The position numbers and the translations under genes were made by a program. Below the pieces are notes generated by a model, which ran no database searches, was not told where the DNA came from, and saw only the letters and a program-made list of their open reading frames with translations. A stretch of DNA of 64,000 bases from Elusimicrobiota bacterium (lineage in GTDB: Bacteria; Elusimicrobiota; Elusimicrobia; UBA1565; UBA9628): contig JANRKA010000041.1 of NCBI GenBank assembly GCA_033875325.1, positions 3,995-67,994 of the forward strand, read 5' to 3'. Shown here in pieces: positions 1 through 64,000 of this stretch (position 1 is the stretch's first letter; every line of letters begins with the position of its first letter).

Positions 1-1782
1 GCGGTTGCGGTAGATGGTGCTGGGATTCTTGCGGTCGTCCACGACGATGACATCCGTGCGATGGTCGCCGTCGAGGTCCGCCGCCACCGAGGAATGCGGG
101 TAGGCCATGGACCAGGCGTACTCCTTGTCGGCGTACAGGGCGTATTTGGTGCGGTCGGCGAAGTCGAAGCCGCCTTTGTTCAGGAAGAGACCCTGCGGCC
201 GGGCCGCGCCCTCCGTCGCCTCGCCGTCCTTCTCGAAACCCATGGTGGTGAAGTCCATGGTGCCCGGGAAACCGACATAGAGGTCGGTGCGGCCGTCGCC
301 GTCGAAGTCTCCCGCCGACATCGTCATCGGGTAGCGGTAGAGGCTCTCGGCGATGGAGGTGAAGTCGAAGCGTTTCTCAGCGCGGTAGCGCCCGTCTCCC
401 AAGCCGCGGTAGAGGGCGAGGGCCTTCTTCGGGTCGGCCTGGAAATGGTTGATGAGCAGGTCGTCGCGCCCGTCGCCGTCGAGGTCCGCGAACACTCCCG
501 CCTTGACCAACAGGTCTTCGCCCAAGCCGGCGCGCGCGGTGGCGTCCGCGAAGCGCCCGTCCTCGCCGCGGCGCAGCAAGGACGCCCCGCCCACGCTGCC
601 CACATAGAGCTCGGCCGGGCCCGAGCCGTCGTCCTTGAGCGCCAAGGCGTAGCCGCCGCGGCGGATGGACTCGGAACGCGGGCGCACCGGGATGGCGGCC
701 AACCCCGCGGACGCGGTGGCGTCCTCGAACAGCCCCTCGCGCGCGGCGACGACGCGGCGTCCGCCGTGGAGCTCCAGCGACTCGATGCGGCCGTCGCGCA
801 CGGCGAGCCGCATGGCGGCCGTGCTCTCGACGCGGCGTCCGCCCTCGCGCAGGCGGCCGCGCACGGAGACGAGCCCTTTGTGGATCTCCACGTCGCCGGC
901 GGCCTTCTCCACTCCGAAGAGGTCCGCGTCGAAGCCCAAGACCTCCGCGTGTCCGTCGAGGAAGGCGCTCAGGCTCTCCAGGGAGCGGGCGCGCGGGCGC
1001 GTGGACGCGCGCCACGCGGCCGTCTCGGCGACCGAGTCGCGCCGCGGCGCGCCGAGCTCGGTCCAATCCGGGCCGCGGAAGCCCGGCGCGAGCAGGGCCG
1101 CGAACGCGCCGGCGTCGCGCGCCAGGAAGGCCCGGCGCCAAGGCTCGATGACCGCGTCACGGGCGCGCTCGGAGGCGCGCACCCTTTCCAGGGCTTCGCC
1201 GAGCACGACGGGGTCGTCGGCGACGCCGATGAGATGGTCGTGGATGCGCCGGGCGGCGCGGGCCGCGGCCAGCGCCTCTCGCGCGGCGGTCAACCGCGCC
1301 GCGGACGGTCGTCCGGCCGCGGCGGGCAGGTCCGCGTCGAAGTCGGTCCAGACGGCCTCGCGCCGGGCCTCCACCGCCGCGATGGCGGCGGCCAGGGCGT
1401 CGAGGCCCGGGCGGGCGGCTTCGACCAAAGCGCGCCCGCGCTCGCGCGCCGACTCCGACAAAGGCGGCAGGAAGGCCCGGTCGAGATGATAAACCGGGGA
1501 GCGAGGGTCCAGGCCTTGGCGCTGCTCCGGGCCCAGAAGAGCGTCGAGCCGCGCGTACAACGCGCCCATGGCGGCCTTGTGCTCCCCGCGCAGCCGCGCG
1601 GATTCCGCGGCGAGAGGCGCCTCGCGCTCGTGCGCCCGTCTCAGCAGGGCCGCGACCGCGGCGCGGCGCTCGGGCGCCGGCTCGAGGCGCTCCGACAGGA
1701 GCCGCAGGTGGACCGGGTCCTCGGCCGCGCCGGCGGCGACGGCCAGCGACGCGACGGCGATGGCAAGGGCGGCGGTTCTCAT
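1..1782 (-). CDS. Secreted FG-GAP/CRTAC1 (ASPIC-UnbV-like) repeat protein, 3' end runs off the window
   Basis: Not in the ORF track (no stop in window). Manual translation from ATG at 1782 (GGGAG RBS upstream) gives signal peptide MRTAALAIAVASLAVAAGA, then 'FEDATASAGL' and 'FADATARAGL', and Ca-loops ADLDGDGRDDL, GDFDGDGRTDLYV, ADLDGDHRTDV in the same frame to position 1. Confidence 0.85.
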   Translation of the reverse strand, partial: MRTAALAIAVASLAVAAGAAEDPVHLRLLSERLEPAPERRAAVAALLRRAHEREAPLAAESARLRGEHKAAMGALYARLDALLGPEQRQGLDPRSPVYHLDRAFLPPLSESARERGRALVEAARPGLDALAAAIAAVEARREAVWTDFDADLPAAAGRPSAARLTAAREALAAARAARRIHDHLIGVADDPVVLGEALERVRASERARDAVIEPWRRAFLARDAGAFAALLAPGFRGPDWTELGAPRRDSVAETAAWRASTRPRARSLESLSAFLDGHAEVLGFDADLFGVEKAAGDVEIHKGLVSVRGRLREGGRRVESTAAMRLAVRDGRIESLELHGGRRVVAAREGLFEDATASAGLAAIPVRPRSESIRRGGYALALKDDGSGPAELYVGSVGGASLLRRGEDGRFADATARAGLGEDLLVKAGVFADLDGDGRDDLLINHFQADPKKALALYRGLGDGRYRAEKRFDFTSIAESLYRYPMTMSAGDFDGDGRTDLYVGFPGTMDFTTMGFEKDGEATEGAARPQGLFLNKGGFDFADRTKYALYADKEYAWSMAYPHSSVAADLDGDHRTDVIVVDDRKNPSTIYRNR

Positions 1783-1881
1783 GGGCAGCTCCCGCGCGCC
1801 TAGGCTCGGCGCGCCTGCGCCAGTGTAACAGACGCCGGAGGGAGCGTCCAGAGCGTCTTCGTCACGCCGGGGCGCGGCGCC

Positions 1882-2421
1882 TCAGACCGGTCGCGTCATG
1901 GCGTGCAGGCGCACGCCCGCGAACGGTTCCTCGACGCGCAGGTCGGAGAAGCCCGCCTTCCTCCAATAGGACGCGGCGGCCTCCCCGCACACCACGTGCA
2001 TGGAGCCGACGCCGGCCGCGCGCAGCGCCGCGCGGAAGGCCGCGAGCAGAGCCGCGCCCACGCCGCGGCGGCGATGCGGCGCGGCGACGTTCATGTGCAG
2101 GTGGGCGGGATGCGCCGCCCACAGCTCCAGTCGGAAGTCCATGGGGAAGAAATGACGCGCGTCGGGCTCGGGCTTGAAGACGCGGGCGCGCTCCTCCTCG
2201 AAGCCGAGGCTGTCCGGCGAGCCCGTGAGGTAGCCCACGACGGCGCCCCCCTCGACGGCCACGAAGGTCCAGCCCGGCCGCAGGACGCGATAGGGCCCGG
2301 TCCAACGCTCGGCGAACTCGGCGCGCTCCTCGGGCTCCACGGGGTCGCCCAACGCGCCCGTGTCGGCGCACAACTCGCCGATGGCGGCCCAATCGGCGGG
2401 TGCCGCGGCGCGGATGTCCAC
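1882..2421 (-). CDS. GNAT family N-acetyltransferase
   Basis: Acetyl-CoA motif A 'HLHMNVAAPHRRRGVGAALL', 'VVGYLTG', C-terminal 'YWRKAGF'. Confidence 0.85.
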   Translation of the reverse strand: MDIRAAAPADWAAIGELCADTGALGDPVEPEERAEFAERWTGPYRVLRPGWTFVAVEGGAVVGYLTGSPDSLGFEEERARVFKPEPDARHFFPMDFRLELWAAHPAHLHMNVAAPHRRRGVGAALLAAFRAALRAAGVGSMHVVCGEAAASYWRKAGFSDLRVEEPFAGVRLHAMTRPV

Positions 2422-2425
2422 CGGG

Positions 2426-2914
2426 TCAGCCCCAGCGCCAGCCCGGCTTCTCGCCGGTCTTCCAGCAGATGCCGACCAGAGACGCCGCGAGCACGCACGC
2501 CAGGACGAGGTGCTCGGCCACCATGCCCGGGCTCGGCGGCACGGGCCGGAAGCGCACGAGGGCCAAGGTCGAGCCGAGCAGCGACGCGAGGAACAGCCCC
2601 ACGACGACCCACCCCTCGGGCGCGGCGGGCGTCCAGCCCCAACCGAAGCGTTTGGCCTTGAACCAGACCTTGCCTTTGAGCGCCGGCAGCTCCTGTCCCG
2701 TCGCCAGGCACAGCCAGAAAAGCGCGAGCAGCAGGCCGAGCGCCTCGGGCAGGAAGACGGCGTACGCTTCCTCGACGCTCGACGCGGTCAACGCCAGTCG
2801 CGCGAAGTTGGCGGCGAGCAGCAGACCCGAGACGACCCAAGCAGTCCAGCCTCTCGCGTCCGCCGGCGTCCAGCCGATGCCGTCGGCGCGCGCCTTGAAC
2901 CAGGGCTCAGCCAC
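2426..2914 (-). CDS. Small membrane protein with internally duplicated WFKA...GWTP...GW module
   Basis: About four hydrophobic segments; WFKARADGIGWTPADARGW and WFKAKRFGWGWTPAAPEGW; overlaps the ftcD 3' end. Confidence 0.7.
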   Translation of the reverse strand: MAEPWFKARADGIGWTPADARGWTAWVVSGLLLAANFARLALTASSVEEAYAVFLPEALGLLLALFWLCLATGQELPALKGKVWFKAKRFGWGWTPAAPEGWVVVGLFLASLLGSTLALVRFRPVPPSPGMVAEHLVLACVLAASLVGICWKTGEKPGWRWG

Positions 2915-4391
2915 AGGCGGCGAGCGTCTTCTCCAAGCGCCCCTCCAGGTCCTTGGCCACGGCCGGGTCCTTGAGGCCGGGCACGTTGATGCGCACGTTC
3001 TCGGCCGCGCACAACGCCGCAGCCTTGAGCAGGTGCATCGCGCAGTTGATGTCGGAGACCACCGCCGGGCCCGCCGACGGGGCGGTCTTGCGGGCCAAGT
3101 CGAGCGCCTCGGCCGCGACCGAAGCGGTCTTCAAGGGGACCTCGGCGGCGTGTTTGAGGCCCGCCTGCATCTTGGCCGCGCGCGTCGGGTCGTCCTTGGG
3201 CAAGGACATCGCGGCCATGAACACGTCGAAGGCCGCCGCGTCCTCGTCGGCCAGCCGGTCGAAGGCGGCGCGCAGCTCGCCGAACCTGGCGTGGGCGGCC
3301 GTCAGCGCGGGGCGTTTGGCTTCGTCGAGCTTCTTGGACTTGAGCGTGATGCCCACGGCCATCTGCCCCAGGCCGCAGCCCATCGCGCCCGACACGGCGG
3401 CCGCGGAGCCGCCCCCGGGCGTGGCGTCGGTGCTGGAGAGGGCCTCGGCCATGGTCCGGCCGGCCGCCTTCCAGTCGCCGCCGGCCAGCGCGCCCACGGC
3501 CTCCAGGCGGTTCTCCAGGATCTGCACCTCGGGATGGAAGTTCTCGAGGTTCAAAGTCTCGAGGGCGAAGTCGAGCAGGGCCTGGCGCGGCAGGAGCCCG
3601 ACGATCTCGGTGGTCTTGACCTTGGCCCCGTGTTCGGCGGCCAGGCGCGCCGTCTCGTCGAGCACGCGCTTCATCGAGGACTTCTTGTAGTCGGTGAGCA
3701 CGGTCGATATCTGCACCTGCTTGCGCGCCGCCAGGTCGATCTCCTTGCCGCGCACGGCGGGCAGGCCGCCGCCGGAGGCGCGCACGCGTTTGGCGATGTC
3801 CTTGCCCTTCTCCATGTCGTGGATGTCGAGGTTGAGGTTGAAGTTGACGATCTGCTCGCGCGCGCCGCAGGCCACCGCGCCCGCCGTGGGATGGATGGCG
3901 TTGGGGCCGTAATCGGGACGGCGCGACTCGTCCTTGCCGATGAGGTCGCGCAAGCCCTCGAACTGGCCTTTGCGCACGGCCGCGAGGTCCTTGCGCTCGG
4001 GGCGCTTGGCCGCGTGGTCATAGAGATAGGCGGGGATCATGAGCTCCTCGCCGATGCGCTTGGCCAGCTTCTCCGCGAGCGCGGCGCACTCCTCGATGGT
4101 GACGCCTTTGACCGGGATGAAGGGGATGACGTCCACCGCGCCCATGCGCGGGTGCTCGCCCTTGTGGACCGTGAGGTCGATGAGCTCGGCCGACTTCTTC
4201 GCCACGCGGAAACACGCCTCCACACATGCGTCGGGGGCGCCGACGAAGGACAACACGCAGCGGTGGTGGTCCGCGTCGGTCTCGACGTCGAGGATGGTCA
4301 CCCCCGCCGACTTCGCCGCGTCCACGACGGCCTGCACCTTCGCCTTGTCCCGGCCTTCCGAAAAGTTGGGCACGCATTCCACGAGCTTCAT
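2907..4391 (-). CDS. ftcD: Glutamate formimidoyltransferase / formiminotetrahydrofolate cyclodeaminase (fused)
   Basis: Start MKLVECVPNFSEGRD at 4391 (track ORF over-extended to 5057); 'GEHPRMGAVDVIPFIP'; C-terminal cyclodeaminase 'TPGGGSAAA', 'NVRIN'. Confidence 0.93.
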   Translation of the reverse strand: MKLVECVPNFSEGRDKAKVQAVVDAAKSAGVTILDVETDADHHRCVLSFVGAPDACVEACFRVAKKSAELIDLTVHKGEHPRMGAVDVIPFIPVKGVTIEECAALAEKLAKRIGEELMIPAYLYDHAAKRPERKDLAAVRKGQFEGLRDLIGKDESRRPDYGPNAIHPTAGAVACGAREQIVNFNLNLDIHDMEKGKDIAKRVRASGGGLPAVRGKEIDLAARKQVQISTVLTDYKKSSMKRVLDETARLAAEHGAKVKTTEIVGLLPRQALLDFALETLNLENFHPEVQILENRLEAVGALAGGDWKAAGRTMAEALSSTDATPGGGSAAAVSGAMGCGLGQMAVGITLKSKKLDEAKRPALTAAHARFGELRAAFDRLADEDAAAFDVFMAAMSLPKDDPTRAAKMQAGLKHAAEVPLKTASVAAEALDLARKTAPSAGPAVVSDINCAMHLLKAAALCAAENVRINVPGLKDPAVAKDLEGRLEKTLAACG

Positions 4392-4401
4392 TTTGTCTCC
4401 C

Positions 4402-4433
4402 GAGTTAAGAAGGGTCTGACCCCAGCTTAACTC
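4402..4433. repeat. REP-like hairpin GAGTTAAG-aaGGGTCtGACCCcag-CTTAACTC overlapping the ALDH stop codon
   Basis: 8-bp outer inverted repeat plus inner GGGTC/GACCC; minus strand reads TAAGCTGGGG, as does the element at 19935-20014. Confidence 0.55.
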
Positions 4434-5764
4434 TTCAATACGAGGGTCTTGGGTTCGGTGTATTCTTCGATGGTCGAGCGGATGCCTTCGCGGCCGACGC
4501 CGCTGTCTTTGACGCCGCCGTAGGGCATGGCGTCGGAGCGGAAGGAGGGCACGTCGTTGACGATGACGCCGCCGAAGTCCAGACGGGCGAACGCGCGTTG
4601 GACGAAGGCCAGGTCGTTGGTGAAGAGCCCCGCCTGCAGGCCGTAGCGCGAATCGTTCATCTTGTCGAGCGCCTGCTCCCTGGAGTCCACGGCCTCGAGC
4701 GTGACGACGGGGCCGAAGACCTCCTCGCAGGACAGCTTGCAGCCGGCCGGGACGCCCTCCACGAGCGACGGCGGGATGGTCGCGCCGGAGCGCGGGCCGC
4801 CGGCCCACAGCTTGCCCCCGCCGGAGACGGCTTCCTTGAGCCACTCCTCCACGCGGACGGCCGCCTTCTCGTCGATGAGCGGGCCTACGTCGGTCTTCTC
4901 GTCGAGCGGGTCGCCGACGACGAGTTCCTTGACGTTGGCCACCAGCAAGCGGCGGAACTCCGGCAGGACTTCCCGCTCGACGTAGACGCGTTGGACGTGG
5001 ATGCAGGTCTGCCCGGCGTAGGCGTAGCCGCCGGCGGCGCAGCGGGCCGCGGCCCACGGCAGGTCCGCGTCCTTGGCGACGAAGACCGGGGCGTTGCCGC
5101 CGAGCTCCAGGCAGGTCTGCGCCTTGACCGCGAGCGATTTCAGGCGCCAGCCCACGGCGGTGGAGCCGGTGAAGGAGAAGACGCGGAAACGCTCGTCCTT
5201 GACCAACGCCTCCAACGCGGGCACGGGGCCCAGGACGACGGCGCAGGCCTCGGCCGGCCAGCCCGCGTCCACCAAGGCGCCGACCAGGCGCGAGGCCGAA
5301 CGCGGGCAGCGCGGGTCGGGCTTGAGCACGAAGGGCAGGCCGACGGCCACCGCGGGAGCGACCTTGTGCGCGACGAGGTTGAGCGGGAAGTTGAACGGCG
5401 TGATGAACAGGGCCGGGCCCCGCGGCGCGCGCGCGACGAGGGCGACGCGGCCCTCGTCCCCGGCGGCGAGGTCGAGCGGCATCAACTCGCCGCCGACGCG
5501 GCGCGCCTCCTCGGCGGACCAGCGCAAGGTGAAGAGCATGCGGGCGACCTCGACTCGGCCGGCCTTCAGCGGCTTGCGGACCTCCTCGGCCAGCAGGCGC
5601 GCCAACGCTTCGGCGTCCTTCTCCAGGGCGTCGGCGGCGCCGCGGAGCACGGCGGCGCGCCGGTGCGCGGGCAAGGCGGCCTTCGCGGCCGCGGCGGCGA
5701 CGCGCGCGGCCACGGCGGCGGCATCCTTCTCGTCCTTCAGCTCAATCGGAACCATGAAAGCCAT
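4427..5764 (-). CDS. NAD(P)-dependent aldehyde dehydrogenase
   Basis: ITPFNFP, FTGST, LELGGNAP, catalytic Cys in GQTCIHVQR, EEVFGPV, PYGGVKDSGVGREG. Confidence 0.95.
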   Translation of the reverse strand: MAFMVPIELKDEKDAAAVAARVAAAAAKAALPAHRRAAVLRGAADALEKDAEALARLLAEEVRKPLKAGRVEVARMLFTLRWSAEEARRVGGELMPLDLAAGDEGRVALVARAPRGPALFITPFNFPLNLVAHKVAPAVAVGLPFVLKPDPRCPRSASRLVGALVDAGWPAEACAVVLGPVPALEALVKDERFRVFSFTGSTAVGWRLKSLAVKAQTCLELGGNAPVFVAKDADLPWAAARCAAGGYAYAGQTCIHVQRVYVEREVLPEFRRLLVANVKELVVGDPLDEKTDVGPLIDEKAAVRVEEWLKEAVSGGGKLWAGGPRSGATIPPSLVEGVPAGCKLSCEEVFGPVVTLEAVDSREQALDKMNDSRYGLQAGLFTNDLAFVQRAFARLDFGGVIVNDVPSFRSDAMPYGGVKDSGVGREGIRSTIEEYTEPKTLVLKS

Positions 5765-6432
5765 TTCTCCGTGCCGCGGAAATCGCGCGCGATGTGGTCG
5801 GGCTTGGCCGCGATGAGGGACTTCCAGTCCGCGTAGCCCGTGCCCACGCCGATGGTCTTGAAGCCCGCCTTCTTGCCGGCCGCGACGTCGAAAGGAGTGT
5901 CGCCGATGACGAAGACCTCGTGGCCTTTGAGGGGTTTTTTGGCGAGTTTCTCGGCGCGCGCGACCGCCTTCTTGAGCAAGGTCGCGCGGTGGAAGGAGTC
6001 CGAACCGTAGCCGCCGAACAGGAAGTAGGCGTTGAAGCCTGAAGGCTCGAGCTTGATGCGCGCTCCCCGCTCCATGTTGCCCGTCCCCAGGCCGAGCAGG
6101 ACGCGTTTGTCGCGGGCCAGCCGCTTGAGCAAAGTCTTCAGCCCGCGCGGCACCTCGTAAGTGCCGTTGCGGATGGCCATCTTCACGTAATAGGGCAGGT
6201 GCTTGAGGTACTCCCGGTGCAGGCGCTCGACCGCCCGCGCGGTCGGCCGGCGGCCCGTGGCGCGACGGTACGCCGCGCCGAAGTTGTAGAGGTCGGTGCG
6301 CCCGGCCAGCGACAGCTCCGAGCAGGCGTTCTTCTTGCCGTAGAGCACCTGAGCCGCGCGGTTGAGGGCCTTGCGGCCCGCGCCGCCCGCGCGGATGAGG
6401 GTGCCGTCGATGTCGAAGAGGAGGACTTTCAT
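5737..6432 (-). CDS. HAD-superfamily hydrolase (phosphoglycolate phosphatase-like)
   Basis: Start MKVLLFDIDGTL at 6432 (ATGA overlap with hutI stop); motif II 'GTGN', motif IV 'IGDTPFD'. Confidence 0.9.
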   Translation of the reverse strand: MKVLLFDIDGTLIRAGGAGRKALNRAAQVLYGKKNACSELSLAGRTDLYNFGAAYRRATGRRPTARAVERLHREYLKHLPYYVKMAIRNGTYEVPRGLKTLLKRLARDKRVLLGLGTGNMERGARIKLEPSGFNAYFLFGGYGSDSFHRATLLKKAVARAEKLAKKPLKGHEVFVIGDTPFDVAAGKKAGFKTIGVGTGYADWKSLIAAKPDHIARDFRGTEKWLSWFRLS

Positions 6433-7679
6433 GAGGCTCGGTGCACCACCGCCCCCCTCTTCATCGTCCATCTGACGCGCGGGGCCCCGAACCAGTAGGC
6501 GGCCTCGCGGTGGTCGCCCGCCTCGTGGCAGACGAGGTCCGCCTGTTTGCCCGTCTCCAGGGAGCCGTGGGTCGCGCCCAGGCCCGCCGCGTGCGCGCCG
6601 TTGATGGTGGCCGCGACCCAAGCCTCCGCCGGCGACAGCTTCATCTGCGTGCAGGCCAAGGACATCACCATGGACATGTCCCAACACGGGCAGGTGCCCG
6701 GATTGAAGTCGGTGGCGAGCGCCACCGCGCAGCCCGCGTCGAGCAGGCGGCGCGCGGGCGGATAGGGCTTGCCCAGGAAGTAGTTGGAGCCGGGGACCAG
6801 GCAGGCCACCGTGCCGCTGGCGGCGAGGTCCGGCAGGTCCTCCTCGGCGACGCAATCCAAGTGGTCGGCGGTGACGGCCTTGTGCTTGAGAGCGGGAGCG
6901 AGGCTGCCCAGGCGGGAGAGCTGCTCGGCATGGACCTTCAGGCGCAGGCCGGCCTTCGCCCCGGCCGCGGCGACCTTCTCGAGGTCGGCGAGGTCGAAGT
7001 AGCCCTTCTCGCAGAACAGGTCCACGAACACGGCCAGCCGCTCGGCGGCGACGCGGGGTATCATCTCGGCGCAGACGCGGTCCACGAACTCGTCCTTGCG
7101 TCCGCGCATCTCCGGCGGCACCGCGTGCGCGCCGAGGAAGGTCGGCACGATCTCCAGCGGGCCGCGCTCCGCGGCCGTGCGCAGGGCCCGCAGCAGCTTG
7201 AGCTCGTTGTCGAGGTCGAGCCCGTAGCCGGACTTCGCCTCGATGGTGGTGGTGCCGCTCGCCAGGAACGCCGCCGCGCGGCGGCGCAAGCCCGCGGCCA
7301 GGTCGCTCTCCGCGGCGCCGCGCACGCCGTTGACCGTGTGGAGGATGCCGCCGCCCTTGGCCGCCAGGTCCGCGTAGGTCGCGCCGGCGACGCGGCGCTC
7401 GAAGTCGTCCAGACGCGGCTCGGCGAAGACGGGGTGGGTGTGGGCGTCCACGAAGCCCGGGGCCACTACGCCGCCCTCGGCGCTGAGCACCTGGGCGGTC
7501 GCCGCCAGCGGATGGGCCATGACCCTGTCCTTGGGACCGGCGGCGAGGATCTTGGCGCCGTCCACCAGCACCGCTCCGTCGCGGATGAGGCCGAGCGCGG
7601 CCTTGTCGCGGCCGGCGCGCGGGCCCGGAGGCCCGGAAAGGGTCAGCAGTTCGGAGGCGTTGAGGACGAGGGTCGCCAC
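6429..7679 (-). CDS. hutI: Imidazolonepropionase
   Basis: PGFVDAHTH, GGGI, GTTTIEAKSGYGL, TFLGAHAVP, HAEQL, ALATDFNPG. Confidence 0.95.
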   Translation of the reverse strand: MATLVLNASELLTLSGPPGPRAGRDKAALGLIRDGAVLVDGAKILAAGPKDRVMAHPLAATAQVLSAEGGVVAPGFVDAHTHPVFAEPRLDDFERRVAGATYADLAAKGGGILHTVNGVRGAAESDLAAGLRRRAAAFLASGTTTIEAKSGYGLDLDNELKLLRALRTAAERGPLEIVPTFLGAHAVPPEMRGRKDEFVDRVCAEMIPRVAAERLAVFVDLFCEKGYFDLADLEKVAAAGAKAGLRLKVHAEQLSRLGSLAPALKHKAVTADHLDCVAEEDLPDLAASGTVACLVPGSNYFLGKPYPPARRLLDAGCAVALATDFNPGTCPCWDMSMVMSLACTQMKLSPAEAWVAATINGAHAAGLGATHGSLETGKQADLVCHEAGDHREAAYWFGAPRVRWTMKRGAVVHRAS

Positions 7680-7685
7680 GGGGCT

Positions 7686-7734
7686 ATTCTACGACATCCG
7701 CCCCTGGCGCTTCGACGGGACCGCGGGTTATACT
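7686..7734. promoter_or_regulatory. Divergent -10 elements, both probably leaderless
   Basis: Minus-strand TAGAAT (7686-7691) lies 6 nt before the hutI GTG; plus-strand TATACT (7729-7734) lies 6 nt before ATG 7741; no SD before either. Confidence 0.6.
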
Positions 7735-7740
7735 GGGACG

Positions 7741-8307
7741 ATGAAGCGGTTTCGCCTCGCCTCGGCGGCTCTCGTTCTGTCCGCGGCGGCCTTCGCTCAG
7801 ACGCCCGCGCCGGCCGCGCCGGGCGCGGCCCTGCGGCCCTTCGTGCGCTTCACCCCGCCCGCGGGCTGGCGCGCCGAGGAGCGCGCCAACGGCGCCGACC
7901 CCGTGGTGAGTTTCCGCAAGGGGCTCGACGTCATCACCTTGTCGCTCTACGGCGCCGAAGGCTCCGCCTACGAGGACCCGGGCGCTTTCCTGCGCGGGCC
8001 GGCCGCCTCCACGCTGGGAGCCCCCCCGCGCGCCGACGGCCGCGTGAAGGTCGCGGGGCGCTCCCTGGCGCTCTATCGCCGCGGCTATCCGGTGCGGCTC
8101 GGCGACCCGCACGCGCCGTCCTCCGGGCGGCCGCCCGAGCTCGCTCGCGAGCGCTTCGTCGTCCTGCCTTTGCGCGACGGGCGCTTCGTGGTGGCGTCCC
8201 ACGCCTTCGAGAGCGCGGTGCCGAGCTTCGAGCGCGACGGGGAACGAGCGTTCACGGCCTTCCTTAAGACGCTCCAGCCCTCGCCGAAGCCCCGGCCTAA
8301 AAAGTAA
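7741..8307 (+). CDS. Exported hypothetical protein
   Basis: Signal peptide MKRFRLASAALVLSAAAFAQ from ATG 7741; GC-rich third positions; track ORF start (7438) is over-extended. Confidence 0.75.
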   Translation: MKRFRLASAALVLSAAAFAQTPAPAAPGAALRPFVRFTPPAGWRAEERANGADPVVSFRKGLDVITLSLYGAEGSAYEDPGAFLRGPAASTLGAPPRADGRVKVAGRSLALYRRGYPVRLGDPHAPSSGRPPELARERFVVLPLRDGRFVVASHAFESAVPSFERDGERAFTAFLKTLQPSPKPRPKK

Positions 8308-9316
8308 GGACGAGTTTGCCCACGGTGCCGCCCGACTCCAAGGCGCGGTGAGCGTCGGCGGCGCGTTCGGCGGGGAATTCGGTCACGGGCGCGGGCTTGA
8401 GGGAGCCGTCGGCCGCCCAGGCGGCGACGGCGTCGAGGCCCTCGCCCGCGAGCTCGGCGCGGTCGGTGAGGTGGACCACGTTGAAACCCATGACCGACTT
8501 GTTGGCGCCGGTGAGCTCGAGCGGCGAGAAGCGCGGGACCTTCAGCCAGTTCCACGCCAGCCCGAGCAGGCCGGGGCGCCGCCCGCGCGGAAACAACTCG
8601 GCGAAGCCGTAGACCACCAGCCGGCCGCCCTTCTTGAGCCGGTCGAAGCCGGGCCGCAAAGTGCTCACGCCGTTGGCGTCGAACACCGCGTCGAAGCCCT
8701 CCGGCGCGAGCGCGTCGAGGTCCCGCCACAGGCGCGGGCCGCGCACGACGACGCGCCGGGCGCCGAAGGCGCGCGCCGTCTCCGACTTGGCGGCGGAGCC
8801 CACGACGGCCACGGGGTCGCAGCCCATGATGCGCGCCTGCTGCAGCAGCGCCAGGCCCACGCCGCCCGCCGCGGAGTGCACCAACAGGGTCTCCCCTCGC
8901 GCGACCTTGGCGACGCCGCGCAGCGCGTGGTAGGCCGTGAGCTGGACCGCGGGCAGTCCCGCGGCCTGGGCGAGCGACCAACCGTCGGGCACGCGCCGCA
9001 GTCGGCCGGGTGGCGCGACCTGACAGGAGGCGTAGCCGCCGAAACGCGTGAAGCCGAACACCCGGTCGCCGACGGCGAAACCCGAGGCGCCCGGGCCGAG
9101 CGCGTCCACCGTGCCCGCGAACTCGAAGCCCGGCGCCAACGGGTACAGGCCCTTGGCCGCCTCGTACCAGCCTTCGCGGACGATGGCGTCGGCGTAGTTG
9201 ACGCCGGCCGCGGCCACGCGCACGCGCAGCTCGCCCGGGCCGGGCGCGGGATCGGCGCTTTCGACGAGGGTCAACGCCTCATGCCCGCCGGGACGGCGCA
9301 CGACGACGGAGCGCAT
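8297..9316 (-). CDS. MDR-family NADPH:quinone oxidoreductase (VAT-1-like)
   Basis: AAGVNYAD, PGFEFAG, LVHSAAGGVG, TVGKLVL. Confidence 0.9.
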   Translation of the reverse strand: MRSVVVRRPGGHEALTLVESADPAPGPGELRVRVAAAGVNYADAIVREGWYEAAKGLYPLAPGFEFAGTVDALGPGASGFAVGDRVFGFTRFGGYASCQVAPPGRLRRVPDGWSLAQAAGLPAVQLTAYHALRGVAKVARGETLLVHSAAGGVGLALLQQARIMGCDPVAVVGSAAKSETARAFGARRVVVRGPRLWRDLDALAPEGFDAVFDANGVSTLRPGFDRLKKGGRLVVYGFAELFPRGRRPGLLGLAWNWLKVPRFSPLELTGANKSVMGFNVVHLTDRAELAGEGLDAVAAWAADGSLKPAPVTEFPAERAADAHRALESGGTVGKLVLTF

Positions 9317-9425
9317 GAGGATATATGAGCAATTATCGTCGTTTTTCGGCGTAGGCCCATTGGCTCCGCGCCGGGGACCCGAGGACCCTCGTGAGCCCGG
9401 ACGCCCGCCGCTACACTATCCGCAG

Positions 9426-11105
9426 ATGCGCAAGTCGCTGCTCGCCCTCCTGCTGGCCCTCGCCTCGACCGCCTCCGCGTCCGTCCCGCGCGTGCGCGTG
9501 GCCGTCGCGCCGGCCGCGGGCACCGGGTCAGCCGCCTTCGCCCGTCCCGCCGTCGTCGCGCCCGACCTGACGCGCCCGGCCGTCGCTCGCGTCGTCCCGC
9601 TCGCGGCGCTGAGCCTGGGGCCGAGCCTCGCCGCGGTCGCGCCTCGGTTGCCGGCATCGGCGCCGATGCCGGGCGTCCCGCTGCAGGCCACCGTGAGGGC
9701 CGCGGCGGCGCCGAACGTCCTCGCCGCCCCGCCGCAATCCGCGCCGGCCGAAGCCGCCGGGCCCGCCCTCATCGACCGCCTGCGCGAGCACGGCGCCGGG
9801 GCCGCGGCCGTGGCCCGAGACGGCGGCTCGGACGCGGCCGAGGCCAATTTCAACGCCGCGGCCGGCTTCGCGCCCGTATCCCTGCGCTCGTCGCTGCTGC
9901 GCGGCGTCTCGGCCGCCGCGGTCGCGGTCCCGGCGGACGCGCCGTCCAGCTTCCGAAGCCTGTGGCGCCTGCTCAACCCCGGCGGCAAAGGCGCCGGCCC
10001 CGGCGCGAAGAAAGCCGCCGCGGGCGAAGACGCGCTCTACGACCGGCTGCTCCAGCATCTGACCCTCGATGACCGCGGCAGCCCCGAGGAGAAGGCGGCG
10101 CTGGAGCGGACGCTGCGCACGATGCTGCGCAGCCCCACCGCGCGCAAATACGCCGAGGAGTTCATCGCCGAGGGCCTGCGCGGCGTCGTGCGCTTCGACG
10201 AGGTGGAAGGCTCCAAGGTGTACGAGTTCGACGGCCGCAAGATCTTCTACGCGCCGCGCGCGTTCACCGAATGGAAGGACGGCTACGCCGAGGTCCGGCT
10301 CAACCGCGACTACCTCGACAGCGACGCGGAGTATTTCCGCGAGGACGCGCCGCCCACCCTCGCCCACGAGCTCCTCGGCCACGGCCTGTGGTACGGACGC
10401 ATGGCCAAGCAGGGCCTGCAGGACCTGTTCCACATCCACGAGAACAACGAGACCAACGCCAAACTCGTCGGCTGGCTGGCGGGCTGGGAGCTCAACAAGC
10501 GCTTCCACGACACCTTCGCCTGGGAGTATCTCTCGGACCCGGCCCGTTACCTGCAGGGGCTGAAGATCCGCCAGCCCTACTACTCGGTGACCTACACCAC
10601 CGAGCAGATGGCCGACCCCGTCGCGGCGCTCGAGGAGCGCCTGACCGCGCTGCGGTCCGTCCGCGAGCAGTACGAACACGGCCTGCGCAACACCCGCTCT
10701 TGGACCCCCGTCATCGACCACTTCGTGACGCACCACGGCGTCGCGGAGGGGCGTTTCGAGCGGCTGCGCGAGGACCTCGCTCAGCGCGAGAGCGCCATCG
10801 AAGGCGAGCTCGAGAACCTCAAGGCCATCGAGCACGCCATCACCGTCACCATCGCCTTCTACCGCTCTCCCGAAGGCGCGCCCGGCCTGGAGGTCCTCAA
10901 GTCGGCCGGGAGCTACGCCGAGTTCGACCGCCTCCAGTCCGAGGTGGACGCCATGACGGACGAGCTGCGCGCCGCCGTCGCCAAGGAACCCGCCCGTCCC
11001 GCCCCCGCCCCCACGCCCTGGCCGAAGGACCAGATCGGCTGGGACGAGCTGCAGCGGATGTTCGAGAAGGACGCCCGCGAGCACCCCGCCCACTGGAACC
11101 GCTGA
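9426..11105 (+). CDS. Secreted protein with Ala/Pro-rich N-region and putative zinc metallopeptidase domain (HELLGH)
   Basis: Signal peptide MRKSLLALLLALASTASA from ATG 9426 (TACACT at 9412-9417); 'TLAHELLGHGL' followed by 'ENNETNA'; C-terminal helical/coiled-coil region. Confidence 0.75.
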   Translation: MRKSLLALLLALASTASASVPRVRVAVAPAAGTGSAAFARPAVVAPDLTRPAVARVVPLAALSLGPSLAAVAPRLPASAPMPGVPLQATVRAAAAPNVLAAPPQSAPAEAAGPALIDRLREHGAGAAAVARDGGSDAAEANFNAAAGFAPVSLRSSLLRGVSAAAVAVPADAPSSFRSLWRLLNPGGKGAGPGAKKAAAGEDALYDRLLQHLTLDDRGSPEEKAALERTLRTMLRSPTARKYAEEFIAEGLRGVVRFDEVEGSKVYEFDGRKIFYAPRAFTEWKDGYAEVRLNRDYLDSDAEYFREDAPPTLAHELLGHGLWYGRMAKQGLQDLFHIHENNETNAKLVGWLAGWELNKRFHDTFAWEYLSDPARYLQGLKIRQPYYSVTYTTEQMADPVAALEERLTALRSVREQYEHGLRNTRSWTPVIDHFVTHHGVAEGRFERLREDLAQRESAIEGELENLKAIEHAITVTIAFYRSPEGAPGLEVLKSAGSYAEFDRLQSEVDAMTDELRAAVAKEPARPAPAPTPWPKDQIGWDELQRMFEKDAREHPAHWNR

Positions 11106-11114
11106 CCGCGGCGG

Positions 11115-11612
11115 TCAGCGGAAGTTCTTGAACTGGAGCTCGATGCCGTAGCTGCCTTGGCGCAGCAGGTTCATCGTGGCTTGGAGCTCGTCCTTGGACT
11201 TGCTCGACACGCGCAGCTGCTCGTTCTGGAGCTGGGCATTGACCTTGAGCTTGGCGTCCTTGAGGGCGCGCTGCATCTCCTTGGCCTTGTCGGTGGGGAT
11301 GCCGGACTGGATGGCCACCTCCACCTTCGCGGTCGCGCCCAACGCGTGCTCCACCGCGCCCTTGGTGAAGTTCTTGACCGGCAGGCCGCGTTTGGCCAGG
11401 CGGGTGAAGAGGATGTCGATGACCTGGTCGATCTTGAAGTCGTCGGCGGCGCGCACCAGGAGCTTCTTGGCCTTGGCGTCGAGCTCGATGGTCGCGTTGG
11501 CGCCCTTGAGGTCGAAGCGGTTGGCGATCTCCTTCATCGCCGTCTGCACGCCCTCGGAGACGAGGTTCAGGTCCACCTCGCTCACCACGTCGAAAGAGAA
11601 GTCGCTGGCCAT
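11115..11612 (-). CDS. yajQ: YajQ family nucleotide/cyclic di-GMP-binding protein
   Basis: SFDVVSEVD, NRFDLKG, LRVSSKSKDELQ, LQFKNFR. Confidence 0.93.
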   Translation of the reverse strand: MASDFSFDVVSEVDLNLVSEGVQTAMKEIANRFDLKGANATIELDAKAKKLLVRAADDFKIDQVIDILFTRLAKRGLPVKNFTKGAVEHALGATAKVEVAIQSGIPTDKAKEMQRALKDAKLKVNAQLQNEQLRVSSKSKDELQATMNLLRQGSYGIELQFKNFR

Positions 11613-11617
11613 GTCGT

Positions 11618-13267
11618 TTACCTCATCGGGAACTTCAGGGATTTGTGCTTCCGCGCGAAGGCCTTGGCCTGCGGGTAGCCGGCGTCGAAGTGGCGGGCCA
11701 CGCCGAGGCCCGGATCGTTGGTGAGCACGCGCGTCAGGCGTTCGTCCATCGCCTTGGTGCCGTCGGCGACGGTGACCTGGCCGGCGTGCAGCGAGTAGCC
11801 CATCCCGACGCCGCCGCCGTGGTGGAAGCTCACCCAGGAGGCGCCGGAGGCGGTGGAGAGCAGGGCGTTCAAGATGGGCCAGTCGGCCACCGCGTCGGAG
11901 CCGTCGCGCATGGCTTCGGTCTCGCGGTTGGGAGAGGCCACCGAGCCGCAGTCGAGGTGGTCGCGGCCGATGACGATGGGCGCGGCGACCTTCTTCTTGC
12001 GCACGAGCCAGTTCAGGCGCCGGCCCATCTCGTCGCGCTCGCCGTAGCCGAGCCAGCAGATGCGGGCGGGCAGCCCCTGGAAGGCGACCTTGCGGGAGGC
12101 GAGGCCGATCCAGCGGCGCAACGACTCGTTCTTCGGGAAAGCGGCGAGGACTTCTTTGTCCGTGACGGCGATGTCGGCGGGGTCGCCGGACAACGCGGCC
12201 CAGCGGAAAGGCCCCTTGCCCTCGCAGAAAAGAGGCCGGATGTACTCGGGCACGAAGCCCTTGATGTCGAAGGCGTTCTTCACGCCCGCCTCGACGGCGC
12301 GCGCGCGGATGTTGTTGCCGTAGTCGAAAGTGACGGCGCCTTGCTTCTGCAGCTCGAGCATGGCTTCGACGTGTGAGCCCATGCTCGCCACGGCGCGTCT
12401 GACCACGGACTGGGGGTCCTTCTTGCGAAGCCTCGCCGCGTCGGACAGCGTCATGCCTTTGGGCAAATAGCCGTAAAGGGGGTCGTGCGCGGAAGTCTGA
12501 TCGGTCAAAAGGTCCACTTCGACGCGTCGTTTGGCCAGCTCGGGGATCACGTCCGCGGCGTTGCCCAGAAGACCGACCGACAGGGCTTCTCCCCTCGCTT
12601 TGGCGCGGAGGACCCTCTCCAACGCCCGGTCCAAGTCGTCTTCGACCGCGTCGAGGTAACGGGTCTTCAGGCGGAAGCGCAGGCGGGTCGCGTCCACGTC
12701 CACGCCCAGGAACGCCGCGCCGTTCATGGTCGCGGCCAACGGCTGCGCGCCGCCCATGCCGCCGAGCCCGGCGGAGACGACGAGCCGGCCGGTCAACGAG
12801 CCGCCGAAATGCCGCTTGGCGGCCGCGGCGAAGGTCTCGTAGGTGCCCTGCAGGATGCCCTGCGTGCCGATGTAGATCCAGGAACCCGCGGTCATCTGTC
12901 CGTACATCATCAGGCCCTTCTTATCGAGCTCGTCGAAATGGTCCCAGTCCGCCCATTTGCCGACCAAGTTGGAGTTGGCGATGAGCACGCGCGGCGCGCC
13001 TTCGTGCGTGCGGAACACGGCGACGGGTTTTCCCGATTGCACGAGCAAGGTCTCGTCGTCGCCCAGGGCCCGCAGAGACCTCACGATGGCGTCGTAACAG
13101 GCCCAGTCGCGCGCCGCTTTGCCGCGGCCGCCGTACACCACGAGGTCCTGAGGGCGTTCCGCCACCTCGGGGTCGAGGTTGTTCATGAGCATGCGCAGGG
13201 CGGCTTCCTGCTGCCAGCCTTTGCAGCTGATGCGGGTGCCGCGGGCGGCCCGGATGAATCGTGTCAT
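11618..13267 (-). CDS. hutU: Urocanate hydratase
   Basis: [66 protein letters not shown]. Confidence 0.98.
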
Positions 13268-13287
13268 GCGTGTTTTGTCTTGAGAGG

Positions 13288-13336
13288 TGTTGTTAACAAC
13301 AGTTGATAAGCCGCTGCATGTGGATAACGCGGATAA
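13288..13336. promoter_or_regulatory. Putative DnaA-box cluster with a 14-bp palindrome in the hutH-hutU spacer
   Basis: Perfect TGTGGATAA (13319-13327) directly followed by CGCGGATAA (13328-13336); AGTTGATAA (13301-13309); palindrome TGTTGTTAACAACA (13288-13301). Confidence 0.5.
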
Positions 13337-14836
13337 CTAAGCGAGCGCCTCATCGAAAGCGCCCGACAAGATGAGCTCGCGCGCCGTCTCCAGGCGGCCC
13401 GACAACACCTCGTCGCGTTTGGTGGGCTTCACCTTGGCGCGCAGGACGGCCAGGGCCCGCTCCACGCCCTTCCCGGACTTGAGCGGCCGGTGGAAGTCGA
13501 GGGCCTGCGAGGCGCACACCAGCTCGATGGCGGCGACCTGGGCGGCGTTCCAGACCACCTTCTTGAACTTGAGCGCCGACCACATCCCCATGCTCACGAA
13601 ATCTTCCTTGTTGGCGGAGGTGGGGACCGAGTCGGCGGACGCGGGATGGGCGAGCGCCTTGTTCTCCGACGCCAGGGCCGCGGCGGCATACTGCGCGATC
13701 ATGTAGCCCGATTCCACGCCCGGGTCGCGGGTGAGGAACGGCTGGAGGCGTGGGGCGATGCCGGCGGTGACTTGGAATGTGCGCCGCTCGGAGACGTTGG
13801 CGAGCGCCGCGAGCGCGCCGGCGGCGGAGTCGAAGGCGAAGGAGAGCGCCTGGCCGTGGAAATTGCCCCCTGAAAGGACGCGTCCATCCACGACGAGCGG
13901 GTTGTCGGTGACCGAGCCGAGCTCGACTTCGACGACAGCGCGAGCGTGCTCCAGCCGGTCGAGGACCGCGCCGTGCACCTGCGGGGCGCAGCGCAGCGAG
14001 TAGGAGTCCTGCACGCGCGGGTCGCCGGCGATGTGGGAGCGGCGGATCTCGGAGCCCGCCAGCAGCCGGCGCAGGCCGGCCGCGGCGGCGACCTGGCCCG
14101 GGTGAGGCTTGAGCGCCTGGACGGCGGCGTCGTAAGGCGCGGGCGTTCCGGTGAGGGCGTCGAGCGACATCGCGCAGGCCAGCTGCGTCGCGTCGTAGAC
14201 TCGTCTCGCCGTCAACAACGCCAGTCCGCCGATGGCCTGCATCGCCTGAGTCCCGTTCAACAACGAGAGGCCCTCTTTTTCGGCCAACACGAAGGGCTTC
14301 AACCCGGCTTTCCTCAACGCGAGCGCCGACGGCATGCGGCGGCCGCGGAAGAAGGCGTCCCCCTCGCCGATGACCGCCAAGGCCATGTGAGCCTGCGGCG
14401 CCAGGTCCCCGGACGCGCCGACGGAGCCTCGCGAAGGGATCAGCGGCGTGACGCCCGCGTCGAGCATCTTCGCCAGGTGCCGCACCAAGGCCGGCCGCAC
14501 TCCCGAGAAGCCGCGGGACAACTCGTTGAGGCGCAGGAACAGGATCGCGCGCGCCTCGGCCTCGGCCAACGGCTCTCCCACGCCGCAGGCGTGGGAGAGG
14601 ACCAGGTTGCGCTGCATCTGCGCCAGGCGCGAGGACGAGATGCGCGTGGAAGCGAGCTCCCCGAAGCCGGTGTTGACGCCGTACACGGCCTTCCCGGAGA
14701 CGAGGATCGCCTCGAGGGTGCGGCGCGAGGCCGCGACGCGACGGACGGCCGGCGCGGCGAGCACGGCGCGCAGCCGTCCTTCGGCCACCGCCGCGACGTC
14801 CTCCAGCCGGACGGCCGCGGACCCGAGCCTAAACAC
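13337..14836 (-). CDS. hutH: Histidine ammonia-lyase
   Basis: VYGVNTGFG, SH specificity pair in LVLSHACGVG, MIO-forming GSVGASGDLAP, VQDSYSLRCAPQVHG, SGGNFHG. Confidence 0.96.
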   Translation of the reverse strand: MFRLGSAAVRLEDVAAVAEGRLRAVLAAPAVRRVAASRRTLEAILVSGKAVYGVNTGFGELASTRISSSRLAQMQRNLVLSHACGVGEPLAEAEARAILFLRLNELSRGFSGVRPALVRHLAKMLDAGVTPLIPSRGSVGASGDLAPQAHMALAVIGEGDAFFRGRRMPSALALRKAGLKPFVLAEKEGLSLLNGTQAMQAIGGLALLTARRVYDATQLACAMSLDALTGTPAPYDAAVQALKPHPGQVAAAAGLRRLLAGSEIRRSHIAGDPRVQDSYSLRCAPQVHGAVLDRLEHARAVVEVELGSVTDNPLVVDGRVLSGGNFHGQALSFAFDSAAGALAALANVSERRTFQVTAGIAPRLQPFLTRDPGVESGYMIAQYAAAALASENKALAHPASADSVPTSANKEDFVSMGMWSALKFKKVVWNAAQVAAIELVCASQALDFHRPLKSGKGVERALAVLRAKVKPTKRDEVLSGRLETARELILSGAFDEALA

Positions 14837-15974
14837 GCTCGACGGCCACCGCGACGGCCTCGCCGCCGCCGAGGCAGATGCCGGCCACGCCGCGCTTGCC
14901 GCCGCGGATCTTCAGGGCGTTGAGCAAAGTGACCAGGATGCGCGCGCCCGACGCGCCGAGCGGGTGGCCGAGCGCGACGGCTCCGCCGTGCGCGTTGACC
15001 TTCTCCAGCGGCAGGCCGGAGAGCTTCGACACCGCGAGCGTGACGACCGCGAACGCCTCGTTGACCTCGAAGAGGTCCACGGAATCCTTCGACCAGTTAA
15101 GCTTCTTGAGGAGCTTGTCCACGGCGCCCGCCGGGGCGGTGGTGAACCACTTGGGCTCCTGCGAGTGGGTGGCCCAGCCCGCGATGCGCGCCAGGGGCTT
15201 GAGGCCCGCCGCGCCTTTGGCGCTGGAGAGCACCAGGGCGGCCGCGCCGTCGTTGAGCTTGGAGGCGTTGGCCGCGGTGATGGTGCCGTCCTTCTGGAAG
15301 GCGGGGCGCAGCTTGCCGACCTTGTCGAGCTTGGCGCGGCCGGGCTCTTCGTCGGCGTCGATGCCGTCGATGGAGACTATCTCGTCCTTGAAGACGCCCT
15401 TGGCCTGGGCCTCCTGCGCCCGGGTGTAGGACTTCACGGCCCAGTCGTCCTGCATCTCGCGCGTGATCTGGTGCTCCTTGGCGCAGAGCTCGCCGCAATC
15501 GCCCATGTGCACGCCGTCATAAGGGTCCATGAGCCCGTCGCGCAGGATGGAGTCCACGAGCACCGCGTTGCCGTAGCGATAACCCGAGCGCGCCTTGTCG
15601 AGGAGATAAGGAGCCTTCGACATGGACTCCATGCCGCCGGCCAACGCGTAGTCCTGCTCGCCCAAGGCGATTCCCTGCGCGGCCATCATGACGGCCTTCA
15701 TGCCCGAGCCGCACACCTTGTTGACGGTCGTGGCGCCGACGGAGACCGGGATGCCCGCCGCGATGGCGGCCTGGCGCGCGGGCGCCTGGCCGATGCCGGC
15801 CGGGATGACGCAGCCCATCACGACCTCGCCGAGCTGCTCGGCCTTGACGCCTGATCTGGCCAACGCGTCGGCCGCGGCCTTCGCGCCGAGTTGGGGCGCC
15901 GTGTAGTTGGCCAAGGCCCCGTTGAGGGAGCCGATGGCGGTGCGGGAGGCGGAGAGGATGAGGATGTCGCTCAT
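14829..15974 (-). CDS. Acetyl-CoA C-acyltransferase (thiolase)
   Basis: NKVCGSG, FEVNEAF, GHPLGASG, CLGGG. Confidence 0.95.
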   Translation of the reverse strand: MSDILILSASRTAIGSLNGALANYTAPQLGAKAAADALARSGVKAEQLGEVVMGCVIPAGIGQAPARQAAIAAGIPVSVGATTVNKVCGSGMKAVMMAAQGIALGEQDYALAGGMESMSKAPYLLDKARSGYRYGNAVLVDSILRDGLMDPYDGVHMGDCGELCAKEHQITREMQDDWAVKSYTRAQEAQAKGVFKDEIVSIDGIDADEEPGRAKLDKVGKLRPAFQKDGTITAANASKLNDGAAALVLSSAKGAAGLKPLARIAGWATHSQEPKWFTTAPAGAVDKLLKKLNWSKDSVDLFEVNEAFAVVTLAVSKLSGLPLEKVNAHGGAVALGHPLGASGARILVTLLNALKIRGGKRGVAGICLGGGEAVAVAVERV

Positions 15975-15987
15975 GGCGCGGTGACTC

Positions 15988-16704
15988 CTAGGAGTAGTAG
16001 ATGACGCGCGCCGCCAGCCCGCAGAGGAGGGCGACGGCCGTGCCGACGTAGAAGGTGAAGCCGGACAGATCGAAGAGGCGGTGCCGGCGCAGGAAGAACA
16101 TCACGCCCAGCCAGGCCGCCGCCAGGAGCGCGGCGCCGCCGACGCTGGGGAAGAGGATGCACAAGGCCAGGACGAGGCGCTCGGCCATGGCGAGGTACTT
16201 CTCGTCGTCTCCCGGATACTGGGAGCCGTAGAGGTCCTTCTCGATGAAGTAGATGAGGACCGTGCACGCGTGCGTCGCCAGCACGAACAGGCAGCCCAGC
16301 ACGGGCCACTTCTCCGGGAAGAAACCCGGGGCGATGGCCGCGCGAGCGGCGATGGGCACGACCAGGAAGATGAAGGCGTAGTGGATGACCTGGTCCCACA
16401 TCAGGAAGGCCGTGTTGTCGGGCATCCCGTAGCGCTTGATGGCGTAGATGCGCCACCAGTCTTCCAGGAAGTGGCTGACGAAGATGACCGCCAGGCAGGT
16501 CCAGCCGGTGAGGCGGACGAAGGGATGGTCCACCCAGTAGTCGCCCAGGAACGGCCAGCACAGGGCCACGTAGAAAAGCGGGTGCATCCCGCAGTGGACC
16601 AGGAGCCCGGCCATGGTCTCCCGCTTCCAGCGGTTGATGTAGTTCGTCTGGAAGGTGAAATCGGCCAACAGATGGCCGAAGGCCAGGCGCCAGAATATGT
16701 CCAT
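15988..16704 (-). CDS. DUF3307-like integral membrane protein
   Basis: Start MDIFWRLAFGHLLADFTFQT at 16704 (TAATG coupling to the cyclase stop); 'HFLED', 'WDQVIH', 'MAER'; many TM segments. Confidence 0.8.
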   Translation of the reverse strand: MDIFWRLAFGHLLADFTFQTNYINRWKRETMAGLLVHCGMHPLFYVALCWPFLGDYWVDHPFVRLTGWTCLAVIFVSHFLEDWWRIYAIKRYGMPDNTAFLMWDQVIHYAFIFLVVPIAARAAIAPGFFPEKWPVLGCLFVLATHACTVLIYFIEKDLYGSQYPGDDEKYLAMAERLVLALCILFPSVGGAALLAAAWLGVMFFLRRHRLFDLSGFTFYVGTAVALLCGLAARVIYYS

Positions 16705-18806
16705 TACTTGGCGGTGAGGTTGAAGACCTGGTCCCAGTCGTCGGGCGGCAGCGCCGCGTAGTCGCGGGCGAGCGTCAGGTAGAGCTCGCCGGGGCCGTCT
16801 TTGGGCATGAGCCGCAGGAACTCCTCGAACGCGGGCAGGGCGTCCTCGTATTTCTTGTCGTAGAAGAGCTTGACCGCCTTCTCCCAGACGGGGAGCGCCT
16901 TGACCCACGCGGGAGCGAGCTTGCCCTTCTCGGCGAGCGGCTCGTAGACCGGCACGGGCGTCTCCTTGCCGACGACGCGGGCCTTGCCGAGGTAGCGCGC
17001 CTCGATGACGTCCTTGGCGCCGAGGTAGGCGGGCTCGGAGGCGATGATCTTCGAGCCGAAGAACTTGTTGGCGCCCTCCAGGCGGGATGCCAGGTTGACC
17101 TCGTCGCCCAGCACGGTGTAGGCCAGCTTGCGCTGGGTGCCCGTGAAGCCGACGTTCATGAGGCCGGTGTTGATGCCGATGCGGATGGCCGGTATCTCGG
17201 GCAGGCCCGGGTCGAGGTCCTTGTTCAGCTCGTCGATGGCGCGCTGGCAGCCGAGCGCGGAGAGGATGGCCTCGCGCGCGTGGTCCTTGTTCTCGGTCGG
17301 CGCGTTCCAGAACGCCATGATGCAGTCGCCGATGTATTTGTCGATGGTGCCGCGGCGCTCCAAGATGACGTCGGAGAGCGCGGAGAGGTACTTGTTGAGG
17401 AACGCGATGAGCGCCTCGGGGCCCATCTTCTCGGAGATGGTGGTGAAGTGGGCGATGTCGAGGAAGAAGACGGTCATCTCGCGCTTCTGCGCGCCGAGCT
17501 TGGCCTTGTCGGGGTCGTTGGCCAGCTCCTCGACGACCTCGGGCGAGACGAACTGCCCGAACATGCTCTTGATCATCTTCTTCTCGGCGCCCTCGGCGCG
17601 CACGCGATGGATGGTCAAGGCGAGGTAGCTCAGCAGCAGGCCCAAGGTCGGCCGCATCACGTCCAGGCGCATGCCGGACTTGAACGCGACGCTGCCCGCC
17701 ACGAACCAGGCGGCGATGACGACGGCGACGGCGACCGCGCCCAGAGCCGGGGACAGCCGCAGCAGCAGCGCCGGCAGGACGGTCAGCAGCGCGACGGCCA
17801 GCGCGATGGCCCAGACCGGCGGCAGGGAGCGGAAGCGGTCGTTGAGGATGTTGTCCACGAGATTGGCGTGGTACTCGACGCCCGGCGCCTGGTGGATGAA
17901 GGGCGTCGCGTAGTGGTCGTAGTAGCCGAGGGCCGTGGAGCCGATGAGGACCATCGAGCCTTTGAGAGCCTCCTTCTCCTCGTCGCTCAGCGTCCCGTCG
18001 AGCACGTCGAGCATGGAGAGGCGCCGGTACGGCGAGTAGACCATCTTGCGCTCGGCCTCCGGCAGCTTGGCCTCGCGCACGGAGTGGCGGGGCCAGTCCA
18101 CGGGTTTGGCGAAGTTCGTGTAGAGGATGGCGGGGCGGCCGCCGGGCGCGAAGCGCTCCTCCAGCTCCCGGGTCGAGAGGCCCGCGAAACTCTTGGCGGC
18201 CGCGATCTCGAGCGCGGGCGCGTGCATGAAGGTCTTGGAAGGGTCGGCGATGCGGTCTTCGAAGAGGCGCGCGCGGCGCAGATGGCCGTCGGAATCGAGC
18301 ACGGAGTCCACGTTCGGGTAGCCGATGCCCTCGGCGGCGGCGGCCAGGGCGGGCAGCGGCTCGTTGACGACGAAGCCGCCCCCCTCGGTGCCGTCGTGCT
18401 CGTACTGGTAGAGGTGGATGACCTTGCCGAAGCGTTTGGTCGCGTCCGCCAGGGCCTTGTCCTGGGCGGGGTCGCGTTTCTCGAAGAAGAGGATGTCGAA
18501 GACCACGGTCTTGACGCCGTAGCCCTTGAGGCGGTCCAACGCCTTGGCGTAGAGGTCGCGCGGCAGCGGGAAACCCTTGCCCTTGCCCGTCTCCTCGTCC
18601 ACGGCCAGGACGATGAGCCGCGGGTCGGCGGGCGGCAACGCGTCCTGGTGCAGCCGGTGCAGGAAGTCCTGCCACACGTCCTCCTGGTGGAAGAACAGCC
18701 CGTTGAGGTTCAAGGTCAGCAGGCGCGGGTAGGTGAACAGGACGAAGAGCGGCGTGAACGCGAGGAGGAAGTAGAGCGGGAAACGGCTCTTGCGCGACTG
18801 GCTCAC
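16704..18806 (-). CDS. CHASE2-domain class III adenylate cyclase with C-terminal TPR-like tail
   Basis: N-terminal TM; CHASE2 motifs 'FPLPRDLYAKALDRL', 'FDILF', 'VLIGSTA', 'PGVEYHA'; three TMs; cyclase FLDIAHFT, DKYIGD, YTVLGDEVNLASRLE. Confidence 0.92.
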   Translation of the reverse strand: MSQSRKSRFPLYFLLAFTPLFVLFTYPRLLTLNLNGLFFHQEDVWQDFLHRLHQDALPPADPRLIVLAVDEETGKGKGFPLPRDLYAKALDRLKGYGVKTVVFDILFFEKRDPAQDKALADATKRFGKVIHLYQYEHDGTEGGGFVVNEPLPALAAAAEGIGYPNVDSVLDSDGHLRRARLFEDRIADPSKTFMHAPALEIAAAKSFAGLSTRELEERFAPGGRPAILYTNFAKPVDWPRHSVREAKLPEAERKMVYSPYRRLSMLDVLDGTLSDEEKEALKGSMVLIGSTALGYYDHYATPFIHQAPGVEYHANLVDNILNDRFRSLPPVWAIALAVALLTVLPALLLRLSPALGAVAVAVVIAAWFVAGSVAFKSGMRLDVMRPTLGLLLSYLALTIHRVRAEGAEKKMIKSMFGQFVSPEVVEELANDPDKAKLGAQKREMTVFFLDIAHFTTISEKMGPEALIAFLNKYLSALSDVILERRGTIDKYIGDCIMAFWNAPTENKDHAREAILSALGCQRAIDELNKDLDPGLPEIPAIRIGINTGLMNVGFTGTQRKLAYTVLGDEVNLASRLEGANKFFGSKIIASEPAYLGAKDVIEARYLGKARVVGKETPVPVYEPLAEKGKLAPAWVKALPVWEKAVKLFYDKKYEDALPAFEEFLRLMPKDGPGELYLTLARDYAALPPDDWDQVFNLTAK

Positions 18807-19897
18807 GGGGTTCTCCGGGCGGCGGGTTTGACGACTGGCTTCGGCGCGGGTTTTGCGGCCGGCTTGGGCGCGGGTTTGACGGCCGGTTTCGGCGCGGGTT
18901 TGGCGGCCGGCTTCGGCGCGGGTTTGACGGCGGGCGCGGGCTTGACGGCGGCGGGCGCAGGTTTGGGCGCTTCGCGCACGCCGAGGCGGGCCAGCAGCTG
19001 CGAGCGCGCGAACTCCATGACGCCGCGCGACGCGCCGTCCTTCTCCGCGGCGAGCGCGGCCTCAAGCGCGGCAAGGCCCTTCTCCTTGTCTCCGACCAGG
19101 GCGACCACGTTGGCGGCCTGCTGGCGCACCGCCGGGTCGGCCGACTTGAGCGACGCGTAGGCCGTCTCCAGGCCGGACGGGTCGCCCAGGCGGGCCAGCG
19201 AGACGGCGGCCTGGAGTCGCGCGCCGGCGTCGGCGTCCTTGAGCGCGGCGGCCAAGGCCGGGCGCGCCGCGGGGTCGCCGCTGAGGCCGAGGGCTCTCAC
19301 CGCTTCGAGGCGCACCCCCCCGTCGGCGTCGGAAAGCGCGGCCTGCAGGGCGGGCACGGCGTCCTTGGAGCCGATCTGTCCCAACGCGGACGCGGCCGCG
19401 CGGCGCAGGTTCGCGTCGGGGTCCTTGAGCGCGGCGCCCAACGGGCCCACGGCCGGCGTGGCGCGCAGCGCCCCGAGCGTGCGCACCGCGGCGTAGCGCA
19501 CGGGCGCGGCGCCGTCGCGCACGGCGCCCATGAGCGCGCCGACCGCGGACGGGTCGCCGATGTAGGCGAGCGCGGTCGCGGCGTTCTGCCGCACGGCCGG
19601 CTCCTTGTCGTTGGAGAGCAGGTCCGCCAGCCGCGGCACTGCCGCGCGCGAGCGCAGGATGCCCAACGCGTCCGCCGCCGTGGCGCGCACGAACGGGTGC
19701 GCGTCGGCCAGCAGCGGCAGCAGCAGGGGCTCGGCAGCGGCGTTGCGCATCTGCCCGAGCTCGTCGGCGCCCTGGCGGCGCACCATCGGGTCGTTGGACT
19801 TCAGCTTCGCCGACGAGACCGTGAACGGGTCGGCCGGAGCGTCGGCGGCGGCGGCAGGCAAAACAAGCGCGAGGACGAGAAGGAGGGCGGTAGGCAC
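18803..19897 (-). CDS. Exported HEAT/PBS-lyase-like repeat protein with Pro/Ala/Lys-rich tail
   Basis: Signal peptide MPTALLLVLALVLPAAAA; about 8 repeats of 'D....VR..AA.ALG'; tail KPAPKPA(A/V); GTGA overlap with the cyclase start. Confidence 0.88.
   Translation of the reverse strand: MPTALLLVLALVLPAAAADAPADPFTVSSAKLKSNDPMVRRQGADELGQMRNAAAEPLLLPLLADAHPFVRATAADALGILRSRAAVPRLADLLSNDKEPAVRQNAATALAYIGDPSAVGALMGAVRDGAAPVRYAAVRTLGALRATPAVGPLGAALKDPDANLRRAAASALGQIGSKDAVPALQAALSDADGGVRLEAVRALGLSGDPAARPALAAALKDADAGARLQAAVSLARLGDPSGLETAYASLKSADPAVRQQAANVVALVGDKEKGLAALEAALAAEKDGASRGVMEFARSQLLARLGVREAPKPAPAAVKPAPAVKPAPKPAAKPAPKPAVKPAPKPAAKPAPKPVVKPAARRTP
18822..18975 (-). repeat. Degenerate 24-nt tandem repeat encoding KPAPKPA(A/V)
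   Basis: ggcgcgggttt(t/g)...gccgg units repeated about 4-5 times at the end of the HEAT gene. Confidence 0.8.
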
Positions 19898-19903
19898 CGC
19901 CGG

Positions 19904-19933
19904 ATTCTATCTTTCCTTATATAAGGGCTTCAA
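19904..19933 (-). promoter_or_regulatory. sigma70-type promoter (TTGAAG-N18-TAGAAT), leaderless, with palindrome CCTTATATAAGG in the spacer
   Basis: TAGAAT 19904-19909 lies 6 nt before GTG 19897; perfect 12-bp palindrome at 19915-19926. Confidence 0.55.
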
Positions 19934-19934
19934 G

Positions 19935-20014
19935 TAAGCTGGGGGACAGGCTCCCAGCTTATCGATAAGCTGGGACCCAGGTGGAAACAAGCTTGGAGCC
20001 TGTCCCCCAGCTTA
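19935..20014. repeat. 80-bp nested inverted-repeat element (REP/MITE-like) at the end of the giant gene
   Basis: Perfect 20-bp terminal IR TAAGCTGGGGGACAGGCTCC (19935-19954 / 19995-20014) and a perfect 24-bp internal palindrome TCCCAGCTTATCGATAAGCTGGGA (19952-19975); includes the giant gene's TAA. Confidence 0.8.
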
Positions 20015-23000
20015 ATGGATGACGCCGATCTTGCGGATGGCGGTGGCGGTGCCGCCGGGGGATTTGACCTTGATGCGGGCGGTGTAGCCGCCCTTGGAGA
20101 CGAAGGCGCCGGCGTCGTTGCGGCCGTCCCACGGGACGAAGTTGGCGCCGGTTTTGCCGCCCTCGGAGCCGGGCGGGCAGGAGATGGTCTTCACCAGGTA
20201 GCCGAGCGCGTCGTAGAGGGTGATGGTCACGTCCGAGTCGGCGTTGAGCGTGTAGGTGATGAAGGTTTTGCCCGCGTTGCCGCCCTTGCGCGAGTCGAAG
20301 GGGTTGGGGTAGTTGCTGACGGCCGAGAGGATGGTGCTGTTGACGCCGGTCACCGCGCTCGCGCTGAGCGGCGACCAGGTGGACGGCACGCCCGCGCCCG
20401 AGATGGCGCGCACGCGATAAGAGAAGAACTGGCCGGCCGGGCGCGGACCCTCGCCGGGGAAGGTCGGGTCGCCGACGCCGTACACGGGCGAACGCGCGGA
20501 GATGACGTTGACCGTGCGCCAGATGACGGTGTCGGACAGGTTCTTCGGGTCGCCGCCGCGCTCCTGCACCTCGTAGGAGGCCACCCCGGAGATGTTCTGA
20601 GTGGACGGCGTCCAACGCACCTGGAAGGAGGTGCGGTTCTGCTCGGTGGGCGTCGCGGCGCCCGGCGTGGTCGGAGCGAACGGGTCCACGCGGTAGACGA
20701 GCATCGGCTGCGCCGGCGACACCGAGCCGCTCGCGGAGACGAACTGGGCGAAAAGGATGGCGGCCTTGTCCGAGACCAGCTCTCCCGCGGTGTGGAGGAT
20801 GGGCGCCGAGCCCAGCAGGCCGCGGCCGTTGTTGGGCGGCGGGTCGCCGGCCTGGGCGACGGTCTCGAGCAGGTTGGGGTTCTGGTCGTTGCGCTTCAGG
20901 CGCATGATCTCCGAGCCGACGTAGATGTAGCCGGGCAGCTCGAGCTTCGAGGAGTCGGCGACGACGAAGAAGGTCGTGTCCTGCGACAGCGTCTGGCTGA
21001 GGCGGGTGACGTTGGGCACCGTCATCTGCAGGCCCTTCATCGTCGCGCCCGTGACGGGGTCTCCCGCCGCGCGCACCGCGAAGTTGCTCACGCTCAGGCC
21101 CGTGACGCCCGTGACCGTCACCGACGACCACTTGTTGGTCAGGCCGATGGGGTCGTCGTAGTTCGTGCCGACGGCGACCAGGTAGTAGCCCGAGGTGCCG
21201 GTCAGCGGCAGGTTGAAGGTCAGCTCGCTGGCGGACTTGGCCCACGCCGACGGCGCCAGGCCCTGGCCGGGGTCGGGCGCGGTGGCGGCGAGGTTGCCCT
21301 GGTTGGCCACGTCCAAGCCGATGCGGAACTGCGGCTTGTTGGAGCCGGGCGAGAACACGATCATGTCCAGGATGCCGTCCTTGTTGATGTCCACGTCCAG
21401 GATGCCGGTGCCGGTCAGGTCGGTCGTGGGCGTGCCGTCGCCCAGCAGCGACACCTGGGTCGGCCGCGTGCTCTCGCCGATGGAGAAGTTGTCGGGGACG
21501 AGGTCGCCGTTGATGTCCACGAGCGGAGCCGCCGACGGGCAGTTCGTCAGCCAGGCCGTGCCGTCGGCGCAGATCCACTTGCTCTGGTCGGGCACGGGGT
21601 TGCCGTTGACGAAGCAGACCTGGTTGCGCGGGTTGCCCGCGTCTTTGCCCGTGGGCACGCAGCCGGGCGAGAGCAGGGCGTACGCCGGGTAACCCACCGC
21701 CACGCCGCTGACGCCGGGCTGCGCGCGCGTCACGATCATCGGCGGCAGGGCCGAGCTGACGACGACGCCGGGCACGGTGAGCGGGGCGATGAGCACGGTC
21801 TTCGACTCGAAGGGCGGCAGCAGGGTCGGGTGCGGCGAGGCCGTGACGGGCGCGCCGTCGGGGCCGATGACGTCGGTGAAGGCCTCCACGCGGAAGCCGA
21901 AGGTGTGCGTCAGGGTCGTGCCGCCCGCGCGGTCGGTGAAGCCCACGTCGGCGGTCAGGAAGACCACGGTGTTGGCCGTGGACACGCGCAGATAGGGCAC
22001 GCCGTTCTGGACGAGGTCCACGAGCGCGTAGCCGTTGGAGAAGGCGCCGCTCGTCGAATGCGCCACCGTGCCGAGCTGGCTGTCGAGCCCGGCGGAGAAC
22101 ACGCCGTCGCCGTTGTCGAGCCAGACGCGCACGCGCGAGGCGTCGCCGTCGCCCGACAGGGCGACGGTGGAGGTCGCGATGGTGCCGATCTGCTTGAAGC
22201 GCATCTTGGCCACGTTGACGAAGTCGGTGCTGGCGCGCATCTCGACGCGCAGCACGGGCACGTTGGTGTCGCCCTGGCCCGCGCCCGACGGCGCGTTGGA
22301 GAAGCCCGACATGGACAACACGATGGGGCTGATGGCGACGTTGCGGCCGACGAACGGGTAGGAGGTCGTGAGCGTGCCCAGCGGCTCGGCGGCCGTGACC
22401 CCGGTCAGCAGCACCGGCGTGGCGTTGTCGCCGCGCGGCAGGCCGATCCAGGACGGGTCGCGCACCGCGACGCCGACGAGGTCGTTGGCGACGGCCGAGT
22501 CGCCGATGTCGAAGGCGACGAAGAACGCCTGCGCCGTCGGGCCGATGAACTGGTCCGTCTTGAGCGTGACGAGCGCCTGCAGGTCCGCGTCGTTGGCCTG
22601 GTTGAACACGTCCACCTTGCGCGCGTTCACGCCCACGGAGTGGTTGAGCACGGGCGTGGCGGCGGTGCCCAGCTGGTCGCCGCGCGAGGTGATGCGCAGG
22701 CAGGGGCGCCCGGAGGCGTCGTCCACGCCCGGCACGGCGGCCGTGGGGCAGCCGGGGCCCGAGAAGGTCATCAGCTCGGCGCCGCCCACCCACAACTTGC
22801 CGCCCAGCGCCGCTCCCGTGTTGTCGAGCGGGAAGCCGACGGTCGAGAGCACGACGAGGTCGAAGGGCGCGACGGTCACGCTCGACACGGCCGTCACGAG
22901 GGTGGTGTCCACCTCGGAGATGTTGACGTCGTTGGCCGTGAGGAAGTTGCTCGAGTCGATGTCCTTGAAGACGCGGATGAACTTCACGTCGGTGTTGCGG

Positions 23001-26000
23001 CCGAAGGGCTTGAGCGGGTCCTGGGAGCCGCCGCCGCGCTCCACGCGCAGCGAGCGCCACGGCGCCAGCGCGATGTCCGTGGCCAGGTTGAAGCGCAGCA
23101 TGGGCACGTTGGTCTGCGCCTGCGTCACCCCGGTGATCAGCGTGGCGATGTCGTTGACGCCGAGCGTCACGTTGGAGACGACCTTGCTGATGGTCAGCAG
23201 GGGGTTGGAGTTGAAGGTCGGCGTGGTGAAGACGACCGCGTTGGGCACCTGGACCGTGAAGTAGCTCGGGCTGAGGATGGCGACGCCGGTGCGGCTGTCC
23301 TCGGTGGCGAACTGCGAGATGTCGTAGGTGATGAAGTAGTCGGCCGCGGCCGTGGTCACGAGGATGGGCGTGCGCAACGCGATGTTGACCGTGCTCGAGC
23401 TGAAGGTCTCGTTGCCGAAGGAGAGCAGGTGCGGGTACGCGCCCGCGACCGAGGTCGAGTCGATGGCGTCGAAGGTGCCGTTCCCGTTGGCGTCGGCCCA
23501 GATCTTGACCACGGGGATGTCGCTGTCGAGCGCGCCGGCGGCGCCGATACGGTCCACGCGGATGGTGTCGATGATGGCCGAGTTGCGGTCCGTGCGCATG
23601 CGCAGGCGCGTCATCGCCACGTTCTTGGCGTTCTGCAGGGCGAAGTTGCCGGAGAGCTGGTCGAACTCCACGGTCACCGTGTTCACCGTGGGCGCCACCA
23701 CGAAGGTCGGGCTGGCCACCGAGTTGGTGCCGACGAACACCGTGGTGTGGCCGGCGTTGGTCGGCGTCAGGCGGAAACGCGTGCCGTCCGGCGCGAAGGC
23801 GCCCGTCACCTCGTTGAGGTTGGGCAGGGCCGGGTGCGAGAACTTGGCCGACGGCGCCACGTCGAACGCCACGTAGAGCACGGTCGGCGTCGCGGTGATG
23901 AGGGTGTAGCCGGGGCTGCCCAGGCCGGGGTCGTTGATGGGGATCTCGACGCGGCCGCTGGGCTGGCCGTCGAGGCCGAAGGACGACTGGCCGAGCAGGA
24001 TGTCGCCGGCGTTGAGGCCGGTGCCCGGATCGCGCTTGTAGATGCCGTCGAGCGACTTGTAGACCTTGATGGCCGAGACGTCGGTGTCGTCGCCGTTGAG
24101 GCCGATGGGGATGGTGCGGTTGAAGTTGATGGAGGAGAGCTGGACCTGGAACTGGGAGGACCACAACTCGAGGCGCATCGCCGCGAGGTTGAGCTCGCCT
24201 TGGCGGATGCTGGGCGAGACGATGACCCCGGAGGAGTGGGTCGCGGGCGCCGTGTTCAGCGCGCCGCGCTCGACGTTGAGCAGCGAGGGCGAGCCCGGGC
24301 CGAAGCCGGTGTAGCCGATGATCTCCCCCTCCACCATGGCGTAGTAGGTGGCGCCGGGCGGCGGGGCGGGGAAACCCTCGGTCGAGCTGACCGTCCAGAA
24401 CGGCTCGACCGTGCCCGCGCTCGGCGTCGTGTTGATGGGGTTGTCCAGGAGCGGCACCGCGAACGTGCCGCTGGAGGTGGAGAACATCGGGGTCGTGCGC
24501 ACCGACATCTGCTGCGGCGCGGCGATGATGGTGCGCACCGCGCCCAGGAAAGGCATCGGCGAGGCCGTGTCGTAGGTGTTGGGCAGCGAGATGGCGTTGA
24601 GGAACTGGTTGTCGGTCACCGGGCTGTTGGTCGGCAGCGAGGTGTCGCGCAGATCGATGCCGAGCGTGCGCGGCTGCTGGGTGGCCAGGTCGGTGGGCTG
24701 CGCGTTGGCGCCCATGACGAAGGTCACGAAGTACTTCTGCGGCTTGGGCGCGAGCGCCGCGCGCGTGACCGTGATGGGCGGGTAGAGGTTGATCTGGGAG
24801 ACCAAGGGCAGGCCCTGGTAGTTGCCGAAGGTGCCCGTGCCCACCAGGACGTCGGAGAGCGGGTTGAACAGGCCGTCCTGGTTGTTGTCGAACCAGAGCT
24901 GGACGAGGTCCACGTCGCCGGCCACCGAGCCCGCCTGGATGGCGGTGCCGGTCGCGTAGACGAGCATCCAGCGCCACAAGGCGTCGGCGACGTCGGTCTG
25001 GACATTGACCACCGCGACGGCCACAGTGCTCTTCTGCTGGAGGAACGGCCCGATTGCGCCGTCGAGCGCGTCCGTCGCGACCACGCGCAACTTGTCCGGG
25101 TACTCCGCGAGGTTCGGGATGAACGAGGCGGTGAGGCCCAGGGGCGGCACGCCGACGTTGGCGCTCGACATGGTCTTGGGCGCGCCGATCTGGTAATACG
25201 CCGTGCTCGGGATGGACAGGCCGATGTTGGCCTGCGGCGAGACCGACGCCAGCGGGTTGATGTCGTAGGCCACGAAGTAGTCCACCTTCGCGGTCTGGAT
25301 GATCTGCCCGCCGCCGCCGACGAGGCTCAGGATGGGGATGCGCGCCGGGCCGGACAGGACGGTGCCCGCCGGGAAGTCGAGCGGCAGCGTGCCCTCCTGG
25401 GCGCGGTCGCAGTTGGTGTAGCGGTTGCCGGGCAGGTCGATGCCGCGGCAGTAGACGACCTCCTTGAGCAGCTCGTTGGTCTGGTCGTCGCCGAGCACGA
25501 GGCGGTTGTCCGCGTCGCCCACGAACGGGTTGTCCGTCGGGAACATCGTGTTGGCCAGGATGCCGGTCACCGGGATGTCCACGCCCGTCAGCGTGCCCGT
25601 GGCGTAGAGCGCGACCGCCGTCGGGATGGTCGGGAAGTTGTGGATGACCGTGTTGAGCGGGCTGACCTGGGCGTCGGTGGAGACGTCGAGCAGGCCGTCG
25701 TAGTTGGAGTCGAGATAGACGCGCAGGTTCGTCACGTCGGAGGCCTTGTTGCGCTGCTCGAAGAGCGCGTTGTAGCCCGCGCCGGTGATCTTGGTCGAGG
25801 GCAGCCAGCGGTCGAGCTTGAGGCCCGTCCACTCCGCCGCGCCGGAGTTCACGCGCAGCGTCATCTTCGCCACGGGCTGGCGCGCGTCGTTCTGCGTCAG
25901 CTTCGAGGGGATGGCGTCGGTCGCGATGGTGCCGGAGGTCAGGCCCTGCCGATTCCAGTCCGTGAGGTTGATCTGGTCGGGCGTCGCCTGCACGGGCACG

Positions 26001-29000
26001 TTGGTCGTGGCGATGATGCCGAAGGGCTTGACCACGCCGTTGCCCGCCAGCGGCACGACGTTGCCGGACTGCAGGGTCATGCCGTGCGTCTGTCCGGCGG
26101 CCGCGCCCGCGTCGAAGTCGTAGACCAGGAAGTAGGTGTTCGTCGAGGTCGTGATGGTGCCGTCGAGCGACAACGGGTTCGTGAGCACGAGATTGGCCGT
26201 GCGCGTGTCGCCCGGCGGGAAGACCGCCTCGGCCACCTGCTTGTCGATGGTGAAGCCGAACTCGCCGTCGCCCGCCGTGCTCGTCTGGGCGGAGTCCGTG
26301 TCGAGGTACAGCCGGATGCGGGTGATGGCCGAGTCCAGGCCGCTGCCCGAGTGCGTGAAGCGGACGCTCGAGATGACGCCGGAGAACGCGTCGGTCCACA
26401 TCTTGAGCTTCAGGACGCCGACGTTGGGCGTGCCCTGGTTGATGTAGTTGTACGACGAGACGGTCAAAGACGGCGGCTGCCACCAGGCGTTGATGTCCTC
26501 GGCCAGGACGTTGATCTGCGCGGGCTCGCGCTCGACCGAGGAGGTCGCCGTGCGCACGGCGAAGTTGTTCGCCGCGATGCCCACGGGCGCGCCGGGCGCG
26601 AGCGTGAGGTTGGACGGGCCGACCAACTCCAGGCCGAAGGACTTCGGCAGGTCCTGCCCGGGCGCGAAGACGGAATAGGCGGCCGAGGAGACGCGCGCGG
26701 TCACGAAGAAGAACTTGTCCTGGGAGCCGTTGAGCGTGACCTCGCCGCCCGGGAAGGCCGCGTCGAGGAAGGTCTGGCCGAACAGCGCCGAGCCGAAGAA
26801 CCACGAGCCCGCGCCGTTGTAGGCGCCCGACGCCAGGAACACGTCCGTCAGCGGGTCGAAGCGGCCGTTGGGCGAGTTCGGGTCGTCGCGGTAGAGGCCG
26901 AGCTCCGTGATGTAGGTGTTGGCCAAGGTGCCCTCGACGCGGCTCTGCACGCGCATGGAGCGCAGGTCCGCGGTGTAGGGCGCGCCCGTGGGCGAGATGC
27001 GCAGGTTCAGGCGCAGCATGGCGATGGGGTCCGGAGAGGCCCCGGTGTTGCCGTCGCCCTGGTTCAAAGTGCGCTTGGTGACGCCCAAGGCGACCTTCAG
27101 CGGCGGGATGGGGCCGTTGGGCGGCGGCGTGGACTCGGGCGCCACGTCGGCGGGCGTGACGACCACGCCGGCGAGGACCACGTCGCCGTCCGAGCGCAGC
27201 GCGGGATTGGCCGGCAGGCCCGAGCGCGCGCCGTCGTTGGTGTGGCCGTACACGGAGGAGTTCGTCGTGTCGGTGGCGCGGATGTTCAAGTTCTCGACGA
27301 TCTGGTCCACCACGCCGAAGTTGGTGAACACGCCGCCCTCGCCCGGCGTGAACGCGTGGTAGGTGTTGCCGCTGATGAGGTCCACCAGCGTGACCGTGGC
27401 CGTCGAGCCCGAGGAGCCGAAGTTCACCAGGCCGGTGTAGTAGTTGCCGTTCTGGGCGTCGCCCGACGCGGGGTTGCCGAACAGGTCGCGCGCGCGGATG
27501 GTCAACACGCCGGGCACGCCGACCTGGAGAGGGTTGGCCGCGGTGTAGGGGTGGTTGACGGTGAGGTAGGTCGCGCGGCCGGGAGTGATCTGATGGACCT
27601 GCGCCGTGGAGGCGAACACGGGGGTGCCGCCCAGGTAGGCCTGGGCCATCACCGTGGTGCCGCCGGCGAGCGTGTCCCAGAAGTACATCGGCGCCTGCGA
27701 CACGCCCGCGCCGCCGGGGATGATGACGTCGAGCTGGCTGGTGAAGATGTTGGTCCAGAAGGCCGACGGCGCGGTCGCGACGATGACCGCGGTCGGGTCG
27801 ATGCCGGCGTAGACCGTGTCGCGCACGCTGGTGTAGCGGATGATGTAGGTCGAGCCCGAGGAGGTGACGTTGCCGTACTGGTCGAGGAGCTGGGCCGCGA
27901 CCACGGTGTTGGTCGGCACGCCGACCTCGATCTGGATGGTCGTGCCGGCGACGAGGCGGCGCGGCTGCGTGGCCCAGCCGATCTGCGAGGGCGGCCCGGG
28001 GATGACCGAGTAGCTGGCGTAGCCCACGGCCCAGGTCGGGTAGGTGACGCCCAGCGCGGCGAGCGTGTGCGTCGAGCCCGGCGCGGTCAGCAAGGTGTCG
28101 ATCATGTAGAAGGTCGCCGTCGAGCGGTTGACCGGCAGGTAGGCCACGGCCGTCGAGCTGACGAAGGCGCCCGCCGCCGGCGTCGAGAACTGCACGAGGC
28201 CGGCGGAGTCCGTGACGAGCTTGAGCTGGACCGAGCCCAGGCCCAGGTCCTGGCCGGGCAGCAGCGGGGAGGCGTTGCCGTAGTAGTCGCGCGACTCGAC
28301 CACCATGAGCGACGAGGTCGTGCCCGCGAGCAAGGTCTGCCCCGCGCCCACCGAGAAGGCCAGGCGGTCGATGGTGTCGGGCGCGATGAACACGCGCTGC
28401 TGCGCCGAGAACAGGCCCGGGGAGGTGATCTCCAGGACGGGCAAGGTCCCGCCGGAGAGGTCGTAGTTGTTCGACGCCGTCGTGTCGAGGTAATAGAAGG
28501 TCGCGTAGTACTGCCCGAGCGGGATGTCCACCGTCGTGGTCGATGCCAGGAACGCGGGCGGGCTCACGCGCGAGCCCTGGGTGGAGTCGCTCGAGCGCGA
28601 GAAGCCGACGTAGTCGTTGAGCCGCGACGCCGCGCGCGTCTGCGTCGCGAGCGTGACGACGTAGTTCTGCGTGGAGACCACCGGGTTGGAGAACAGGTCC
28701 TGCAGCTGGACCGTGAACCGGGCCAGGGTGGAGCCGAAGTCCACGACGCGGCCGGCGACCTCGGTGCGCTCGGGATTGGCGAAGCCGACCTTCTTGGGCG
28801 CGTCCGGGTCCATGCGCAGCGCGTGCGTCAGGGCCAAGGTCGGGCCGGGCAGGTAGAGCTGGACGGTCCACGAACCGGGCCGCCCCCCCTCGGCGGTGTT
28901 CGACGACGGGCCGGGGCCGGAGTAGGAGGTCATGCGGCTGTGGAAGCGGAAAGGCGTCTCGGCGCCCGTCTGCCCGTCGGCGATGTTGATCGAGTTGATG

Positions 29001-32000
29001 AACACGGAGTTGCCCGCGTCGCGGAAGCCGTAGTCGCCGGTCGTGCCGAAGAGGCCCATCGCGTAGCCGCGGCCGGCGTGCACCGTCTTGTCGCCCGCGG
29101 CCAGGTCGAGCAGGACCGTGGTCGGACCCTGCCGCGTCACGTTGCCGAAGTCGTCGCGCCGCTGGATGACGTATTGACCGCCGGCGCCGGCCACGTCGTT
29201 GATGCCGACGAGCGCGGCGTTTGGCGTGCTGACGAAGACCAGGGAGCTGGGCAGGCCGCCGACGCTGACCAGGTTGCCCGTGATGTTCTTCTTGGCCGCG
29301 ATGAAGAGGGTCCGGTCCACCGGCGCCGTCATGGTGCCGATCCACACGCGCGCGGAGTCGCCCGCGACCGAGGACACGAAGTAGCGGATGGTCGGGGTGG
29401 AGACGCCCACCGCGCCGCTGAGGTCGGAGAGGACGCGCGTGGACAGCCCCACGTTGACCCAGCCGGCGCCGTTGTCCACCTCGAGGTGGCCGGCCGCGCC
29501 GACCGCGTCCACGACCTCGACGAACACCGTCTGCGTGGAGGTGATGGGGTTGTCGAAGGAGTCGGTGAGCTGGCCGCGGATGTCGGTGAAGCCGGGGTTG
29601 TTGGGGACGAGCGAGCCGACCGAGATGTAGATGTCGTTGATGATGGTCGCGTCGGCCTTGATGGAGTCGGGCGTGCCCGGGGTCACCGTGATGAAGGGGC
29701 GCACCGAGAAACCCGCGACCTCGGTGTTGATGCCGGCGGAGGCCGTCTCATGCGCCTCGAGCCAGCGCGAGCCGGCGCGCTTGAGGCGCGCGAAGCTCGT
29801 GAGCACGCGCGTGCCCTGGTCGGTCGAGGACGAGAAGGTGACGTTGTTGCTCGGGTTGAACTCCGGGTCCTGGTTGCCGCCGAACAACTCCGCGGTGAAG
29901 GTCACGTTCGAGGCGTAGGCGTTGGGCCCGGTGGAAAGCGGGTTGTGGTACTGGTCGTGCACCGAGAGCGCGCCGTTGAAAGCCACGCCCGCCGCCACGG
30001 AGGCCGGAAGACCCGACCAGTGCATGTGATGGGCCGGGCCGGGATGGACGGGGAACAGGGCGGAGGACGCCTCGGCCCAGGTCGAGAGCGAGGCGGCGGT
30101 GGTCGCCGCGCGGACGCTCCAGGTCGTCGAGGAGGTCAGCGGGGTGATGCCGAAGGTCCAGTTGCCCTGGAACAGCGTCTGCGCCGCGGGCACGGCCGCG
30201 GCCGCGTCGGCGGGGAAGTTGAGCAGGACGTTGGGCATGACCGCGGTGGGATTGGAGTCCTGGGTCGGCCCGGCGTTGTCGGTGACCGTATTGAAGAACC
30301 GGTCCACGAGCCACACGTCCGCGTTGAAGGAGCCCGCCGGGAACGCGAGGGTGTACGCCGACGCCGCGCCGTCCTTGCCGGCCGCGCCCTCCTGCGGGCC
30401 GAGCACGCGACACACCGAGCCCGGCAGGTAGTCGCACTTGCCGGGACGGTAGGTCTCGCCGGGCACGGTCACGAACAGGCCCACGGCGGTGGAGGCGTAG
30501 ACCTTGAAGTACGGGGAGACGGCCGCCGGCGACTCGGCGCGGCAGACGTTGGACGGGGCGTTGCCCGTGCAGACGAGGTCGGCGGGCAGGCCGCGCACGC
30601 CCGCAGTGACGCGCGCCATGCCGGTCTTCGTCACCAAGGTCAGGCCCATCGGCACCGTGCCGCCGGCCAGCGGCACCGTGGCGGAGTCCAGGTCGTATGC
30701 GTCGTTGGTGGCGGCGTAGACGAACGGGAAGCCGCCGGCGGAAGTCTGGTTCATCCAGCGGTCCACCAGGTTGACGGTCGCCGTGAACGGCGCGCCCGCC
30801 GTTCGCGTGGACACGGCGCCGGACACGCCGCCGTTGGGATAGTCGCCGGACCCGGGCACCGCGGTCTGGCCCGGCAGCAGGACCTGCAAGCCCATCGGCA
30901 GGTCGGGGATGACGGTGAAGGTGGAGGACTGCGGATCCGAGGAGAGGCCCGAGGAGCCGAAATCGTCGGCCGACAGGTAGTGGCCCGTCGCCGCGCGACG
31001 CAGCGTGACGGTGATGGGCGGCGTGATGCCGGCCAAGGTGTTGATGCCCACGGTGGAGACGAACAGGCCGTACGCGTCGGACGGAGTGTTCACCTTCACG
31101 TCGGCCGCGCGCCCGGTGACCAGGTTGAAGAACGCGTCCACGACGCCCACCTGCACCGAGAAGGACGCGCCGGCCTGCTGCTGCGTGGTCACGCCCGTCT
31201 TGCCCGTCGGCGAGCCTTGGTCGAACGACTCGCCGGGCAGGCGGACCAGCAGGCGAGAGGGCGTGCCCGGCAGGACGTTGACGGCGGTCGCGGTGTCCTG
31301 AGAGACGACGGGGCCGAAGACGGGGACGGTGTTGACCATCTCCGCGCGCAGCAAGGTCGAGCCCGCGCGCTTGAGCGTCACCGAGTAGGTCGCCGAGGTG
31401 GTGATGACCTGCGTCGTCGGGATGATGACCGCGAAGGGGTCGTCGGCGACGAGACGGATCTCCTGGCTGGCGCCCGGGACGAGGTTCCAGAAGCCGTCGG
31501 TGATGTCCACGACCGCGTTGAAGGTGAAGCCCGCCTGCGTGGTGTAGGCCGCGCCCGTGCGGCCGTTGGTCGTGGAGCCGGGCACGCGCGTCTCCAGCGG
31601 CGTGAGCGCGCGCAGACGCGTGGGGTTGTTGGGGTTGAGCGTGAGACCATCGGAGACGCCCGCGGACAACGCGGGGGCGGCCGCGTCGCCGTCGGTCACG
31701 GTCAACACGCGCGTGCCGGCGGTGCGCAGGGTCAGGTTGAGCAAGGTCGCCGCGCCGGAGTTCATCACGAAGGAGCCCAACGAAGGCGCGAAGGGGTCGT
31801 CGGAGGCGACGGCGATGGCGGTCTGGTTGACGCTCGAGACCACGTTGTAGCGCGCGTCCGTGGCGTAGGCCGTCGGCGTGAAGAACACGCCGGCCGTCGA
31901 GATGGCGGGCGCCCCCGTGACGCCGAAGGGCGCGACGGTTTTGCCGGGCACCAAGGTCTGGCCGGGCAGGGCGACGATCAGGCGGTCGGGCGTGTTGGGG

Positions 32001-35000
32001 ATGACGTCGATGTCGGAGACCGTGGAGGTGGAGAGCTTCGGGAACAGGACGTCGTCGTCCACGGCCTCGATGACGAGGTTGCCCGTCGCGGCGCTGGGCA
32101 GGACCGCGGTGAACGGCGCCTGGCCGAGCGCGAGGTTCTGCGGCGCGTCCGTGGTCGCGTACGCGTCGTTGGTCAGCAGACGCACCTGGCGGCCGTCCAC
32201 GGCGCGGTTGTTGTAGAGGTCCACCGCGCGCACGGTGACGGTGTAGGTCTGACCCGCGGTGAGCGTGGAGAGCGCGCCGCTCTTGCCCGTGACCGTGCCT
32301 TCGACGAAGGACTCGCCGGGCGCGGTCGCCAGCAGCCCGATGGGCGTGTTGGCCTGGACCGGGATGGAGACGACGGTGTCGGTCGCGTAGGCCGTGCCCG
32401 TGGCCAAGGTGTCCGAGGCGCGCAGCTGCAGCCCCGCCTGGCGCGTGACGGGCGGGAAGGAGAAGGTCGTCGTGCCCGCCACCAAGGTGCGCTGGTACGG
32501 GTTGGGCGCGAGCGCGCGGCCCTGGATGTTGGCGTCGTTGAGGAAGTCCAGGCGCACCAGCGGCATGACGACGTCGGCGGTCAAGGGGATGAACGGCGTG
32601 GTGCCGGCGACCACGTTGAAGAAGGAGTCGGTCACGTTGACGCGGATGGTGGTGGTGACGCCGGCGGTCAAAGTCGCCGGCGCCGCGCCCGTGCGGCCGC
32701 CGCTCGTCGGGTTGGAATCGAACGGCGCCCGGCCCGGCGCCGCGACCTGGCCCTCGACGAGCAGCTGCAGCTTGGCGGGCGTGGACCACCACACGCGGAA
32801 CGGGTCGGGCGTGTAGTAGGTCGAGGTCACCGCGGGCAGCACCGCCGCCTGCACCTGCACGCTGTGGGTGCCGGCCACGACCGGGTGGAAGGCGAACACC
32901 GTGGTGCCCAGCGCCAAAGTCTGCGTGTAGGACGAGCTGTGCTGGTCGGGGAACAGGTTGGCGCGCACGGCGAAGGCGACGGAGACGTCCGGGTTGTAGA
33001 AGGGGTCCACGGCGTAGACGGTCACGGGGTAGGTCGAGCCGGCGAAGGTCTCCTGCGGCGCGCCGGTCTTGCCGAAAGGCGCGACCGAGAACTTGCCGGG
33101 GACCTGGGTCTCGCCGGGCAGCAGCGCGATGAGGCGGTCGGCGGACTGGCCGTTGACGGTCACCGCGCTCGCCGGATTGGAGGCGTTGGGGAAGATGCCC
33201 GAGCCCGTGGACTGCACGACCTGGGCGCCCGCCGTGACGAAGGCCCAGTCGAAGGTCGTCGAGCCGGTGAACACCACGGCGCGGTCGTTGCCGGGCGCGA
33301 AGGCGCCGTTGTTGGGGTCGGTGTCGGTGACGAACACCGAGGTCGTCGAGTCCAGGAACAAGTTGTAGAAGTCGTCGGTCACCTGCACGCAGTACTTGAT
33401 GGTCTGGCCCGCGACGAACGCGCGCGCCGCGCCCAGGCGGCCCTCGGAGCCCGGGGTCACCACGCCGGGGCCCGGGCGCTGGCCGGGGCCGCCCGTGCAG
33501 GTGGAGTCCGCGTCCGCGATGAGCTGGACGCGGGTCGCGGGGCCGCGGTGCGTCGTGTAGTTGAGCGTGCCGAACAACGCGGGGTTGTCCGTCTGCTGGA
33601 CGCGCAAGGTGCGGGCGCCCGCCTTGCGCATGCGGATGGTGAAGGTGTGGGCGCCGTTGTCGCCGCCGAGGCCCGTGGTGAAGGTGTAGGTCGAGGGCAG
33701 GCCGTGCAGGCTGTCGGAGACGGCGTCGTCGTCCATGCTCTCGGGGCCGCCCGAGCCGTCCACCATCGCGAAGTTGACCTGGCCGCTGTAGCTCGACGCC
33801 ACGCCGCCCGCGCCGCCCGGCCCGTCGCGCGCGGTGACCGTGATCTGCACGTCGTTGCCCACGGTGTGCGGGTTGGACGAGACGACGATGGAGAAGCTTT
33901 GCGCGATGCCCGAGATGAAGAAACGCGGGCCCGAGGCGATGACGCTCTGCAGGTTGCCGGCGTTGTCGCGCACGCGCGACCAGGTGATGTAGGGGTCGCC
34001 GCGCACCCAGCAGGGGACGCCCAGCGGGTTGGGCGCCGGGCAGGCCAGGTTCGGGTACTGCCAGTTGCCGAAGTTGTCCTGGAAAGACGCCGCGATCCAC
34101 GGCGGGCTGGCCACGAGCGGGGCCGCCGCCGTCCAGGTGGAGCCGTCCCAGAAGTAGCCGGTGTCGTCCCAACCGCCGAAGAGGATGGGGCCGCCGGTGA
34201 CCAGCGGCGCGGTGTCGCGGAAGACCATGAGCTCGGGCGCGGCCTGGTGCCAACCCAAGGTCGGCGCGACGCCGGAGCCCGTGCCGTTGATGCCGGAGGT
34301 GAAGCCCGGGTCCGAGGAGTTGCCCAGGACGACCTTGGTGTCGTCGTAGGTCGTCAAGTTGGAGGGGTTGGTGACGCTCGAGACCGGCTCGGCCGTCTCG
34401 AAGAGGAAACGCGCCGCGCCGGCGGCGGTCTGGTTGTTGCCGACCGAGTCGGTCGCCGACGAACGCACGACGTAGTGGCGCGAGGGCGTGTAGGCCAACG
34501 CGCCGTTGGTGAAGGTCCACGAGGTCGGGAAGAGATTGGCCGGCAGCACGGGCAGCCACACCTGCGGGCCGACGGCGAAAACCGTGCCGTCGAACCAGCG
34601 GTTGGTCTCCTCCTCGTAGATGGACACGGCGACGGCGGACACCGTGCTGTCCGCGTCGGTGGAGGTGCCCGAGAGCGTGGTGAGGCTGTTGTAGGCCGAG
34701 TCGGGGATGGGCGCGGTCGGGCCGGAGGTCGGCGGCGCGTTGTCGAAGCGGAAGGTCCGCGTGGACAGGCTCGTCTGCTGGTTGCCCGACGCGTCCACGG
34801 CCAAGGTCGTGATGAAGAAGGTCTTGCCGTTGAAGGTGTCGTGCGTGCCCTCGCGCCACGCGAAGTTCAGCGTGCCGGGGTTGGCGAAGTCGGGGTTCTG
34901 CGCGGAATCGTAGGCCCAGGGGTTGCTCGTGCCGAACGGCCCGGCGGCGCCCGCGACGGAGTAGAAATCGTTGGGGTTGCCGGCGCTCCAGTGCGGCGCG

Positions 35001-38000
35001 GCGGGGCTCCAGTAGTAGGTCGTGGGCCCGGTGACGTACCACATCTTGACCTTCACGTCGGCGACGTTCGAGGTCACGTCGGACGAGGTGCCCGCGATGA
35101 CGTTCATGGACGAGAAGGTCACGCCGTCGGTCGCCGGGTAGGTGATGGCCGAGAGCGGCCTCGTCGCGTCGAAGCTGAAGGTGGACGCCGCGTAGGAGAA
35201 GTTGCCCGCCGCGTCGGTGACGCGCGTCTCCAACCGCAGCTGCGCGTTGCGGTCGGGCCAGGCCACCAAAGACGAATCGTAGCGCCAGGTGAACAGGCCC
35301 GCGGCGCTCGTGGAATCGAGCGCCACGTTCCACAGGTCCGGGAAACCCGGGAAGCCGGAGTTGACCCAGCCCGTGCCGTCCACCCAGTACTGGTTGAGCG
35401 CTATGTCGTGCACGCGCACCGCGGGGAAACCCACGTTGAACGCGCCGGGCGCGGAGTCCTGGGCCGTGCCGGTGACCAGCGGCAGCGAGGCGTAACGCGC
35501 GCCGTTGGCCGGCAGCACGACGCCCGCGACGGGCGAGGACACGTCGAAGCGGAAGATGTTCGTGGTCAGCGCGGTCTGCGTGTTGGCCGCGAAGTCGAAG
35601 GCGCGCGAGGCGATGTCGTAACGCTCGCCGTCCTGCAGGCCCGAGGGCAGGTTGTTGGGCGGCGGCAGCTGGGTCGCCTTGGTCCACGGAGAGCCCGCGG
35701 CCGCCGTCAGCCAGGAGGCCTCGTTGGAGCAGTTCGCCGACCACGCGCCGCCGTTCCAGCAGATGTTGTCGGAGACGCGTTTGATCTGGACCTGCGTGCC
35801 GGCCACGCCCGAGGCCGCGCCACCGGCGTCGGAAGCCGTGCCGCCGATGCTGGGCAAGGTCTTGCCGTAGGAATTGTCGGCGGGCGTGGTGACGCCCGAG
35901 GCGGGCACCGAGGTGTCCCACTTGATGGTGTTGGCCGCGCCGATGCCCTCCAGGCCCGTGGCCCCGACGGCCTTGGGCAGGATGTTGTAGTTGCGGCCCG
36001 TCGAGGCGGGGAGCGCCGGAGGCGTCGCGGTGAAGGTGTAGTTGGGCAGCGAGCCCGACAGGACGGTCGGTCGCCACACCGCCGCGGTCGCCGAGAAGGT
36101 GCCGGTCAGGTTGTCGTACCACATGCCGGTGTCGGCTTCCTGGTAGGCCACCGACGCCGCGGCCACGCCGAAGGTCTCGGACGCGGTTCCGGCCACGCCG
36201 AAGGCCGTGTTGCGGTTGCCGCCGACGGCGGGCAAGGACGGCGGCTGGGTCAGCGCGACGGAGGGCAGGCTGGTGTTGAACGCGAAGGTCACCGTCGAGA
36301 TCTGCGCGGCCGAGCTGAGGTTGCCCGCGGGCACGGCGTTGTCGCGCGCGCGCACCCACACGCGGTAGGTGAACTGGGTCGTCAGCGGCGGCGCGTCGAA
36401 CTGCCAGACCCCGCCGAGGAAGGAGCCGTTGCGGTCGCCGCCGGTGATGGGGTACCAGATGGGGCAGCCCGACAGCGTGAAGGTGCCGCCGGCCACGGCG
36501 CCGTTCCAGCAGCCCGCGTTCGGGCTCAGCTCGCCGATGGCGACCTCGATCTGGGAGGCGGCGCTGACGCCGGCCAACGCGTCCACCGCCGTGCCGCGGA
36601 TAACGGAGAGGCTCGCCAGCACCGAGCCGTCGGTCGGCGCCTGGAAACCCACGGCGGGTCCGACGAGGTCCACGGTGAAGGTGGACGCGCGCGCCGGGTT
36701 GAAGAACGCCTCGGCGTTGCCGCCCGAGAAGGAGTCGTCGAGGCCGGAGGTCGTCGCGTAGTACGACGACCCGTGCTGCAGGCCCGTCGGCAGATTATTG
36801 GCCGCCGGCAGGTTGCTGACGAGGGTCCAGCTCGTCTGGTGCACGAGGACGCCCTCGCTGTTGGTCATCTGCGCGGCGCCCGGCACCCAGCTCGCGCTGT
36901 CCCAGCGCCAGCCGTCGGAGAGGCGCACGAGTTGCAGGCGCACGTCGGTGACGACGCCCGGGTTGGAGCCGGCCACGTCATTGGCCGTGCCGGACATGGT
37001 CGCCAGCGAGGAGATGGTGCTGAAGGCCACCGGCAGGCGCGTGTCGGTCACCGGCGGGTCCGTGTCGTAGATGACCGTCTGCGAGGAGTAGGTCGTCGCG
37101 TAGGTGCCCGCCTTGTTGCGCGAGCGCGCCTCGATGCGGTACTGGGTGCCGCTCTGGAACGGCGTGCCGCTCGACAAGGTCCAGCTCGTCCACAACGGCG
37201 CCGAGACCGAGGCGGCCTGCAGCCACGCCGTGTCGGCGGCGGCGGGCAGGATGTCGAAGAAGCCCGTGCCGTGGTTGTAGTAACGCGTCAGCCCCGTCTG
37301 TTGGAGGATGCGGACCTGGACCTGGTCGAGCGCCGTGGGCACGGCGTCGGACGCCGTGCCCGCGAGCGTGGTGAGGTCGCGGTGACGCGGCTGCGCGGGA
37401 TAGGTCACGCCCACGACGGGCACGGCCGTGTTGTAGGTGAAGGTCACCGAGCTCGTGCCGGCGACGAAGGCGGTCTGCTCGTTGCCCGCCGCGTCGGTCG
37501 CGCGCGCGGCGACGAGGTAGCTCACGCCCGTGGCATAGGGGTTGGGGCTCGCCGTGAAGGTCCAGGCGCCGGGCGCGCCGAAAGCGGGGATGAAGTTGGG
37601 GCAGGGAGCGGTGAAGCCGCCGCCGTAGACGTAACACAAGCCCGTGCCCAACCGCTCGATGGACACGGACACGGTCGAGACACCCGCGGCCGCGAGCGAG
37701 CCCGCGCCGTCAGGGTCGGGGTCCGAGGAGGAGCCCGTGAAGGCGAAGTTGGCGCTCTTGAAGCCGCCCTGCACGGGGTCGCTCACGGTCGCGACCGGCA
37801 AGGACGAATCGAACAGGAAGCCGAAGTTCTGGACGCGGTTGTTGCCGGCGCGGTCGGTGGCCGAGGAGCGCAACAGGTAAGCCTGGCCGTCCACGAGGCC
37901 CGGGTAGGTCCAGCCCCAGGTGTCGGTGCCGCCGAAGGCGTAGGCGCTCGTCGCGAAGAACACGGGGTCGGCGGCGGTGAAGGTCGCGCCGTTGTACCAA

Positions 38001-41000
38001 TGGCCCGCGCCCGCGCCCGAGGACAGCGCCAGGCCGAGGCGGTCGATGCCCGAAGGCGCGTCGAACGCCGTGCCCGCGATGGAGGCCAGCAGCGGGCTCA
38101 GCGCGCCCGCGGACACGGGCGCGCTCACGCCCGCGGTGGGCACGATGACGTCGTAGGTGAACGAGGCCGAGGAGAGCGCCGTCTGGGCCACGGACGCCAG
38201 GTCGGTGGCCGAGGAGCGCACGATGTACTGATGCGCCTGCGTCCAGGGCTGGACCGCGAACGGGAAGGACCAAGTCGCCGTCGAACCCTTCGCGCCGAAC
38301 CACGCCGGGCAGGCCGCGGTGAAGGTGTTGAGAGCGGAGTCGTAGCAGTTGGGCGAGGCGATGGAGGCGTCCTGGATGGAGAGCTGCACCGTGGAGACCG
38401 CGATGTTGTCGCCCGAGACGCCCGACACCGAGGGCACGGAGTTGCGGAAGGCGCCTTCGACGGGCGAGAGCACCGCGGCGAAGGGCGGCGTCACGTCGTA
38501 GGTGAAAGTCGAGCCGCGCGGCGACTCGAAGAGCTCGGCGTTCCCCCCGCCCGCGGCGTCGTCTATGCCGGAGGTGGTCAGGTAATACGAGGCGCCGGAG
38601 GTCATGTCGAGCGCGGTGGGCAAGTTGACGGCGGCCACGCTCCAAGTCGGGGCCGCGGGCGTGACGCCCTGCGGGCCCGCCATGGTCTGCAGAGCGGCCT
38701 GCCAGGTGCCCGCGCCGGGAGCGCCGTCCCAGGTGTAGCCGTCGGAGAGGCGCTTGAAGCGCAGGCGCATGACCGGCACCGCGCCGGGGTTGCCCGCAGG
38801 CAGGTCCGAGACAGTGCCGTTGACCGCGGTGAGCGCGTTGATGACGGCGCCGTCGCCCGGCGTGGTCACGCCGCTCTGCGGCGCCAGGTTGTCGTAGACC
38901 ACCACCACGCTGGAGTAGGGCACCGCGTAGGTGCCGGCGCCGTTCTCGGAACGCGCGACGAGGGTGTAGGTGGAGCCGTTGACGAAGGGCACGGCGCTGG
39001 AGGCCGACCAGTTCAGCCACGAGCCCGCGTGCGTGGCGTTGAACCAGGCCAGGTCCCCGTCGGGCTGGTTGAAGGCCAGGCCCGACGCCGGGTTGGCGAA
39101 CTGGCTGCCCGCCTCGCTGAACACGCGCAACTGGACGCGCCGCACGAAGTTGGGCGCCGTCGCCGCGGCGGTGCCCGCGATGGTCGCCAAGGTCAACTGG
39201 CCGTGGCGCGCGGGCGGGTTGGTCGGCGCGGTGACGCCCACGAGCGGGCGGGTGGAGTCGAAGCCGAAGTTGATGGCGGCCGCGGGCGTCTCGACGTTGC
39301 CCGTCGGCCCACCGAACGCGCGGTCCTCGGCGAACACGTCGAGGGTGTAGGTCAGGCCGTCCATCCAGGTCAAGGTCGGCGTGCTGGACTGGTAGCTCCA
39401 GGAGTTGGAGGCGGGCAGGTAGACGGCGGTGCTCGCGGTGACCGCGGCCACCCAGGTGCTGACCAGGTGGTCCCAGTAGAAGTTGTTGTCCAGGCGGCGC
39501 AGGCGGAAACGCACGCCGTTGGTCAGCTTCACGCCCGCGCCCACGCTGGTCGCCAGGAAGTCGGTCGTGCCGCCGCCCAAGGTGGGGTAGGTGGAGACGA
39601 AGGTCCCGTTGACGGGGAAGCTCACCGAGGAGGTCGGCGAGGACAAGTCGATGTAGAAGTTCACCTGCGGCGGCGCGACTTCATCGATGCCGGCGAGGTT
39701 GACGCCGGTGGTCTTGACGGTGAAGGAAGTGTTGTTGAGCGTCGCCCAGCTCGGGAGGACCTCGCCGGGCGGCGGGTAGCCCCAGTTGCCGGCCGACGGG
39801 AACAAGGTGCGCGTCGCGGTCGCGGCGCTGACCGTGCAGTCCACCCAGCCGAAGGCCGCGTCGCCCCAGCACAGGTTGCCCGCGCCGTCGAGACGGCGCA
39901 GCTCGAACTTGATGGTGACCGTGTTGGCGTTGGCCGTGCCCTGCATGCCGTTGAGCTGGTTGTAGCGCGTGAGGCTCGCCGGCGCGGTGATGGCCGTGAC
40001 GGCCGGCGGCGGCTGGAACTGCAGACGGCGGCGGCCCGGGGTGCCCATGGACGGCAGCGGGAACTGCGTGTTGCCCGCGTTGTCCACCGCGCTCGAGATC
40101 AGGATGTAGAACGAGAGGTTGCGCAGGTTCGAGTCCAAAGACGCCGAGGAGAACGCCCACTCGGCCGTGCCCGGGTTCCACACCGCCTGGTTCCAGATGG
40201 GCGGGCCGCTGGGCGGGCCCCAGGCGCCGCCCGCGGCGTCCCAGTATTTGCCGGCGTTCGGGTCGCCGGGGTTGGTCGCGTCGTTCTGGATGCTGAGGTA
40301 GACGAAGCGGACCGCCGAAGAGGAGGCGTTGACGAGCGGGTCGGTCGCGGTGCCCGTGATGGACGCCAACGAGGTCGTCGTCGCGTCGTCGGGACCCGGC
40401 GGGAACACGACGCCGGAGGTCGGCGCGGTGCCGTCGAAGGTGATGGTGGACACAGCCGAGAAGTAGTTCGGGAACGCGCCCGCGTTGCCGGCCTGGTCGG
40501 TGGCGATGACGCGCACGGCGTATTGGCGGCCGTTGGGCGAGGGGTCGTCGGCCACGCGGCTGATGTTGGCGCCGACGGGGAAGTTCGTCACGACCCAGGA
40601 GCTCTGGTGCGTGGTCGCGGGGAAGCTCACGGGGATGCTCTGCCAGTTCGTCCCGTTCCACCAGCGGCAGGAGCCGCCGCAGTTGGGCACGGGGTGCGCC
40701 GGGACGGTGAGGTCCGAGACGTCCTCGATCTGGATCAGGACCTGGGAGAGGCCGGAGGTGATGCCGCCGCCCACCACCGGCTCGGTGAAGGAGCCCGAGG
40801 AGAGGCTCAGCGTGTTCGTGCTCACGAAGGGACGGTCCGGGCGCAGGATGGTCGCCGTGGGAGTGGAGCGGTCCATCACGAAGGTCGTCGTGGAGTAAAC
40901 GGGGTCGGTGAACGCGAACAGGTCGCGGGAACGCGCCACGACGCGGTAGCGCCAGCCGTCCTCGAACGCGCCCTCGGGCAGGCTCGCGGGCTGGCTCTGG

Positions 41001-44000
41001 AACGGGACGATGGTCTGCGCCCCGCCGAGCAAGGTCGTGGGCACGTTGAAGCCCTGGTCGCCGCCGACCCAGGAGATGAGGTCCCAGTAGAAACGCGTCC
41101 CCACCGAGTTCTCGCGCGACACGGCCAGCTGGACCTGGGCCATGCCGATGCCCGGCGTGCCCGCGGTGCTCTGGTCATCGGCCGTGCCCGCGATGGGCGT
41201 GGCCCCGGCGGTCAGCGAGGAGTTGTTCGCGGGATGGGTGAAGCCCGAGACCGGCGCGAAGAAGTCGACGCGCAGGTCGTGGCCCGGCGTGACCGGCTCG
41301 GCCCCGCCGCGGTTCTCGTTGCCCGCGCCGTCGATGCCGCGCGCGTAGAAGGTGTAGGTGCGCGGCTGGGCGCGCGAAGCGATGTCGGCCGAGAGGGCGG
41401 CGTCGACGAAGGTCCACGACGAGACGTGGACCTGCGCGGGGCGCCAGGAGGCGCCGCTGAAGCCCGCGAACGCGGTCCCGTTCCACCAGTTGAGCGTCAG
41501 GTTCTCGCGCACGGCCACGAACATCTGGGCCAAGGTCGAGGTGCCCTCGGCGTAGGTGCCCGAAGAGAGGACGAAGGCGGTGGCGTAGGAGTCGTCGACG
41601 GGCGTGGAGATGGTCGTCGTGGGCGCCTGCGCGTCGTAGCGGAACTGGTAGGAGATCTCCGGGCTCTCCTGGTTGCCGGTCTTGTCCACCGAGCGCAGGG
41701 TGACGGTGTAGAGCTCGTTGTCCTGCCACGACGGCAGCACGTCTCCCGCGGGGCTCGACGGCGGGTACTGCCAGGCCGCGGGATCGGCCGTCGTCGTGGA
41801 CACGCGGCGGTAGTTGACCACGGGCGTGAACACCGTGCTCCCGTCCCAGTAGTCGCCGTCGGACTCGCGGATGGCCATCTCCACCCGCAGCAGGCCGGAC
41901 TTGACGCCCGCCCCGTTGAACCAGTCCACGGCCGTGCCGGAGAGCACGGTGGGCTGCCCCAACGGGTAGTAGGGCTGGCCGGGCACAGCGATGGTCGTCG
42001 AGGGCTTGTTCACGTCGTATTTGAAGCTCACCACGGGCGAGACGGCGCTCTGATTGCCCGCCAGGTCGAAGGCGCGCGCCGTGAGCAGGTACTGCTTGTT
42101 GTCGATCCAGGTCGGCGCGGCGAAGGTCCAGGGGTTGGTGGCGTTGACGACGAGGTAGGTCGAGGCCGCGACGACCCAAGCCGAGCCGTCCCACTTCAGG
42201 TTGTCGGTGGTGTCCTCGATCTGCACCTCGACGCGCTGGGTGCCCGCCGGCGCGTCGTTGGTGCCGCCGCGCAGCGTCACCAGCGGGCGCCCCGCGCCGT
42301 AGTCGGGCATGGACACCATCGGCGTGGAGATGCTCACCGTCGGGCCGACGCGGTCGAGGACGACGTGGCTGGTCGTCGGCGTCTCGAGGTTGCCCGCGTT
42401 GTCGCGCGCCTGGATGGCCAGGCCGTACGAAGTGCCGTCGACCTCCGTGATGGTCGGCGCGGAGTGGCCGGGGATGGTGCCCGGATAGGTCCAGGCGACG
42501 GTGCCCGTCGAGCCGGTGAGCTGGACGGGCAGCTGGGTCTGCACGCCGGCGCCGCCCCAGCCCGAGCCGGTCCAGTAATGGCTCGACACGCCCGCCACGT
42601 ACCACACGCGCAGGTAATAGGTGTTGGCCAGCGACAGGTCGGCGTTCGAGGTGCCCGAGATGGCGTCGAGGTTCTGGATGAACGAGGCCGCGGGCGGGTT
42701 GCTCACCACGGAGACCGGCGGGGTGTCGTCGACGATGAAAGACACCAGGCTGACGCCGGGCGTGAAGGTCGTGCCCTGGTTGCCGACGATGGCGCCGGAG
42801 GCGTTGCGCGCGCGGTCGCGGGCGCGCGCCTTCGCGTGATACTGCCGGTCGCCGACCCAATCCGCGCCGCTGAAGAACTGGCGCCAGGAGTCGGTCGCCG
42901 TCGCGACCTGCCATGAGGCCGACTCCACGGTGTTGGACGAGAACTTGGTGCCGTTGGACGAGGGCGGCAGGTTGATGACGCCGGTGTAGTAGTAGCTGGT
43001 GTTGCCGAGCAGGTACCACATCACGGTCTCGACACCCTGCAGGGCGTCGGCGAAGGGGTATAGACCCACCTCCGCGTCGGCGGCCGTGCCGGTGATGGCC
43101 GAGCCGCCGGTCAGGGCGGTGGAGCGGTAGGCCTGGCCGGACACGGGCTGGGTGAAGCCGGCCAGCGGGGCCGCCTTGTCGATGAACACGACCCGGCTCG
43201 ACGCGGGCACGGAGTAGAGGCCCTGGAGGTTCCCGGCGAGGTCGCGCGCGCGCGCGGTCAGGCGGTAGCCCTTGCCCGAGACCAGCGCGCCGGTGAGGCT
43301 CGCGTTGGCGTAGCTCCACGGAGCGGTCCCGACGACCGCGTTGAACGACGAGAGGCTCTGGTTGAACGCGCCGCCGTCGGACCAGTACTGATCGTTGTGC
43401 GGCTCGTAGATCTCGAGCTCGACGGCCGCGACGTCGGACTTCAGGTTCGAGCCGTAGACGCCGTCCGGGTCGAAGGAGGTGCCGGCGATGGTGTCCAGGC
43501 TCAGGTAGACCTGGCCCGAAGACGGCTGCACGAACAGGCCCACCGGCGTCGAGGTGTCGAAGACGAAGGTGAAGTTCGCCATCGAGGCCTCGACGGTCTG
43601 GTCGTTGAGCGCCTTGTCCGAGGCGTGCGCGTACACGGTGTAGTCGGCGCCGTCGAGCAGCGCGCCGTTGGCGAGCGTCGTCGTGCTGAAGGTGAACAAG
43701 GTCGTGCCGCCGAAAGTGCCGGGGCCGAACTCCGCCACGCCGGCCTGGAAAGCGGAGCCGTTCCAGTAACGGTTGTCGGAGTTGCTCTTGAGGCGGAACT
43801 TCACGCCCGACTGCGCGATGGACTGCGCGACCACCGCCCCGGGGTCGGTCGCGGTGCCGGCGAGCGCCGGCAGGACGCTCAAGCAGGCGCCCGCGCCGGC
43901 GCACGGCGCGCCGCTGGGCGAGGTGACGGCGGTCAGCGGCGTGATGCGGTCGAAGATGAAGGTCCGCGAGTCGGTGTTGCCGGGGATGCCGGAGGCGTTG

Positions 44001-47000
44001 ATGGCCGTCGCCGCGACGCTGTAGGACGCGTTGGCCACGGCGTAGGGGCTCGTCAGCGACTGGCTCCAGTTCTGCGGGGAGCCGGGCAGGACGTTGACCT
44101 GGTTGACGACGAGCGCGTCGCCCCAGCTCGTCGTCGCCTCGGTCCAGTAGCTGGCGGGCTCGGTGAGGCGCCGCAAGACCAGCTCGACGCCGTTGGCCAG
44201 GCGCATGTTCACGCCGGTGCCGATGATGGTGTTGACGGACGCGGCGGAGTTGGGGCCGTAGTGCTGCAGGTCCGGCGGCGCGGGCTGGGTCAAGGTCAGC
44301 GTCGCGTCGGGCGACTGCAGGTAGAAACGCACGTCGAAGGAGCCGTGGGGCGCCTCGGCGTTCCCGACGGCATCCACGGCGCGCGCCGTGACGGTGTAGG
44401 TCGAGCGGTTGTCCCAGGCCGTGGTCGTCGCGTCGTAGATCCACTGGCGCACGCCCGGGGACACTACGGCGCCCACGACGCCGGAGGAGAGCTCGACGGG
44501 AGAGGCCTGCCAGGCGTAGCCGTTCCAGTATTGCCCGATGTGGCAGGTGCCCCCGGAGCAGGCCTCCTCGAAGATGGTCAGGCGCACGACCGCGGGCTGA
44601 CCCGGGGCCGTGTCGGAGGCGGTGCCGTAGATGGCGGTCGCGCCCGCGTTGTAGCCGACCGGCGCCGTGGCGATGGACACGGGCGGCGTGGTGTCGAAGA
44701 CGAAGGTGTTCGTGGAGAGCGCGACCTCCTGGTTGGTCGCGCGGTCCATGGCCCGAGAGACCACCTTATAGACGCGGTTGGAGGTCAGCGCGCCCGTGGG
44801 CAGCGCGAAGGACCAGGTTCCCGAGGAGGTGCCGACGAAGGTCGCCGTGGACCACACCGGCGAACCCGACGCGAACGCGGTCCCCGTCCACCAGGTCGTG
44901 GTGACGTCGATCTCGGCCACGGCGACGGTCACGCTCGAGGCCAGGAAGCCGGCCTCGAACTCGCGGGTGCCCGGCGCGCAAAGGCCGGGGTAAAAGGCGC
45001 AGAAGCGGTCTTCGGCGGTGCCCACGACGGTGACGGCCGCCGAGCTCACGAAGCCGCCGTCGGCGGGCCAGCTCACGCGCGAGACGGGCGTCGAGAGGTC
45101 CACGACGAAGGTGTAGGTGGAGTAGGCGGTCTCGACGTTGGTGGCGGTGTCGAAACCCTGAGGGTTGACCGCGTAGCGGTAGCCGTCCTCGAAAGCGCCC
45201 GCGAAGTTGGAGAAGGACCAGGGGTTGAGGCCCACGCGGCTCGTGGCCAGGAAGCCCGGGTCCGCCCCCCACGAGCCGCCGAAGAGGTCCCAATAGGTGC
45301 CGTCGGACTTGCGGATCTTCAGGCGCACGTCGTTGACGCCGCTGGGGCTGAAGCCCGGGTCCGCGGCCGTGCCGGTGACGGTCGCCGGCGCGATGGCGCT
45401 GTAGAGCGGCGGGTAGGTCACGCGCGTGGTCGGCGCGGTGTTGTCGTAGTTGAACACGCGCGCGGGCGTGCCGTCCGCGTTGAGGTCCGCGTCGAGTTGG
45501 CCGTTGCTGGGCGTGGCGCTCGCGTTGCCCGCGCGGTCGAAGGCCCGCACCCAGACGCGGAAGGCGTGCGCGTCGGCGTTGACCAGCGGCGGGAAGGCGA
45601 GGTTCCAGTTGGCCAGGCCGGTGACGGTGCGCCACTGCGAGTATTTGGCGGGCGAGCTGTCCCAGTCCGTCGCGATGACGCCGGTGACCGAGCCGTTCCA
45701 GTAGGACTGGTCGTCGAGCTTGAGCAGGATCTGGACGGTCTGCAGGCCCGACGCGCCGGTGAGCTCGTCGTTGGCCGTGCCGAGAAGTTGGCCGAGCGAG
45801 GCCGCGTTGAGATACACCGAGTTCCCCGGGGCCGTGATGGTGGCCGTGGGGATGGCCGTGTCGTAGCGGAAGGCCGCGCCCGCGTCGACGGCGGCGGGGT
45901 TGAGCTGGCGGTTGCTCGCCTGGTCGAGGGCGACGGTCACGGCGCGGTAGGTCGCGCTCGACTCGAGCATGCCCGCGGGCACGGCCGTGGACCAGGCCAG
46001 GGAGGTGATGCCCTGCACGGGCGTGCTGGAGACCTGGGTCCAGGCCGGGCTCGGCGGCGGAGGCGGCGGGTCGGAGATGCCCGGGTCGAAGGAGGCGGTG
46101 CCCCAGTTCCACCAGCCCACGGGCGCCGCGCCGCCTTCGGTGTGGCGCACGGCGAGGTAGGCGCGCAGCACGCCGGAGACGCCCGCGCCGGTCTCCAGGT
46201 ACTGGCCCGAGAACTGCGGCAGGGCGTTGACGCTGCCGCCGTTGGCGGGCACGGCGACCGTGGAGGTCGGACGGCTGACGTCGTATTTGAAGACCTGCGT
46301 CTGGCCGGCCGCCGAGCCCGTGGGCAGCAGGCCGACGGAGAAGTTGACGGTGTTGCTCGCCACGTCGCGCGCGTAGACGAAGACGGTGTAGTTCACCCCG
46401 TCGGCGAGTTGGGCCTGCAGCTCGGGCGCGGAGTAGTCCCAGGTCGCGTGGCCGGCGCGGTAGACCTGGCTCGACCAGTGGATGGTCGACAAGCTCACCG
46501 AGAAGGTGCGCGTGGCCTCGCTCCACCACAGGTCCTGGGCCGCTCCGGAGGCGATGGCGACCCACACCTCTCTGACGCCCGAGGGCACGGCGCCGGGGTC
46601 GCCCACCGAGCCCCAGGTGTGCGTGCTCAGACGCGTGGACTCCGCGTTGTTGGAGTAGGGCGGCAGCGACGGGGGCGGGACGGGGAAAGCGATGGAAAGC
46701 GTGGGCGCGGTGTCGTCGTAGCGGAAGGTGTGGTCGCCGCCGCCCGGGGCCGCGCGCACGTTGCCCGCGCGGTCGGTCACGCGCAGGTAGAGGCGGTACT
46801 GCTGGTCGTTGGAGAACGCGCCGGCGAGGTCGTCGTAGCTCCAGGGCTGCACGCCCGCCGTGCCGGAGATGGTCGCCGTCGAATAGTGGTCGTTGAGCGC
46901 CGTCCACGAGGAGCCCGTCCAGTCCTCGTCGGGGCCGCCGCCCACGCGCTGGATGCGCAGCTCGACCTTGGAGAGGCCGGCCAGGTCGGCGTCCGCCGTG

Positions 47001-50000
47001 CCGCTGATGAGCGCCAGCGCCGAGACGTTGGCGCCCACGGGAGCGGTGAGGCCGACCGTCGGATTGGTGTCGTCGACCACGAAGTCCACGATGTCGGTGC
47101 CCACGGTAGCGGGAACGCTGACGTTGCCCGACACGGTGCCGTCTTTGAGGAAGGTCGCGTCCTCGGCGCGCGCCTCGAGCCGGTATGCCGTCGCCGTGCC
47201 CAGCCAGCTGATCGCGCCGATGGAGGTCCACAAGGTGTCCGTCGCCGGGAACCAACCGGAGTTGCTCACGCCGGTGCCCGAGGAGAACTGGGTCGTCTGC
47301 CAGTACCAGGTGTCGGCGCCGGCCGTGTAGGAGAGCCGGATGTCCACGCGCCGGATGCCGGCGTTGAACGGCGCGCCCGGATCCGTCGCGGTGCCCGAGA
47401 ACGGGTTGGTCACGCCGGAGAGCTGGCTGCCGCGGTAGGCGTCCCCGTGGACCGGGAAGGCGATGACGGCCGAAGGCGCGACGGCGTCGAACAGGAAGGT
47501 CCGCGAGGAGACGCCCGCGACGAAGGAGGCCTGGGAGTTGCCGGCCACGTCCGCCGCGCGAGACAGGATGGTGTAGTAGGTGCTGAAAGTGGCCAGAGCC
47601 GAGTTGAGGTCCGCGTTGGTCAAGGACCAGTCGGCCGCGGGCGTGCTGGAGGTCGCGATCCAGTACGGGCAGGTCTCGGTGAAGAACAAAGTGCCCGGGT
47701 TGTAGCACAACCCGTTGCGCAGCGAGCGCACGGACGCGCTGATGGCGTGCACGAGGAAGTCGTCGTTGGCCGTGCCCGCGATCTGCGGCGAGCCCAAGGT
47801 CCGCAGCGGCGTGGCGCCGTTGGGCAAGGTGATGCCGGAGGTGGGCGCGGTCACGTCCCAGGTGAAGGCGCGGTTGACGGTGACGCCGTTGCCCGCGCGG
47901 TCCTTGGCGATGAGGGTCGCGGTGTAGGCGCGGCCGGGCTCGAAGGCCGTGGAGTCGGTGAAGCTCGCGTGCGTGACCGCGTAGGTGTTGGACGGCAAAG
48001 CGCCCACGTTCGGGACGAGACAGGTCGCGTCCACCGAGGTGAGACAATCCGACGCCGAGGCGGTGAAGGTGGAGACCGTCGGGTTCCAGTACTGCGGGCC
48101 GACCTCGGTGCGCTGCAGGCGGAAATAAACGGTCTTGACCGCGCCCACCAGGGCGTCGGCGTCGTCGCTCGCCGTGCCCGACAGCGCGGGCAAGGAGCGC
48201 TTGAAGGCGACGTCGGGCATGGTGACGCCGGCCAGCGGGACGCCGTCGTCGATGTGGTACTCGCGCGGGCCCTTGGGCGGCGCCTCGGGGCCGGGCGTGG
48301 CGCGCGACTCGATCTGGTACTTGTTGAGGCTGGTGTAGCTCGCGGGGTAGATGCTGAACGCCCAGTCGCGCCCGGCCAACGGCGTCGAGACCCAGATGTT
48401 GAGCGCGCCGGGCTGCCAGACGGAGCCGTCCCAGGTCTGGGGCGCGCCGGTGATGTCCTGGACGCGGATCTGCACCCCGGTGGCGGCCTCGTTGACCGTG
48501 CCCGAGAGCGTCGCCAAGGTCGCGCGGAAGTGCGGCGTGGTCGCGTCGGGCTTGAGGATCTGCGAGGCCGGGCTCGGCGCGGTGAAGGCGATGCGGTTGG
48601 TGCCGTTGGCCGGCGCGGACGGGCGGTCCTGGATGTTGGAGGCGTTGTCGTCGGGCGCCGACAAGACGTGGTAGGTGACGCCCGCCGCGAAGGTCGGCGA
48701 GGAGGCTCCGGTCGCCGTCCAGTTGACCGGGCTGCCGTTGTCGGTGGTCACGGACACCCAGTAGTTCGACGCGAGGCTCGGAGCCTCCGGGGGCACCGCC
48801 GCGTCGGGCAGGTCGAAGAGCAAGGTCGTCTTGTTCCACCAGTTGGCCGGGGAGGCGCGGTAATAGGCCACGAACACGCGGCGCACGCCCGCCAGGCCGG
48901 TGTCCGTCGCCGTGCCGGTGATGGCCGTGACGGACTCGGGCGAGGAGCCGTTGGTCGGGAAGGTCACCACCGAGGTCGGCTTCGCGAAGTCGGCGGAGAA
49001 GGTGATGCTCGAATAAGTGACCTGCAAACCCGTCGCGCGGTCGATGGCCCGGGCCTGCGCCTCGTAGGTCAGGCCCGAGGTCCAGGCGGCCGAGCTCAAG
49101 GTGAAAGTCCACGGGCCCGTGCCGGAGACGGTCGCGTTGTTCCAGATTTCAGGGCCGCCCGCGACCCAGGAGCCGTTGGGGCCGGCCGAGAGGTCCAGGT
49201 AGAAGCCGTCGGAGGGCCGGCGCACGCGCACCTGCACGAAGTCCACGACGCCCGCGCCGGTGTCCACGGCGTTGCCCGACACCAGCCCGGACTGGGAGAT
49301 GAAGCCGCCGTTGGAGGGCGAGGTGATGGTCGCGGTGGGCCGATAGGTGTCGTAGACGAAGGGCGCCGTGGACCACTGGATGACCGAGACGTTGCCGGCC
49401 TGGTCCACGGCCTGGGAGCGCAGATCGTAGGCCGTGTTGTCGGTCCACTCCGCCAGCGGGGGCATGTTGAAGACCCAGTTCTCGCTGTCGGAATCGTAGG
49501 TCCCGTCTTGCGCCGCGGCGGAGGGCCAGGGGTTGGGCTCGGTAGCCGACCAGGCCAGGCCCGTCCAGTAGTCCGTCGTCGCGCCGATGAAGCGGCGCAG
49601 GTTCACGCGCACGGCGGCCAGACGGCCGCCCGTGTTGTCGATCGAGGATCCGGAGGCGGTGGCGAAGATGCTGCGCGTGTGCAGGCCCGCGGCGGGCGAG
49701 GTGACGGAGGCCGACGGGCGCTCGGGAGTGGCCTGGTACTCGTCGAGCGTGAAGGTGACCGTCGAGGGCGTGACTTGGACCGAGTTCGCCCAGTCCTTCG
49801 CGCGGACCACCGCGCGGAAGGTCTCTCCGGAGTTGCCGGCGATGAAGGGCACGGCCTGCGACCATGTGCCGCTCGAAAGGCCCTGATGCGGCGTGTAGGT
49901 CACGGCCTGCCAGTAATTGGGCGCGGTCGCGGGGTCGGCGACGGCCGCCGCGGTGTCCCCCGCCTCCCAGCCGGGGAGGTCCCAGCGCCAGGTCTGGTTG

Positions 50001-53000
50001 AGGCCCTGACGGTAGACGTGCACGTACACGGTGTTGACGCGCCCGCCGAAGAGTCCGGTGCCCAGGTCGGAGGCCGTGCCCGTGAGCGTGGCGAGAGCGT
50101 TGACGAAGGAGCCGTTGGCCGGCGCGGTGAACGACGCGGTCGGGCGCTCGACGTCGAAGAACACGGGCGTGGGCGGCGCGCCGGCGCCCGCCACGCCCGG
50201 GGAGGGCTGGCCGGTCTCGTTGCTCGCGAAGTCGCGGATGCGCGAGCTGAGCTCGTAGCGGATGCCGTTGGTCCAACTCACGCCCGAGCTGTTGTAGCTC
50301 CACAGGCCGTCCGAGGGGCTGTCGCCGAGCAGGAACCACACGACGCTGCCCGAGGGGTTGAACTGGTTGGCGGGACCCGCCACGCCGTTGGGGTCCCAAT
50401 AGAGGGAAGTGCCCTCGCGACGGATGAAGATCTCCGCCTGGTTGGGCAGGCCGGGCACCGCGTCGGACGCCGTTCCCGAGATCGTGTTGATGGAGGTCAC
50501 GGCCGTGCCGCTGGAGGGCACGGAGACGTTGCCCAGAGGCGCGGTCACGTCCCAGGTGACGGTGCGCGGCGTGCCTTCGGCCTGGTTGCCCACCGAGTCG
50601 CGCGCGCGGGGGATGAGCTGGTAGTCGCGGCCGTCCACGAGGCCGATGGTGAGCGGCACCGTGTAGGACCAGGGCGAACCCTGGACCGTGGTCGGCGTGT
50701 AGGTCGCGAAGGCCACCCAGGCGTCGGTGAAGCTCGAGTACCAGCGGCACGAGCCGTCGGGCGTGCCGCCGGCGCAGGACCCGCCCGCGCTGCTGGCGAT
50801 GGCCACCTCGGTCAACGAAAGCGAGGAGAAGTCGGAAGCCGTGCCCTGGATGGTGACGAGCTGGTTGATCTGGCTCTGGTTGGGCACGGTCACGGCCGAG
50901 AGCGGGTTGACCGCGTCCACGCTGAAGGTGACCGAGTTGACGCCCACCGCGAACAGGTTCTCCACGTTGGCGAGCTTCGTCACGCTGCCGCAGTCGGTGT
51001 CGGCGGTGTTGCCGCCGTTGTCGCAGGCGCGGCTGTAGAGGACGTAGGAGATGCCCGAGTCGCCCACGGAGAACGCCGGGCTGGTGAAGGTCCAGGAGCT
51101 GGGGTGCAGGGACGCGTCGGGCCAGTTGGCGGGTTGGGCGCCCCAAGCCGCGCCGCCCAGCCAGAACAGGCCGTCGGACTGGCGCTGGATCTGGTACTCG
51201 ACGCGGTTGACGCCGCTGTGTTTGTCGTAATAGCCGCCGTGGAACACCGTGGCCCCGGGCCCCAGCGTGCTCAGGTGCGTCGGCGAGGCGATGGCGTTGG
51301 TGGGCTTGACCACGTCCCAGTAGAAAGTATGCGAGCTCACCAGCGGCCCGTTGAAGTCGAACTCGTGCGGGAACAACGCGTTGGCCGCGTCGCGCGCGCG
51401 GTCGCGCGCGGTGACGCGCACGCTGAAGGAGGAGCCGCTGATCTCGTCGTCCGTCCATGGCACGGGCCCGCCGGTGGCGTTGGCGGCCCAGTCCACGTCG
51501 TTGAAGCTCAGGCTCCAGCCCTGCGAGAAGGTCTCCGCCGGGTCGGCGAAGGTGGTGTTGCCGTCGCGCGTGTCCAGCGCGTTGATGGCGGTCGCCACAG
51601 CGCCCCAGCTCGCGCCGTTCCAATACAGGTGGTCCTTGTGGCGGTAGATGCGCAGTCGCACGCCCTCGAGGAAGCCGTTGCTGTTGTCGGTCGCCGTGCC
51701 CAGGATGGAGGTCAGGGTCGTGCGCGTGGAAAGGCCCACCGGCGTGGTCACGCCGGCGGTGGGCGTGGTGTTGTCCACGCGGAAGACGCGGTCGGTCGAG
51801 GCCAAGGTGTAGTTGCCGGCCGCGTCCTGCGCGAGCGCCGACAGCGTGATGCGCGCGTTGTTGAACACCGTCGAGGCGAACGGATAGGTCCACGCGTTGC
51901 CGCCCGTGGCGTTGATCCAGAACGGGCAGCCCTGGTCGAAGGCGGCGCCGCCCCAGCAGTTGTTGGGCCCGAGGTCGCGAAGCGACACGGAGCTGACCCT
52001 CACGGGGAAGTCGTCCGTCGAGAGACCGCTGACCTGGTTGAAGCCCCGGAACACGCCCTCCGTGACGCCCGGGAAGCCGATGCTCACCACCGGAGTGGTC
52101 TCGTCCACCACGAAGGCGTTGGTGGTGCCGCTCACGCGCCAGTTCGCGGCCCTGTCGGCGACCTGCAGCGAGAAGTAATAGGTGGCGCCGTCGGTCCACG
52201 CTGACGACGGGAAGGTCGAGCGCCAGATGCCGGTGCCCGGGTTCCAGCAGGTCAGGCCGCAGGCGACGGTGGAGAAGTTCACCACGGACCCGCCCCAGGT
52301 CTCCGTCCCCCGGTTCCAATACTCGGTGGTACCGGAGATGATGCGGCGCAGCTGGAACTGAAGACTCTCGACTTGTCCCGGTGAGATGTCGCCGGCGGTT
52401 CCGGAGAGCGTGGCCAGTTGGAAGCCGCGATAATAGCCGTCGAACGTCGCGGCGTTGAGGTTCTTGGGGTGCTGGATGACGCCCGTGGGGTTCTGCGTGT
52501 CGAAAACGAAGTCCACCTGGGTAGGAGTGCCCTGAACGTTGCCCGCGTTGTCCACGGCGCGCACGCGCAGACGGTAATCGCGCGTCGTGGTCCAGATGCC
52601 CCCGACGCCGGCTATCTGCCAAGGGTTGGCGCCGGTCGCCGTGTTCCACACCTGTCCCGCCTGCCAGCCCGTGCCCACTCTGTAGTACTGCAGGTTGGAG
52701 AGGTCCTGTATCTCGACCTCCACGCGGGCGGTCTCGGACACGTTGTTGCCCGTCCCGTCGGTCGCGGTGCCGGTCAGCGTGCTCAGCGAGGAGTAGTGGC
52801 GTCCATCGAGCGGAGCCTCGACCACGGCCGTGGGCGCCGTGAAGTCACGCGTGTAGGCCAGCCCGAAGACGCCGCCGGCGTGCTGGTTCGTGTTCCAGGT
52901 CCAACCGGTGTAAAGCGTGGGTTGATAGGCGGCGTCGAAGCTCGCCCCGTTCCAGCGATAGACGCGGATGTGGCGGTTGGCGTTGGTGACGGCCACGAGC

Positions 53001-55612
53001 ATCTCGTCGCTGGCGGGGTCGTTGGGGTTGGCGACGGCTTCGATGCTGCGCAGCGCCGAGCCCGTGTTGTCGGTGGTCGTCACCTCGCCGGCCCAGGCGC
53101 CGGAGGTCATGACGCGGTAGCGCAGGTTCTGGTTGCCGTCGGTGTACATGAGCACGACCTGGCCGCCGGCGCGCTCGAAGAGGATGTCGAAAGGGCTGTA
53201 GCCGTTGGTGATTTGGGCGAGGTTGCCCTCGGCGTTGGTCAGCTGGGAACTCCAGGTGTCCGAGTTGGCGTTCCAGACCATCGCGGTAAGATCGCTGCCG
53301 GAGTCAGCGACGCCCACCACGATGTCCTGCGACATCGGGTCGGCGCTCATGCGGATCCAGCGGGGCCGTTCGGTGTTGGTGCCGCCGTCGAGGTCGGGCG
53401 CCGTCTGCTCCACGCCCCAGGACTCGGTGGCCGTGTCCCAGTACCGATAGATGGGCGTGTTCTGCGTGGCCGGGGTCGTGACACCCCAGACCACGAGGCC
53501 GCGCGAGCCGCCGGAGCTGAAGGCGACGTCGAAAGCGCGGGTGTAGGTCTCGCCGGTGCCCGCCTGGGCGATGCCGCCCAGGTAGGCGGCGGCGTTGAGC
53601 GTGATCTGGTCGGACCAAGCCGTGCCGTTCCAGTACGCGGCGTGCAGCTCGCGGTTGACGTCCTGCACCACCACGAGCACGGCGTCGGAGGCCTTGTTGG
53701 AACTGGCCTCGACGCGGATGAACACGGGCGCGGCGGCGCCGGGCCAGGACGGGATGGGCGCGGCCGCGCTCCAGGAGGACGACCCGTCGCTCTTCGTGCG
53801 GTACTGAGGCGTCGCGCCGCCGTTGGAGTAGACCAGGAGCGCGTCACCGGAGGCGGTCTCGTAGGCGGCGTCGGCCGCCCGGTGGACGTTGAGGCGGGCA
53901 CCGACGTCGAGCGCGTTCGTGTGCTCGACGGGAGCGGTCCACGAGGTCCCGTTGTACTGCATGGTATTGACGTCGCCGTTGTTGTCGATGACGAGAGAGA
54001 GCTTCTCGTCCCGGGTGGGACTGGCGCGCAGGATGACATGGTAGGGGGCGCCGCCCACGTCTTGAGAGGGGTTGTTGGCGGAGTCCCAGCTCACCGTGTT
54101 CCAGACTTTATAAGGAACGTTCTGGTCGTTGCGCTCGTAGACCAAAGTGTCGTCGTCCATCGAGTAGCCCATGCGAGTGGGCAGGTTGCCCGTGCCCGCG
54201 TTGAGGTAAGCCGCGATTTGCGTCGCGTTGGCGTCCCACGCATTGCCGGCCGAGTCCCAGCGTTGGGCCATCAAGTTGCCGTAGTTGTTCGTCGCCAGGA
54301 GGATGAGGTCGTCGGATCCGGGCGCGCGGTAGAGCTGCTGGGTCACCAACTGCGCGGTGGAGCCGTTGCCGTTGTCGATGGTGGCGGCGGCGTTCTCGCC
54401 GGACCAGCCGCTGCCGGTGGTCCAAGTGCGGTATTTCGGTGTGGCCACCCCGTTCTCGGCGTAGACGACCATGGCGCGGCTGCTGCCGGCCTCGAAGGTC
54501 ACGTCCGCGATGTTGCGGTTGTTCGCCTGAAGGCCGAGCTCCACGGCGCTGTCCTGCAGCGTGTCCTGCCAGGCCGCCCCGTTCCAAACGGAGAGCGAGA
54601 GGTCGTTGCTTTGGTCCACGCGCGCCAACGCGACGTTGTTGGAACCCGCGGCGGGGTCGGCGCCGAGGAAGATCCAGTTCGTGTCGCTGTTGCCGTTGTT
54701 CTCGAGGTCCGGCGTGTCGGTGCCCGCCGCCCAGGTGCCGGTCAGGTTGAGCGTCACCATGTCGTGTATGCCGCCCGCGCCCGAATTGGCGGTCGCGAAG
54801 ACCGCGTACCCGGTGCCGCTGGAGGAGGCGAAGGCCAGATCGAAGGGGCGTCCGTTGGCCACCGTCTCGACGGTGTTGGCGGCGATGGCGCCGTTGGTGA
54901 GCAAGGTCGAAGTCCAGGTATTGCCGTTGAAATAGAGGCCGTAGACCTCGTTGGCGCCGTCGGCGACCAGGGCCGCCAACTGCTTGGGGGTGGAGTCTCG
55001 GGGGCGCCCGCGCAGACGCACCCAGCGCACCGACTGGCCGCTGTTGTTCGTCGCGGCGCCCACGACCCGGTCCGTGGTCCAGCCGTTGCCGCCGCCGGAG
55101 ATCGGGCCGTTCCAGCTCGCCCACAAGGAGTTCTGCGTGGTGGCCGCCGCCGAGGCGTTCGAGTGCAGCACGACGACCGTGCTGCCAGACCAGTCATAGT
55201 CGACGTCGAAGGGCTGCGTGTTGAGGCCCGGCGTCGTCTGCAGTCCCGTCTGCAGGGTGACGGCGTCGCCCCAGGTGCCGGCGCCGGGATCATAGACCTG
55301 CGCCCACAGCCGACCGGTGAGGTCGAGCTGCACCATCACGCGCTCGCCCGGGCGCGGCGAGTTCGGGGGCGCGGCGACGATGCGCATCCACTGCACGTCC
55401 GATTCCGAGCCGACCAGCTCGGTGGCGAGGGATTCCGCGCCGAAGGAGGTGCCGCCCCACAGGCGCTGCACGGGCTTGGTCTCGTCGCGCAGGTACATGA
55501 ACATCGCTTCCGAGGGCGTGGCGCCGGCCAGGCGCTGATAGCCGGCGATGAGCGCCGGCAGCAGCAGCGCGAGCCCGATGACGGCGCGGGTGTTCAAGCG
55601 CGGGAAGCGCAC
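20012..55612 (-). CDS. Giant (11,866 aa) secreted multi-Ig-repeat surface protein with FN3 and FlgD-Ig/T9SS-CTD-like C-terminus
   Basis: Uninterrupted 35.6-kb ORF; GGAGG RBS 9 nt before GTG; hydrophobic N-terminus AVIGLALLLPALIAG; repeats D.T.P/GTA.D/YW.G..W/RA.D.AGN; C-terminus SNYPNPF...ITYTL...LYDALGYLVKT...WDGRNDAG...KIGVIH. Confidence 0.96.
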   Translation of the reverse strand: MRFPRLNTRAVIGLALLLPALIAGYQRLAGATPSEAMFMYLRDETKPVQRLWGGTSFGAESLATELVGSESDVQWMRIVAAPPNSPRPGERVMVQLDLTGRLWAQVYDPGAGTWGDAVTLQTGLQTTPGLNTQPFDVDYDWSGSTVVVLHSNASAAATTQNSLWASWNGPISGGGNGWTTDRVVGAATNNSGQSVRWVRLRGRPRDSTPKQLAALVADGANEVYGLYFNGNTWTSTLLTNGAIAANTVETVANGRPFDLAFASSSGTGYAVFATANSGAGGIHDMVTLNLTGTWAAGTDTPDLENNGNSDTNWIFLGADPAAGSNNVALARVDQSNDLSLSVWNGAAWQDTLQDSAVELGLQANNRNIADVTFEAGSSRAMVVYAENGVATPKYRTWTTGSGWSGENAAATIDNGNGSTAQLVTQQLYRAPGSDDLILLATNNYGNLMAQRWDSAGNAWDANATQIAAYLNAGTGNLPTRMGYSMDDDTLVYERNDQNVPYKVWNTVSWDSANNPSQDVGGAPYHVILRASPTRDEKLSLVIDNNGDVNTMQYNGTSWTAPVEHTNALDVGARLNVHRAADAAYETASGDALLVYSNGGATPQYRTKSDGSSSWSAAAPIPSWPGAAAPVFIRVEASSNKASDAVLVVVQDVNRELHAAYWNGTAWSDQITLNAAAYLGGIAQAGTGETYTRAFDVAFSSGGSRGLVVWGVTTPATQNTPIYRYWDTATESWGVEQTAPDLDGGTNTERPRWIRMSADPMSQDIVVGVADSGSDLTAMVWNANSDTWSSQLTNAEGNLAQITNGYSPFDILFERAGGQVVLMYTDGNQNLRYRVMTSGAWAGEVTTTDNTGSALRSIEAVANPNDPASDEMLVAVTNANRHIRVYRWNGASFDAAYQPTLYTGWTWNTNQHAGGVFGLAYTRDFTAPTAVVEAPLDGRHYSSLSTLTGTATDGTGNNVSETARVEVEIQDLSNLQYYRVGTGWQAGQVWNTATGANPWQIAGVGGIWTTTRDYRLRVRAVDNAGNVQGTPTQVDFVFDTQNPTGVIQHPKNLNAATFDGYYRGFQLATLSGTAGDISPGQVESLQFQLRRIISGTTEYWNRGTETWGGSVVNFSTVACGLTCWNPGTGIWRSTFPSSAWTDGATYYFSLQVADRAANWRVSGTTNAFVVDETTPVVSIGFPGVTEGVFRGFNQVSGLSTDDFPVRVSSVSLRDLGPNNCWGGAAFDQGCPFWINATGGNAWTYPFASTVFNNARITLSALAQDAAGNYTLASTDRVFRVDNTTPTAGVTTPVGLSTRTTLTSILGTATDNSNGFLEGVRLRIYRHKDHLYWNGASWGAVATAINALDTRDGNTTFADPAETFSQGWSLSFNDVDWAANATGGPVPWTDDEISGSSFSVRVTARDRARDAANALFPHEFDFNGPLVSSHTFYWDVVKPTNAIASPTHLSTLGPGATVFHGGYYDKHSGVNRVEYQIQRQSDGLFWLGGAAWGAQPANWPDASLHPSSWTFTSPAFSVGDSGISYVLYSRACDNGGNTADTDCGSVTKLANVENLFAVGVNSVTFSVDAVNPLSAVTVPNQSQINQLVTIQGTASDFSSLSLTEVAIASSAGGSCAGGTPDGSCRWYSSFTDAWVAFATYTPTTVQGSPWSYTVPLTIGLVDGRDYQLIPRARDSVGNQAEGTPRTVTWDVTAPLGNVSVPSSGTAVTSINTISGTASDAVPGLPNQAEIFIRREGTSLYWDPNGVAGPANQFNPSGSVVWFLLGDSPSDGLWSYNSSGVSWTNGIRYELSSRIRDFASNETGQPSPGVAGAGAPPTPVFFDVERPTASFTAPANGSFVNALATLTGTASDLGTGLFGGRVNTVYVHVYRQGLNQTWRWDLPGWEAGDTAAAVADPATAPNYWQAVTYTPHQGLSSGTWSQAVPFIAGNSGETFRAVVRAKDWANSVQVTPSTVTFTLDEYQATPERPSASVTSPAAGLHTRSIFATASGSSIDNTGGRLAAVRVNLRRFIGATTDYWTGLAWSATEPNPWPSAAAQDGTYDSDSENWVFNMPPLAEWTDNTAYDLRSQAVDQAGNVSVIQWSTAPFVYDTYRPTATITSPSNGGFISQSGLVSGNAVDTGAGVVDFVQVRVRRPSDGFYLDLSAGPNGSWVAGGPEIWNNATVSGTGPWTFTLSSAAWTSGLTYEAQARAIDRATGLQVTYSSITFSADFAKPTSVVTFPTNGSSPESVTAITGTATDTGLAGVRRVFVAYYRASPANWWNKTTLLFDLPDAAVPPEAPSLASNYWVSVTTDNGSPVNWTATGASSPTFAAGVTYHVLSAPDDNASNIQDRPSAPANGTNRIAFTAPSPASQILKPDATTPHFRATLATLSGTVNEAATGVQIRVQDITGAPQTWDGSVWQPGALNIWVSTPLAGRDWAFSIYPASYTSLNKYQIESRATPGPEAPPKGPREYHIDDGVPLAGVTMPDVAFKRSLPALSGTASDDADALVGAVKTVYFRLQRTEVGPQYWNPTVSTFTASASDCLTSVDATCLVPNVGALPSNTYAVTHASFTDSTAFEPGRAYTATLIAKDRAGNGVTVNRAFTWDVTAPTSGITLPNGATPLRTLGSPQIAGTANDDFLVHAISASVRSLRNGLCYNPGTLFFTETCPYWIATSSTPAADWSLTNADLNSALATFSTYYTILSRAADVAGNSQASFVAGVSSRTFLFDAVAPSAVIAFPVHGDAYRGSQLSGVTNPFSGTATDPGAPFNAGIRRVDIRLSYTAGADTWYWQTTQFSSGTGVSNSGWFPATDTLWTSIGAISWLGTATAYRLEARAEDATFLKDGTVSGNVSVPATVGTDIVDFVVDDTNPTVGLTAPVGANVSALALISGTADADLAGLSKVELRIQRVGGGPDEDWTGSSWTALNDHYSTATISGTAGVQPWSYDDLAGAFSNDQQYRLYLRVTDRAGNVRAAPGGGDHTFRYDDTAPTLSIAFPVPPPSLPPYSNNAESTRLSTHTWGSVGDPGAVPSGVREVWVAIASGAAQDLWWSEATRTFSVSLSTIHWSSQVYRAGHATWDYSAPELQAQLADGVNYTVFVYARDVASNTVNFSVGLLPTGSAAGQTQVFKYDVSRPTSTVAVPANGGSVNALPQFSGQYLETGAGVSGVLRAYLAVRHTEGGAAPVGWWNWGTASFDPGISDPPPPPPSPAWTQVSSTPVQGITSLAWSTAVPAGMLESSATYRAVTVALDQASNRQLNPAAVDAGAAFRYDTAIPTATITAPGNSVYLNAASLGQLLGTANDELTGASGLQTVQILLKLDDQSYWNGSVTGVIATDWDSSPAKYSQWRTVTGLANWNLAFPPLVNADAHAFRVWVRAFDRAGNASATPSNGQLDADLNADGTPARVFNYDNTAPTTRVTYPPLYSAIAPATVTGTAADPGFSPSGVNDVRLKIRKSDGTYWDLFGGSWGADPGFLATSRVGLNPWSFSNFAGAFEDGYRYAVNPQGFDTATNVETAYSTYTFVVDLSTPVSRVSWPADGGFVSSAAVTVVGTAEDRFCAFYPGLCAPGTREFEAGFLASSVTVAVAEIDVTTTWWTGTAFASGSPVWSTATFVGTSSGTWSFALPTGALTSNRVYKVVSRAMDRATNQEVALSTNTFVFDTTPPVSIATAPVGYNAGATAIYGTASDTAPGQPAVVRLTIFEEACSGGTCHIGQYWNGYAWQASPVELSSGVVGAVVSPGVRQWIYDATTTAWDNRSTYTVTARAVDAVGNAEAPHGSFDVRFYLQSPDATLTLTQPAPPDLQHYGPNSAASVNTIIGTGVNMRLANGVELVLRRLTEPASYWTEATTSWGDALVVNQVNVLPGSPQNWSQSLTSPYAVANASYSVAATAINASGIPGNTDSRTFIFDRITPLTAVTSPSGAPCAGAGACLSVLPALAGTATDPGAVVAQSIAQSGVKFRLKSNSDNRYWNGSAFQAGVAEFGPGTFGGTTLFTFSTTTLANGALLDGADYTVYAHASDKALNDQTVEASMANFTFVFDTSTPVGLFVQPSSGQVYLSLDTIAGTSFDPDGVYGSNLKSDVAAVELEIYEPHNDQYWSDGGAFNQSLSSFNAVVGTAPWSYANASLTGALVSGKGYRLTARARDLAGNLQGLYSVPASSRVVFIDKAAPLAGFTQPVSGQAYRSTALTGGSAITGTAADAEVGLYPFADALQGVETVMWYLLGNTSYYYTGVINLPPSSNGTKFSSNTVESASWQVATATDSWRQFFSGADWVGDRQYHAKARARDRARNASGAIVGNQGTTFTPGVSLVSFIVDDTPPVSVVSNPPAASFIQNLDAISGTSNADLSLANTYYLRVWYVAGVSSHYWTGSGWGGAGVQTQLPVQLTGSTGTVAWTYPGTIPGHSAPTITEVDGTSYGLAIQARDNAGNLETPTTSHVVLDRVGPTVSISTPMVSMPDYGAGRPLVTLRGGTNDAPAGTQRVEVQIEDTTDNLKWDGSAWVVAASTYLVVNATNPWTFAAPTWIDNKQYLLTARAFDLAGNQSAVSPVVSFKYDVNKPSTTIAVPGQPYYPLGQPTVLSGTAVDWFNGAGVKSGLLRVEMAIRESDGDYWDGSTVFTPVVNYRRVSTTTADPAAWQYPPSSPAGDVLPSWQDNELYTVTLRSVDKTGNQESPEISYQFRYDAQAPTTTISTPVDDSYATAFVLSSGTYAEGTSTLAQMFVAVRENLTLNWWNGTAFAGFSGASWRPAQVHVSSWTFVDAALSADIASRAQPRTYTFYARGIDGAGNENRGGAEPVTPGHDLRVDFFAPVSGFTHPANNSSLTAGATPIAGTADDQSTAGTPGIGMAQVQLAVSRENSVGTRFYWDLISWVGGDQGFNVPTTLLGGAQTIVPFQSQPASLPEGAFEDGWRYRVVARSRDLFAFTDPVYSTTTFVMDRSTPTATILRPDRPFVSTNTLSLSSGSFTEPVVGGGITSGLSQVLIQIEDVSDLTVPAHPVPNCGGSCRWWNGTNWQSIPVSFPATTHQSSWVVTNFPVGANISRVADDPSPNGRQYAVRVIATDQAGNAGAFPNYFSAVSTITFDGTAPTSGVVFPPGPDDATTTSLASITGTATDPLVNASSSAVRFVYLSIQNDATNPGDPNAGKYWDAAGGAWGPPSGPPIWNQAVWNPGTAEWAFSSASLDSNLRNLSFYILISSAVDNAGNTQFPLPSMGTPGRRRLQFQPPPAVTAITAPASLTRYNQLNGMQGTANANTVTIKFELRRLDGAGNLCWGDAAFGWVDCTVSAATATRTLFPSAGNWGYPPPGEVLPSWATLNNTSFTVKTTGVNLAGIDEVAPPQVNFYIDLSSPTSSVSFPVNGTFVSTYPTLGGGTTDFLATSVGAGVKLTNGVRFRLRRLDNNFYWDHLVSTWVAAVTASTAVYLPASNSWSYQSSTPTLTWMDGLTYTLDVFAEDRAFGGPTGNVETPAAAINFGFDSTRPLVGVTAPTNPPARHGQLTLATIAGTAAATAPNFVRRVQLRVFSEAGSQFANPASGLAFNQPDGDLAWFNATHAGSWLNWSASSAVPFVNGSTYTLVARSENGAGTYAVPYSSVVVVYDNLAPQSGVTTPGDGAVINALTAVNGTVSDLPAGNPGAVPVMRLRFKRLSDGYTWDGAPGAGTWQAALQTMAGPQGVTPAAPTWSVAAVNLPTALDMTSGASYYLTTSGIDDAAGGGNAELFESPRGSTFTYDVTPPFAAVLSPVEGAFRNSVPSVSGVSGDNIAVSTVQLSIQDASIASPNCYDSALNTFTAACPAWFGAKGSTATWSFPFAVQPWTQAHQYIVRSSATDLASVAQTALSSASFTYDVIVPTAGVSAPVSAGALSPLLASIAGTAFDAPSGIDRLGLALSSGAGAGHWYNGATFTAADPVFFATSAYAFGGTDTWGWTYPGLVDGQAYLLRSSATDRAGNNRVQNFGFLFDSSLPVATVSDPVQGGFKSANFAFTGSSSDPDPDGAGSLAAAGVSTVSVSIERLGTGLCYVYGGGFTAPCPNFIPAFGAPGAWTFTASPNPYATGVSYLVAARATDAAGNEQTAFVAGTSSVTFTYNTAVPVVGVTYPAQPRHRDLTTLAGTASDAVPTALDQVQVRILQQTGLTRYYNHGTGFFDILPAAADTAWLQAASVSAPLWTSWTLSSGTPFQSGTQYRIEARSRNKAGTYATTYSSQTVIYDTDPPVTDTRLPVAFSTISSLATMSGTANDVAGSNPGVVTDVRLQLVRLSDGWRWDSASWVPGAAQMTNSEGVLVHQTSWTLVSNLPAANNLPTGLQHGSSYYATTSGLDDSFSGGNAEAFFNPARASTFTVDLVGPAVGFQAPTDGSVLASLSVIRGTAVDALAGVSAASQIEVAIGELSPNAGCWNGAVAGGTFTLSGCPIWYPITGGDRNGSFLGGVWQFDAPPLTTQFTYRVWVRARDNAVPAGNLSSAAQISTVTFAFNTSLPSVALTQPPSLPAVGGNRNTAFGVAGTASETFGVAAASVAYQEADTGMWYDNLTGTFSATAAVWRPTVLSGSLPNYTFTATPPALPASTGRNYNILPKAVGATGLEGIGAANTIKWDTSVPASGVTTPADNSYGKTLPSIGGTASDAGGAASGVAGTQVQIKRVSDNICWNGGAWSANCSNEASWLTAAAGSPWTKATQLPPPNNLPSGLQDGERYDIASRAFDFAANTQTALTTNIFRFDVSSPVAGVVLPANGARYASLPLVTGTAQDSAPGAFNVGFPAVRVHDIALNQYWVDGTGWVNSGFPGFPDLWNVALDSTSAAGLFTWRYDSSLVAWPDRNAQLRLETRVTDAAGNFSYAASTFSFDATRPLSAITYPATDGVTFSSMNVIAGTSSDVTSNVADVKVKMWYVTGPTTYYWSPAAPHWSAGNPNDFYSVAGAAGPFGTSNPWAYDSAQNPDFANPGTLNFAWREGTHDTFNGKTFFITTLAVDASGNQQTSLSTRTFRFDNAPPTSGPTAPIPDSAYNSLTTLSGTSTDADSTVSAVAVSIYEEETNRWFDGTVFAVGPQVWLPVLPANLFPTSWTFTNGALAYTPSRHYVVRSSATDSVGNNQTAAGAARFLFETAEPVSSVTNPSNLTTYDDTKVVLGNSSDPGFTSGINGTGSGVAPTLGWHQAAPELMVFRDTAPLVTGGPILFGGWDDTGYFWDGSTWTAAAPLVASPPWIAASFQDNFGNWQYPNLACPAPNPLGVPCWVRGDPYITWSRVRDNAGNLQSVIASGPRFFISGIAQSFSIVVSSNPHTVGNDVQITVTARDGPGGAGGVASSYSGQVNFAMVDGSGGPESMDDDAVSDSLHGLPSTYTFTTGLGGDNGAHTFTIRMRKAGARTLRVQQTDNPALFGTLNYTTHRGPATRVQLIADADSTCTGGPGQRPGPGVVTPGSEGRLGAARAFVAGQTIKYCVQVTDDFYNLFLDSTTSVFVTDTDPNNGAFAPGNDRAVVFTGSTTFDWAFVTAGAQVVQSTGSGIFPNASNPASAVTVNGQSADRLIALLPGETQVPGKFSVAPFGKTGAPQETFAGSTYPVTVYAVDPFYNPDVSVAFAVRANLFPDQHSSSYTQTLALGTTVFAFHPVVAGTHSVQVQAAVLPAVTSTYYTPDPFRVWWSTPAKLQLLVEGQVAAPGRAPFDSNPTSGGRTGAAPATLTAGVTTTIRVNVTDSFFNVVAGTTPFIPLTADVVMPLVRLDFLNDANIQGRALAPNPYQRTLVAGTTTFSFPPVTRQAGLQLRASDTLATGTAYATDTVVSIPVQANTPIGLLATAPGESFVEGTVTGKSGALSTLTAGQTYTVTVRAVDLYNNRAVDGRQVRLLTNDAYATTDAPQNLALGQAPFTAVLPSAATGNLVIEAVDDDVLFPKLSTSTVSDIDVIPNTPDRLIVALPGQTLVPGKTVAPFGVTGAPAISTAGVFFTPTAYATDARYNVVSSVNQTAIAVASDDPFAPSLGSFVMNSGAATLLNLTLRTAGTRVLTVTDGDAAAPALSAGVSDGLTLNPNNPTRLRALTPLETRVPGSTTNGRTGAAYTTQAGFTFNAVVDITDGFWNLVPGASQEIRLVADDPFAVIIPTTQVITTSATYSVTLKRAGSTLLRAEMVNTVPVFGPVVSQDTATAVNVLPGTPSRLLVRLPGESFDQGSPTGKTGVTTQQQAGASFSVQVGVVDAFFNLVTGRAADVKVNTPSDAYGLFVSTVGINTLAGITPPITVTLRRAATGHYLSADDFGSSGLSSDPQSSTFTVIPDLPMGLQVLLPGQTAVPGSGDYPNGGVSGAVSTRTAGAPFTATVNLVDRWMNQTSAGGFPFVYAATNDAYDLDSATVPLAGGTVPMGLTLVTKTGMARVTAGVRGLPADLVCTGNAPSNVCRAESPAAVSPYFKVYASTAVGLFVTVPGETYRPGKCDYLPGSVCRVLGPQEGAAGKDGAASAYTLAFPAGSFNADVWLVDRFFNTVTDNAGPTQDSNPTAVMPNVLLNFPADAAAAVPAAQTLFQGNWTFGITPLTSSTTWSVRAATTAASLSTWAEASSALFPVHPGPAHHMHWSGLPASVAAGVAFNGALSVHDQYHNPLSTGPNAYASNVTFTAELFGGNQDPEFNPSNNVTFSSSTDQGTRVLTSFARLKRAGSRWLEAHETASAGINTEVAGFSVRPFITVTPGTPDSIKADATIINDIYISVGSLVPNNPGFTDIRGQLTDSFDNPITSTQTVFVEVVDAVGAAGHLEVDNGAGWVNVGLSTRVLSDLSGAVGVSTPTIRYFVSSVAGDSARVWIGTMTAPVDRTLFIAAKKNITGNLVSVGGLPSSLVFVSTPNAALVGINDVAGAGGQYVIQRRDDFGNVTRQGPTTVLLDLAAGDKTVHAGRGYAMGLFGTTGDYGFRDAGNSVFINSINIADGQTGAETPFRFHSRMTSYSGPGPSSNTAEGGRPGSWTVQLYLPGPTLALTHALRMDPDAPKKVGFANPERTEVAGRVVDFGSTLARFTVQLQDLFSNPVVSTQNYVVTLATQTRAASRLNDYVGFSRSSDSTQGSRVSPPAFLASTTTVDIPLGQYYATFYYLDTTASNNYDLSGGTLPVLEITSPGLFSAQQRVFIAPDTIDRLAFSVGAGQTLLAGTTSSLMVVESRDYYGNASPLLPGQDLGLGSVQLKLVTDSAGLVQFSTPAAGAFVSSTAVAYLPVNRSTATFYMIDTLLTAPGSTHTLAALGVTYPTWAVGYASYSVIPGPPSQIGWATQPRRLVAGTTIQIEVGVPTNTVVAAQLLDQYGNVTSSGSTYIIRYTSVRDTVYAGIDPTAVIVATAPSAFWTNIFTSQLDVIIPGGAGVSQAPMYFWDTLAGGTTVMAQAYLGGTPVFASTAQVHQITPGRATYLTVNHPYTAANPLQVGVPGVLTIRARDLFGNPASGDAQNGNYYTGLVNFGSSGSTATVTLVDLISGNTYHAFTPGEGGVFTNFGVVDQIVENLNIRATDTTNSSVYGHTNDGARSGLPANPALRSDGDVVLAGVVVTPADVAPESTPPPNGPIPPLKVALGVTKRTLNQGDGNTGASPDPIAMLRLNLRISPTGAPYTADLRSMRVQSRVEGTLANTYITELGLYRDDPNSPNGRFDPLTDVFLASGAYNGAGSWFFGSALFGQTFLDAAFPGGEVTLNGSQDKFFFVTARVSSAAYSVFAPGQDLPKSFGLELVGPSNLTLAPGAPVGIAANNFAVRTATSSVEREPAQINVLAEDINAWWQPPSLTVSSYNYINQGTPNVGVLKLKMWTDAFSGVISSVRFTHSGSGLDSAITRIRLYLDTDSAQTSTAGDGEFGFTIDKQVAEAVFPPGDTRTANLVLTNPLSLDGTITTSTNTYFLVYDFDAGAAAGQTHGMTLQSGNVVPLAGNGVVKPFGIIATTNVPVQATPDQINLTDWNRQGLTSGTIATDAIPSKLTQNDARQPVAKMTLRVNSGAAEWTGLKLDRWLPSTKITGAGYNALFEQRNKASDVTNLRVYLDSNYDGLLDVSTDAQVSPLNTVIHNFPTIPTAVALYATGTLTGVDIPVTGILANTMFPTDNPFVGDADNRLVLGDDQTNELLKEVVYCRGIDLPGNRYTNCDRAQEGTLPLDFPAGTVLSGPARIPILSLVGGGGQIIQTAKVDYFVAYDINPLASVSPQANIGLSIPSTAYYQIGAPKTMSSANVGVPPLGLTASFIPNLAEYPDKLRVVATDALDGAIGPFLQQKSTVAVAVVNVQTDVADALWRWMLVYATGTAIQAGSVAGDVDLVQLWFDNNQDGLFNPLSDVLVGTGTFGNYQGLPLVSQINLYPPITVTRAALAPKPQKYFVTFVMGANAQPTDLATQQPRTLGIDLRDTSLPTNSPVTDNQFLNAISLPNTYDTASPMPFLGAVRTIIAAPQQMSVRTTPMFSTSSGTFAVPLLDNPINTTPSAGTVEPFWTVSSTEGFPAPPPGATYYAMVEGEIIGYTGFGPGSPSLLNVERGALNTAPATHSSGVIVSPSIRQGELNLAAMRLELWSSQFQVQLSSINFNRTIPIGLNGDDTDVSAIKVYKSLDGIYKRDPGTGLNAGDILLGQSSFGLDGQPSGRVEIPINDPGLGSPGYTLITATPTVLYVAFDVAPSAKFSHPALPNLNEVTGAFAPDGTRFRLTPTNAGHTTVFVGTNSVASPTFVVAPTVNTVTVEFDQLSGNFALQNAKNVAMTRLRMRTDRNSAIIDTIRVDRIGAAGALDSDIPVVKIWADANGNGTFDAIDSTSVAGAYPHLLSFGNETFSSSTVNIALRTPILVTTAAADYFITYDISQFATEDSRTGVAILSPSYFTVQVPNAVVFTTPTFNSNPLLTISKVVSNVTLGVNDIATLITGVTQAQTNVPMLRFNLATDIALAPWRSLRVERGGGSQDPLKPFGRNTDVKFIRVFKDIDSSNFLTANDVNISEVDTTLVTAVSSVTVAPFDLVVLSTVGFPLDNTGAALGGKLWVGGAELMTFSGPGCPTAAVPGVDDASGRPCLRITSRGDQLGTAATPVLNHSVGVNARKVDVFNQANDADLQALVTLKTDQFIGPTAQAFFVAFDIGDSAVANDLVGVAVRDPSWIGLPRGDNATPVLLTGVTAAEPLGTLTTSYPFVGRNVAISPIVLSMSGFSNAPSGAGQGDTNVPVLRVEMRASTDFVNVAKMRFKQIGTIATSTVALSGDGDASRVRVWLDNGDGVFSAGLDSQLGTVAHSTSGAFSNGYALVDLVQNGVPYLRVSTANTVVFLTADVGFTDRAGGTTLTHTFGFRVEAFTDVIGPDGAPVTASPHPTLLPPFESKTVLIAPLTVPGVVVSSALPPMIVTRAQPGVSGVAVGYPAYALLSPGCVPTGKDAGNPRNQVCFVNGNPVPDQSKWICADGTAWLTNCPSAAPLVDINGDLVPDNFSIGESTRPTQVSLLGDGTPTTDLTGTGILDVDINKDGILDMIVFSPGSNKPQFRIGLDVANQGNLAATAPDPGQGLAPSAWAKSASELTFNLPLTGTSGYYLVAVGTNYDDPIGLTNKWSSVTVTGVTGLSVSNFAVRAAGDPVTGATMKGLQMTVPNVTRLSQTLSQDTTFFVVADSSKLELPGYIYVGSEIMRLKRNDQNPNLLETVAQAGDPPPNNGRGLLGSAPILHTAGELVSDKAAILFAQFVSASGSVSPAQPMLVYRVDPFAPTTPGAATPTEQNRTSFQVRWTPSTQNISGVASYEVQERGGDPKNLSDTVIWRTVNVISARSPVYGVGDPTFPGEGPRPAGQFFSYRVRAISGAGVPSTWSPLSASAVTGVNSTILSAVSNYPNPFDSRKGGNAGKTFITYTLNADSDVTITLYDALGYLVKTISCPPGSEGGKTGANFVPWDGRNDAGAFVSKGGYTARIKVKSPGGTATAIRKIGVIH
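21780..27170 (-). repeat. 8 larger beta-sandwich repeats (type C), most with DxNxDG-like Ca-binding loops
   Basis: 'QG..NV..L(R/K)L', '(Y/W).D.N.DG.F....D', 'YF(V/I).(Y/F)D(I/V)' recur, e.g. WFDNNQDGLFN, WADANGNGTFD, WLDNGDGVFS. Confidence 0.75.
27170..33915 (-). repeat. About 17 invasin/intimin-like Ig domains (type B), about 9 with a PG(E/Q)...G(K/R)TG insert
   Basis: Recurrent 'P..L...LPGET..PG...GKTG....AG..F.V....VD.F.N' followed by 'P..L.F......AG......D.(F/Y)GN'. Confidence 0.75.
33915..52846 (-). repeat. About 49 tandem ~130-aa bacterial Ig-like domains (type A) inside the giant gene
   Basis: Manual count of '(F/Y/V/W)D..xP....xP' linkers from RDFTAP to FETAEP; most units carry GTAxD and RAxDxAGN. 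Confidence 0.85.
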
Positions 55613-55615
55613 GGC

Positions 55616-56278
55616 TTAGCGCCTCCCCCGCCGCCCGGCGGCGGCGCGCGCGGCGCGGTCGGCGCGTGTGGCCTTGGCGGCCGCGGACACCGAGGCGTCC
55701 TTGTCCCCGGCCAAACGCTCGAGCGCCTTGTCGGCGGCGGCGCCGGGGTGGCGCAGCAGGGCGCGCGCGGCGTGGCGGCGCACGCCCGGGTCCGCCTGCT
55801 CGGCCGCTGCGGCGAGGGCGACGGCGGCCTCGGTGGAGCGGGAGACCCCCAGCGAGGAGGCGGCGGCCCGGCGCACGTCCAAGTCGGCGTCCCCGGCCAA
55901 GGCGGCGATGAGGGCCCGGGCGGCGGCGCGGTCGTCGAGGCGGCCGAGCTCCTGTGCCGCGGCGACCCGCACGATGGGGGCGGTGTCGGAGCGCAGGGCC
56001 CGGGTCAAGGTCGGGAGCGCCGCGACGGGGTCGGCCGCGGCCAAGGCGCGCAGGAGCTCGTAGCGCACCTGGGGGTTGGACTCCATCGCGGCGGCGGCGT
56101 CGAGGTCCGCGGCGGAGGGAGCGCCGCGGCCGCGGCGCACGGCCAACTCGGCGGCCTCGCGGCGCTCCGCGGCGGTGCGGCCCCGCAGGTTCGCCTTGGC
56201 GCGGGCCGGGCGAGCGGGCTCCGCGGCCCAGACGGACGCGCACGCGCACGCCACACAGAACGCCGCCAGGGGCAGCAT
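55616..56278 (-). CDS. Exported HEAT-repeat protein
   Basis: Signal-like MLPLAAFCVACACASVWAAE (start could be at 56335); repeats 'VR.AAA..LG'; stop lies 3 nt before the giant gene start. Confidence 0.82.
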   Translation of the reverse strand: MLPLAAFCVACACASVWAAEPARPARAKANLRGRTAAERREAAELAVRRGRGAPSAADLDAAAAMESNPQVRYELLRALAAADPVAALPTLTRALRSDTAPIVRVAAAQELGRLDDRAAARALIAALAGDADLDVRRAAASSLGVSRSTEAAVALAAAAEQADPGVRRHAARALLRHPGAAADKALERLAGDKDASVSAAAKATRADRAARAAAGRRGRR

Positions 56279-56463
56279 TCTATATCGCGCGCGCGTAATG
56301 GAAGAAGAAGACGCAGTACGCCCGTAAAGGTTCATTCGAAGCCTTTAAGCTTAACGGGTCGTAAGTTCGGCCGGGTTACGGAAGTATGACCGGGACCGGG
56401 CCGCCGCAACGGATCGCTTTCAGCATGCCTCCAGGACGGAGGCAGGGGGGGTTGGAGAACGCC

Positions 56464-56949
56464 TTAACAGCGCAGGACTTCAGGACAACAACGACCGGCT
56501 TTCAAAGGGGCGGCCGCGGGGCGGGCATGGACGACGACCGCGGAGACCGACAGCAGGGCCACCACGGCCAACAGCAGCGCCGCGACCTTGGGCCGCGGGC
56601 CGGGCATGGCGACGGCTGCCAAAACGCGGGGCAGGCCGGCGGCGAGGCCGCGGAGGTTCGAGGCCGCGCGCTGCAGGACCTCGAGGGCCGACAGAAGGGC
56701 CGCGGCGTGCGCGAGCTTGGAGGCGAAGGCGTTGGCGGCGGCGCGGGCGGCGGAGGCCTGCTTGAGCTCGCCCAGGACTTTTTCGCCTGAAACCGGGCGG
56801 CCCAGCTCGTCGCGGATATCGAGGCCCCAGCGGTTGTCCACGGCGGCCATCGGGTTCACGCCCCGCGCGTCGAGACCGACCGTGGTCTCGGCGGCCGCCG
56901 GGCCCGCGAGGAACGCGAGCGCCAGGGCCAAAAAGAGGCCCGGCCCCAC
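56464..56949 (-). CDS. Small exported/membrane hypothetical protein ending CCPEVLRC
   Basis: GTG 56949 with AGAGGGG upstream (alternative ATG 57018); signal peptide LFLALALAFLAGPAAA; C-terminal TM VAALLLAVVALLSVSAVVV. Confidence 0.62.
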   Translation of the reverse strand: MGPGLFLALALAFLAGPAAAETTVGLDARGVNPMAAVDNRWGLDIRDELGRPVSGEKVLGELKQASAARAAANAFASKLAHAAALLSALEVLQRAASNLRGLAAGLPRVLAAVAMPGPRPKVAALLLAVVALLSVSAVVVHARPAAAPLKAGRCCPEVLRC

Positions 56950-57023
56950 CGGCCATCGTACCCCTCTATCCCGACGATGGCAGGTTAGGACCGGGCGAAA
57001 ACGGAGATATCCATTCATCGTTG

Positions 57024-57106
57024 TTTTCGGTAGCCAGGCGATCTCGGGCTTCCGAGACCCTTCGCTTTGCGCCCCGCTCTCGCGAACGGTTTGCCGGTTT
57101 GTCGCT
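57024..57106 (-). ncRNA. Cyclic di-GMP-I (GEMM) riboswitch
   Basis: Minus strand GGCAAACCGTTC-GCGA-GAGCGGGGCGCAAAGC...GGGTCT...GCCTGGCTACCGAA matches the class I consensus: GGCAAAC, P2 with GNRA loop, CGCAAAG, TACCGA. Confidence 0.9.
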
Positions 57107-57124
57107 CCAACGCGCGTCAACCCC

Positions 57125-57152
57125 AGTATACCCCCGAACGCCGATTTGTCAA
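57125..57152 (-). promoter_or_regulatory. sigma70 promoter TTGACA-N16-TATACT driving the riboswitch leader
   Basis: -35 at 57147-57152, -10 at 57125-57130, about 20 nt before the aptamer. Confidence 0.8.
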
Positions 57153-57271
57153 GACCCAGGGCCTTGACATGACCAGCTTCCGTCGCCTTCTTCATCGTCA
57201 GAGTCTGCATGAACGCAACAGGCCGAAACAGCCGCCGAACGGGCCGGGCGTCGGGCGCCGCACTATACAAT

Positions 57272-57300
57272 AAAAAAGCCCGCCCCGAAGGGCGGGCTTT
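57272..57300 (-). terminator. Rho-independent terminator after purA
   Basis: AAAGCCCGCCC-TTCG-GGGCGGGC-TTTTTT on the minus strand, 13 nt after the purA stop. Confidence 0.9.
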
Positions 57301-57313
57301 CTCTCTCGTCCGC

Positions 57314-59551
<2,238 letters not shown>

Positions 59552-59555
<4 letters not shown>

Positions 59556-60460
59556 CGGGAGACGCGCGGGTGCGCCGCGCGGTAGTCCTCCTGGAGCTTC
59601 TCCAGGGAGACGTGGGTGTAGATCTGGGTCGTCTGCAGGCTGGCGTGGCCGAGCATGTCCTGCACGGCGCGGATGTCGCAGCCGTGGTTGAGCATGTGCG
59701 TGGCGAAGGAGTGGCGCAGGACGTGGGGCGAGACCTTCTTGAGCACCGCGGTGCGCCTGACCCAGCGCCCGAAGACGAAGGCGACCCCGTCGGCCGACAG
59801 GCGGGCCCCCGACTTCGTCCCCGTGAACAGCGGCTCTCCCGCCGGCGGCATCCCGCGGTCGCGCAGGTACTCCCGGACGGCCGAAAGCGCGGTCCGGCCG
59901 ACGGGCACGACGCGCTCCTTGGAGCCTTTGCCGAACACGCGAACGGTGCCCTCCAGGAAGTCCACGTCGCCGACGCTCAACCCCGCGACCTCGGCCCGGC
60001 GCAGGCCCGAGGAGTAGATGAGCTCGATGAGGGCGCGGTCGCGCCTGCCCCAGCTCTCCGCCCCGAGGCTCGGCGTCAGCAGCGACGCCATCTCCGCCTC
60101 GCTGAGGAACTTGGGCAGCGGGCGCTGCCGCTTGGGCAGGGGCACGCCCAGCAGCGGGTCGCGCTTGAGCGTCCCCTCGGCGCGCAGGAACTTCACGAAA
60201 GAGCGCAGGGCCGAGATGCGGCGCAGGACGGTCGCGCGCGAGCGGGCCCCGTCCTTCTGGATGTCGGCGATGAAGGACCTGACGTGGACGCGCTCGATGC
60301 CCGAGGGGTCGAGCGCGGCGTTGCGGGCCGCGAAGGCCTCCAGGTCGGCCCGGTAGGCCCGCAGCGTGTGCTCCGACGCCCCCCGCGCGCCGCGCAGGTG
60401 GGTCAGGAACCTACCCACCTGCAGGCGCAGGGGGCCGTCGGGCGCGGCGTCGGTCTTCAC
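59552..60460 (-). CDS. xerC: Tyrosine recombinase XerC/XerD
   Basis: RDRALIELIYSSGLR, GKGSKERVVP, HVLRHSFATH, LGHASLQTTQIYTHV; dprA-topA-xer synteny. Confidence 0.88.
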
Positions 60461-60467
60461 CGGGTCG

Positions 60468-62936
60468 TCAGGCCGCCGGCGGCGCCGCCGACTTGGCCTT
60501 GCGGGCCTCGATCTGGGCTGCGCGCAGGGCTTCGCCCTCGACCTTCAGCTTCTCGCCCTCTTCCTTGGACACGGGCTTCAGGTTCCGGCACTTGGGGTAA
60601 CCCGGGCAGGTCAGGAAGAAGCCGCGTTTCCCGGTCCGCAGCCACATGTGCTTCTGGCACTTGTTGCAGGGGCGCGTGGTCTGCAGCGGGCGCGAACCCT
60701 CGATCTTCTTGCCGTCGGCGTCGAGCGAGAAGGTGTTCTTGCAGTCCGGGTAACCGGAGCAGGCCATGAAGCGGCCCTTGCGGCCGGTGCGGATGACCAT
60801 GTCCTTGCCGCAGAGGTCGCACTGCTCGCCGGTCTTCTCGAGCACCACCTTCTGCCCCTCGGGCGTGAGCTGTATCTTGCCCTTGCACTTGGGGAAGGTC
60901 GAGCAGGAGAGGTACTTGCCGAAGCGGCTCTCGCGGATGAGCATGGGCTCGGAGCAGATGGGGCACTTCTCGTCGGACATCTTGGGCTCGATGCGCGACG
61001 CCTCCATCTCCTTGCCCGCCTTCTCCAGCGCGCTGATGAAGGGCGCGTAGAAGGAGCGCACGATGTCGGTCCAACCCGCGCCGCCCTCGGCGATCTTGTC
61101 GAGCTGCGCCTCCACGTTCGCCGTGTAGGTCAGGCTCACCACGTCGGGGAAGTGGCCCTTGAGCTTCTCGGTGACCAACATGCCGAGCTCGGTGGGGATG
61201 AGCTTGCGGTCCTTCATGTTGCGGCGCACGTAGCCGCGGTCCACGATGGTCTTGATGGTCGGCGCGTAGGTGGAGGGGCGCCCGATGCCGTGTTTCTCCA
61301 TCGCGCGGATGAGCGAGGCTTCATTGTAATGCGGCGGCGGCGAGGTGTGGTGCTCCTCGGGCTTGAGCTCGACGAGCTTGAGGACGTCGCCTTCGGCCAG
61401 CGGCGGCAGGCGGCGCGCCTCCTCCTCCGGCTCCTCCTCCTCGCCCTCGGCGTCGCCCTTGGGAGCGTCGCGGTAGACGCGCAGGAAGCCCTCGAACTTG
61501 AGCGTGCGGCCGGTGCAGTGGAACACCGCCTGCCCGTTGCTGACGTCGGCGGCCGCCGTGTCGTAGATGGCCTCGATCATCTGGGAGGCGACGAAGCGCT
61601 TCCAGATGAGCTCGTAGAGGCGGGCCTGGTCGGGGTTGAGGAACTTGCGGACCTCGTCGGGCGTGCGCAGCACGCTCGTCGGCCGGATGGCCTCGTGGGC
61701 CTCCTGGGCGCCGCGCGACTTGGTCTGGTAGGTCGGGGGCTCGGCGGGCGCGAAGGTGCCGCCGTAGACGTCCTTCACGTAGGCCGCGCACTCCTCCGCC
61801 GCCGTTTTGGCGATGGAGAAGGAGTCCGTGCGCATGTAGGTGATGAGACCGACCGGCTCCTTGCCGCCGAGGTCGACGCCTTCGTAGAGGGACTGCGCCA
61901 CGCGCATGGTGCGCTCGGCGGCGAAGCCCATCTTCTGCGAGGCGGCCTGTTGGAGCGTCGAGGTGGAGAAGGGCGGCGGCGGACGGCGGCGCACCTCCTT
62001 CTTCTCGACCTTGATGACCTTGAACTGGCCGTCCTTGAGCGCGACGCAGACGGCGTCCACGGCCTCGGCGTCCTTGAGGGTCGTCGCCTTGACGCGGTAC
62101 TGCTCGGAGAACAGGTCGTAGGTGCGGGTGGTCTCGACCTTCTCGCCCTTGTAGAGCGAGAGTTTGGCGTCGAACACGGGCGGGGCGCCGGTCTTCTCGA
62201 GCGCGGCGGTCAGCGTCCAGTAGCCCTCGGAGCTGAACTCCTTGATCTCGCGCTCGCGCTCGGCGAGCAGGCGCACGGCGACCGACTGCACGCGGCCGGC
62301 GGAGAGGCCGGACTGGATCTTGGCCCAGAGCAGCGGCGAGAGCTTGTAGCCCACGAGGCGGTCGATGACGCGGCGGGCCTGTTGGGCGTGCACGAGGTTC
62401 TCGTCGATGGAGCGCGGCTCCTCGATGGCGGCCTTGATGGCCGTGGGCGTGATCTCGTGGAAGGTGATGCGCTTGACCTGGTCGGGCTTGAGCTTGAGCA
62501 TGTCCACGAGGTGCCAGGCGATGGACTCGCCTTCGCGGTCATGGTCGGTGGCCAGATAGACGAACGGAGACTTGGAGACCAGGGACTTGAACTCGGCCAA
62601 TATCTTCTTGGCGCGCGGCAGCACCACGTATTGCGGCTCGAAGTCGTCGTCCACGTCCACGCCGATCTTGCGCACGGGCAGGTCGCGGACGTGGCCGAAA
62701 GACGACCTCACCACGAAGTCGCTTTTAAGGAAGCGGGATATGGTGCGCTCCTTGGCCGGAGACTCGACGACCAGGAGGCTGGGGCCCTTGCGGGAAGACG
62801 CCTTGCTGTTGGAAGCCGGGGCGGCCGGGGCGGCTTTGGCCGCCTTCTCGGCCTTGGGCGCCTTGGCGGCCTTCACCTTCGGCTCGGCCTTGGCGTCGTC
62901 GGTCTTGGGCTTTTTTTCAGCGGGTTTTTTGGGCAT
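60468..62936 (-). CDS. topA: DNA topoisomerase I with Lys/Ala-rich N-extension and C-terminal zinc ribbons
   Basis: VVESPAK, ATDHDREGE, SAGRVQS, ITYMRTDS, AHEAIRP, GIGRPSTY, three Cys-rich ribbons; start MPKKPAEKK at 62936. Confidence 0.96.
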   Translation of the reverse strand: MPKKPAEKKPKTDDAKAEPKVKAAKAPKAEKAAKAAPAAPASNSKASSRKGPSLLVVESPAKERTISRFLKSDFVVRSSFGHVRDLPVRKIGVDVDDDFEPQYVVLPRAKKILAEFKSLVSKSPFVYLATDHDREGESIAWHLVDMLKLKPDQVKRITFHEITPTAIKAAIEEPRSIDENLVHAQQARRVIDRLVGYKLSPLLWAKIQSGLSAGRVQSVAVRLLAEREREIKEFSSEGYWTLTAALEKTGAPPVFDAKLSLYKGEKVETTRTYDLFSEQYRVKATTLKDAEAVDAVCVALKDGQFKVIKVEKKEVRRRPPPPFSTSTLQQAASQKMGFAAERTMRVAQSLYEGVDLGGKEPVGLITYMRTDSFSIAKTAAEECAAYVKDVYGGTFAPAEPPTYQTKSRGAQEAHEAIRPTSVLRTPDEVRKFLNPDQARLYELIWKRFVASQMIEAIYDTAAADVSNGQAVFHCTGRTLKFEGFLRVYRDAPKGDAEGEEEEPEEEARRLPPLAEGDVLKLVELKPEEHHTSPPPHYNEASLIRAMEKHGIGRPSTYAPTIKTIVDRGYVRRNMKDRKLIPTELGMLVTEKLKGHFPDVVSLTYTANVEAQLDKIAEGGAGWTDIVRSFYAPFISALEKAGKEMEASRIEPKMSDEKCPICSEPMLIRESRFGKYLSCSTFPKCKGKIQLTPEGQKVVLEKTGEQCDLCGKDMVIRTGRKGRFMACSGYPDCKNTFSLDADGKKIEGSRPLQTTRPCNKCQKHMWLRTGKRGFFLTCPGYPKCRNLKPVSKEEGEKLKVEGEALRAAQIEARKAKSAAPPAA

Positions 62937-64000
62937 ATCGTTGTCCGGGGACGAAAACCACCAAGGATTTGAGTTCGAGCCCAAACATTATAGAGGAAAG
63001 GCGTGCGGTGTCAAGGCCTGATGCCCTGGCCAGTTCATCTAAGGAGAGGGCGTCCGAGCCCAGCAAGGACAGGATACGCCCCTCCTCGTCCTCTAGGTCC
63101 GGGGGCGAACCTTCGTCGGGGCGGGTGGGCGCCGGCCGCCCCGCTCCGGGGGGCAGGACGGCCAGGATGTCGTCCAGGTTGCGGGCCAGACCCGCCCCGC
63201 CCGCCAGGAGCCTCAGCGGGACCTCCGACAGCGGGGAATCGGCCGGACCGGGCACGGCCAGCACCTCCCGCCCCTGCTCCAACGCCTGTTTGGCCGTGAC
63301 CCCGGAGCCGGAGCGGTGGCGCCCCTCGACCACGACCGTGGCCCAGGCCAGCCCCGAGACCAGACGGTTGCGGCGCGGGAAGTTGTCCGGCAACGGGGCC
63401 ATGTCCAGAGGCATCTCGGTGAGAAGGGCCCCGCCCGCGGCGACGAGCTCGCGGGCCAGATCGGCGTGCTCCGGCGGGTACAGACAGCCCAAACCCGAGC
63501 CGATGACGGCCCAGGTCGTCCCCCCCGCGTCGAGGGCGGCGCGGTGGGCCGCCGCGTCGATGCCGCGCGCCAACCCCGACACAACGACCAGCCCCGCGGC
63601 GGCCGCGTCGCCGGCCAGCCGGCGCGCCATGCGCAGGCCGTACGGCGTGGGCCCGCGCGAGCCGACCACCGCGACGGCATGGCGCGGCGCCAACTCGCCC
63701 AGCGCGTAGAGGGCCGTCGGCGGGTCGATGATGGAACGCAGGAGGTCCGGCAGCTCGTCGCAGTCCAGGACCCTCGCGCCCATCGCCTCGACGCGCTCCA
63801 GCTCGCGCTCGCCGTCGAAGGCGAGCGCGCGGGCGCGCGCGGCGCGCACGCGCTCCGCGTCGTTCCAGCCCATGATCAGGCCCCAACGCCGCTCGTCGAG
63901 CCGCGCGAGGTCCTCGCCCGACTCCAGCAGCCGTCGCGCCTTGGCGGCCGCGATGCCCGCGGCGTTGAGCCGCAGGAGCCACGGCCGCGGTCCTACAACA
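62917..64000 (-). CDS. dprA: DNA-processing protein DprA (5' end probably beyond the window)
   Basis: AVVGSR, VVSGLARGIDAAAH, NFPRRNRLVSGL, VVEG...SGS; frame stays open from 63873 to the window edge. Confidence 0.93.
   Translation of the reverse strand, partial: VVGPRPWLLRLNAAGIAAAKARRLLESGEDLARLDERRWGLIMGWNDAERVRAARARALAFDGERELERVEAMGARVLDCDELPDLLRSIIDPPTALYALGELAPRHAVAVVGSRGPTPYGLRMARRLAGDAAAAGLVVVSGLARGIDAAAHRAALDAGGTTWAVIGSGLGCLYPPEHADLARELVAAGGALLTEMPLDMAPLPDNFPRRNRLVSGLAWATVVVEGRHRSGSGVTAKQALEQGREVLAVPGPADSPLSEVPLRLLAGGAGLARNLDDILAVLPPGAGRPAPTRPDEGSPPDLEDEEGRILSLLGSDALSLDELARASGLDTARLSSIMFGLELKSLVVFVPGQRYAQKTR
62987..63014 (-). promoter_or_regulatory. Perfect-consensus sigma70 promoter TTGACA-N16-TATAAT inside dprA, about 50 nt upstream of topA
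   Basis: TTGACA at 63009-63014, TATAAT at 62987-62992. Confidence 0.8.

Follow-up and report, generated by a model that had tools for sequence, protein, structure and literature searches.

A gene for a protein of 11,866 amino acids, placed behind a c-di-GMP riboswitch and followed by a class III adenylate cyclase, raises the question of which neighbours work with it, and whether the second messenger turns it on or off. The sequence examined, called here the window, is a 64,000-nt stretch from an Elusimicrobiota bacterium (assembly GCA_033875325.1, contig JANRKA010000041.1, positions 3,995-67,994 of the forward strand). A first-pass annotation had placed six co-oriented genes after the purA terminator, which open reading frames and Pfam matches bear out, and had read them as one operon and one system: c-di-GMP would turn on a giant adhesin, HEAT-repeat proteins would chaperone it, and a CHASE2 cyclase with a DUF3307 protein would report the state of the envelope. 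Its observation as a whole was confirmed in part and its interpretation is partly supported. We favour, at a probability of about 0.6, a c-di-GMP-repressed, motor-coupled surface system made up of two loci, one carrying the giant and the other an outer-membrane barrel, a FliG-like protein and MotA/MotB, the cyclase unit being separate from it.

The leader RNA and the sign of control

All features of the giant locus are encoded on the minus strand. The upstream neighbour, which lies outside the system, is purA (adenylosuccinate synthetase, 57314-58600; Pfam Adenylsucc_synt 564 bits). Its terminator, read from the sequence at about 57300-57271, is located just upstream of a sigma-70-type promoter, TTGACA-16-TATACT (57125-57152), which had been noticed before and holds up with 11/12 matches and 0.0 expected in shuffles. 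This promoter is conserved in the leaders of relatives, many of which carry an inverted repeat GTCAAG-N9-CTTGAC overlapping the -35 box, and it was the single promoter-like site in the scan of 55400-57400. The c-di-GMP-I aptamer proposed behind it is real: the Rfam model RF01051 matches at 57105-57026 with 59.4 bits (E 4.3e-09; gathering score 35), covering the full model from 1 to 87, and helix P1 covaries in the leader alignment of relatives.

The earlier statement that no U-tailed terminator separates the riboswitch from the giant gene does not stand. The expression platform (56928-56996) folds into a 22-bp G+C-rich hairpin with the loop GGGAUAGAGGGGU, extending from about 56996 to 56938, starting 30 nt past the aptamer and followed by the U-tract CUCUUUUU. 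Among 33 sequences, 96.3% of the cells are paired and 7 pairs have changed on both sides, a pairing score as high being found in 0/500 shuffles. One copy per genome is present in 48 of the 49 genomes with a blastn match (101 searched), and in at least 25 genomes of the order, coordinates being compared by eye, an aptamer is followed by the hairpin within about 45 nt. The hairpin and its U-tract are likely an intrinsic terminator.

The claim that c-di-GMP gates production of the giant probably has its sign reversed, because the 3' tail of the aptamer is complementary to the top of the terminator 5' arm, a layout from which riboswitch 1 would probably be an OFF switch. At low c-di-GMP the tail would pair with the arm and transcription would read through; with c-di-GMP bound, P1 would close, the terminator would form and the operon would be off. 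The segment CCGAAGA can pair with UCUUCGG: depending on the base pair considered, complementarity holds in 17 to 22 of the 22 leaders, and partial folds of the leader repeatedly predict this pairing. The window itself requires another register, ACGAUG with CAUCGU, and in one relative (G064) the pairing was looked for in the leader and none was seen. The shuffle control of the antiterminator (46/500 and 74/500) was not significant. Its pairs are invariant, hence covariation neither supports nor refutes it, and UCUUCGG is also kept in leaders devoid of an aptamer, so it must be conserved for some other or further reason.

The same components could be controlled in the opposite sense, with c-di-GMP binding preventing a default terminator, which would make the giant an adhesin of the classical, sessile-state kind. 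Default termination is conceivable, since the terminator is strong, self-contained and persists in leaders without the aptamer; the proposed antiterminator draws no support from covariation, and c-di-GMP is reported usually to favour adhesion (PMC6366702, PMC4933901). However, no element was found by which a closed P1 would block the hairpin, as the latter starts about 30 nt beyond P1, and it is the aptamer tail together with the P1 3' strand that complements the terminator 5' arm. In one family of the order (f3) the P1 3' strand, GUAGC, itself overlaps the pairing between tail and arm. Moreover, the second aptamer of the genome, described below, abuts a start codon located 2-7 nt beyond it, which is the usual OFF layout, and riboswitch 2, whose best-scoring model is the c-di-GMP-I-GGC variant and for which c-di-GMP is a candidate ligand only, would likewise occlude that codon. 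Activation of the giant by c-di-GMP thus appears doubtful to us, although it is the most serious of the alternatives.

The giant gene and its small partners

The first gene behind the leader encodes a small exported protein (56464-57018) with a signal peptide, the motif LD(I/V)RD..(G/N)RPVS, a C-terminal hydrophobic helix and the ending VLRC. Its true start is uncertain (ATG 57018, GTG 56949 or TTG 56931) because the terminator hairpin would lie inside the frame if ATG 57018 were used. No Pfam or NCBIfam family matched it; an alignment inspected by eye reveals a conserved family, whose distant members end in LILRC or LPLRC. After a gap of 128 nt comes HEAT1 (55616-56335; Pfam HEAT_2 70.4 bits), an exported HEAT-repeat protein. 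Homologues of HEAT1 are found upstream of the giant in four relatives (G009, G006, G035, G028), and a HEAT_2 match is present in the upstream open reading frame in 10/10 distant loci tested, so that adjacency gives good support for a partnership of HEAT1 with the giant.

The giant gene (20012-55612) follows at 3 nt. A signal peptide is succeeded by a tandem beta-propeller head (about residues 35-890), a stalk of about 6,200 residues of divergent Ig-like repeats (about 900-7150), a second repeat type (about 7200-8350) and some 3,500 residues with little repetition. The open frame closes with a FlgD_ig-type domain beginning NYPNPF (Pfam FlgD_ig 32.7 bits, cut-off 27); the only other Pfam matches are weak Ig-like ones (Big_3_3, Big_13, Big_3_2). 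The structure model of the head has a mean pLDDT of 82.9 and a pTM of 0.81, and its fold matches are tandem-propeller proteins. Of 401 genomes of the phylum, 80 encode the head domain, and the open frames that carry it reach 19,358 aa.

Same-strand aptamers lie upstream of the giant in three of the relatives that carry a HEAT1 homologue (G009, G035, G028), and in only 7/16 of the distant head-domain loci. Compared across Elusimicrobiota, sequence conservation indicates that the conserved unit is the aptamer, the terminator, the small exported protein with its VLRC end, a HEAT protein and the giant. It could be argued that control by the riboswitch extends no further than the small ORF, or than a short leader RNA, and that the giant is transcribed independently, its link to the aptamer being a by-product of conserved gene order beside purA. 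Indeed, giant-less genomes keep promoter and hairpin together as a block of about 100 nt, which could be a small RNA, and the 128-nt gap before HEAT1 would leave room for such a reading. We consider it very improbable: in two genomes (G351 and G376) the aptamer and terminator stand 250-330 nt upstream of the giant head with no gene between, the association spans lineages of 39-66% G+C with differing flanking genes, the region scanned holds no other promoter-like site, and aptamers and giant are lost together.

The cyclase unit

Downstream of the giant lie HEAT2, a second exported HEAT-repeat protein (18803-19897; HEAT_2 166.1 bits), the CHASE2 class III adenylate cyclase (16704-18806; CHASE2 139 bits, Guanylate_cyc 71.7 bits) and the DUF3307 membrane protein (15988-16704; 43.7 bits). 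Cyclic AMP is a reasonable call for the cyclase product, as had been proposed, the closest solved chain being CyaB 3r5g (E 1.8e-34). The tight junctions described earlier are all there, the 3 nt between HEAT1 and the giant as well as the GTGA overlap of HEAT2 with the cyclase and the TAATG joining the cyclase to DUF3307. Together with the common orientation, they favour the view that all six genes make up one operon and one system, as do the distance of at most 1.5 kb between the giant C-terminus and the cyclase in 20/30 cyclase loci, the presence of the cyclase downstream in 28/79 giant loci, the order giant C-terminus, HEAT2, cyclase, DUF3307 kept in most of one family (f1), and the precedent of adhesins activated by a c-di-GMP riboswitch in Bacillus thuringiensis (PMC4933901).

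Nevertheless, the row of tight junctions runs past DUF3307, since the ATG of a thiolase gene (14829-15974) stands 13 nt on, on the same strand and as tightly spaced as the other genes, and between giant and HEAT2 lie a hairpin and a conserved promoter. A perfect 17-bp inverted repeat (19943-20009) directly 3' of the giant stop codon could serve as a terminator or as a stabilising hairpin, and the 141-nt intergenic stretch folds at -71.1 kcal/mol. The promoter-like TTGAAG-18-TAGAAT (19904-19933) ends 6 nt before the GTG of HEAT2, so placed that the mRNA would be leaderless. The pattern CTTGA(A/T)...TAGAAT, with 6-7 nt to the start codon, is found in most of the 15 intergenic regions inspected and also precedes the cyclase or HEAT2 in giant-less genomes.

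The distribution of the genes points the same way. The cyclase is present in 98 of the 101 genomes, with or without the giant. In giant-less loci it is placed near purA: directly after purA, promoter and hairpin in four genomes (G013, G017, G077, G099), and behind the gene upstream of purA in another (G094); in G095, also giant-less, a short HEAT2-like gene precedes it. Cyclase and giant are unlinked in f2 and f3, the other two families of the order. HEAT2 adjoins the cyclase in f1 and was not found beside it in f2 or f3, and DUF3307 lies downstream of it in 29/30 loci. Hence the synteny foreseen by the first-pass annotation holds for the aptamer, small protein, HEAT1 and giant, which recur widely together, but not for HEAT2, cyclase and DUF3307, which adjoin the giant in one family only and persist where it is missing. 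With the leader anatomy also favouring an OFF switch, a single system of six genes turned on by c-di-GMP seems unlikely. In the reading that we prefer, HEAT2, the cyclase, DUF3307 and the thiolase would be a separate unit with its own promoter, which a rearrangement in one family would have brought beside the giant; on this comparison HEAT2 is not counted in the core system, as a neighbour in that family.

The barrel and motor locus and its known relatives

Elsewhere in this genome, on contig C127, a cluster of six genes absent from the first-pass annotation lies behind its own aptamer. The order is c-di-GMP-I aptamer, PorV/PorQ-family outer-membrane barrel with TPR repeats (PorV_fam 100.5 bits, cut-off 90), FliG-like membrane protein, Pro-rich coiled-coil protein, MotA (MotA_ExbB 94.1 bits), MotB (MotB_plug and OmpA) and a lipoprotein. 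The FliG-like protein, located in the inner membrane, has a periplasmic domain and a cytoplasmic FliG_M/FliG_C domain (FliG_C 89.1 bits). FlhA was not found and no flagellin scored over the cut-off in this genome, which is 91.8% complete.

As the two loci are on different contigs here, the evidence linking giant and cluster is synteny in relatives and the pattern of presence and absence among related genomes. In 28/79 loci, from other families, these six genes stand directly behind the giant C-terminus, the gap between giant and PorV-like gene holds a c-di-GMP-I aptamer in 6/6 loci scanned, and the whole arrangement is found on single contigs in five genomes (G027, G025, G030, G039, G036). Among the 101 genomes of the order, which are related and not independent samples, the aptamer occurs in 85, the FliG-like gene in 81 and the giant C-terminus in 66; none of the 16 genomes without aptamer has the FliG-like gene, and the giant is missing from 15 of them. 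The giant is present, and aptamer and FliG-like gene are both absent, in G015; four genomes (G068, G076, G086, G046) have aptamers and no FliG-like match, and in 20 aptamer-bearing genomes no giant C-terminus was seen, possibly owing to assembly breaks.

From these arrangements a course of events can be proposed. The giant would be exported by Sec, escorted or anchored in the periplasm by the HEAT and small proteins, and docked through its FlgD_ig-type sorting domain on the cognate PorV-family barrel, in the manner of type IX secretion cargo. The MotAB stator, acting on the FliG-like protein, would supply the energy for the giant to be secreted or to move over the cell surface. In this genome, 9 other genes encode a C-terminal FlgD_ig domain, and for 7 of these the next gene downstream is a PorV_fam gene.

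The literature search found no published description of an aptamer-HEAT-giant and barrel/motor system, and we know of no riboswitch control of type IX secretion. The closest relatives each share a part of it. In Bacillus thuringiensis, the c-di-GMP-I riboswitch Bc2 precedes cap, a collagen adhesion protein gene, and cbpA likewise has a riboswitch upstream (PMC4933901, PMC7423583); as here, the gene for a large surface protein has a class I aptamer in its 5' leader, and control is by transcription termination. Those are, however, single sortase-type adhesins of a Gram-positive bacterium, turned on by c-di-GMP, whereas here, in a diderm, three genes stand behind the aptamer, for the small protein, the HEAT protein and the 1.2-MDa giant, the predicted sign is OFF, and a second aptamer precedes the motor and barrel cluster. 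The Clostridioides difficile regulon of flagella, adhesin CD2831 and pili (PMC6200980, PMC6447587, PMC6366702) similarly coordinates motility and surface-protein genes through several aptamers per genome, in another organism, with other aptamer classes and targets and, as described in those reports, without a giant gene or a PorV/FliG-like/MotAB module. Elusimicrobiota are enriched in uncharacterised proteins above 5,000-10,000 aa, according to two studies of giant and huge proteins in Omnitrophota and Elusimicrobiota (bioRxiv 10.1101/2023.11.21.568195; PMC11573180), whose main texts do not describe this giant family, its HEAT and small partners, the PorV/FliG-like/MotAB cluster or the riboswitch; the word riboswitch has 0 occurrences in the accessible text of the preprint.

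Flavobacterium has a comparable kind of protein in SprB, its gliding adhesin. Like SprB, and like type IX cargo with its cognate PorP/PorV-family partner (PMC9143113, PMC12618676), the giant is a very large repetitive surface protein with a C-terminal beta-sandwich sorting domain, its gene adjoins, in relatives, a barrel gene of the PorV/PorP family, and the system includes an ion-driven motor from the MotA/ExbB superfamily. Unlike type IX secretion, the phylum is another one, the motor consists of a true MotA/MotB pair and a membrane protein bearing a FliG domain instead of GldL/GldM, and SprA and PorU were not found over the cut-offs: no type IX translocon reached them, a weak SprA-like frame scoring 66, 49 and 41 bits against 200, and for the PorU sortase the genome search matched the C-terminal-domain part only. 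By analogy, we infer that the system resembles type IX secretion or gliding. Taken with gene order in relatives, this suggests that the giant would work with a barrel of the outer membrane and a motor of flagellar type, whose genes lie elsewhere in this genome, and not with its cyclase neighbours.

The giant gene and its neighbours

The source genome is a metagenome assembly of 3.63 Mb in 204 contigs, 91.8% complete, and the window lies within its contig C41, where all features discussed here are on the minus strand. The frame at 20012-55612 encodes, as the first-pass annotation had read it, a giant protein of 11,866 aa. Its Pfam matches are only weak Ig-like domains and a C-terminal FlgD_ig domain (32.7 bits against a cut-off of 27), and the NCBIfam type IX models aligned with no more than its last ~100 aa, at scores well short of the cut-offs (21.4 against 420 and 18.1 against 600). 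Self-comparison resolves the protein into a head of ~900 aa, ~6,200 aa of Ig-like repeats that have diverged from one another, another kind of repeat at ~7200-8350 and 3,500 largely non-repetitive aa at the C-terminus. Across the phylum, conservation is highest in the last 1,000 aa, at 31-89% identity. Homologues of the head (aa 1-900) were found in seven of 41 close relatives; a six-sequence profile recovered them from 80 of the 401 genomes sampled in the phylum, the longest open frame being 19,358 aa. A sequence search of the Protein Data Bank with aa 1-4000 and 8001-11866 returned nothing at E up to 0.01. The structural model of the head, built from a 22-sequence alignment (mean pLDDT 82.9, pTM 0.81), is all-beta with regular four-strand repeats, and Foldseek matched it to tandem beta-propeller proteins at sequence identities of only 8-12%, the top TM-score being 0.42, to a GH74 enzyme of two propellers. 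The modelled head is likely a binding head of this fold class, which is not an assignment of function. The closest orthologue of the giant (82-90% identity; genome G009, contig C1, 1932738-1968340) is interrupted, in an assembly of three contigs, leaving open frames of 1,628 and 6,024 aa; sequencing errors or real breaks could account for this.

The gene had been placed within a single six-gene, c-di-GMP-gated system, which started with a small exported protein and HEAT1 and continued past the giant into HEAT2, a CHASE2 cyclase and DUF3307. The three tight junctions on which that view drew were all located as claimed, and Pfam confirmed HEAT2, the CHASE2 and cyclase domains and DUF3307, matching the neighbouring thiolase and purA likewise. 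The single operon itself is contradicted by an internal hairpin and a conserved promoter between the giant and HEAT2. The former is a perfect 17-bp inverted repeat (19943-20009) past the stop codon of the giant; the latter is a promoter-like TTGAAG-18-TAGAAT, separated by 6 nt from the start of HEAT2, and CTTGA(A/T)...TAGAAT stands 6-7 nt ahead of the HEAT2 or cyclase start in most of the intergenic regions printed as well as in loci without the giant. Such a spacing between the -10 box TAGAAT and the start codon (19897-19933 in the window) suggests leaderless mRNAs in the lineage. Very long perfect hairpins (17-32 bp), mutually unrelated in sequence, also stand just past the giant stop codon in several genomes (loci L050, L051 and L072). 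The thiolase begins only 13 nt after DUF3307, so that tight spacing is no guide to where a system stops.

Synteny speaks against the six-gene unit as well. The cyclase trio is not beside the giant in families f2 and f3 of the order and beyond, and elsewhere it is present without the giant; in f2 the cyclase, DUF3307 and the thiolase lie on contigs other than that of the giant, and in f3 the cyclase occurs alone. Full-length cyclase orthologues were found in 98 of the 101 genomes of the order, against 66 of 101 for the giant C-terminus. At 30 cyclase loci DUF3307 is the next gene in 29, the thirtieth stopping at a contig end, and the giant C-terminus falls within the 1.5-kb flank in 20. In four genomes (G013, G017, G077 and G099) purA, followed by the promoter and hairpin of the leader described below, directly precedes the cyclase. 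G094 has, in front of this promoter, the gene that in the window lies upstream of purA; in G095 hairpin and cyclase are separated by a short HEAT2-like gene. Neither aptamer nor giant was found at these six cyclase loci. In G055 and G071 purA lies a few kb from the cyclase. The trio is a bystander of the giant, and the tight gene spacing misled the first reading. The cyclase itself has transmembrane segments at 325-362, and in its catalytic domain it most resembles the adenylate cyclase CyaB (3r5g, E 1.8e-34), whose FFSDI, DKFVGDC and YTIIGREVNLASR align with FFLDI, DKYIGDC and YTVLGDEVNLASR; these motifs hold the metal-binding Asp residues and the Lys/Thr substrate pair. Since the domain is nearest CyaB and has these motifs in common with it, cAMP, the product already proposed, is likely that of the CHASE2 cyclase.

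The genes upstream of the giant stay with it. The HEAT1 domain call was borne out by Pfam, and in all 10 distant loci tested out of 15 the ORF that directly precedes the giant has HEAT_2 repeats scoring over the Pfam cut-off (L158, L159, L162, L169 and L170, where the ORF picker had no clear candidate, were left out). By tblastn, HEAT1 homologues were found in G009, G006, G035 and G028, and a same-strand upstream aptamer occurs in G009, G035 and G028, the three relatives with at least 1.5 kb of upstream sequence. Across distant loci with a full-length head, 7 of 16 have an upstream aptamer, one of the 16 having only 786 nt upstream. In G351 and G376 aptamer and terminator lie 250-330 nt upstream of the giant with no intervening gene, which argues that the giant is the regulated target. 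The locus of G376 (L161) has two c-di-GMP-I aptamers (481-554 and 1532-1610) upstream of its one giant, ~330 nt and ~1.4 kb away, with a HEAT gene between them.

The small ORF ahead of HEAT1 matched no Pfam family. Members of its own family begin with a signal peptide and share the block GLEAQGVDPWAAL...LD(V/I)RD..NRPVS, a hydrophobic helix late in the sequence and LRC at the C-terminus. Of 26 sequences compared, 17 have the LRC end; three of the 26 were picked in the wrong frame and two contain masked residues. In the window the product ends ...VLRC after the hydrophobic helix (56464-56490), as it does in most relatives, and the conserved C-terminal cysteine motif is possibly a sorting or modification signal. 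Even at distant loci where no aptamer could be detected, the HEAT gene is preceded by an ORF of 167-200 aa whose product ends in LILRC or LPLRC. Another candidate for the small gene, a 158-aa ATG frame at 56480-56956, was rejected as an Arg/Pro/Gly-rich off-frame. Judging from the adjacency of the genes, the HEAT protein and the small protein would both work on the giant within the periplasm.

The leader of locus 1 and the sign of its control

The promoter of locus 1, TTGACA-16-TATACT at 57152-57125, lies just downstream of the purA terminator and agrees with the consensus at 11 of 12 positions, none being expected in shuffled sequence. It is followed at 57105-57026 by a c-di-GMP-I aptamer (RF01051), the single family found in an Rfam scan of the whole window (59.4 bits against a gathering score of 35, E 4.3e-09, full model 1-87 matched). 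A TTGACA/TATACT promoter and a GEMM aptamer are what had been read here by eye, and both stand. The aptamer carries the consensus blocks GGCAAAC, GCAAAG and CCGAA; the G, A and C nucleotides that contact c-di-GMP are G20, A47 and C92 of Vc2, and binding in the window is predicted. The -35 box falls inside an inverted repeat, GTCAAG-N9-CTTGAC or CTTGACAAATCAAG (57140-57180 in the window, minus strand, and in the leaders of relatives), which is kept in many relatives, including genomes without the giant, and which looks like an operator at which a transcription factor would act on the same promoter.

The first-pass annotation had seen no U-tailed terminator between riboswitch and giant. A long G+C-rich hairpin followed by CUCUUUUU, starting 30 nt past the aptamer, corrects it. 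Among the 101 genomes of the order, 49 gave a blastn match to the hairpin, a single one in all but G089 (48 of 49), which has an extra weak partial match; in at least 25 genomes the hairpin lies no more than ~45 nt downstream of an aptamer on the same strand, as judged from coordinates compared by eye. In an alignment of 33 hairpins (A4) the 22 proposed pairs show standard pairing in 96.3% of cells and seven of them are changed on both sides; 0 of 500 shuffles matched any of five measures, and slid controls paired 29-54% of cells. The closing helix of the aptamer, P1, was analyzed in 22 full leaders (A5), drawn from 27 aptamer-bearing ones (26 extracted and that of the window) by omitting G042, G041, G026, G030 and G066 for their long insertions. 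All six P1 pairs show double changes, with 66.7% of cells paired; their covariation score, which none of 500 shuffles attained, lay above every slid control. With aptamer, P1 and terminator each backed by many sequences, the leader is a compact subject for the biochemistry of riboswitch logic. Sequencing runs listed as sharing sequence with 52000-57400 included none of RNA; the three listed were of DNA and shared a small part of the sampled words each.

The hairpin loop, GGGAUAGAGGGGU, is nearly invariant. Its action as the Shine-Dalgarno sequence of the small ORF was rejected as the sole cause of this conservation, since the loop persists at sites that no ORF follows and at others whose ORF begins past the U-tract. 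In genomes without giant or c-di-GMP-I aptamers, promoter, hairpin and U-tract are kept as a unit of ~100 nt between purA and the cyclase (L029 at 1300-1440, from G013; L047 at 575-715, from G095; L172, L178, L179 and L180). This unit may be a purA terminator or a small RNA.

The leaders were also folded up to the hairpin loop. In these folds the 3' tail of the aptamer, CCGAAGA followed by CUGG or GUAGC, repeatedly pairs with CUAGCUAUCUUCGG, the top of the 5' arm of the hairpin. The seven core pairs of this candidate antiterminator are complementary in 17 to 22 of the 22 leaders; being invariant, they did not stand out significantly from shuffles (46 of 500 and 74 of 500). In the leader of the window the antiterminator takes another register, the spacer ACGAUG pairing with CAUCGU. 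With the aptamer tail and the 3' strand of P1 shared by the putative antiterminator, the layout is that of an OFF switch, a reading that we hold somewhat likelier than not. Bound ligand would close P1, the terminator would form and locus 1 would be turned off.

A barrel and motor cluster behind a second aptamer

In 79 loci with the giant C-terminus, 28 have the cyclase downstream, another 28 have six other genes, and the remaining 23 show a contig break or other neighbours. The six are orthologues of a cluster on contig C127 of the source genome (locus 2), which encodes a PorV/PorQ-family barrel with TPR repeats (NF033709, 100.5 bits against a cut-off of 90), a FliG-like protein of 673 aa with FliG_M and FliG_C domains (34 and 89.1 bits) and TPR repeats, a Pro-rich coiled-coil protein of 722 aa, MotA (MotA_ExbB, 94.1 bits), MotB (MotB_plug, 44.4 bits; OmpA, 64.1 bits) and a lipoprotein of 242 aa. 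The NCBIfam equivalog models for MotA, MotB and FliG all remained below their cut-offs on these genes. Hydrophobic segments at residues 3-21 and 213-231 of the FliG-like protein suggest a periplasmic domain of ~190 aa joined to a cytoplasmic FliG part.

The C127 cluster is led by the second c-di-GMP aptamer of the genome (65.1 bits, the best family match being the GGC variant), and an ATG follows 7 nt after it. An aptamer between the stop codon of the giant and the PorV-like gene was present in all six loci scanned, with a start codon 2-7 nt later. The literature passages that name the c-di-GMP-I-GGC variant state no ligand for it. The whole series, locus 1 followed by locus 2, lies on a single contig in five genomes (G027, G025, G030, G039 and G036). 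A third, sub-threshold c-di-GMP-I-like match in the source genome (33 bits against 35; contig C82, 12161-12252, L003) is directly upstream of the gene for a 284-aa exported protein.

Aptamer, FliG-like gene and giant C-terminus were surveyed in the 101 genomes of the order and were found in 85, 81 and 66 of them, respectively. The giant C-terminus was found in 65 of the aptamer-bearing genomes and not in the other 20; from the 16 in which no aptamer was found it was recovered once (G015) and not in the other 15, counts that come from related, often fragmented genomes and are descriptive, not a statistical test. The FliG-like gene is absent from all 16 aptamer-less genomes, 10 of which are more than 90% complete and two (G055 and G096) less than 80%; aptamer without FliG-like match is the state of G068, G076, G086 and G046. 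The losses are spread over at least six genera. That genomes without the giant have lost c-di-GMP signalling altogether was rejected, because GGDEF genes are present in five of five such genomes (3-6 matches each); five of five genomes with the giant have them too (6-8 matches each).

Besides the giant, nine genes of the source genome encode a FlgD_ig C-terminal domain, some of them in very long frames (6,149, 5,466 and 3,252 aa), and seven of the nine have a PorV/PorQ-family barrel gene immediately downstream (contigs C160, C137, C49, C71, C113, C55 and C100), the genome having 15 such barrel genes above cut-off. The pairing of cargo and barrel appears to be a general rule in this organism. 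Two further FliG_C genes, on C183 (match 34541-34858) and C17 (171-482), bring the FliG_C-domain genes of the genome to three; they may belong to paralogous systems. The match on C183 is ~8 kb from the 6,149-aa frame (end near 26610), which has the same C-terminal domain as the giant.

A possible surface machine

Whether the motor genes of locus 2 serve a flagellum can be judged from the flagellar genes of the source genome. FlhA (FHIPEP) had no match in this 91.8%-complete genome, against matches in four control genomes, and for flagellin only a Flagellin_N match of 20.6 bits was obtained, below the cut-off and in a frame with two stop codons. As far as a genome of this completeness shows, the C127 cluster is thus not part of a flagellum. 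Given the domain content of the cluster, and with neither flagellar export gate nor flagellin found, MotAB would drive the FliG-like membrane protein and thereby either power the export of the giant or propel it over the cell surface, the latter recalling SprB-based gliding.

The components of a type IX apparatus were sought likewise. SprA_N had no match in the 91.8%-complete source genome, nor in the control genomes. The SprA model TIGR04189 gave three collinear weak matches (66, 49 and 41 bits against a cut-off of 200) within a 1,914-aa frame on contig C111 (16727-19627), which may be a distant type IX translocon. From the sortase PorU only a part resembling the C-terminal domain was matched in the source genome. 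By analogy with type IX cargo and its PorV or PorP-like partners (PMC9143113, PMC12618676), the C-terminal domain of the giant would dock on its cognate PorV-family barrel.

The first-pass annotation saw the elements of the window largely correctly; its grouping of six genes gives way to two loci with two riboswitches. The observed parts, in their observed order and conservation, could form an undescribed surface machine, in which MotAB pushes a FliG domain fused to a membrane-spanning protein that reaches through the periplasm to a PorV-family barrel holding a propeller-headed filament of 1-2 MDa. It would be a non-flagellar rotary apparatus, gliding-like or of secretion type, with both loci shut by c-di-GMP via the two riboswitches. 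To this reading as a whole we would give a probability of roughly one in three. If both switches are OFF switches, c-di-GMP would shut the system down, and a role in the motile or exploratory state would then be more in keeping with its control than that of a biofilm adhesin.

Surface proteins under the control of c-di-GMP riboswitches are already known (PMC4933901, PMC7423583, PMC6200980). In the literature searched, no link of Elusimicrobiota to c-di-GMP riboswitches was found, nor any published description of the PorV/FliG-like/MotAB cluster, and searches pairing Elusimicrobia with PorV or type IX, or FliG-like with MotAB, gave nothing relevant; a survey of MotAB homologues does not mention Elusimicrobiota. 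The conserved module of two riboswitches and two loci may be new.

The arrangement suggests that the torque coupling of FliG and MotA is used outside the flagellum, and that Bacteroidota are not the only bacteria in which a C-terminal sorting domain goes together with a PorV-family barrel. Huge proteins are abundant in Elusimicrobiota and have no assigned function (PMC11573180; bioRxiv 10.1101/2023.11.21.568195). One family of them now has defined parts, namely two dedicated periplasmic partners, a cognate outer-membrane barrel, MotAB with a FliG-like protein and two riboswitches, and a 36-kb gene without known function becomes a testable machine.

Follow-up and report, generated by a model that had tools for sequence, protein, structure and literature searches.

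The giant protein and its Ig-like array

The stretch of DNA analysed here (the window, 64,000 nucleotides) carries a single open reading frame for a giant protein of an Elusimicrobia bacterium, with the following parts in order:

20012..55612 (-), giant ORF in a single frame, 11,866 aa
N-terminus, signal-peptide-like
aa 46-896, eight N-terminal repeats
33911..52846 (-), aa 923-7234, array of 49 SiiE-type bacterial Ig-like units of 110-162 aa each (boundaries and consensus from a self-built HMM)
aa 7374-8508, second repeat type, at least nine units
aa 9725-11226, third repeat type, at least nine units
C-terminus, FlgD_ig / T9SS-CTD-like domain

The C-terminus matches FlgD_ig and, weakly, T9SS-related models. 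The giant protein has no RTX/HemolysinCabind match in Pfam or NCBIfam, and no type I secretion genes were found beside the ORF, which is neighboured by HEAT-repeat, CHASE2-cyclase, hut and housekeeping genes. It does not qualify as a type I secreted RTX adhesin, which would carry C-terminal nonapeptide repeats and a T1SS signal and lie next to T1SS genes. The protein is a secreted surface protein of giant size, and the array forms its extender stalk.

The self-built HMM detects exactly 49 tandem units, the number given in the initial annotation, and their starts agree within about 30 nt with the positions given there (units 4, 12, 15, 23, 26 and 34 at 51775, 48580, 47488, 44296, 43180 and 40015, respectively). 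A single family accounts for all 49 units, which this one HMM captures with no alternation of Ig and Fn3 domains and which share the consensus D..xP...GTAxD...W...RAxDxAGN...F.f. at a unit-to-unit identity of 16-40%, with a nearly invariant Trp. The AF2 model of unit 10 is all-beta with eight strands (pLDDT 92.3), and the PDB structures that Foldseek matches to it are Ig-like domains of the E-set class (TMq up to 0.69), which together indicate an Ig-like beta-sandwich in tandem copies. The whole protein scores 44.7, 38.3 and 35.0 bits against Pfam Big_3_3, Big_13 and Big_3_2 and passes their gathering cut-offs (27, 27 and 23.3 bits), with no single stretch individually significant. In the stalk, 49 Ig-like domains of SiiE (BIg) type follow one another in tandem.

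Similarity to SiiE

The closest solved sequence relative of the units is the BIg domain of bacterial SiiE, a Salmonella enterica protein with 53 BIg domains and Ca2+-stiffened inter-domain linkers. The unit profile matches SiiE 2yn3 (E=2.7e-7) across W...D-x-A-G-N...linker D; 2YN3 is the SiiE tri-tandemer according to the Fig. 3 legend of PMC7493085. In the portion of PMC6272769 available to us, the type I Ca2+ site at the SiiE domain interface is described as 43D, 97D and 117D, the motif as 97D-x-A-G-101N, and the molecules as kinked after chelation.

Both proteins are long single-chain arrays of Ig-like beta-sandwich units with the D-x-A-G-N motif (PMC6272769), a conserved Trp and a conserved linker Asp, and both contain atypical domains, in SiiE a single one, BIg50, in which most conserved residues are described as absent (PMC6272769). 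Among 360 units, D occupies column 101 in 315, A column 103 in 265, G column 104 in 227 and N column 105 in 275. Two of the Asp, that of D-x-A-G-N and that of the linker, have aligned counterparts in SiiE; because the 2yn3 match is confined to the C-terminal half of the unit, with D30 outside it, we infer the equivalence of D30 with SiiE 43D. In SiiE, three such Asp bind the Ca2+ between domains that holds the rod straight; by homology, the three Asp here would form a similar inter-domain Ca2+ site and stiffen the rod. In contrast to SiiE, the units here are longer, much more diverged and individually conserved between species, and the protein comes from an uncultured environmental bacterium, shows no RTX repeats or type I secretion genes in the searches above, and ends in what looks like a FlgD_ig / T9SS-type domain. 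Broader relatives in kind are the extender regions of the giant RTX adhesins MpIBP, MhLap and AhLap.

An 11-unit period in the array

The 49 units were compared in an all-vs-all matrix, in which per-unit orthologue profiles were aligned by hhalign (a first set, then deeper profiles), and in a Smith-Waterman matrix of single sequences, with row effects removed before the offset test. With the deeper profiles, offset 11 is the sole significant diagonal over all 49 units (z=5.6, familywise p=0.0003), which is the enrichment whose absence the initial annotation had named as a refutation, and over units 1-35 it reaches z=7.5, with 0 of 20,000 permutations as high. The first profile set gives z=4.9 (familywise 0.0024), and offset 22 is not significant in the profile matrix (z 1.4-1.8). 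Multi-domain tandem block duplication shows itself by just such a stripe, significant and parallel to the main diagonal at one fixed offset. In addition, five of the 13 reciprocal-best pairs lie at +11, where about 0.4 are expected (deeper profiles), and unit lengths autocorrelate at lag 11 across units 1-36 (r=0.48, p=0.005, familywise 0.07). On the DNA, the measured offsets are 4281-4308 nt, inside the 4.25-4.35 kb reported previously.

Motifs shared among 49 related domains could in principle arise by chance likeness, making the super-repeat illusory. The Smith-Waterman matrix of all 49 units leaves some room for this (z=3.15, p=0.0024, but a familywise p=0.19 for the maximum statistic), as do the failure of one proposed link, 4/15, and the wide occurrence of a proposed Cys-pair motif, both described below. 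With units 1-35, however, the same matrix gives z=4.4 (familywise 0.0009), and the profile tests, the permutations, the partly independent length autocorrelation and the enrichment of reciprocal-best pairs at +11 make a chance origin extremely unlikely. The +11 stripe in the giant protein is real, and it resolves into the following blocks:

48581..52846 (-), block A, units 1-11, the weaker copy
44297..48580 (-), block B, units 12-22, the first being unit 12, which lacks the three Asp
40016..44296 (-), block C, units 23-33, the first being the Asp-less unit 23
38894..40015 (-), beginning of a fourth copy, units 34-36, unit 34 being Asp-less

The evidence for an ancient duplication of an 11-unit block is good for blocks B and C, in which 11 of 11 pairs are positive (mean residual 32.9, p<1e-5) and 15/26, 16/27 and 20/31 are reciprocal best; the motifs noted earlier for 15/26 and 16/27 are present in the sequence. 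That block A is a more diverged copy is moderately supported by its comparison with block B (mean residual 13.4, p about 0.01), where 2/13 form a reciprocal-best pair, high ranks go to 3/14, 6/17 and 8/19, and 4/15 and 11/22 are negative. Blocks A and C show no significant likeness (mean 4.1, p=0.17), whereas a simple three-copy tree would predict A-C likeness at least equal to the weaker of A-B and B-C. Units 34-36 appear to begin a further copy that is only partly seen: 23/34 is reciprocal best, 24/35 (+18) and 25/36 (+8) are positive, and 12/34 ranks 1/2, but the signal ends with 25/36 and is absent from 26/37 onward. The three block duplications suggested by the initial annotation are thus clear for B-C and moderate for A-B, whereas the last extends to first units only.

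Some of the finer links proposed within this scheme fared less well. The long strand said to join units 4, 15 and 26 is contradicted for 4/15 by a residual of -21, ranking 47th of 48 in both rows (deeper profiles), and is weak for 4/26 (+13.7, rank 5/5). The Cys pair of 3/14 is present but not specific, as it also occurs in units 34, 38, 40, 43 and 45. The expectation that units i and i+11 be sisters holds for three of the 17 mutual sister pairs in a FastTree tree of 211 units (2/13, 15/26 and 20/31), while the remaining 14 lie elsewhere. Along the +11 diagonal, 17/28 joins 4/15 and 11/22 as negative or null, and strong pairs lie off it, namely 8/18 (+10), 11/18 (+7), 1/25 and 14/38, so that single-unit events or conversions must also have shaped the array.

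Units that lack the three Asp

All three Asp (linker, GTAxD and D-x-A-G-N) are present in 36 of the 49 units, and none is present in the following four:

48251..48580 (-), unit 12, without linker Asp, GTAxD Asp and RAxD Asp
43952..44296 (-), unit 23, without all three, D101 replaced by N (A-I-N-A-S-G)
39650..40015 (-), unit 34, without all three, D101 replaced by N (G-V-N-L-A-G)
35918..36268 (-), unit 44, without all three, 10 units past unit 34

Units 12, 23 and 34 had already been singled out as atypical, correctly so, as the linker Asp is absent and GTVNE, GTGVN and GTANA replace GTAxD; unit 44 is an addition to that list. In each copy that starts at 12, 23 or 34, the first unit has lost the three Asp together. 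This state is kept for unit 12 in P0001_12, P0005_17 and L002, and for unit 23 in five of five orthologue units and L002. All five orthologues of unit 34 are without the linker Asp and have N at D101, with Asp at column 30 retained in two; it is also retained in the unit 44 orthologues P0001_27 and P0002_40, and the L002 counterpart of unit 44 reads GTASET, as in the query. The state of the linker Asp is identical in 150 of 162 orthologue pairs and is associated with that of D101 both in the query (Fisher p=6e-5) and across 360 units (p=2.5e-23). Linkers at the Asp-less junctions are somewhat Pro-richer.

Modelled on SiiE, the stalk may consist of Ca2+-stiffened segments of about 11 units, parted by predicted Ca2+-free junctions. 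Scaled from the 175 nm and 53 domains of SiiE, each segment would measure roughly 36-45 nm, and the junctions could act as hinges or be stiffened another way by their somewhat Pro-richer linkers. The periodic kink raised by the initial annotation finds indirect support in the joint loss of three Asp, two of which align to SiiE, although D30 lies outside that alignment. Units without the Ca2+ site about every 11 domains also set this protein apart from SiiE, for which no such periodicity was found described in the available portions of the SiiE papers.

Age of the duplication and variation among homologues

Unit order is collinear in L001, L002, L003, P0002, P0003, P0006, P0007, P0009, P0016, P0019 and P0020. 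Each of the 49 unit groups forms a clade in the tree, and orthologue scores of 300-600 compare with paralogue scores of about 100. Homologues at about 50% identity retain both copies 11 units apart (P0009 has q11-q35 in order), and +11 paralogue pairs are conserved separately in homologues at 35-50% identity. As DNA repeats above about 70 nt were not found at the 4.3-kb offset and homologues keep both copies, the 11-unit event is old; it predates the split of the known homologues, and its units have since been separate orthologous lineages.

These observations bear on whether the +11 likeness could be due not to block duplication but to subsequent gene conversion or recombination between units, or to particular positions having adapted convergently. 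The patchiness of the signal along the diagonal and the strong pairs 8/18, 11/18 and 14/38 off it would fit such an origin, but 14 successive non-negative pairs in strict register from 12/23 to 25/36, the absence of DNA identity tracts at the 4.3-kb offset, the separate retention of the pairs in homologues and the insert lengths shared at lag 11 render it very unlikely. Block duplication is seen at several sizes in the family, with stripes at +11 in P0004 (z=13.7), +16 (z=9.9) and +5 in P0005, +5 in P0006 (z=9.8) and +4 in P0007 (z=11.0), and short recurring unit-label patterns of period ~3 and ~2 in P0015 and P0018, seen by label pattern alone. Blocks thus comprise about 2, 3, 4, 5, 11 and 16 units, and unit numbers differ among homologues, which leaves the earlier suggestion of a ruler length or pitch unsupported.

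The period of 11 might itself be under selection, as a segmented ruler or a match to a periodic partner, in the manner of titin and the thick filament. Several homologues lend this some weight: Asp-less units lie 11 and 11 apart (units 8, 19 and 30) in P0002, P0003 and P0006, whose N-terminal block otherwise shows no recognisable orthology to that of the query; P0004 has an additional block, specific to its lineage, of exactly 11 units (q17/18-q27) that keeps its Asp-less units 6 and 17 at this distance, with unit 28 partly Asp-less; P0013 has q16 twice, 11 units apart (SW 351); and the Asp-less state is conserved in orthologues. However, Asp-less units are spaced by 4 in P0007 (units 6, 10 and 14), by 16 in P0005 (units 17 and 33) and by 10 at the fourth gap of the query, P0001 is without 17 units (q19-35), a number not divisible by 11, and no partner protein is known. 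Moreover, homology-driven unequal recombination between existing +11 paralogues gives 11-unit events without selection. A strict period is disfavoured because homologues have other block sizes, and selection for 11 is, on balance, improbable.

Instead, the stalk has probably grown in part by ancient 11-domain tandem duplication, with the result that junctions predicted to be Ca2+-free recur at intervals of about 11 units. The duplications would have occurred by unequal recombination inside the array, a process that we infer to be general in this protein family; a test of whether P0004_10 or P0013_16 is the kind of chimeric junction unit that unequal crossing-over should leave gave no support.

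Comparison with titin and other domain repeats

Ancient multi-domain tandem duplication is a known process, and multi-domain block duplication is presented as the common mode of repeat growth in the available portion of Bjorklund, Ekman and Elofsson 2006 (PMC1553488). The array shares with the repeats treated there the off-diagonal stripes in a self-similarity matrix, duplications in mid-array and block sizes that vary among family members. The portion available stresses eukaryotes and covers bacterial Ig-like repeats only in brief, whereas here one bacterial giant-protein family combines an old conserved 11-unit block with younger lineage-specific blocks.

The super-repeat resembles the 11-domain (and 7-domain) super-repeats of the titin A-band and the 7-module super-repeats of nebulin in that, for part of the array, unit i is more like unit i plus the period than its neighbours and, as far as PMC3859903 and PMC1553488 were available, in its origin by multi-domain block duplication; with titin it also shares the period of 11. 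The titin super-repeat is described as a fixed Ig and Fn3 pattern that fits thick-filament structure (available portion of PMC3859903). Here, by contrast, a single domain family has no fixed order of different domain types and no known periodic partner, no more than about 2 to 3.3 copies can be made out, and position-by-position likeness is present in B-C and partly in A-B but absent in A-C and most of C-D. A match to titin chain 8q6t_I (E=5e-5) has no individually significant stretch, and there is no homology beyond the generic Ig/Fn3 fold. "Titin-like", as the initial annotation put it, is apt as an analogy only, given one domain family with its closest solved relative in SiiE.

The query also carries a younger duplication at an offset of five units:

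36671..39259 (-), units 36-37 (38498-39259) duplicated to units 41-42 (36671-37429)

No other paralogue pairs of the array are as strong (SW 213 and 235), with HH residuals of +126 and +138, against values near 0 for 38/43 and 39/44, and tree support of 0.98 and 0.93 for the two duplicated pairs.

A giant protein with 49 tandem Ig-like units

The entire array lies in a single minus-strand open reading frame of 11,866 aa (window 20012-55612), in a window of ~70% G+C. An HMM grown from one unit recovered exactly 49 tandem units (aa 923-7234) plus one weak outlier, the same number of domains as in the initial annotation, whose unit starts agree with ours within ~30 nt. The starts of the units most relevant to the proposed 11-domain periodicity are as follows, with offsets of 4281-4308 nt between them.

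51775, minus strand, start of unit 4
48580, minus strand, start of unit 12
47488, minus strand, start of unit 15
44296, minus strand, start of unit 23
43180, minus strand, start of unit 26
40015, minus strand, start of unit 34

Against Pfam, the protein as a whole matched bacterial Ig-like families (Big_3_3, Big_13, Big_3_2) only weakly, and the C-terminal ~100 aa matched FlgD_ig and, weakly, T9SS-associated NCBIfam models. An AlphaFold2 model of unit 10, for which the 49 window units served as the alignment, is all-beta with 8 strands (pLDDT 92.3). Its nearest solved folds are E-set Ig-like, the best being the sulfite-oxidase C-terminal domain (TMq 0.69), with further matches to an S-layer protein, Fn3-like modules and CARDB. 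Three other repeat types, none with a Pfam match (window 20012-33910 and 52847-55612), flank the array; the first is possibly a propeller.

aa 46-896, minus strand, eight N-terminal Trp-rich repeats
aa 7374-8508, minus strand, second repeat type of ~100 aa, at least 9 units
aa 9725-11226, minus strand, third repeat type, at least 9 units

Units eleven apart resemble each other

All 49 units were compared with one another by Smith-Waterman alignment, the consensus-likeness of each unit was subtracted by an additive fit, and unit order was permuted. Offset 11 had the top mean residual (z=3.15, p=0.0024); over all units it was not significant after a crude max-statistic correction (familywise 0.19), and for units 1-35 only it reached z=4.4 (familywise 0.0009). 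We replaced this single-sequence matrix with one profile per unit, built from orthologues for all 49 units and compared pairwise by hhalign; the homologues raised sensitivity greatly. The homologues comprised 7 long and 14 shorter proteins and 3 genomic loci; three of the seven long homologues carry source names, all Elusimicrobia MAG proteins. A first profile set gave z=4.9 at offset 11 (familywise 0.0024; units 1-35 z=7.0, 0/20,000 permutations), and deeper profiles gave z=5.6 (units 1-35 z=7.5, 0/20,000 permutations). The +11 diagonal of the similarity matrix, which the initial annotation had named as the check on its claim, is thus enriched at a familywise p=0.0003 with the deeper profiles, where all other offsets stand at z<=1.8. 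Offset 22 is not significant (z 1.4-1.8), and the z=3.0 of offset 5 in the first profile set is due to pairs 36/41 and 37/42. Five of 13 reciprocal-best pairs fall at +11 (2/13, 15/26, 16/27, 20/31, 23/34; ~0.4 expected), and unit length is autocorrelated over units 1-36 at lag 11 (r=0.48, p=0.005, familywise 0.07) and lag 22 (r=0.56). A FastTree analysis of 211 units, those of the query together with the orthologues assigned to them, has 49/49 unit groups as clades. The expectation that units i and i+11 would be sisters is borne out only weakly, since 3 of the 17 mutual sister pairs fall at +11 and the other 14 do not; this tree resolves unit orthology and is too weak for deep paralogy.

Dividing the array into blocks A to D locates the signal.

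Mean residuals between 11-unit blocks
Blocks; mean residual; significance
B (units 12-22) vs C (23-33); 32.9, 11/11 pairs positive; p<1e-5
A (1-11) vs B; 13.4; p ~0.01
B vs D (34-44); 6.8; p 0.07
A vs C; 4.1; n.s.
A vs D; 3.4; n.s.
C vs D; 2.7; n.s.

The strongest +11 pair is 15/26. The A-B signal is carried by 2/13, 3/14, 6/17, 8/19, 9/20 and 10/21, with 4/15 and 11/22 negative; between C and D, 23/34 is a reciprocal best and 24/35 is positive, and between B and D, pair 12/34 ranks 1/2. These residuals resolve the stripe into one clear block duplication, a more eroded copy that is earlier or faster-diverged, and the opening units of another copy. Of the three block duplications originally proposed, an ancient 11-unit duplication therefore stands, with three copies visible only in part. 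The observation behind the proposal was largely right and the stripe is statistically real; the interpretation put on it is supported in part. The link drawn between units 4 and 15 is refuted (residual -21, rank 47/48 in both rows), and pair 4/26 is weak (+13.7).

Strong pairs also lie off the +11 diagonal (36/41, 37/42, 8/18, 11/18, 38/40, 1/25, 14/38). Two of them, 36/41 and 37/42 at +5 (SW 213 and 235; ~42% identity by hhalign), are stronger than any other paralogue pair in the array and represent a younger two-unit copy (window 36671-39259) beyond the range of the initial annotation. Duplication of an entire five-unit block, 36-40/41-45, was rejected: only the pairs 36/41 and 37/42 are supported, and 38/43 and 39/44 are ~0. 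Recent blocks of 5 units have expanded this region in the homologue P0006, with SW scores as high as 619. Units 8, 11 and 18 are close paralogues of one another, at offsets 3, 7 and 10 (SW 137-178; 11/18 tree support 0.955). Their grouping falls outside the 11-unit scheme, so that single units were duplicated or converted as well. A mid-unit Cys pair, C(W/Y)...C(P)(F/Y/I)W, which may be an intradomain disulfide, occurs in seven units (3, 14, 34, 38, 40, 43, 45 and no others); the initial annotation had noted a Cys pair in units 3 and 14. It marks a subclass (3, 14, 38, 40 group) that is independent of the +11 register.

49727-50155, minus strand, unit 8
48581-48991, minus strand, unit 11
45863-46282, minus strand, unit 18
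51776-52105, 47489-47857 and 38153-38497, minus strand, examples of Cys-pair units

An old duplication in a family that duplicates blocks

At the DNA level the array contains only motif-level matches of 30-70 nt (60-75% identity) and no repeats at the 4.3-kb offset, which indicates that the 11-unit duplication is old. Each homologue unit corresponds to one query unit, in collinear order, with orthologue scores of ~200-680 vs ~100 for the best paralogue. Two genomic loci, L001 and L002 (83% and 77% identity to the query segment in the best tblastn segment), have the identical 49-unit order; P0009 (~50% identity) has query units q11-q35 in order and thereby both block copies, 11 units apart; and the core order from q16/q19 on is kept in the third locus, L003, and in P0002, P0003, P0006, P0007, P0016, P0019 and P0020. 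Reading-frame changes occur inside the arrays of L001 (~6050, 19400) and L003 (~10000, 14550, 20840) with unit order collinear, most likely as frameshifts from assembly or sequencing and not as signs of a pseudogene; the protein P0011 is an N-terminal fragment of the L001 gene, from the frame change.

Homologues carry block duplications of their own. In P0004, q18-27 is followed by q17-35, an extra 11-unit block (+11 z=13.7) whose copies are 35-63% identical mutually and often nearer to each other than to the query. In P0013, q16 occurs at two places with a spacing of 11 units (SW 351), with only 3 matching pairs before the protein ends. Stripes fall at +16 and +5 in P0005, +5 in P0006 and +4/+8 in P0007; P0015 and P0018 have repeating unit-label patterns of periods ~3 and ~2, read from the label strings without a statistic; and P0001 is without q19-35 (17 units). 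The family is a case of bacterial domain-array evolution by block duplication of variable size, ~2 to 16 units by lineage. Units before q16 exist in two very different versions, the N-terminal blocks of P0002, P0003 and L003 and the query-like one. P0013 (units 1-23) combines the two, with a P0002-like block followed by q16-21 and these by query-like q11-17, a layout that points to mosaic recombination, either of diverged alleles or of paralogous blocks.

Repeat growth by several domains at once is a known mode, as a passage of PMC1553488 describes, and we infer unequal recombination as the mechanism of the block duplication. Chimeric junction units, a trace of unequal crossing-over, were unsupportive in the two units considered: each half of P0004_10 (unit 10 of P0004) could be q27 or q16, and P0013_16 is simply a q21 unit.

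Aspartate-less units recur at block boundaries

Most units have Asp at three positions, in the linker (D..xP), in GTAxD (column 30, 288/360 units) and in RAxDxAGN (column 101, 315/360). All three are present in 36/49 query units and none in units 12, 23, 34 and 44. Loss of the linker Asp is strongly associated with loss of the column-101 Asp (Fisher p=6e-5 within the query and 2.5e-23 across 360 units that are not independent). The initial annotation had singled out units 12, 23 and 34 as atypical for lacking the linker Asp and for GT(x)N-type motifs in place of GTAxD; the losses are confirmed and extend to the column-101 Asp. Unit 44 (window 35918-36268, minus strand) is a fourth such unit, 10 rather than 11 after unit 34, and its best residual partner among all units is unit 23 (first profile set).

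These states are conserved. The linker Asp is absent in 12/12 orthologue units of q12, q23 and q34 (P0001-P0007), the column-101 Asp is typically replaced by Asn, and the column-30 Asp is retained in two q34 orthologue units; over 162 orthologue pairs, state agrees in 150/162 for the linker and 149/162 for column 30. Pro-richness was rejected as a mark of Asp-less linkers, the difference being small (3.75 vs 2.47 Pro per 20 aa, n=4).

Positions of Asp-less units in the query and homologues
Protein; Asp-less units; gaps
Query; 12, 23, 34, 44; 11, 11, 10
P0002, P0003; 1, 8, 19, 30 (P0002 also 46); 7, 11, 11 (then 16)
P0006; 8, 19, 30; 11, 11
P0004; 6, 17; 11
P0007; 1, 6, 10, 14, 31; 5, 4, 4, 17
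P0005; 17, 33; 16

The best solved relative of the 49-unit profile is chain 2yn3_A (E=2.7e-7), in an alignment limited to the unit's C-terminal half, where it spans the conserved Trp, D-x-A-G-N and the next linker Asp. The Fig. 3 legend of PMC7493085 identifies 2YN3 as a SiiE tri-tandemer, and a passage of the same source reports Ca2+ in the linkers of 4/4 solved RTX-adhesin extender tandems, where it rigidifies. For SiiE, passages of PMC6272769 describe a type I Ca2+ site made up of 43D, 97D and 117D where domains meet, a 97D-x-A-G-101N motif connecting both site types and more kinked conformations upon Ca2+ chelation. By analogy with these Ca2+ sites, the Asp losses predict Ca2+-free junctions at the start of units 12, 23, 34 and 44. 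A periodic kink via the lost predicted Ca2+ ligands is plausible, and such junctions could also be stiffened in another way.

The protein works like a SiiE-type extender stalk; we do not consider it an RTX adhesin, because no RTX model is among its Pfam or NCBIfam matches and no type I secretion system is among the neighbouring genes. The likeness to titin's super-repeat of 11 domains, as a passage of PMC3859903 presents it, holds for one trait only, that position i resembles i+11. The array lacks a pattern of two domain types and a known periodic partner, and specific homology is absent. The suggested ruler or pitch role is unsupported, because block sizes and unit numbers vary among relatives.

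A more far-reaching reading is that the stalk is a segmented rod, with Ca2+-locked runs of ~11 domains (~36-45 nm) and conserved Ca2+-independent joints at units 12, 23, 34 and 44 whose spacing is under selection. We regard this as unlikely, even though the 11-spacing persists in lineages whose N-terminal block is otherwise replaced (in P0002, P0003 and P0006, orthology of that block to the query's cannot otherwise be recognised), the lineage-specific insertion in P0004 is exactly 11 units, and P0013 may have a second 11-unit insertion, with only 3 matching +11 pairs. If true, such a rod would be a bacterial counterpart of the titin/nebulin ruler principle and might determine how far the stalk reaches, its folding geometry or the way it registers with an envelope lattice.

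The usual picture of a giant bacterial surface protein is a monotonous chain of almost identical extender domains, which set reach simply by their number. The query protein departs from this picture: its 49 domains are each conserved between species, it retains the imprint of an old 11-domain block duplication, and its block boundaries repeatedly coincide with units that have lost the predicted Ca2+ site between domains. Should the Asp-less junctions prove to be hinges, or joints with stiffening of another kind, the stalk would have designed mechanical segmentation; if the periodicity is only historical, it is an ordinary though clean case of a known evolutionary process. Limited literature searches returned no description of periodic Ca-site-less units in bacterial Ig arrays, only muscle work for bacterial Ig-like adhesin super-repeats, and only general surveys for giant Elusimicrobia Ig-like proteins.

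Genomic surroundings

The neighbourhood consists of ordinary chromosomal genes (HEAT-repeat, CHASE2 cyclase, hut, purA, xerC/D-like, topA, dprA). HEAT-repeat proteins adjoin the giant gene on both sides on the same strand.

16704-18806, CHASE2-adenylate/guanylate cyclase, next downstream
18803-19897, minus strand, HEAT-repeat protein
55616-56335, minus strand, HEAT-repeat protein

Plus-strand GC skew is +0.12 to +0.16 over the entire giant gene (window 20000-52000), so the coding (minus) strand is C-rich; in most flanks the skew is ~0 to 0.04, climbing to ~0.10 just before the gene. The skew of the giant gene is probably an amino-acid or codon composition effect of its Thr/Ala/Pro/Ser-rich repeats.
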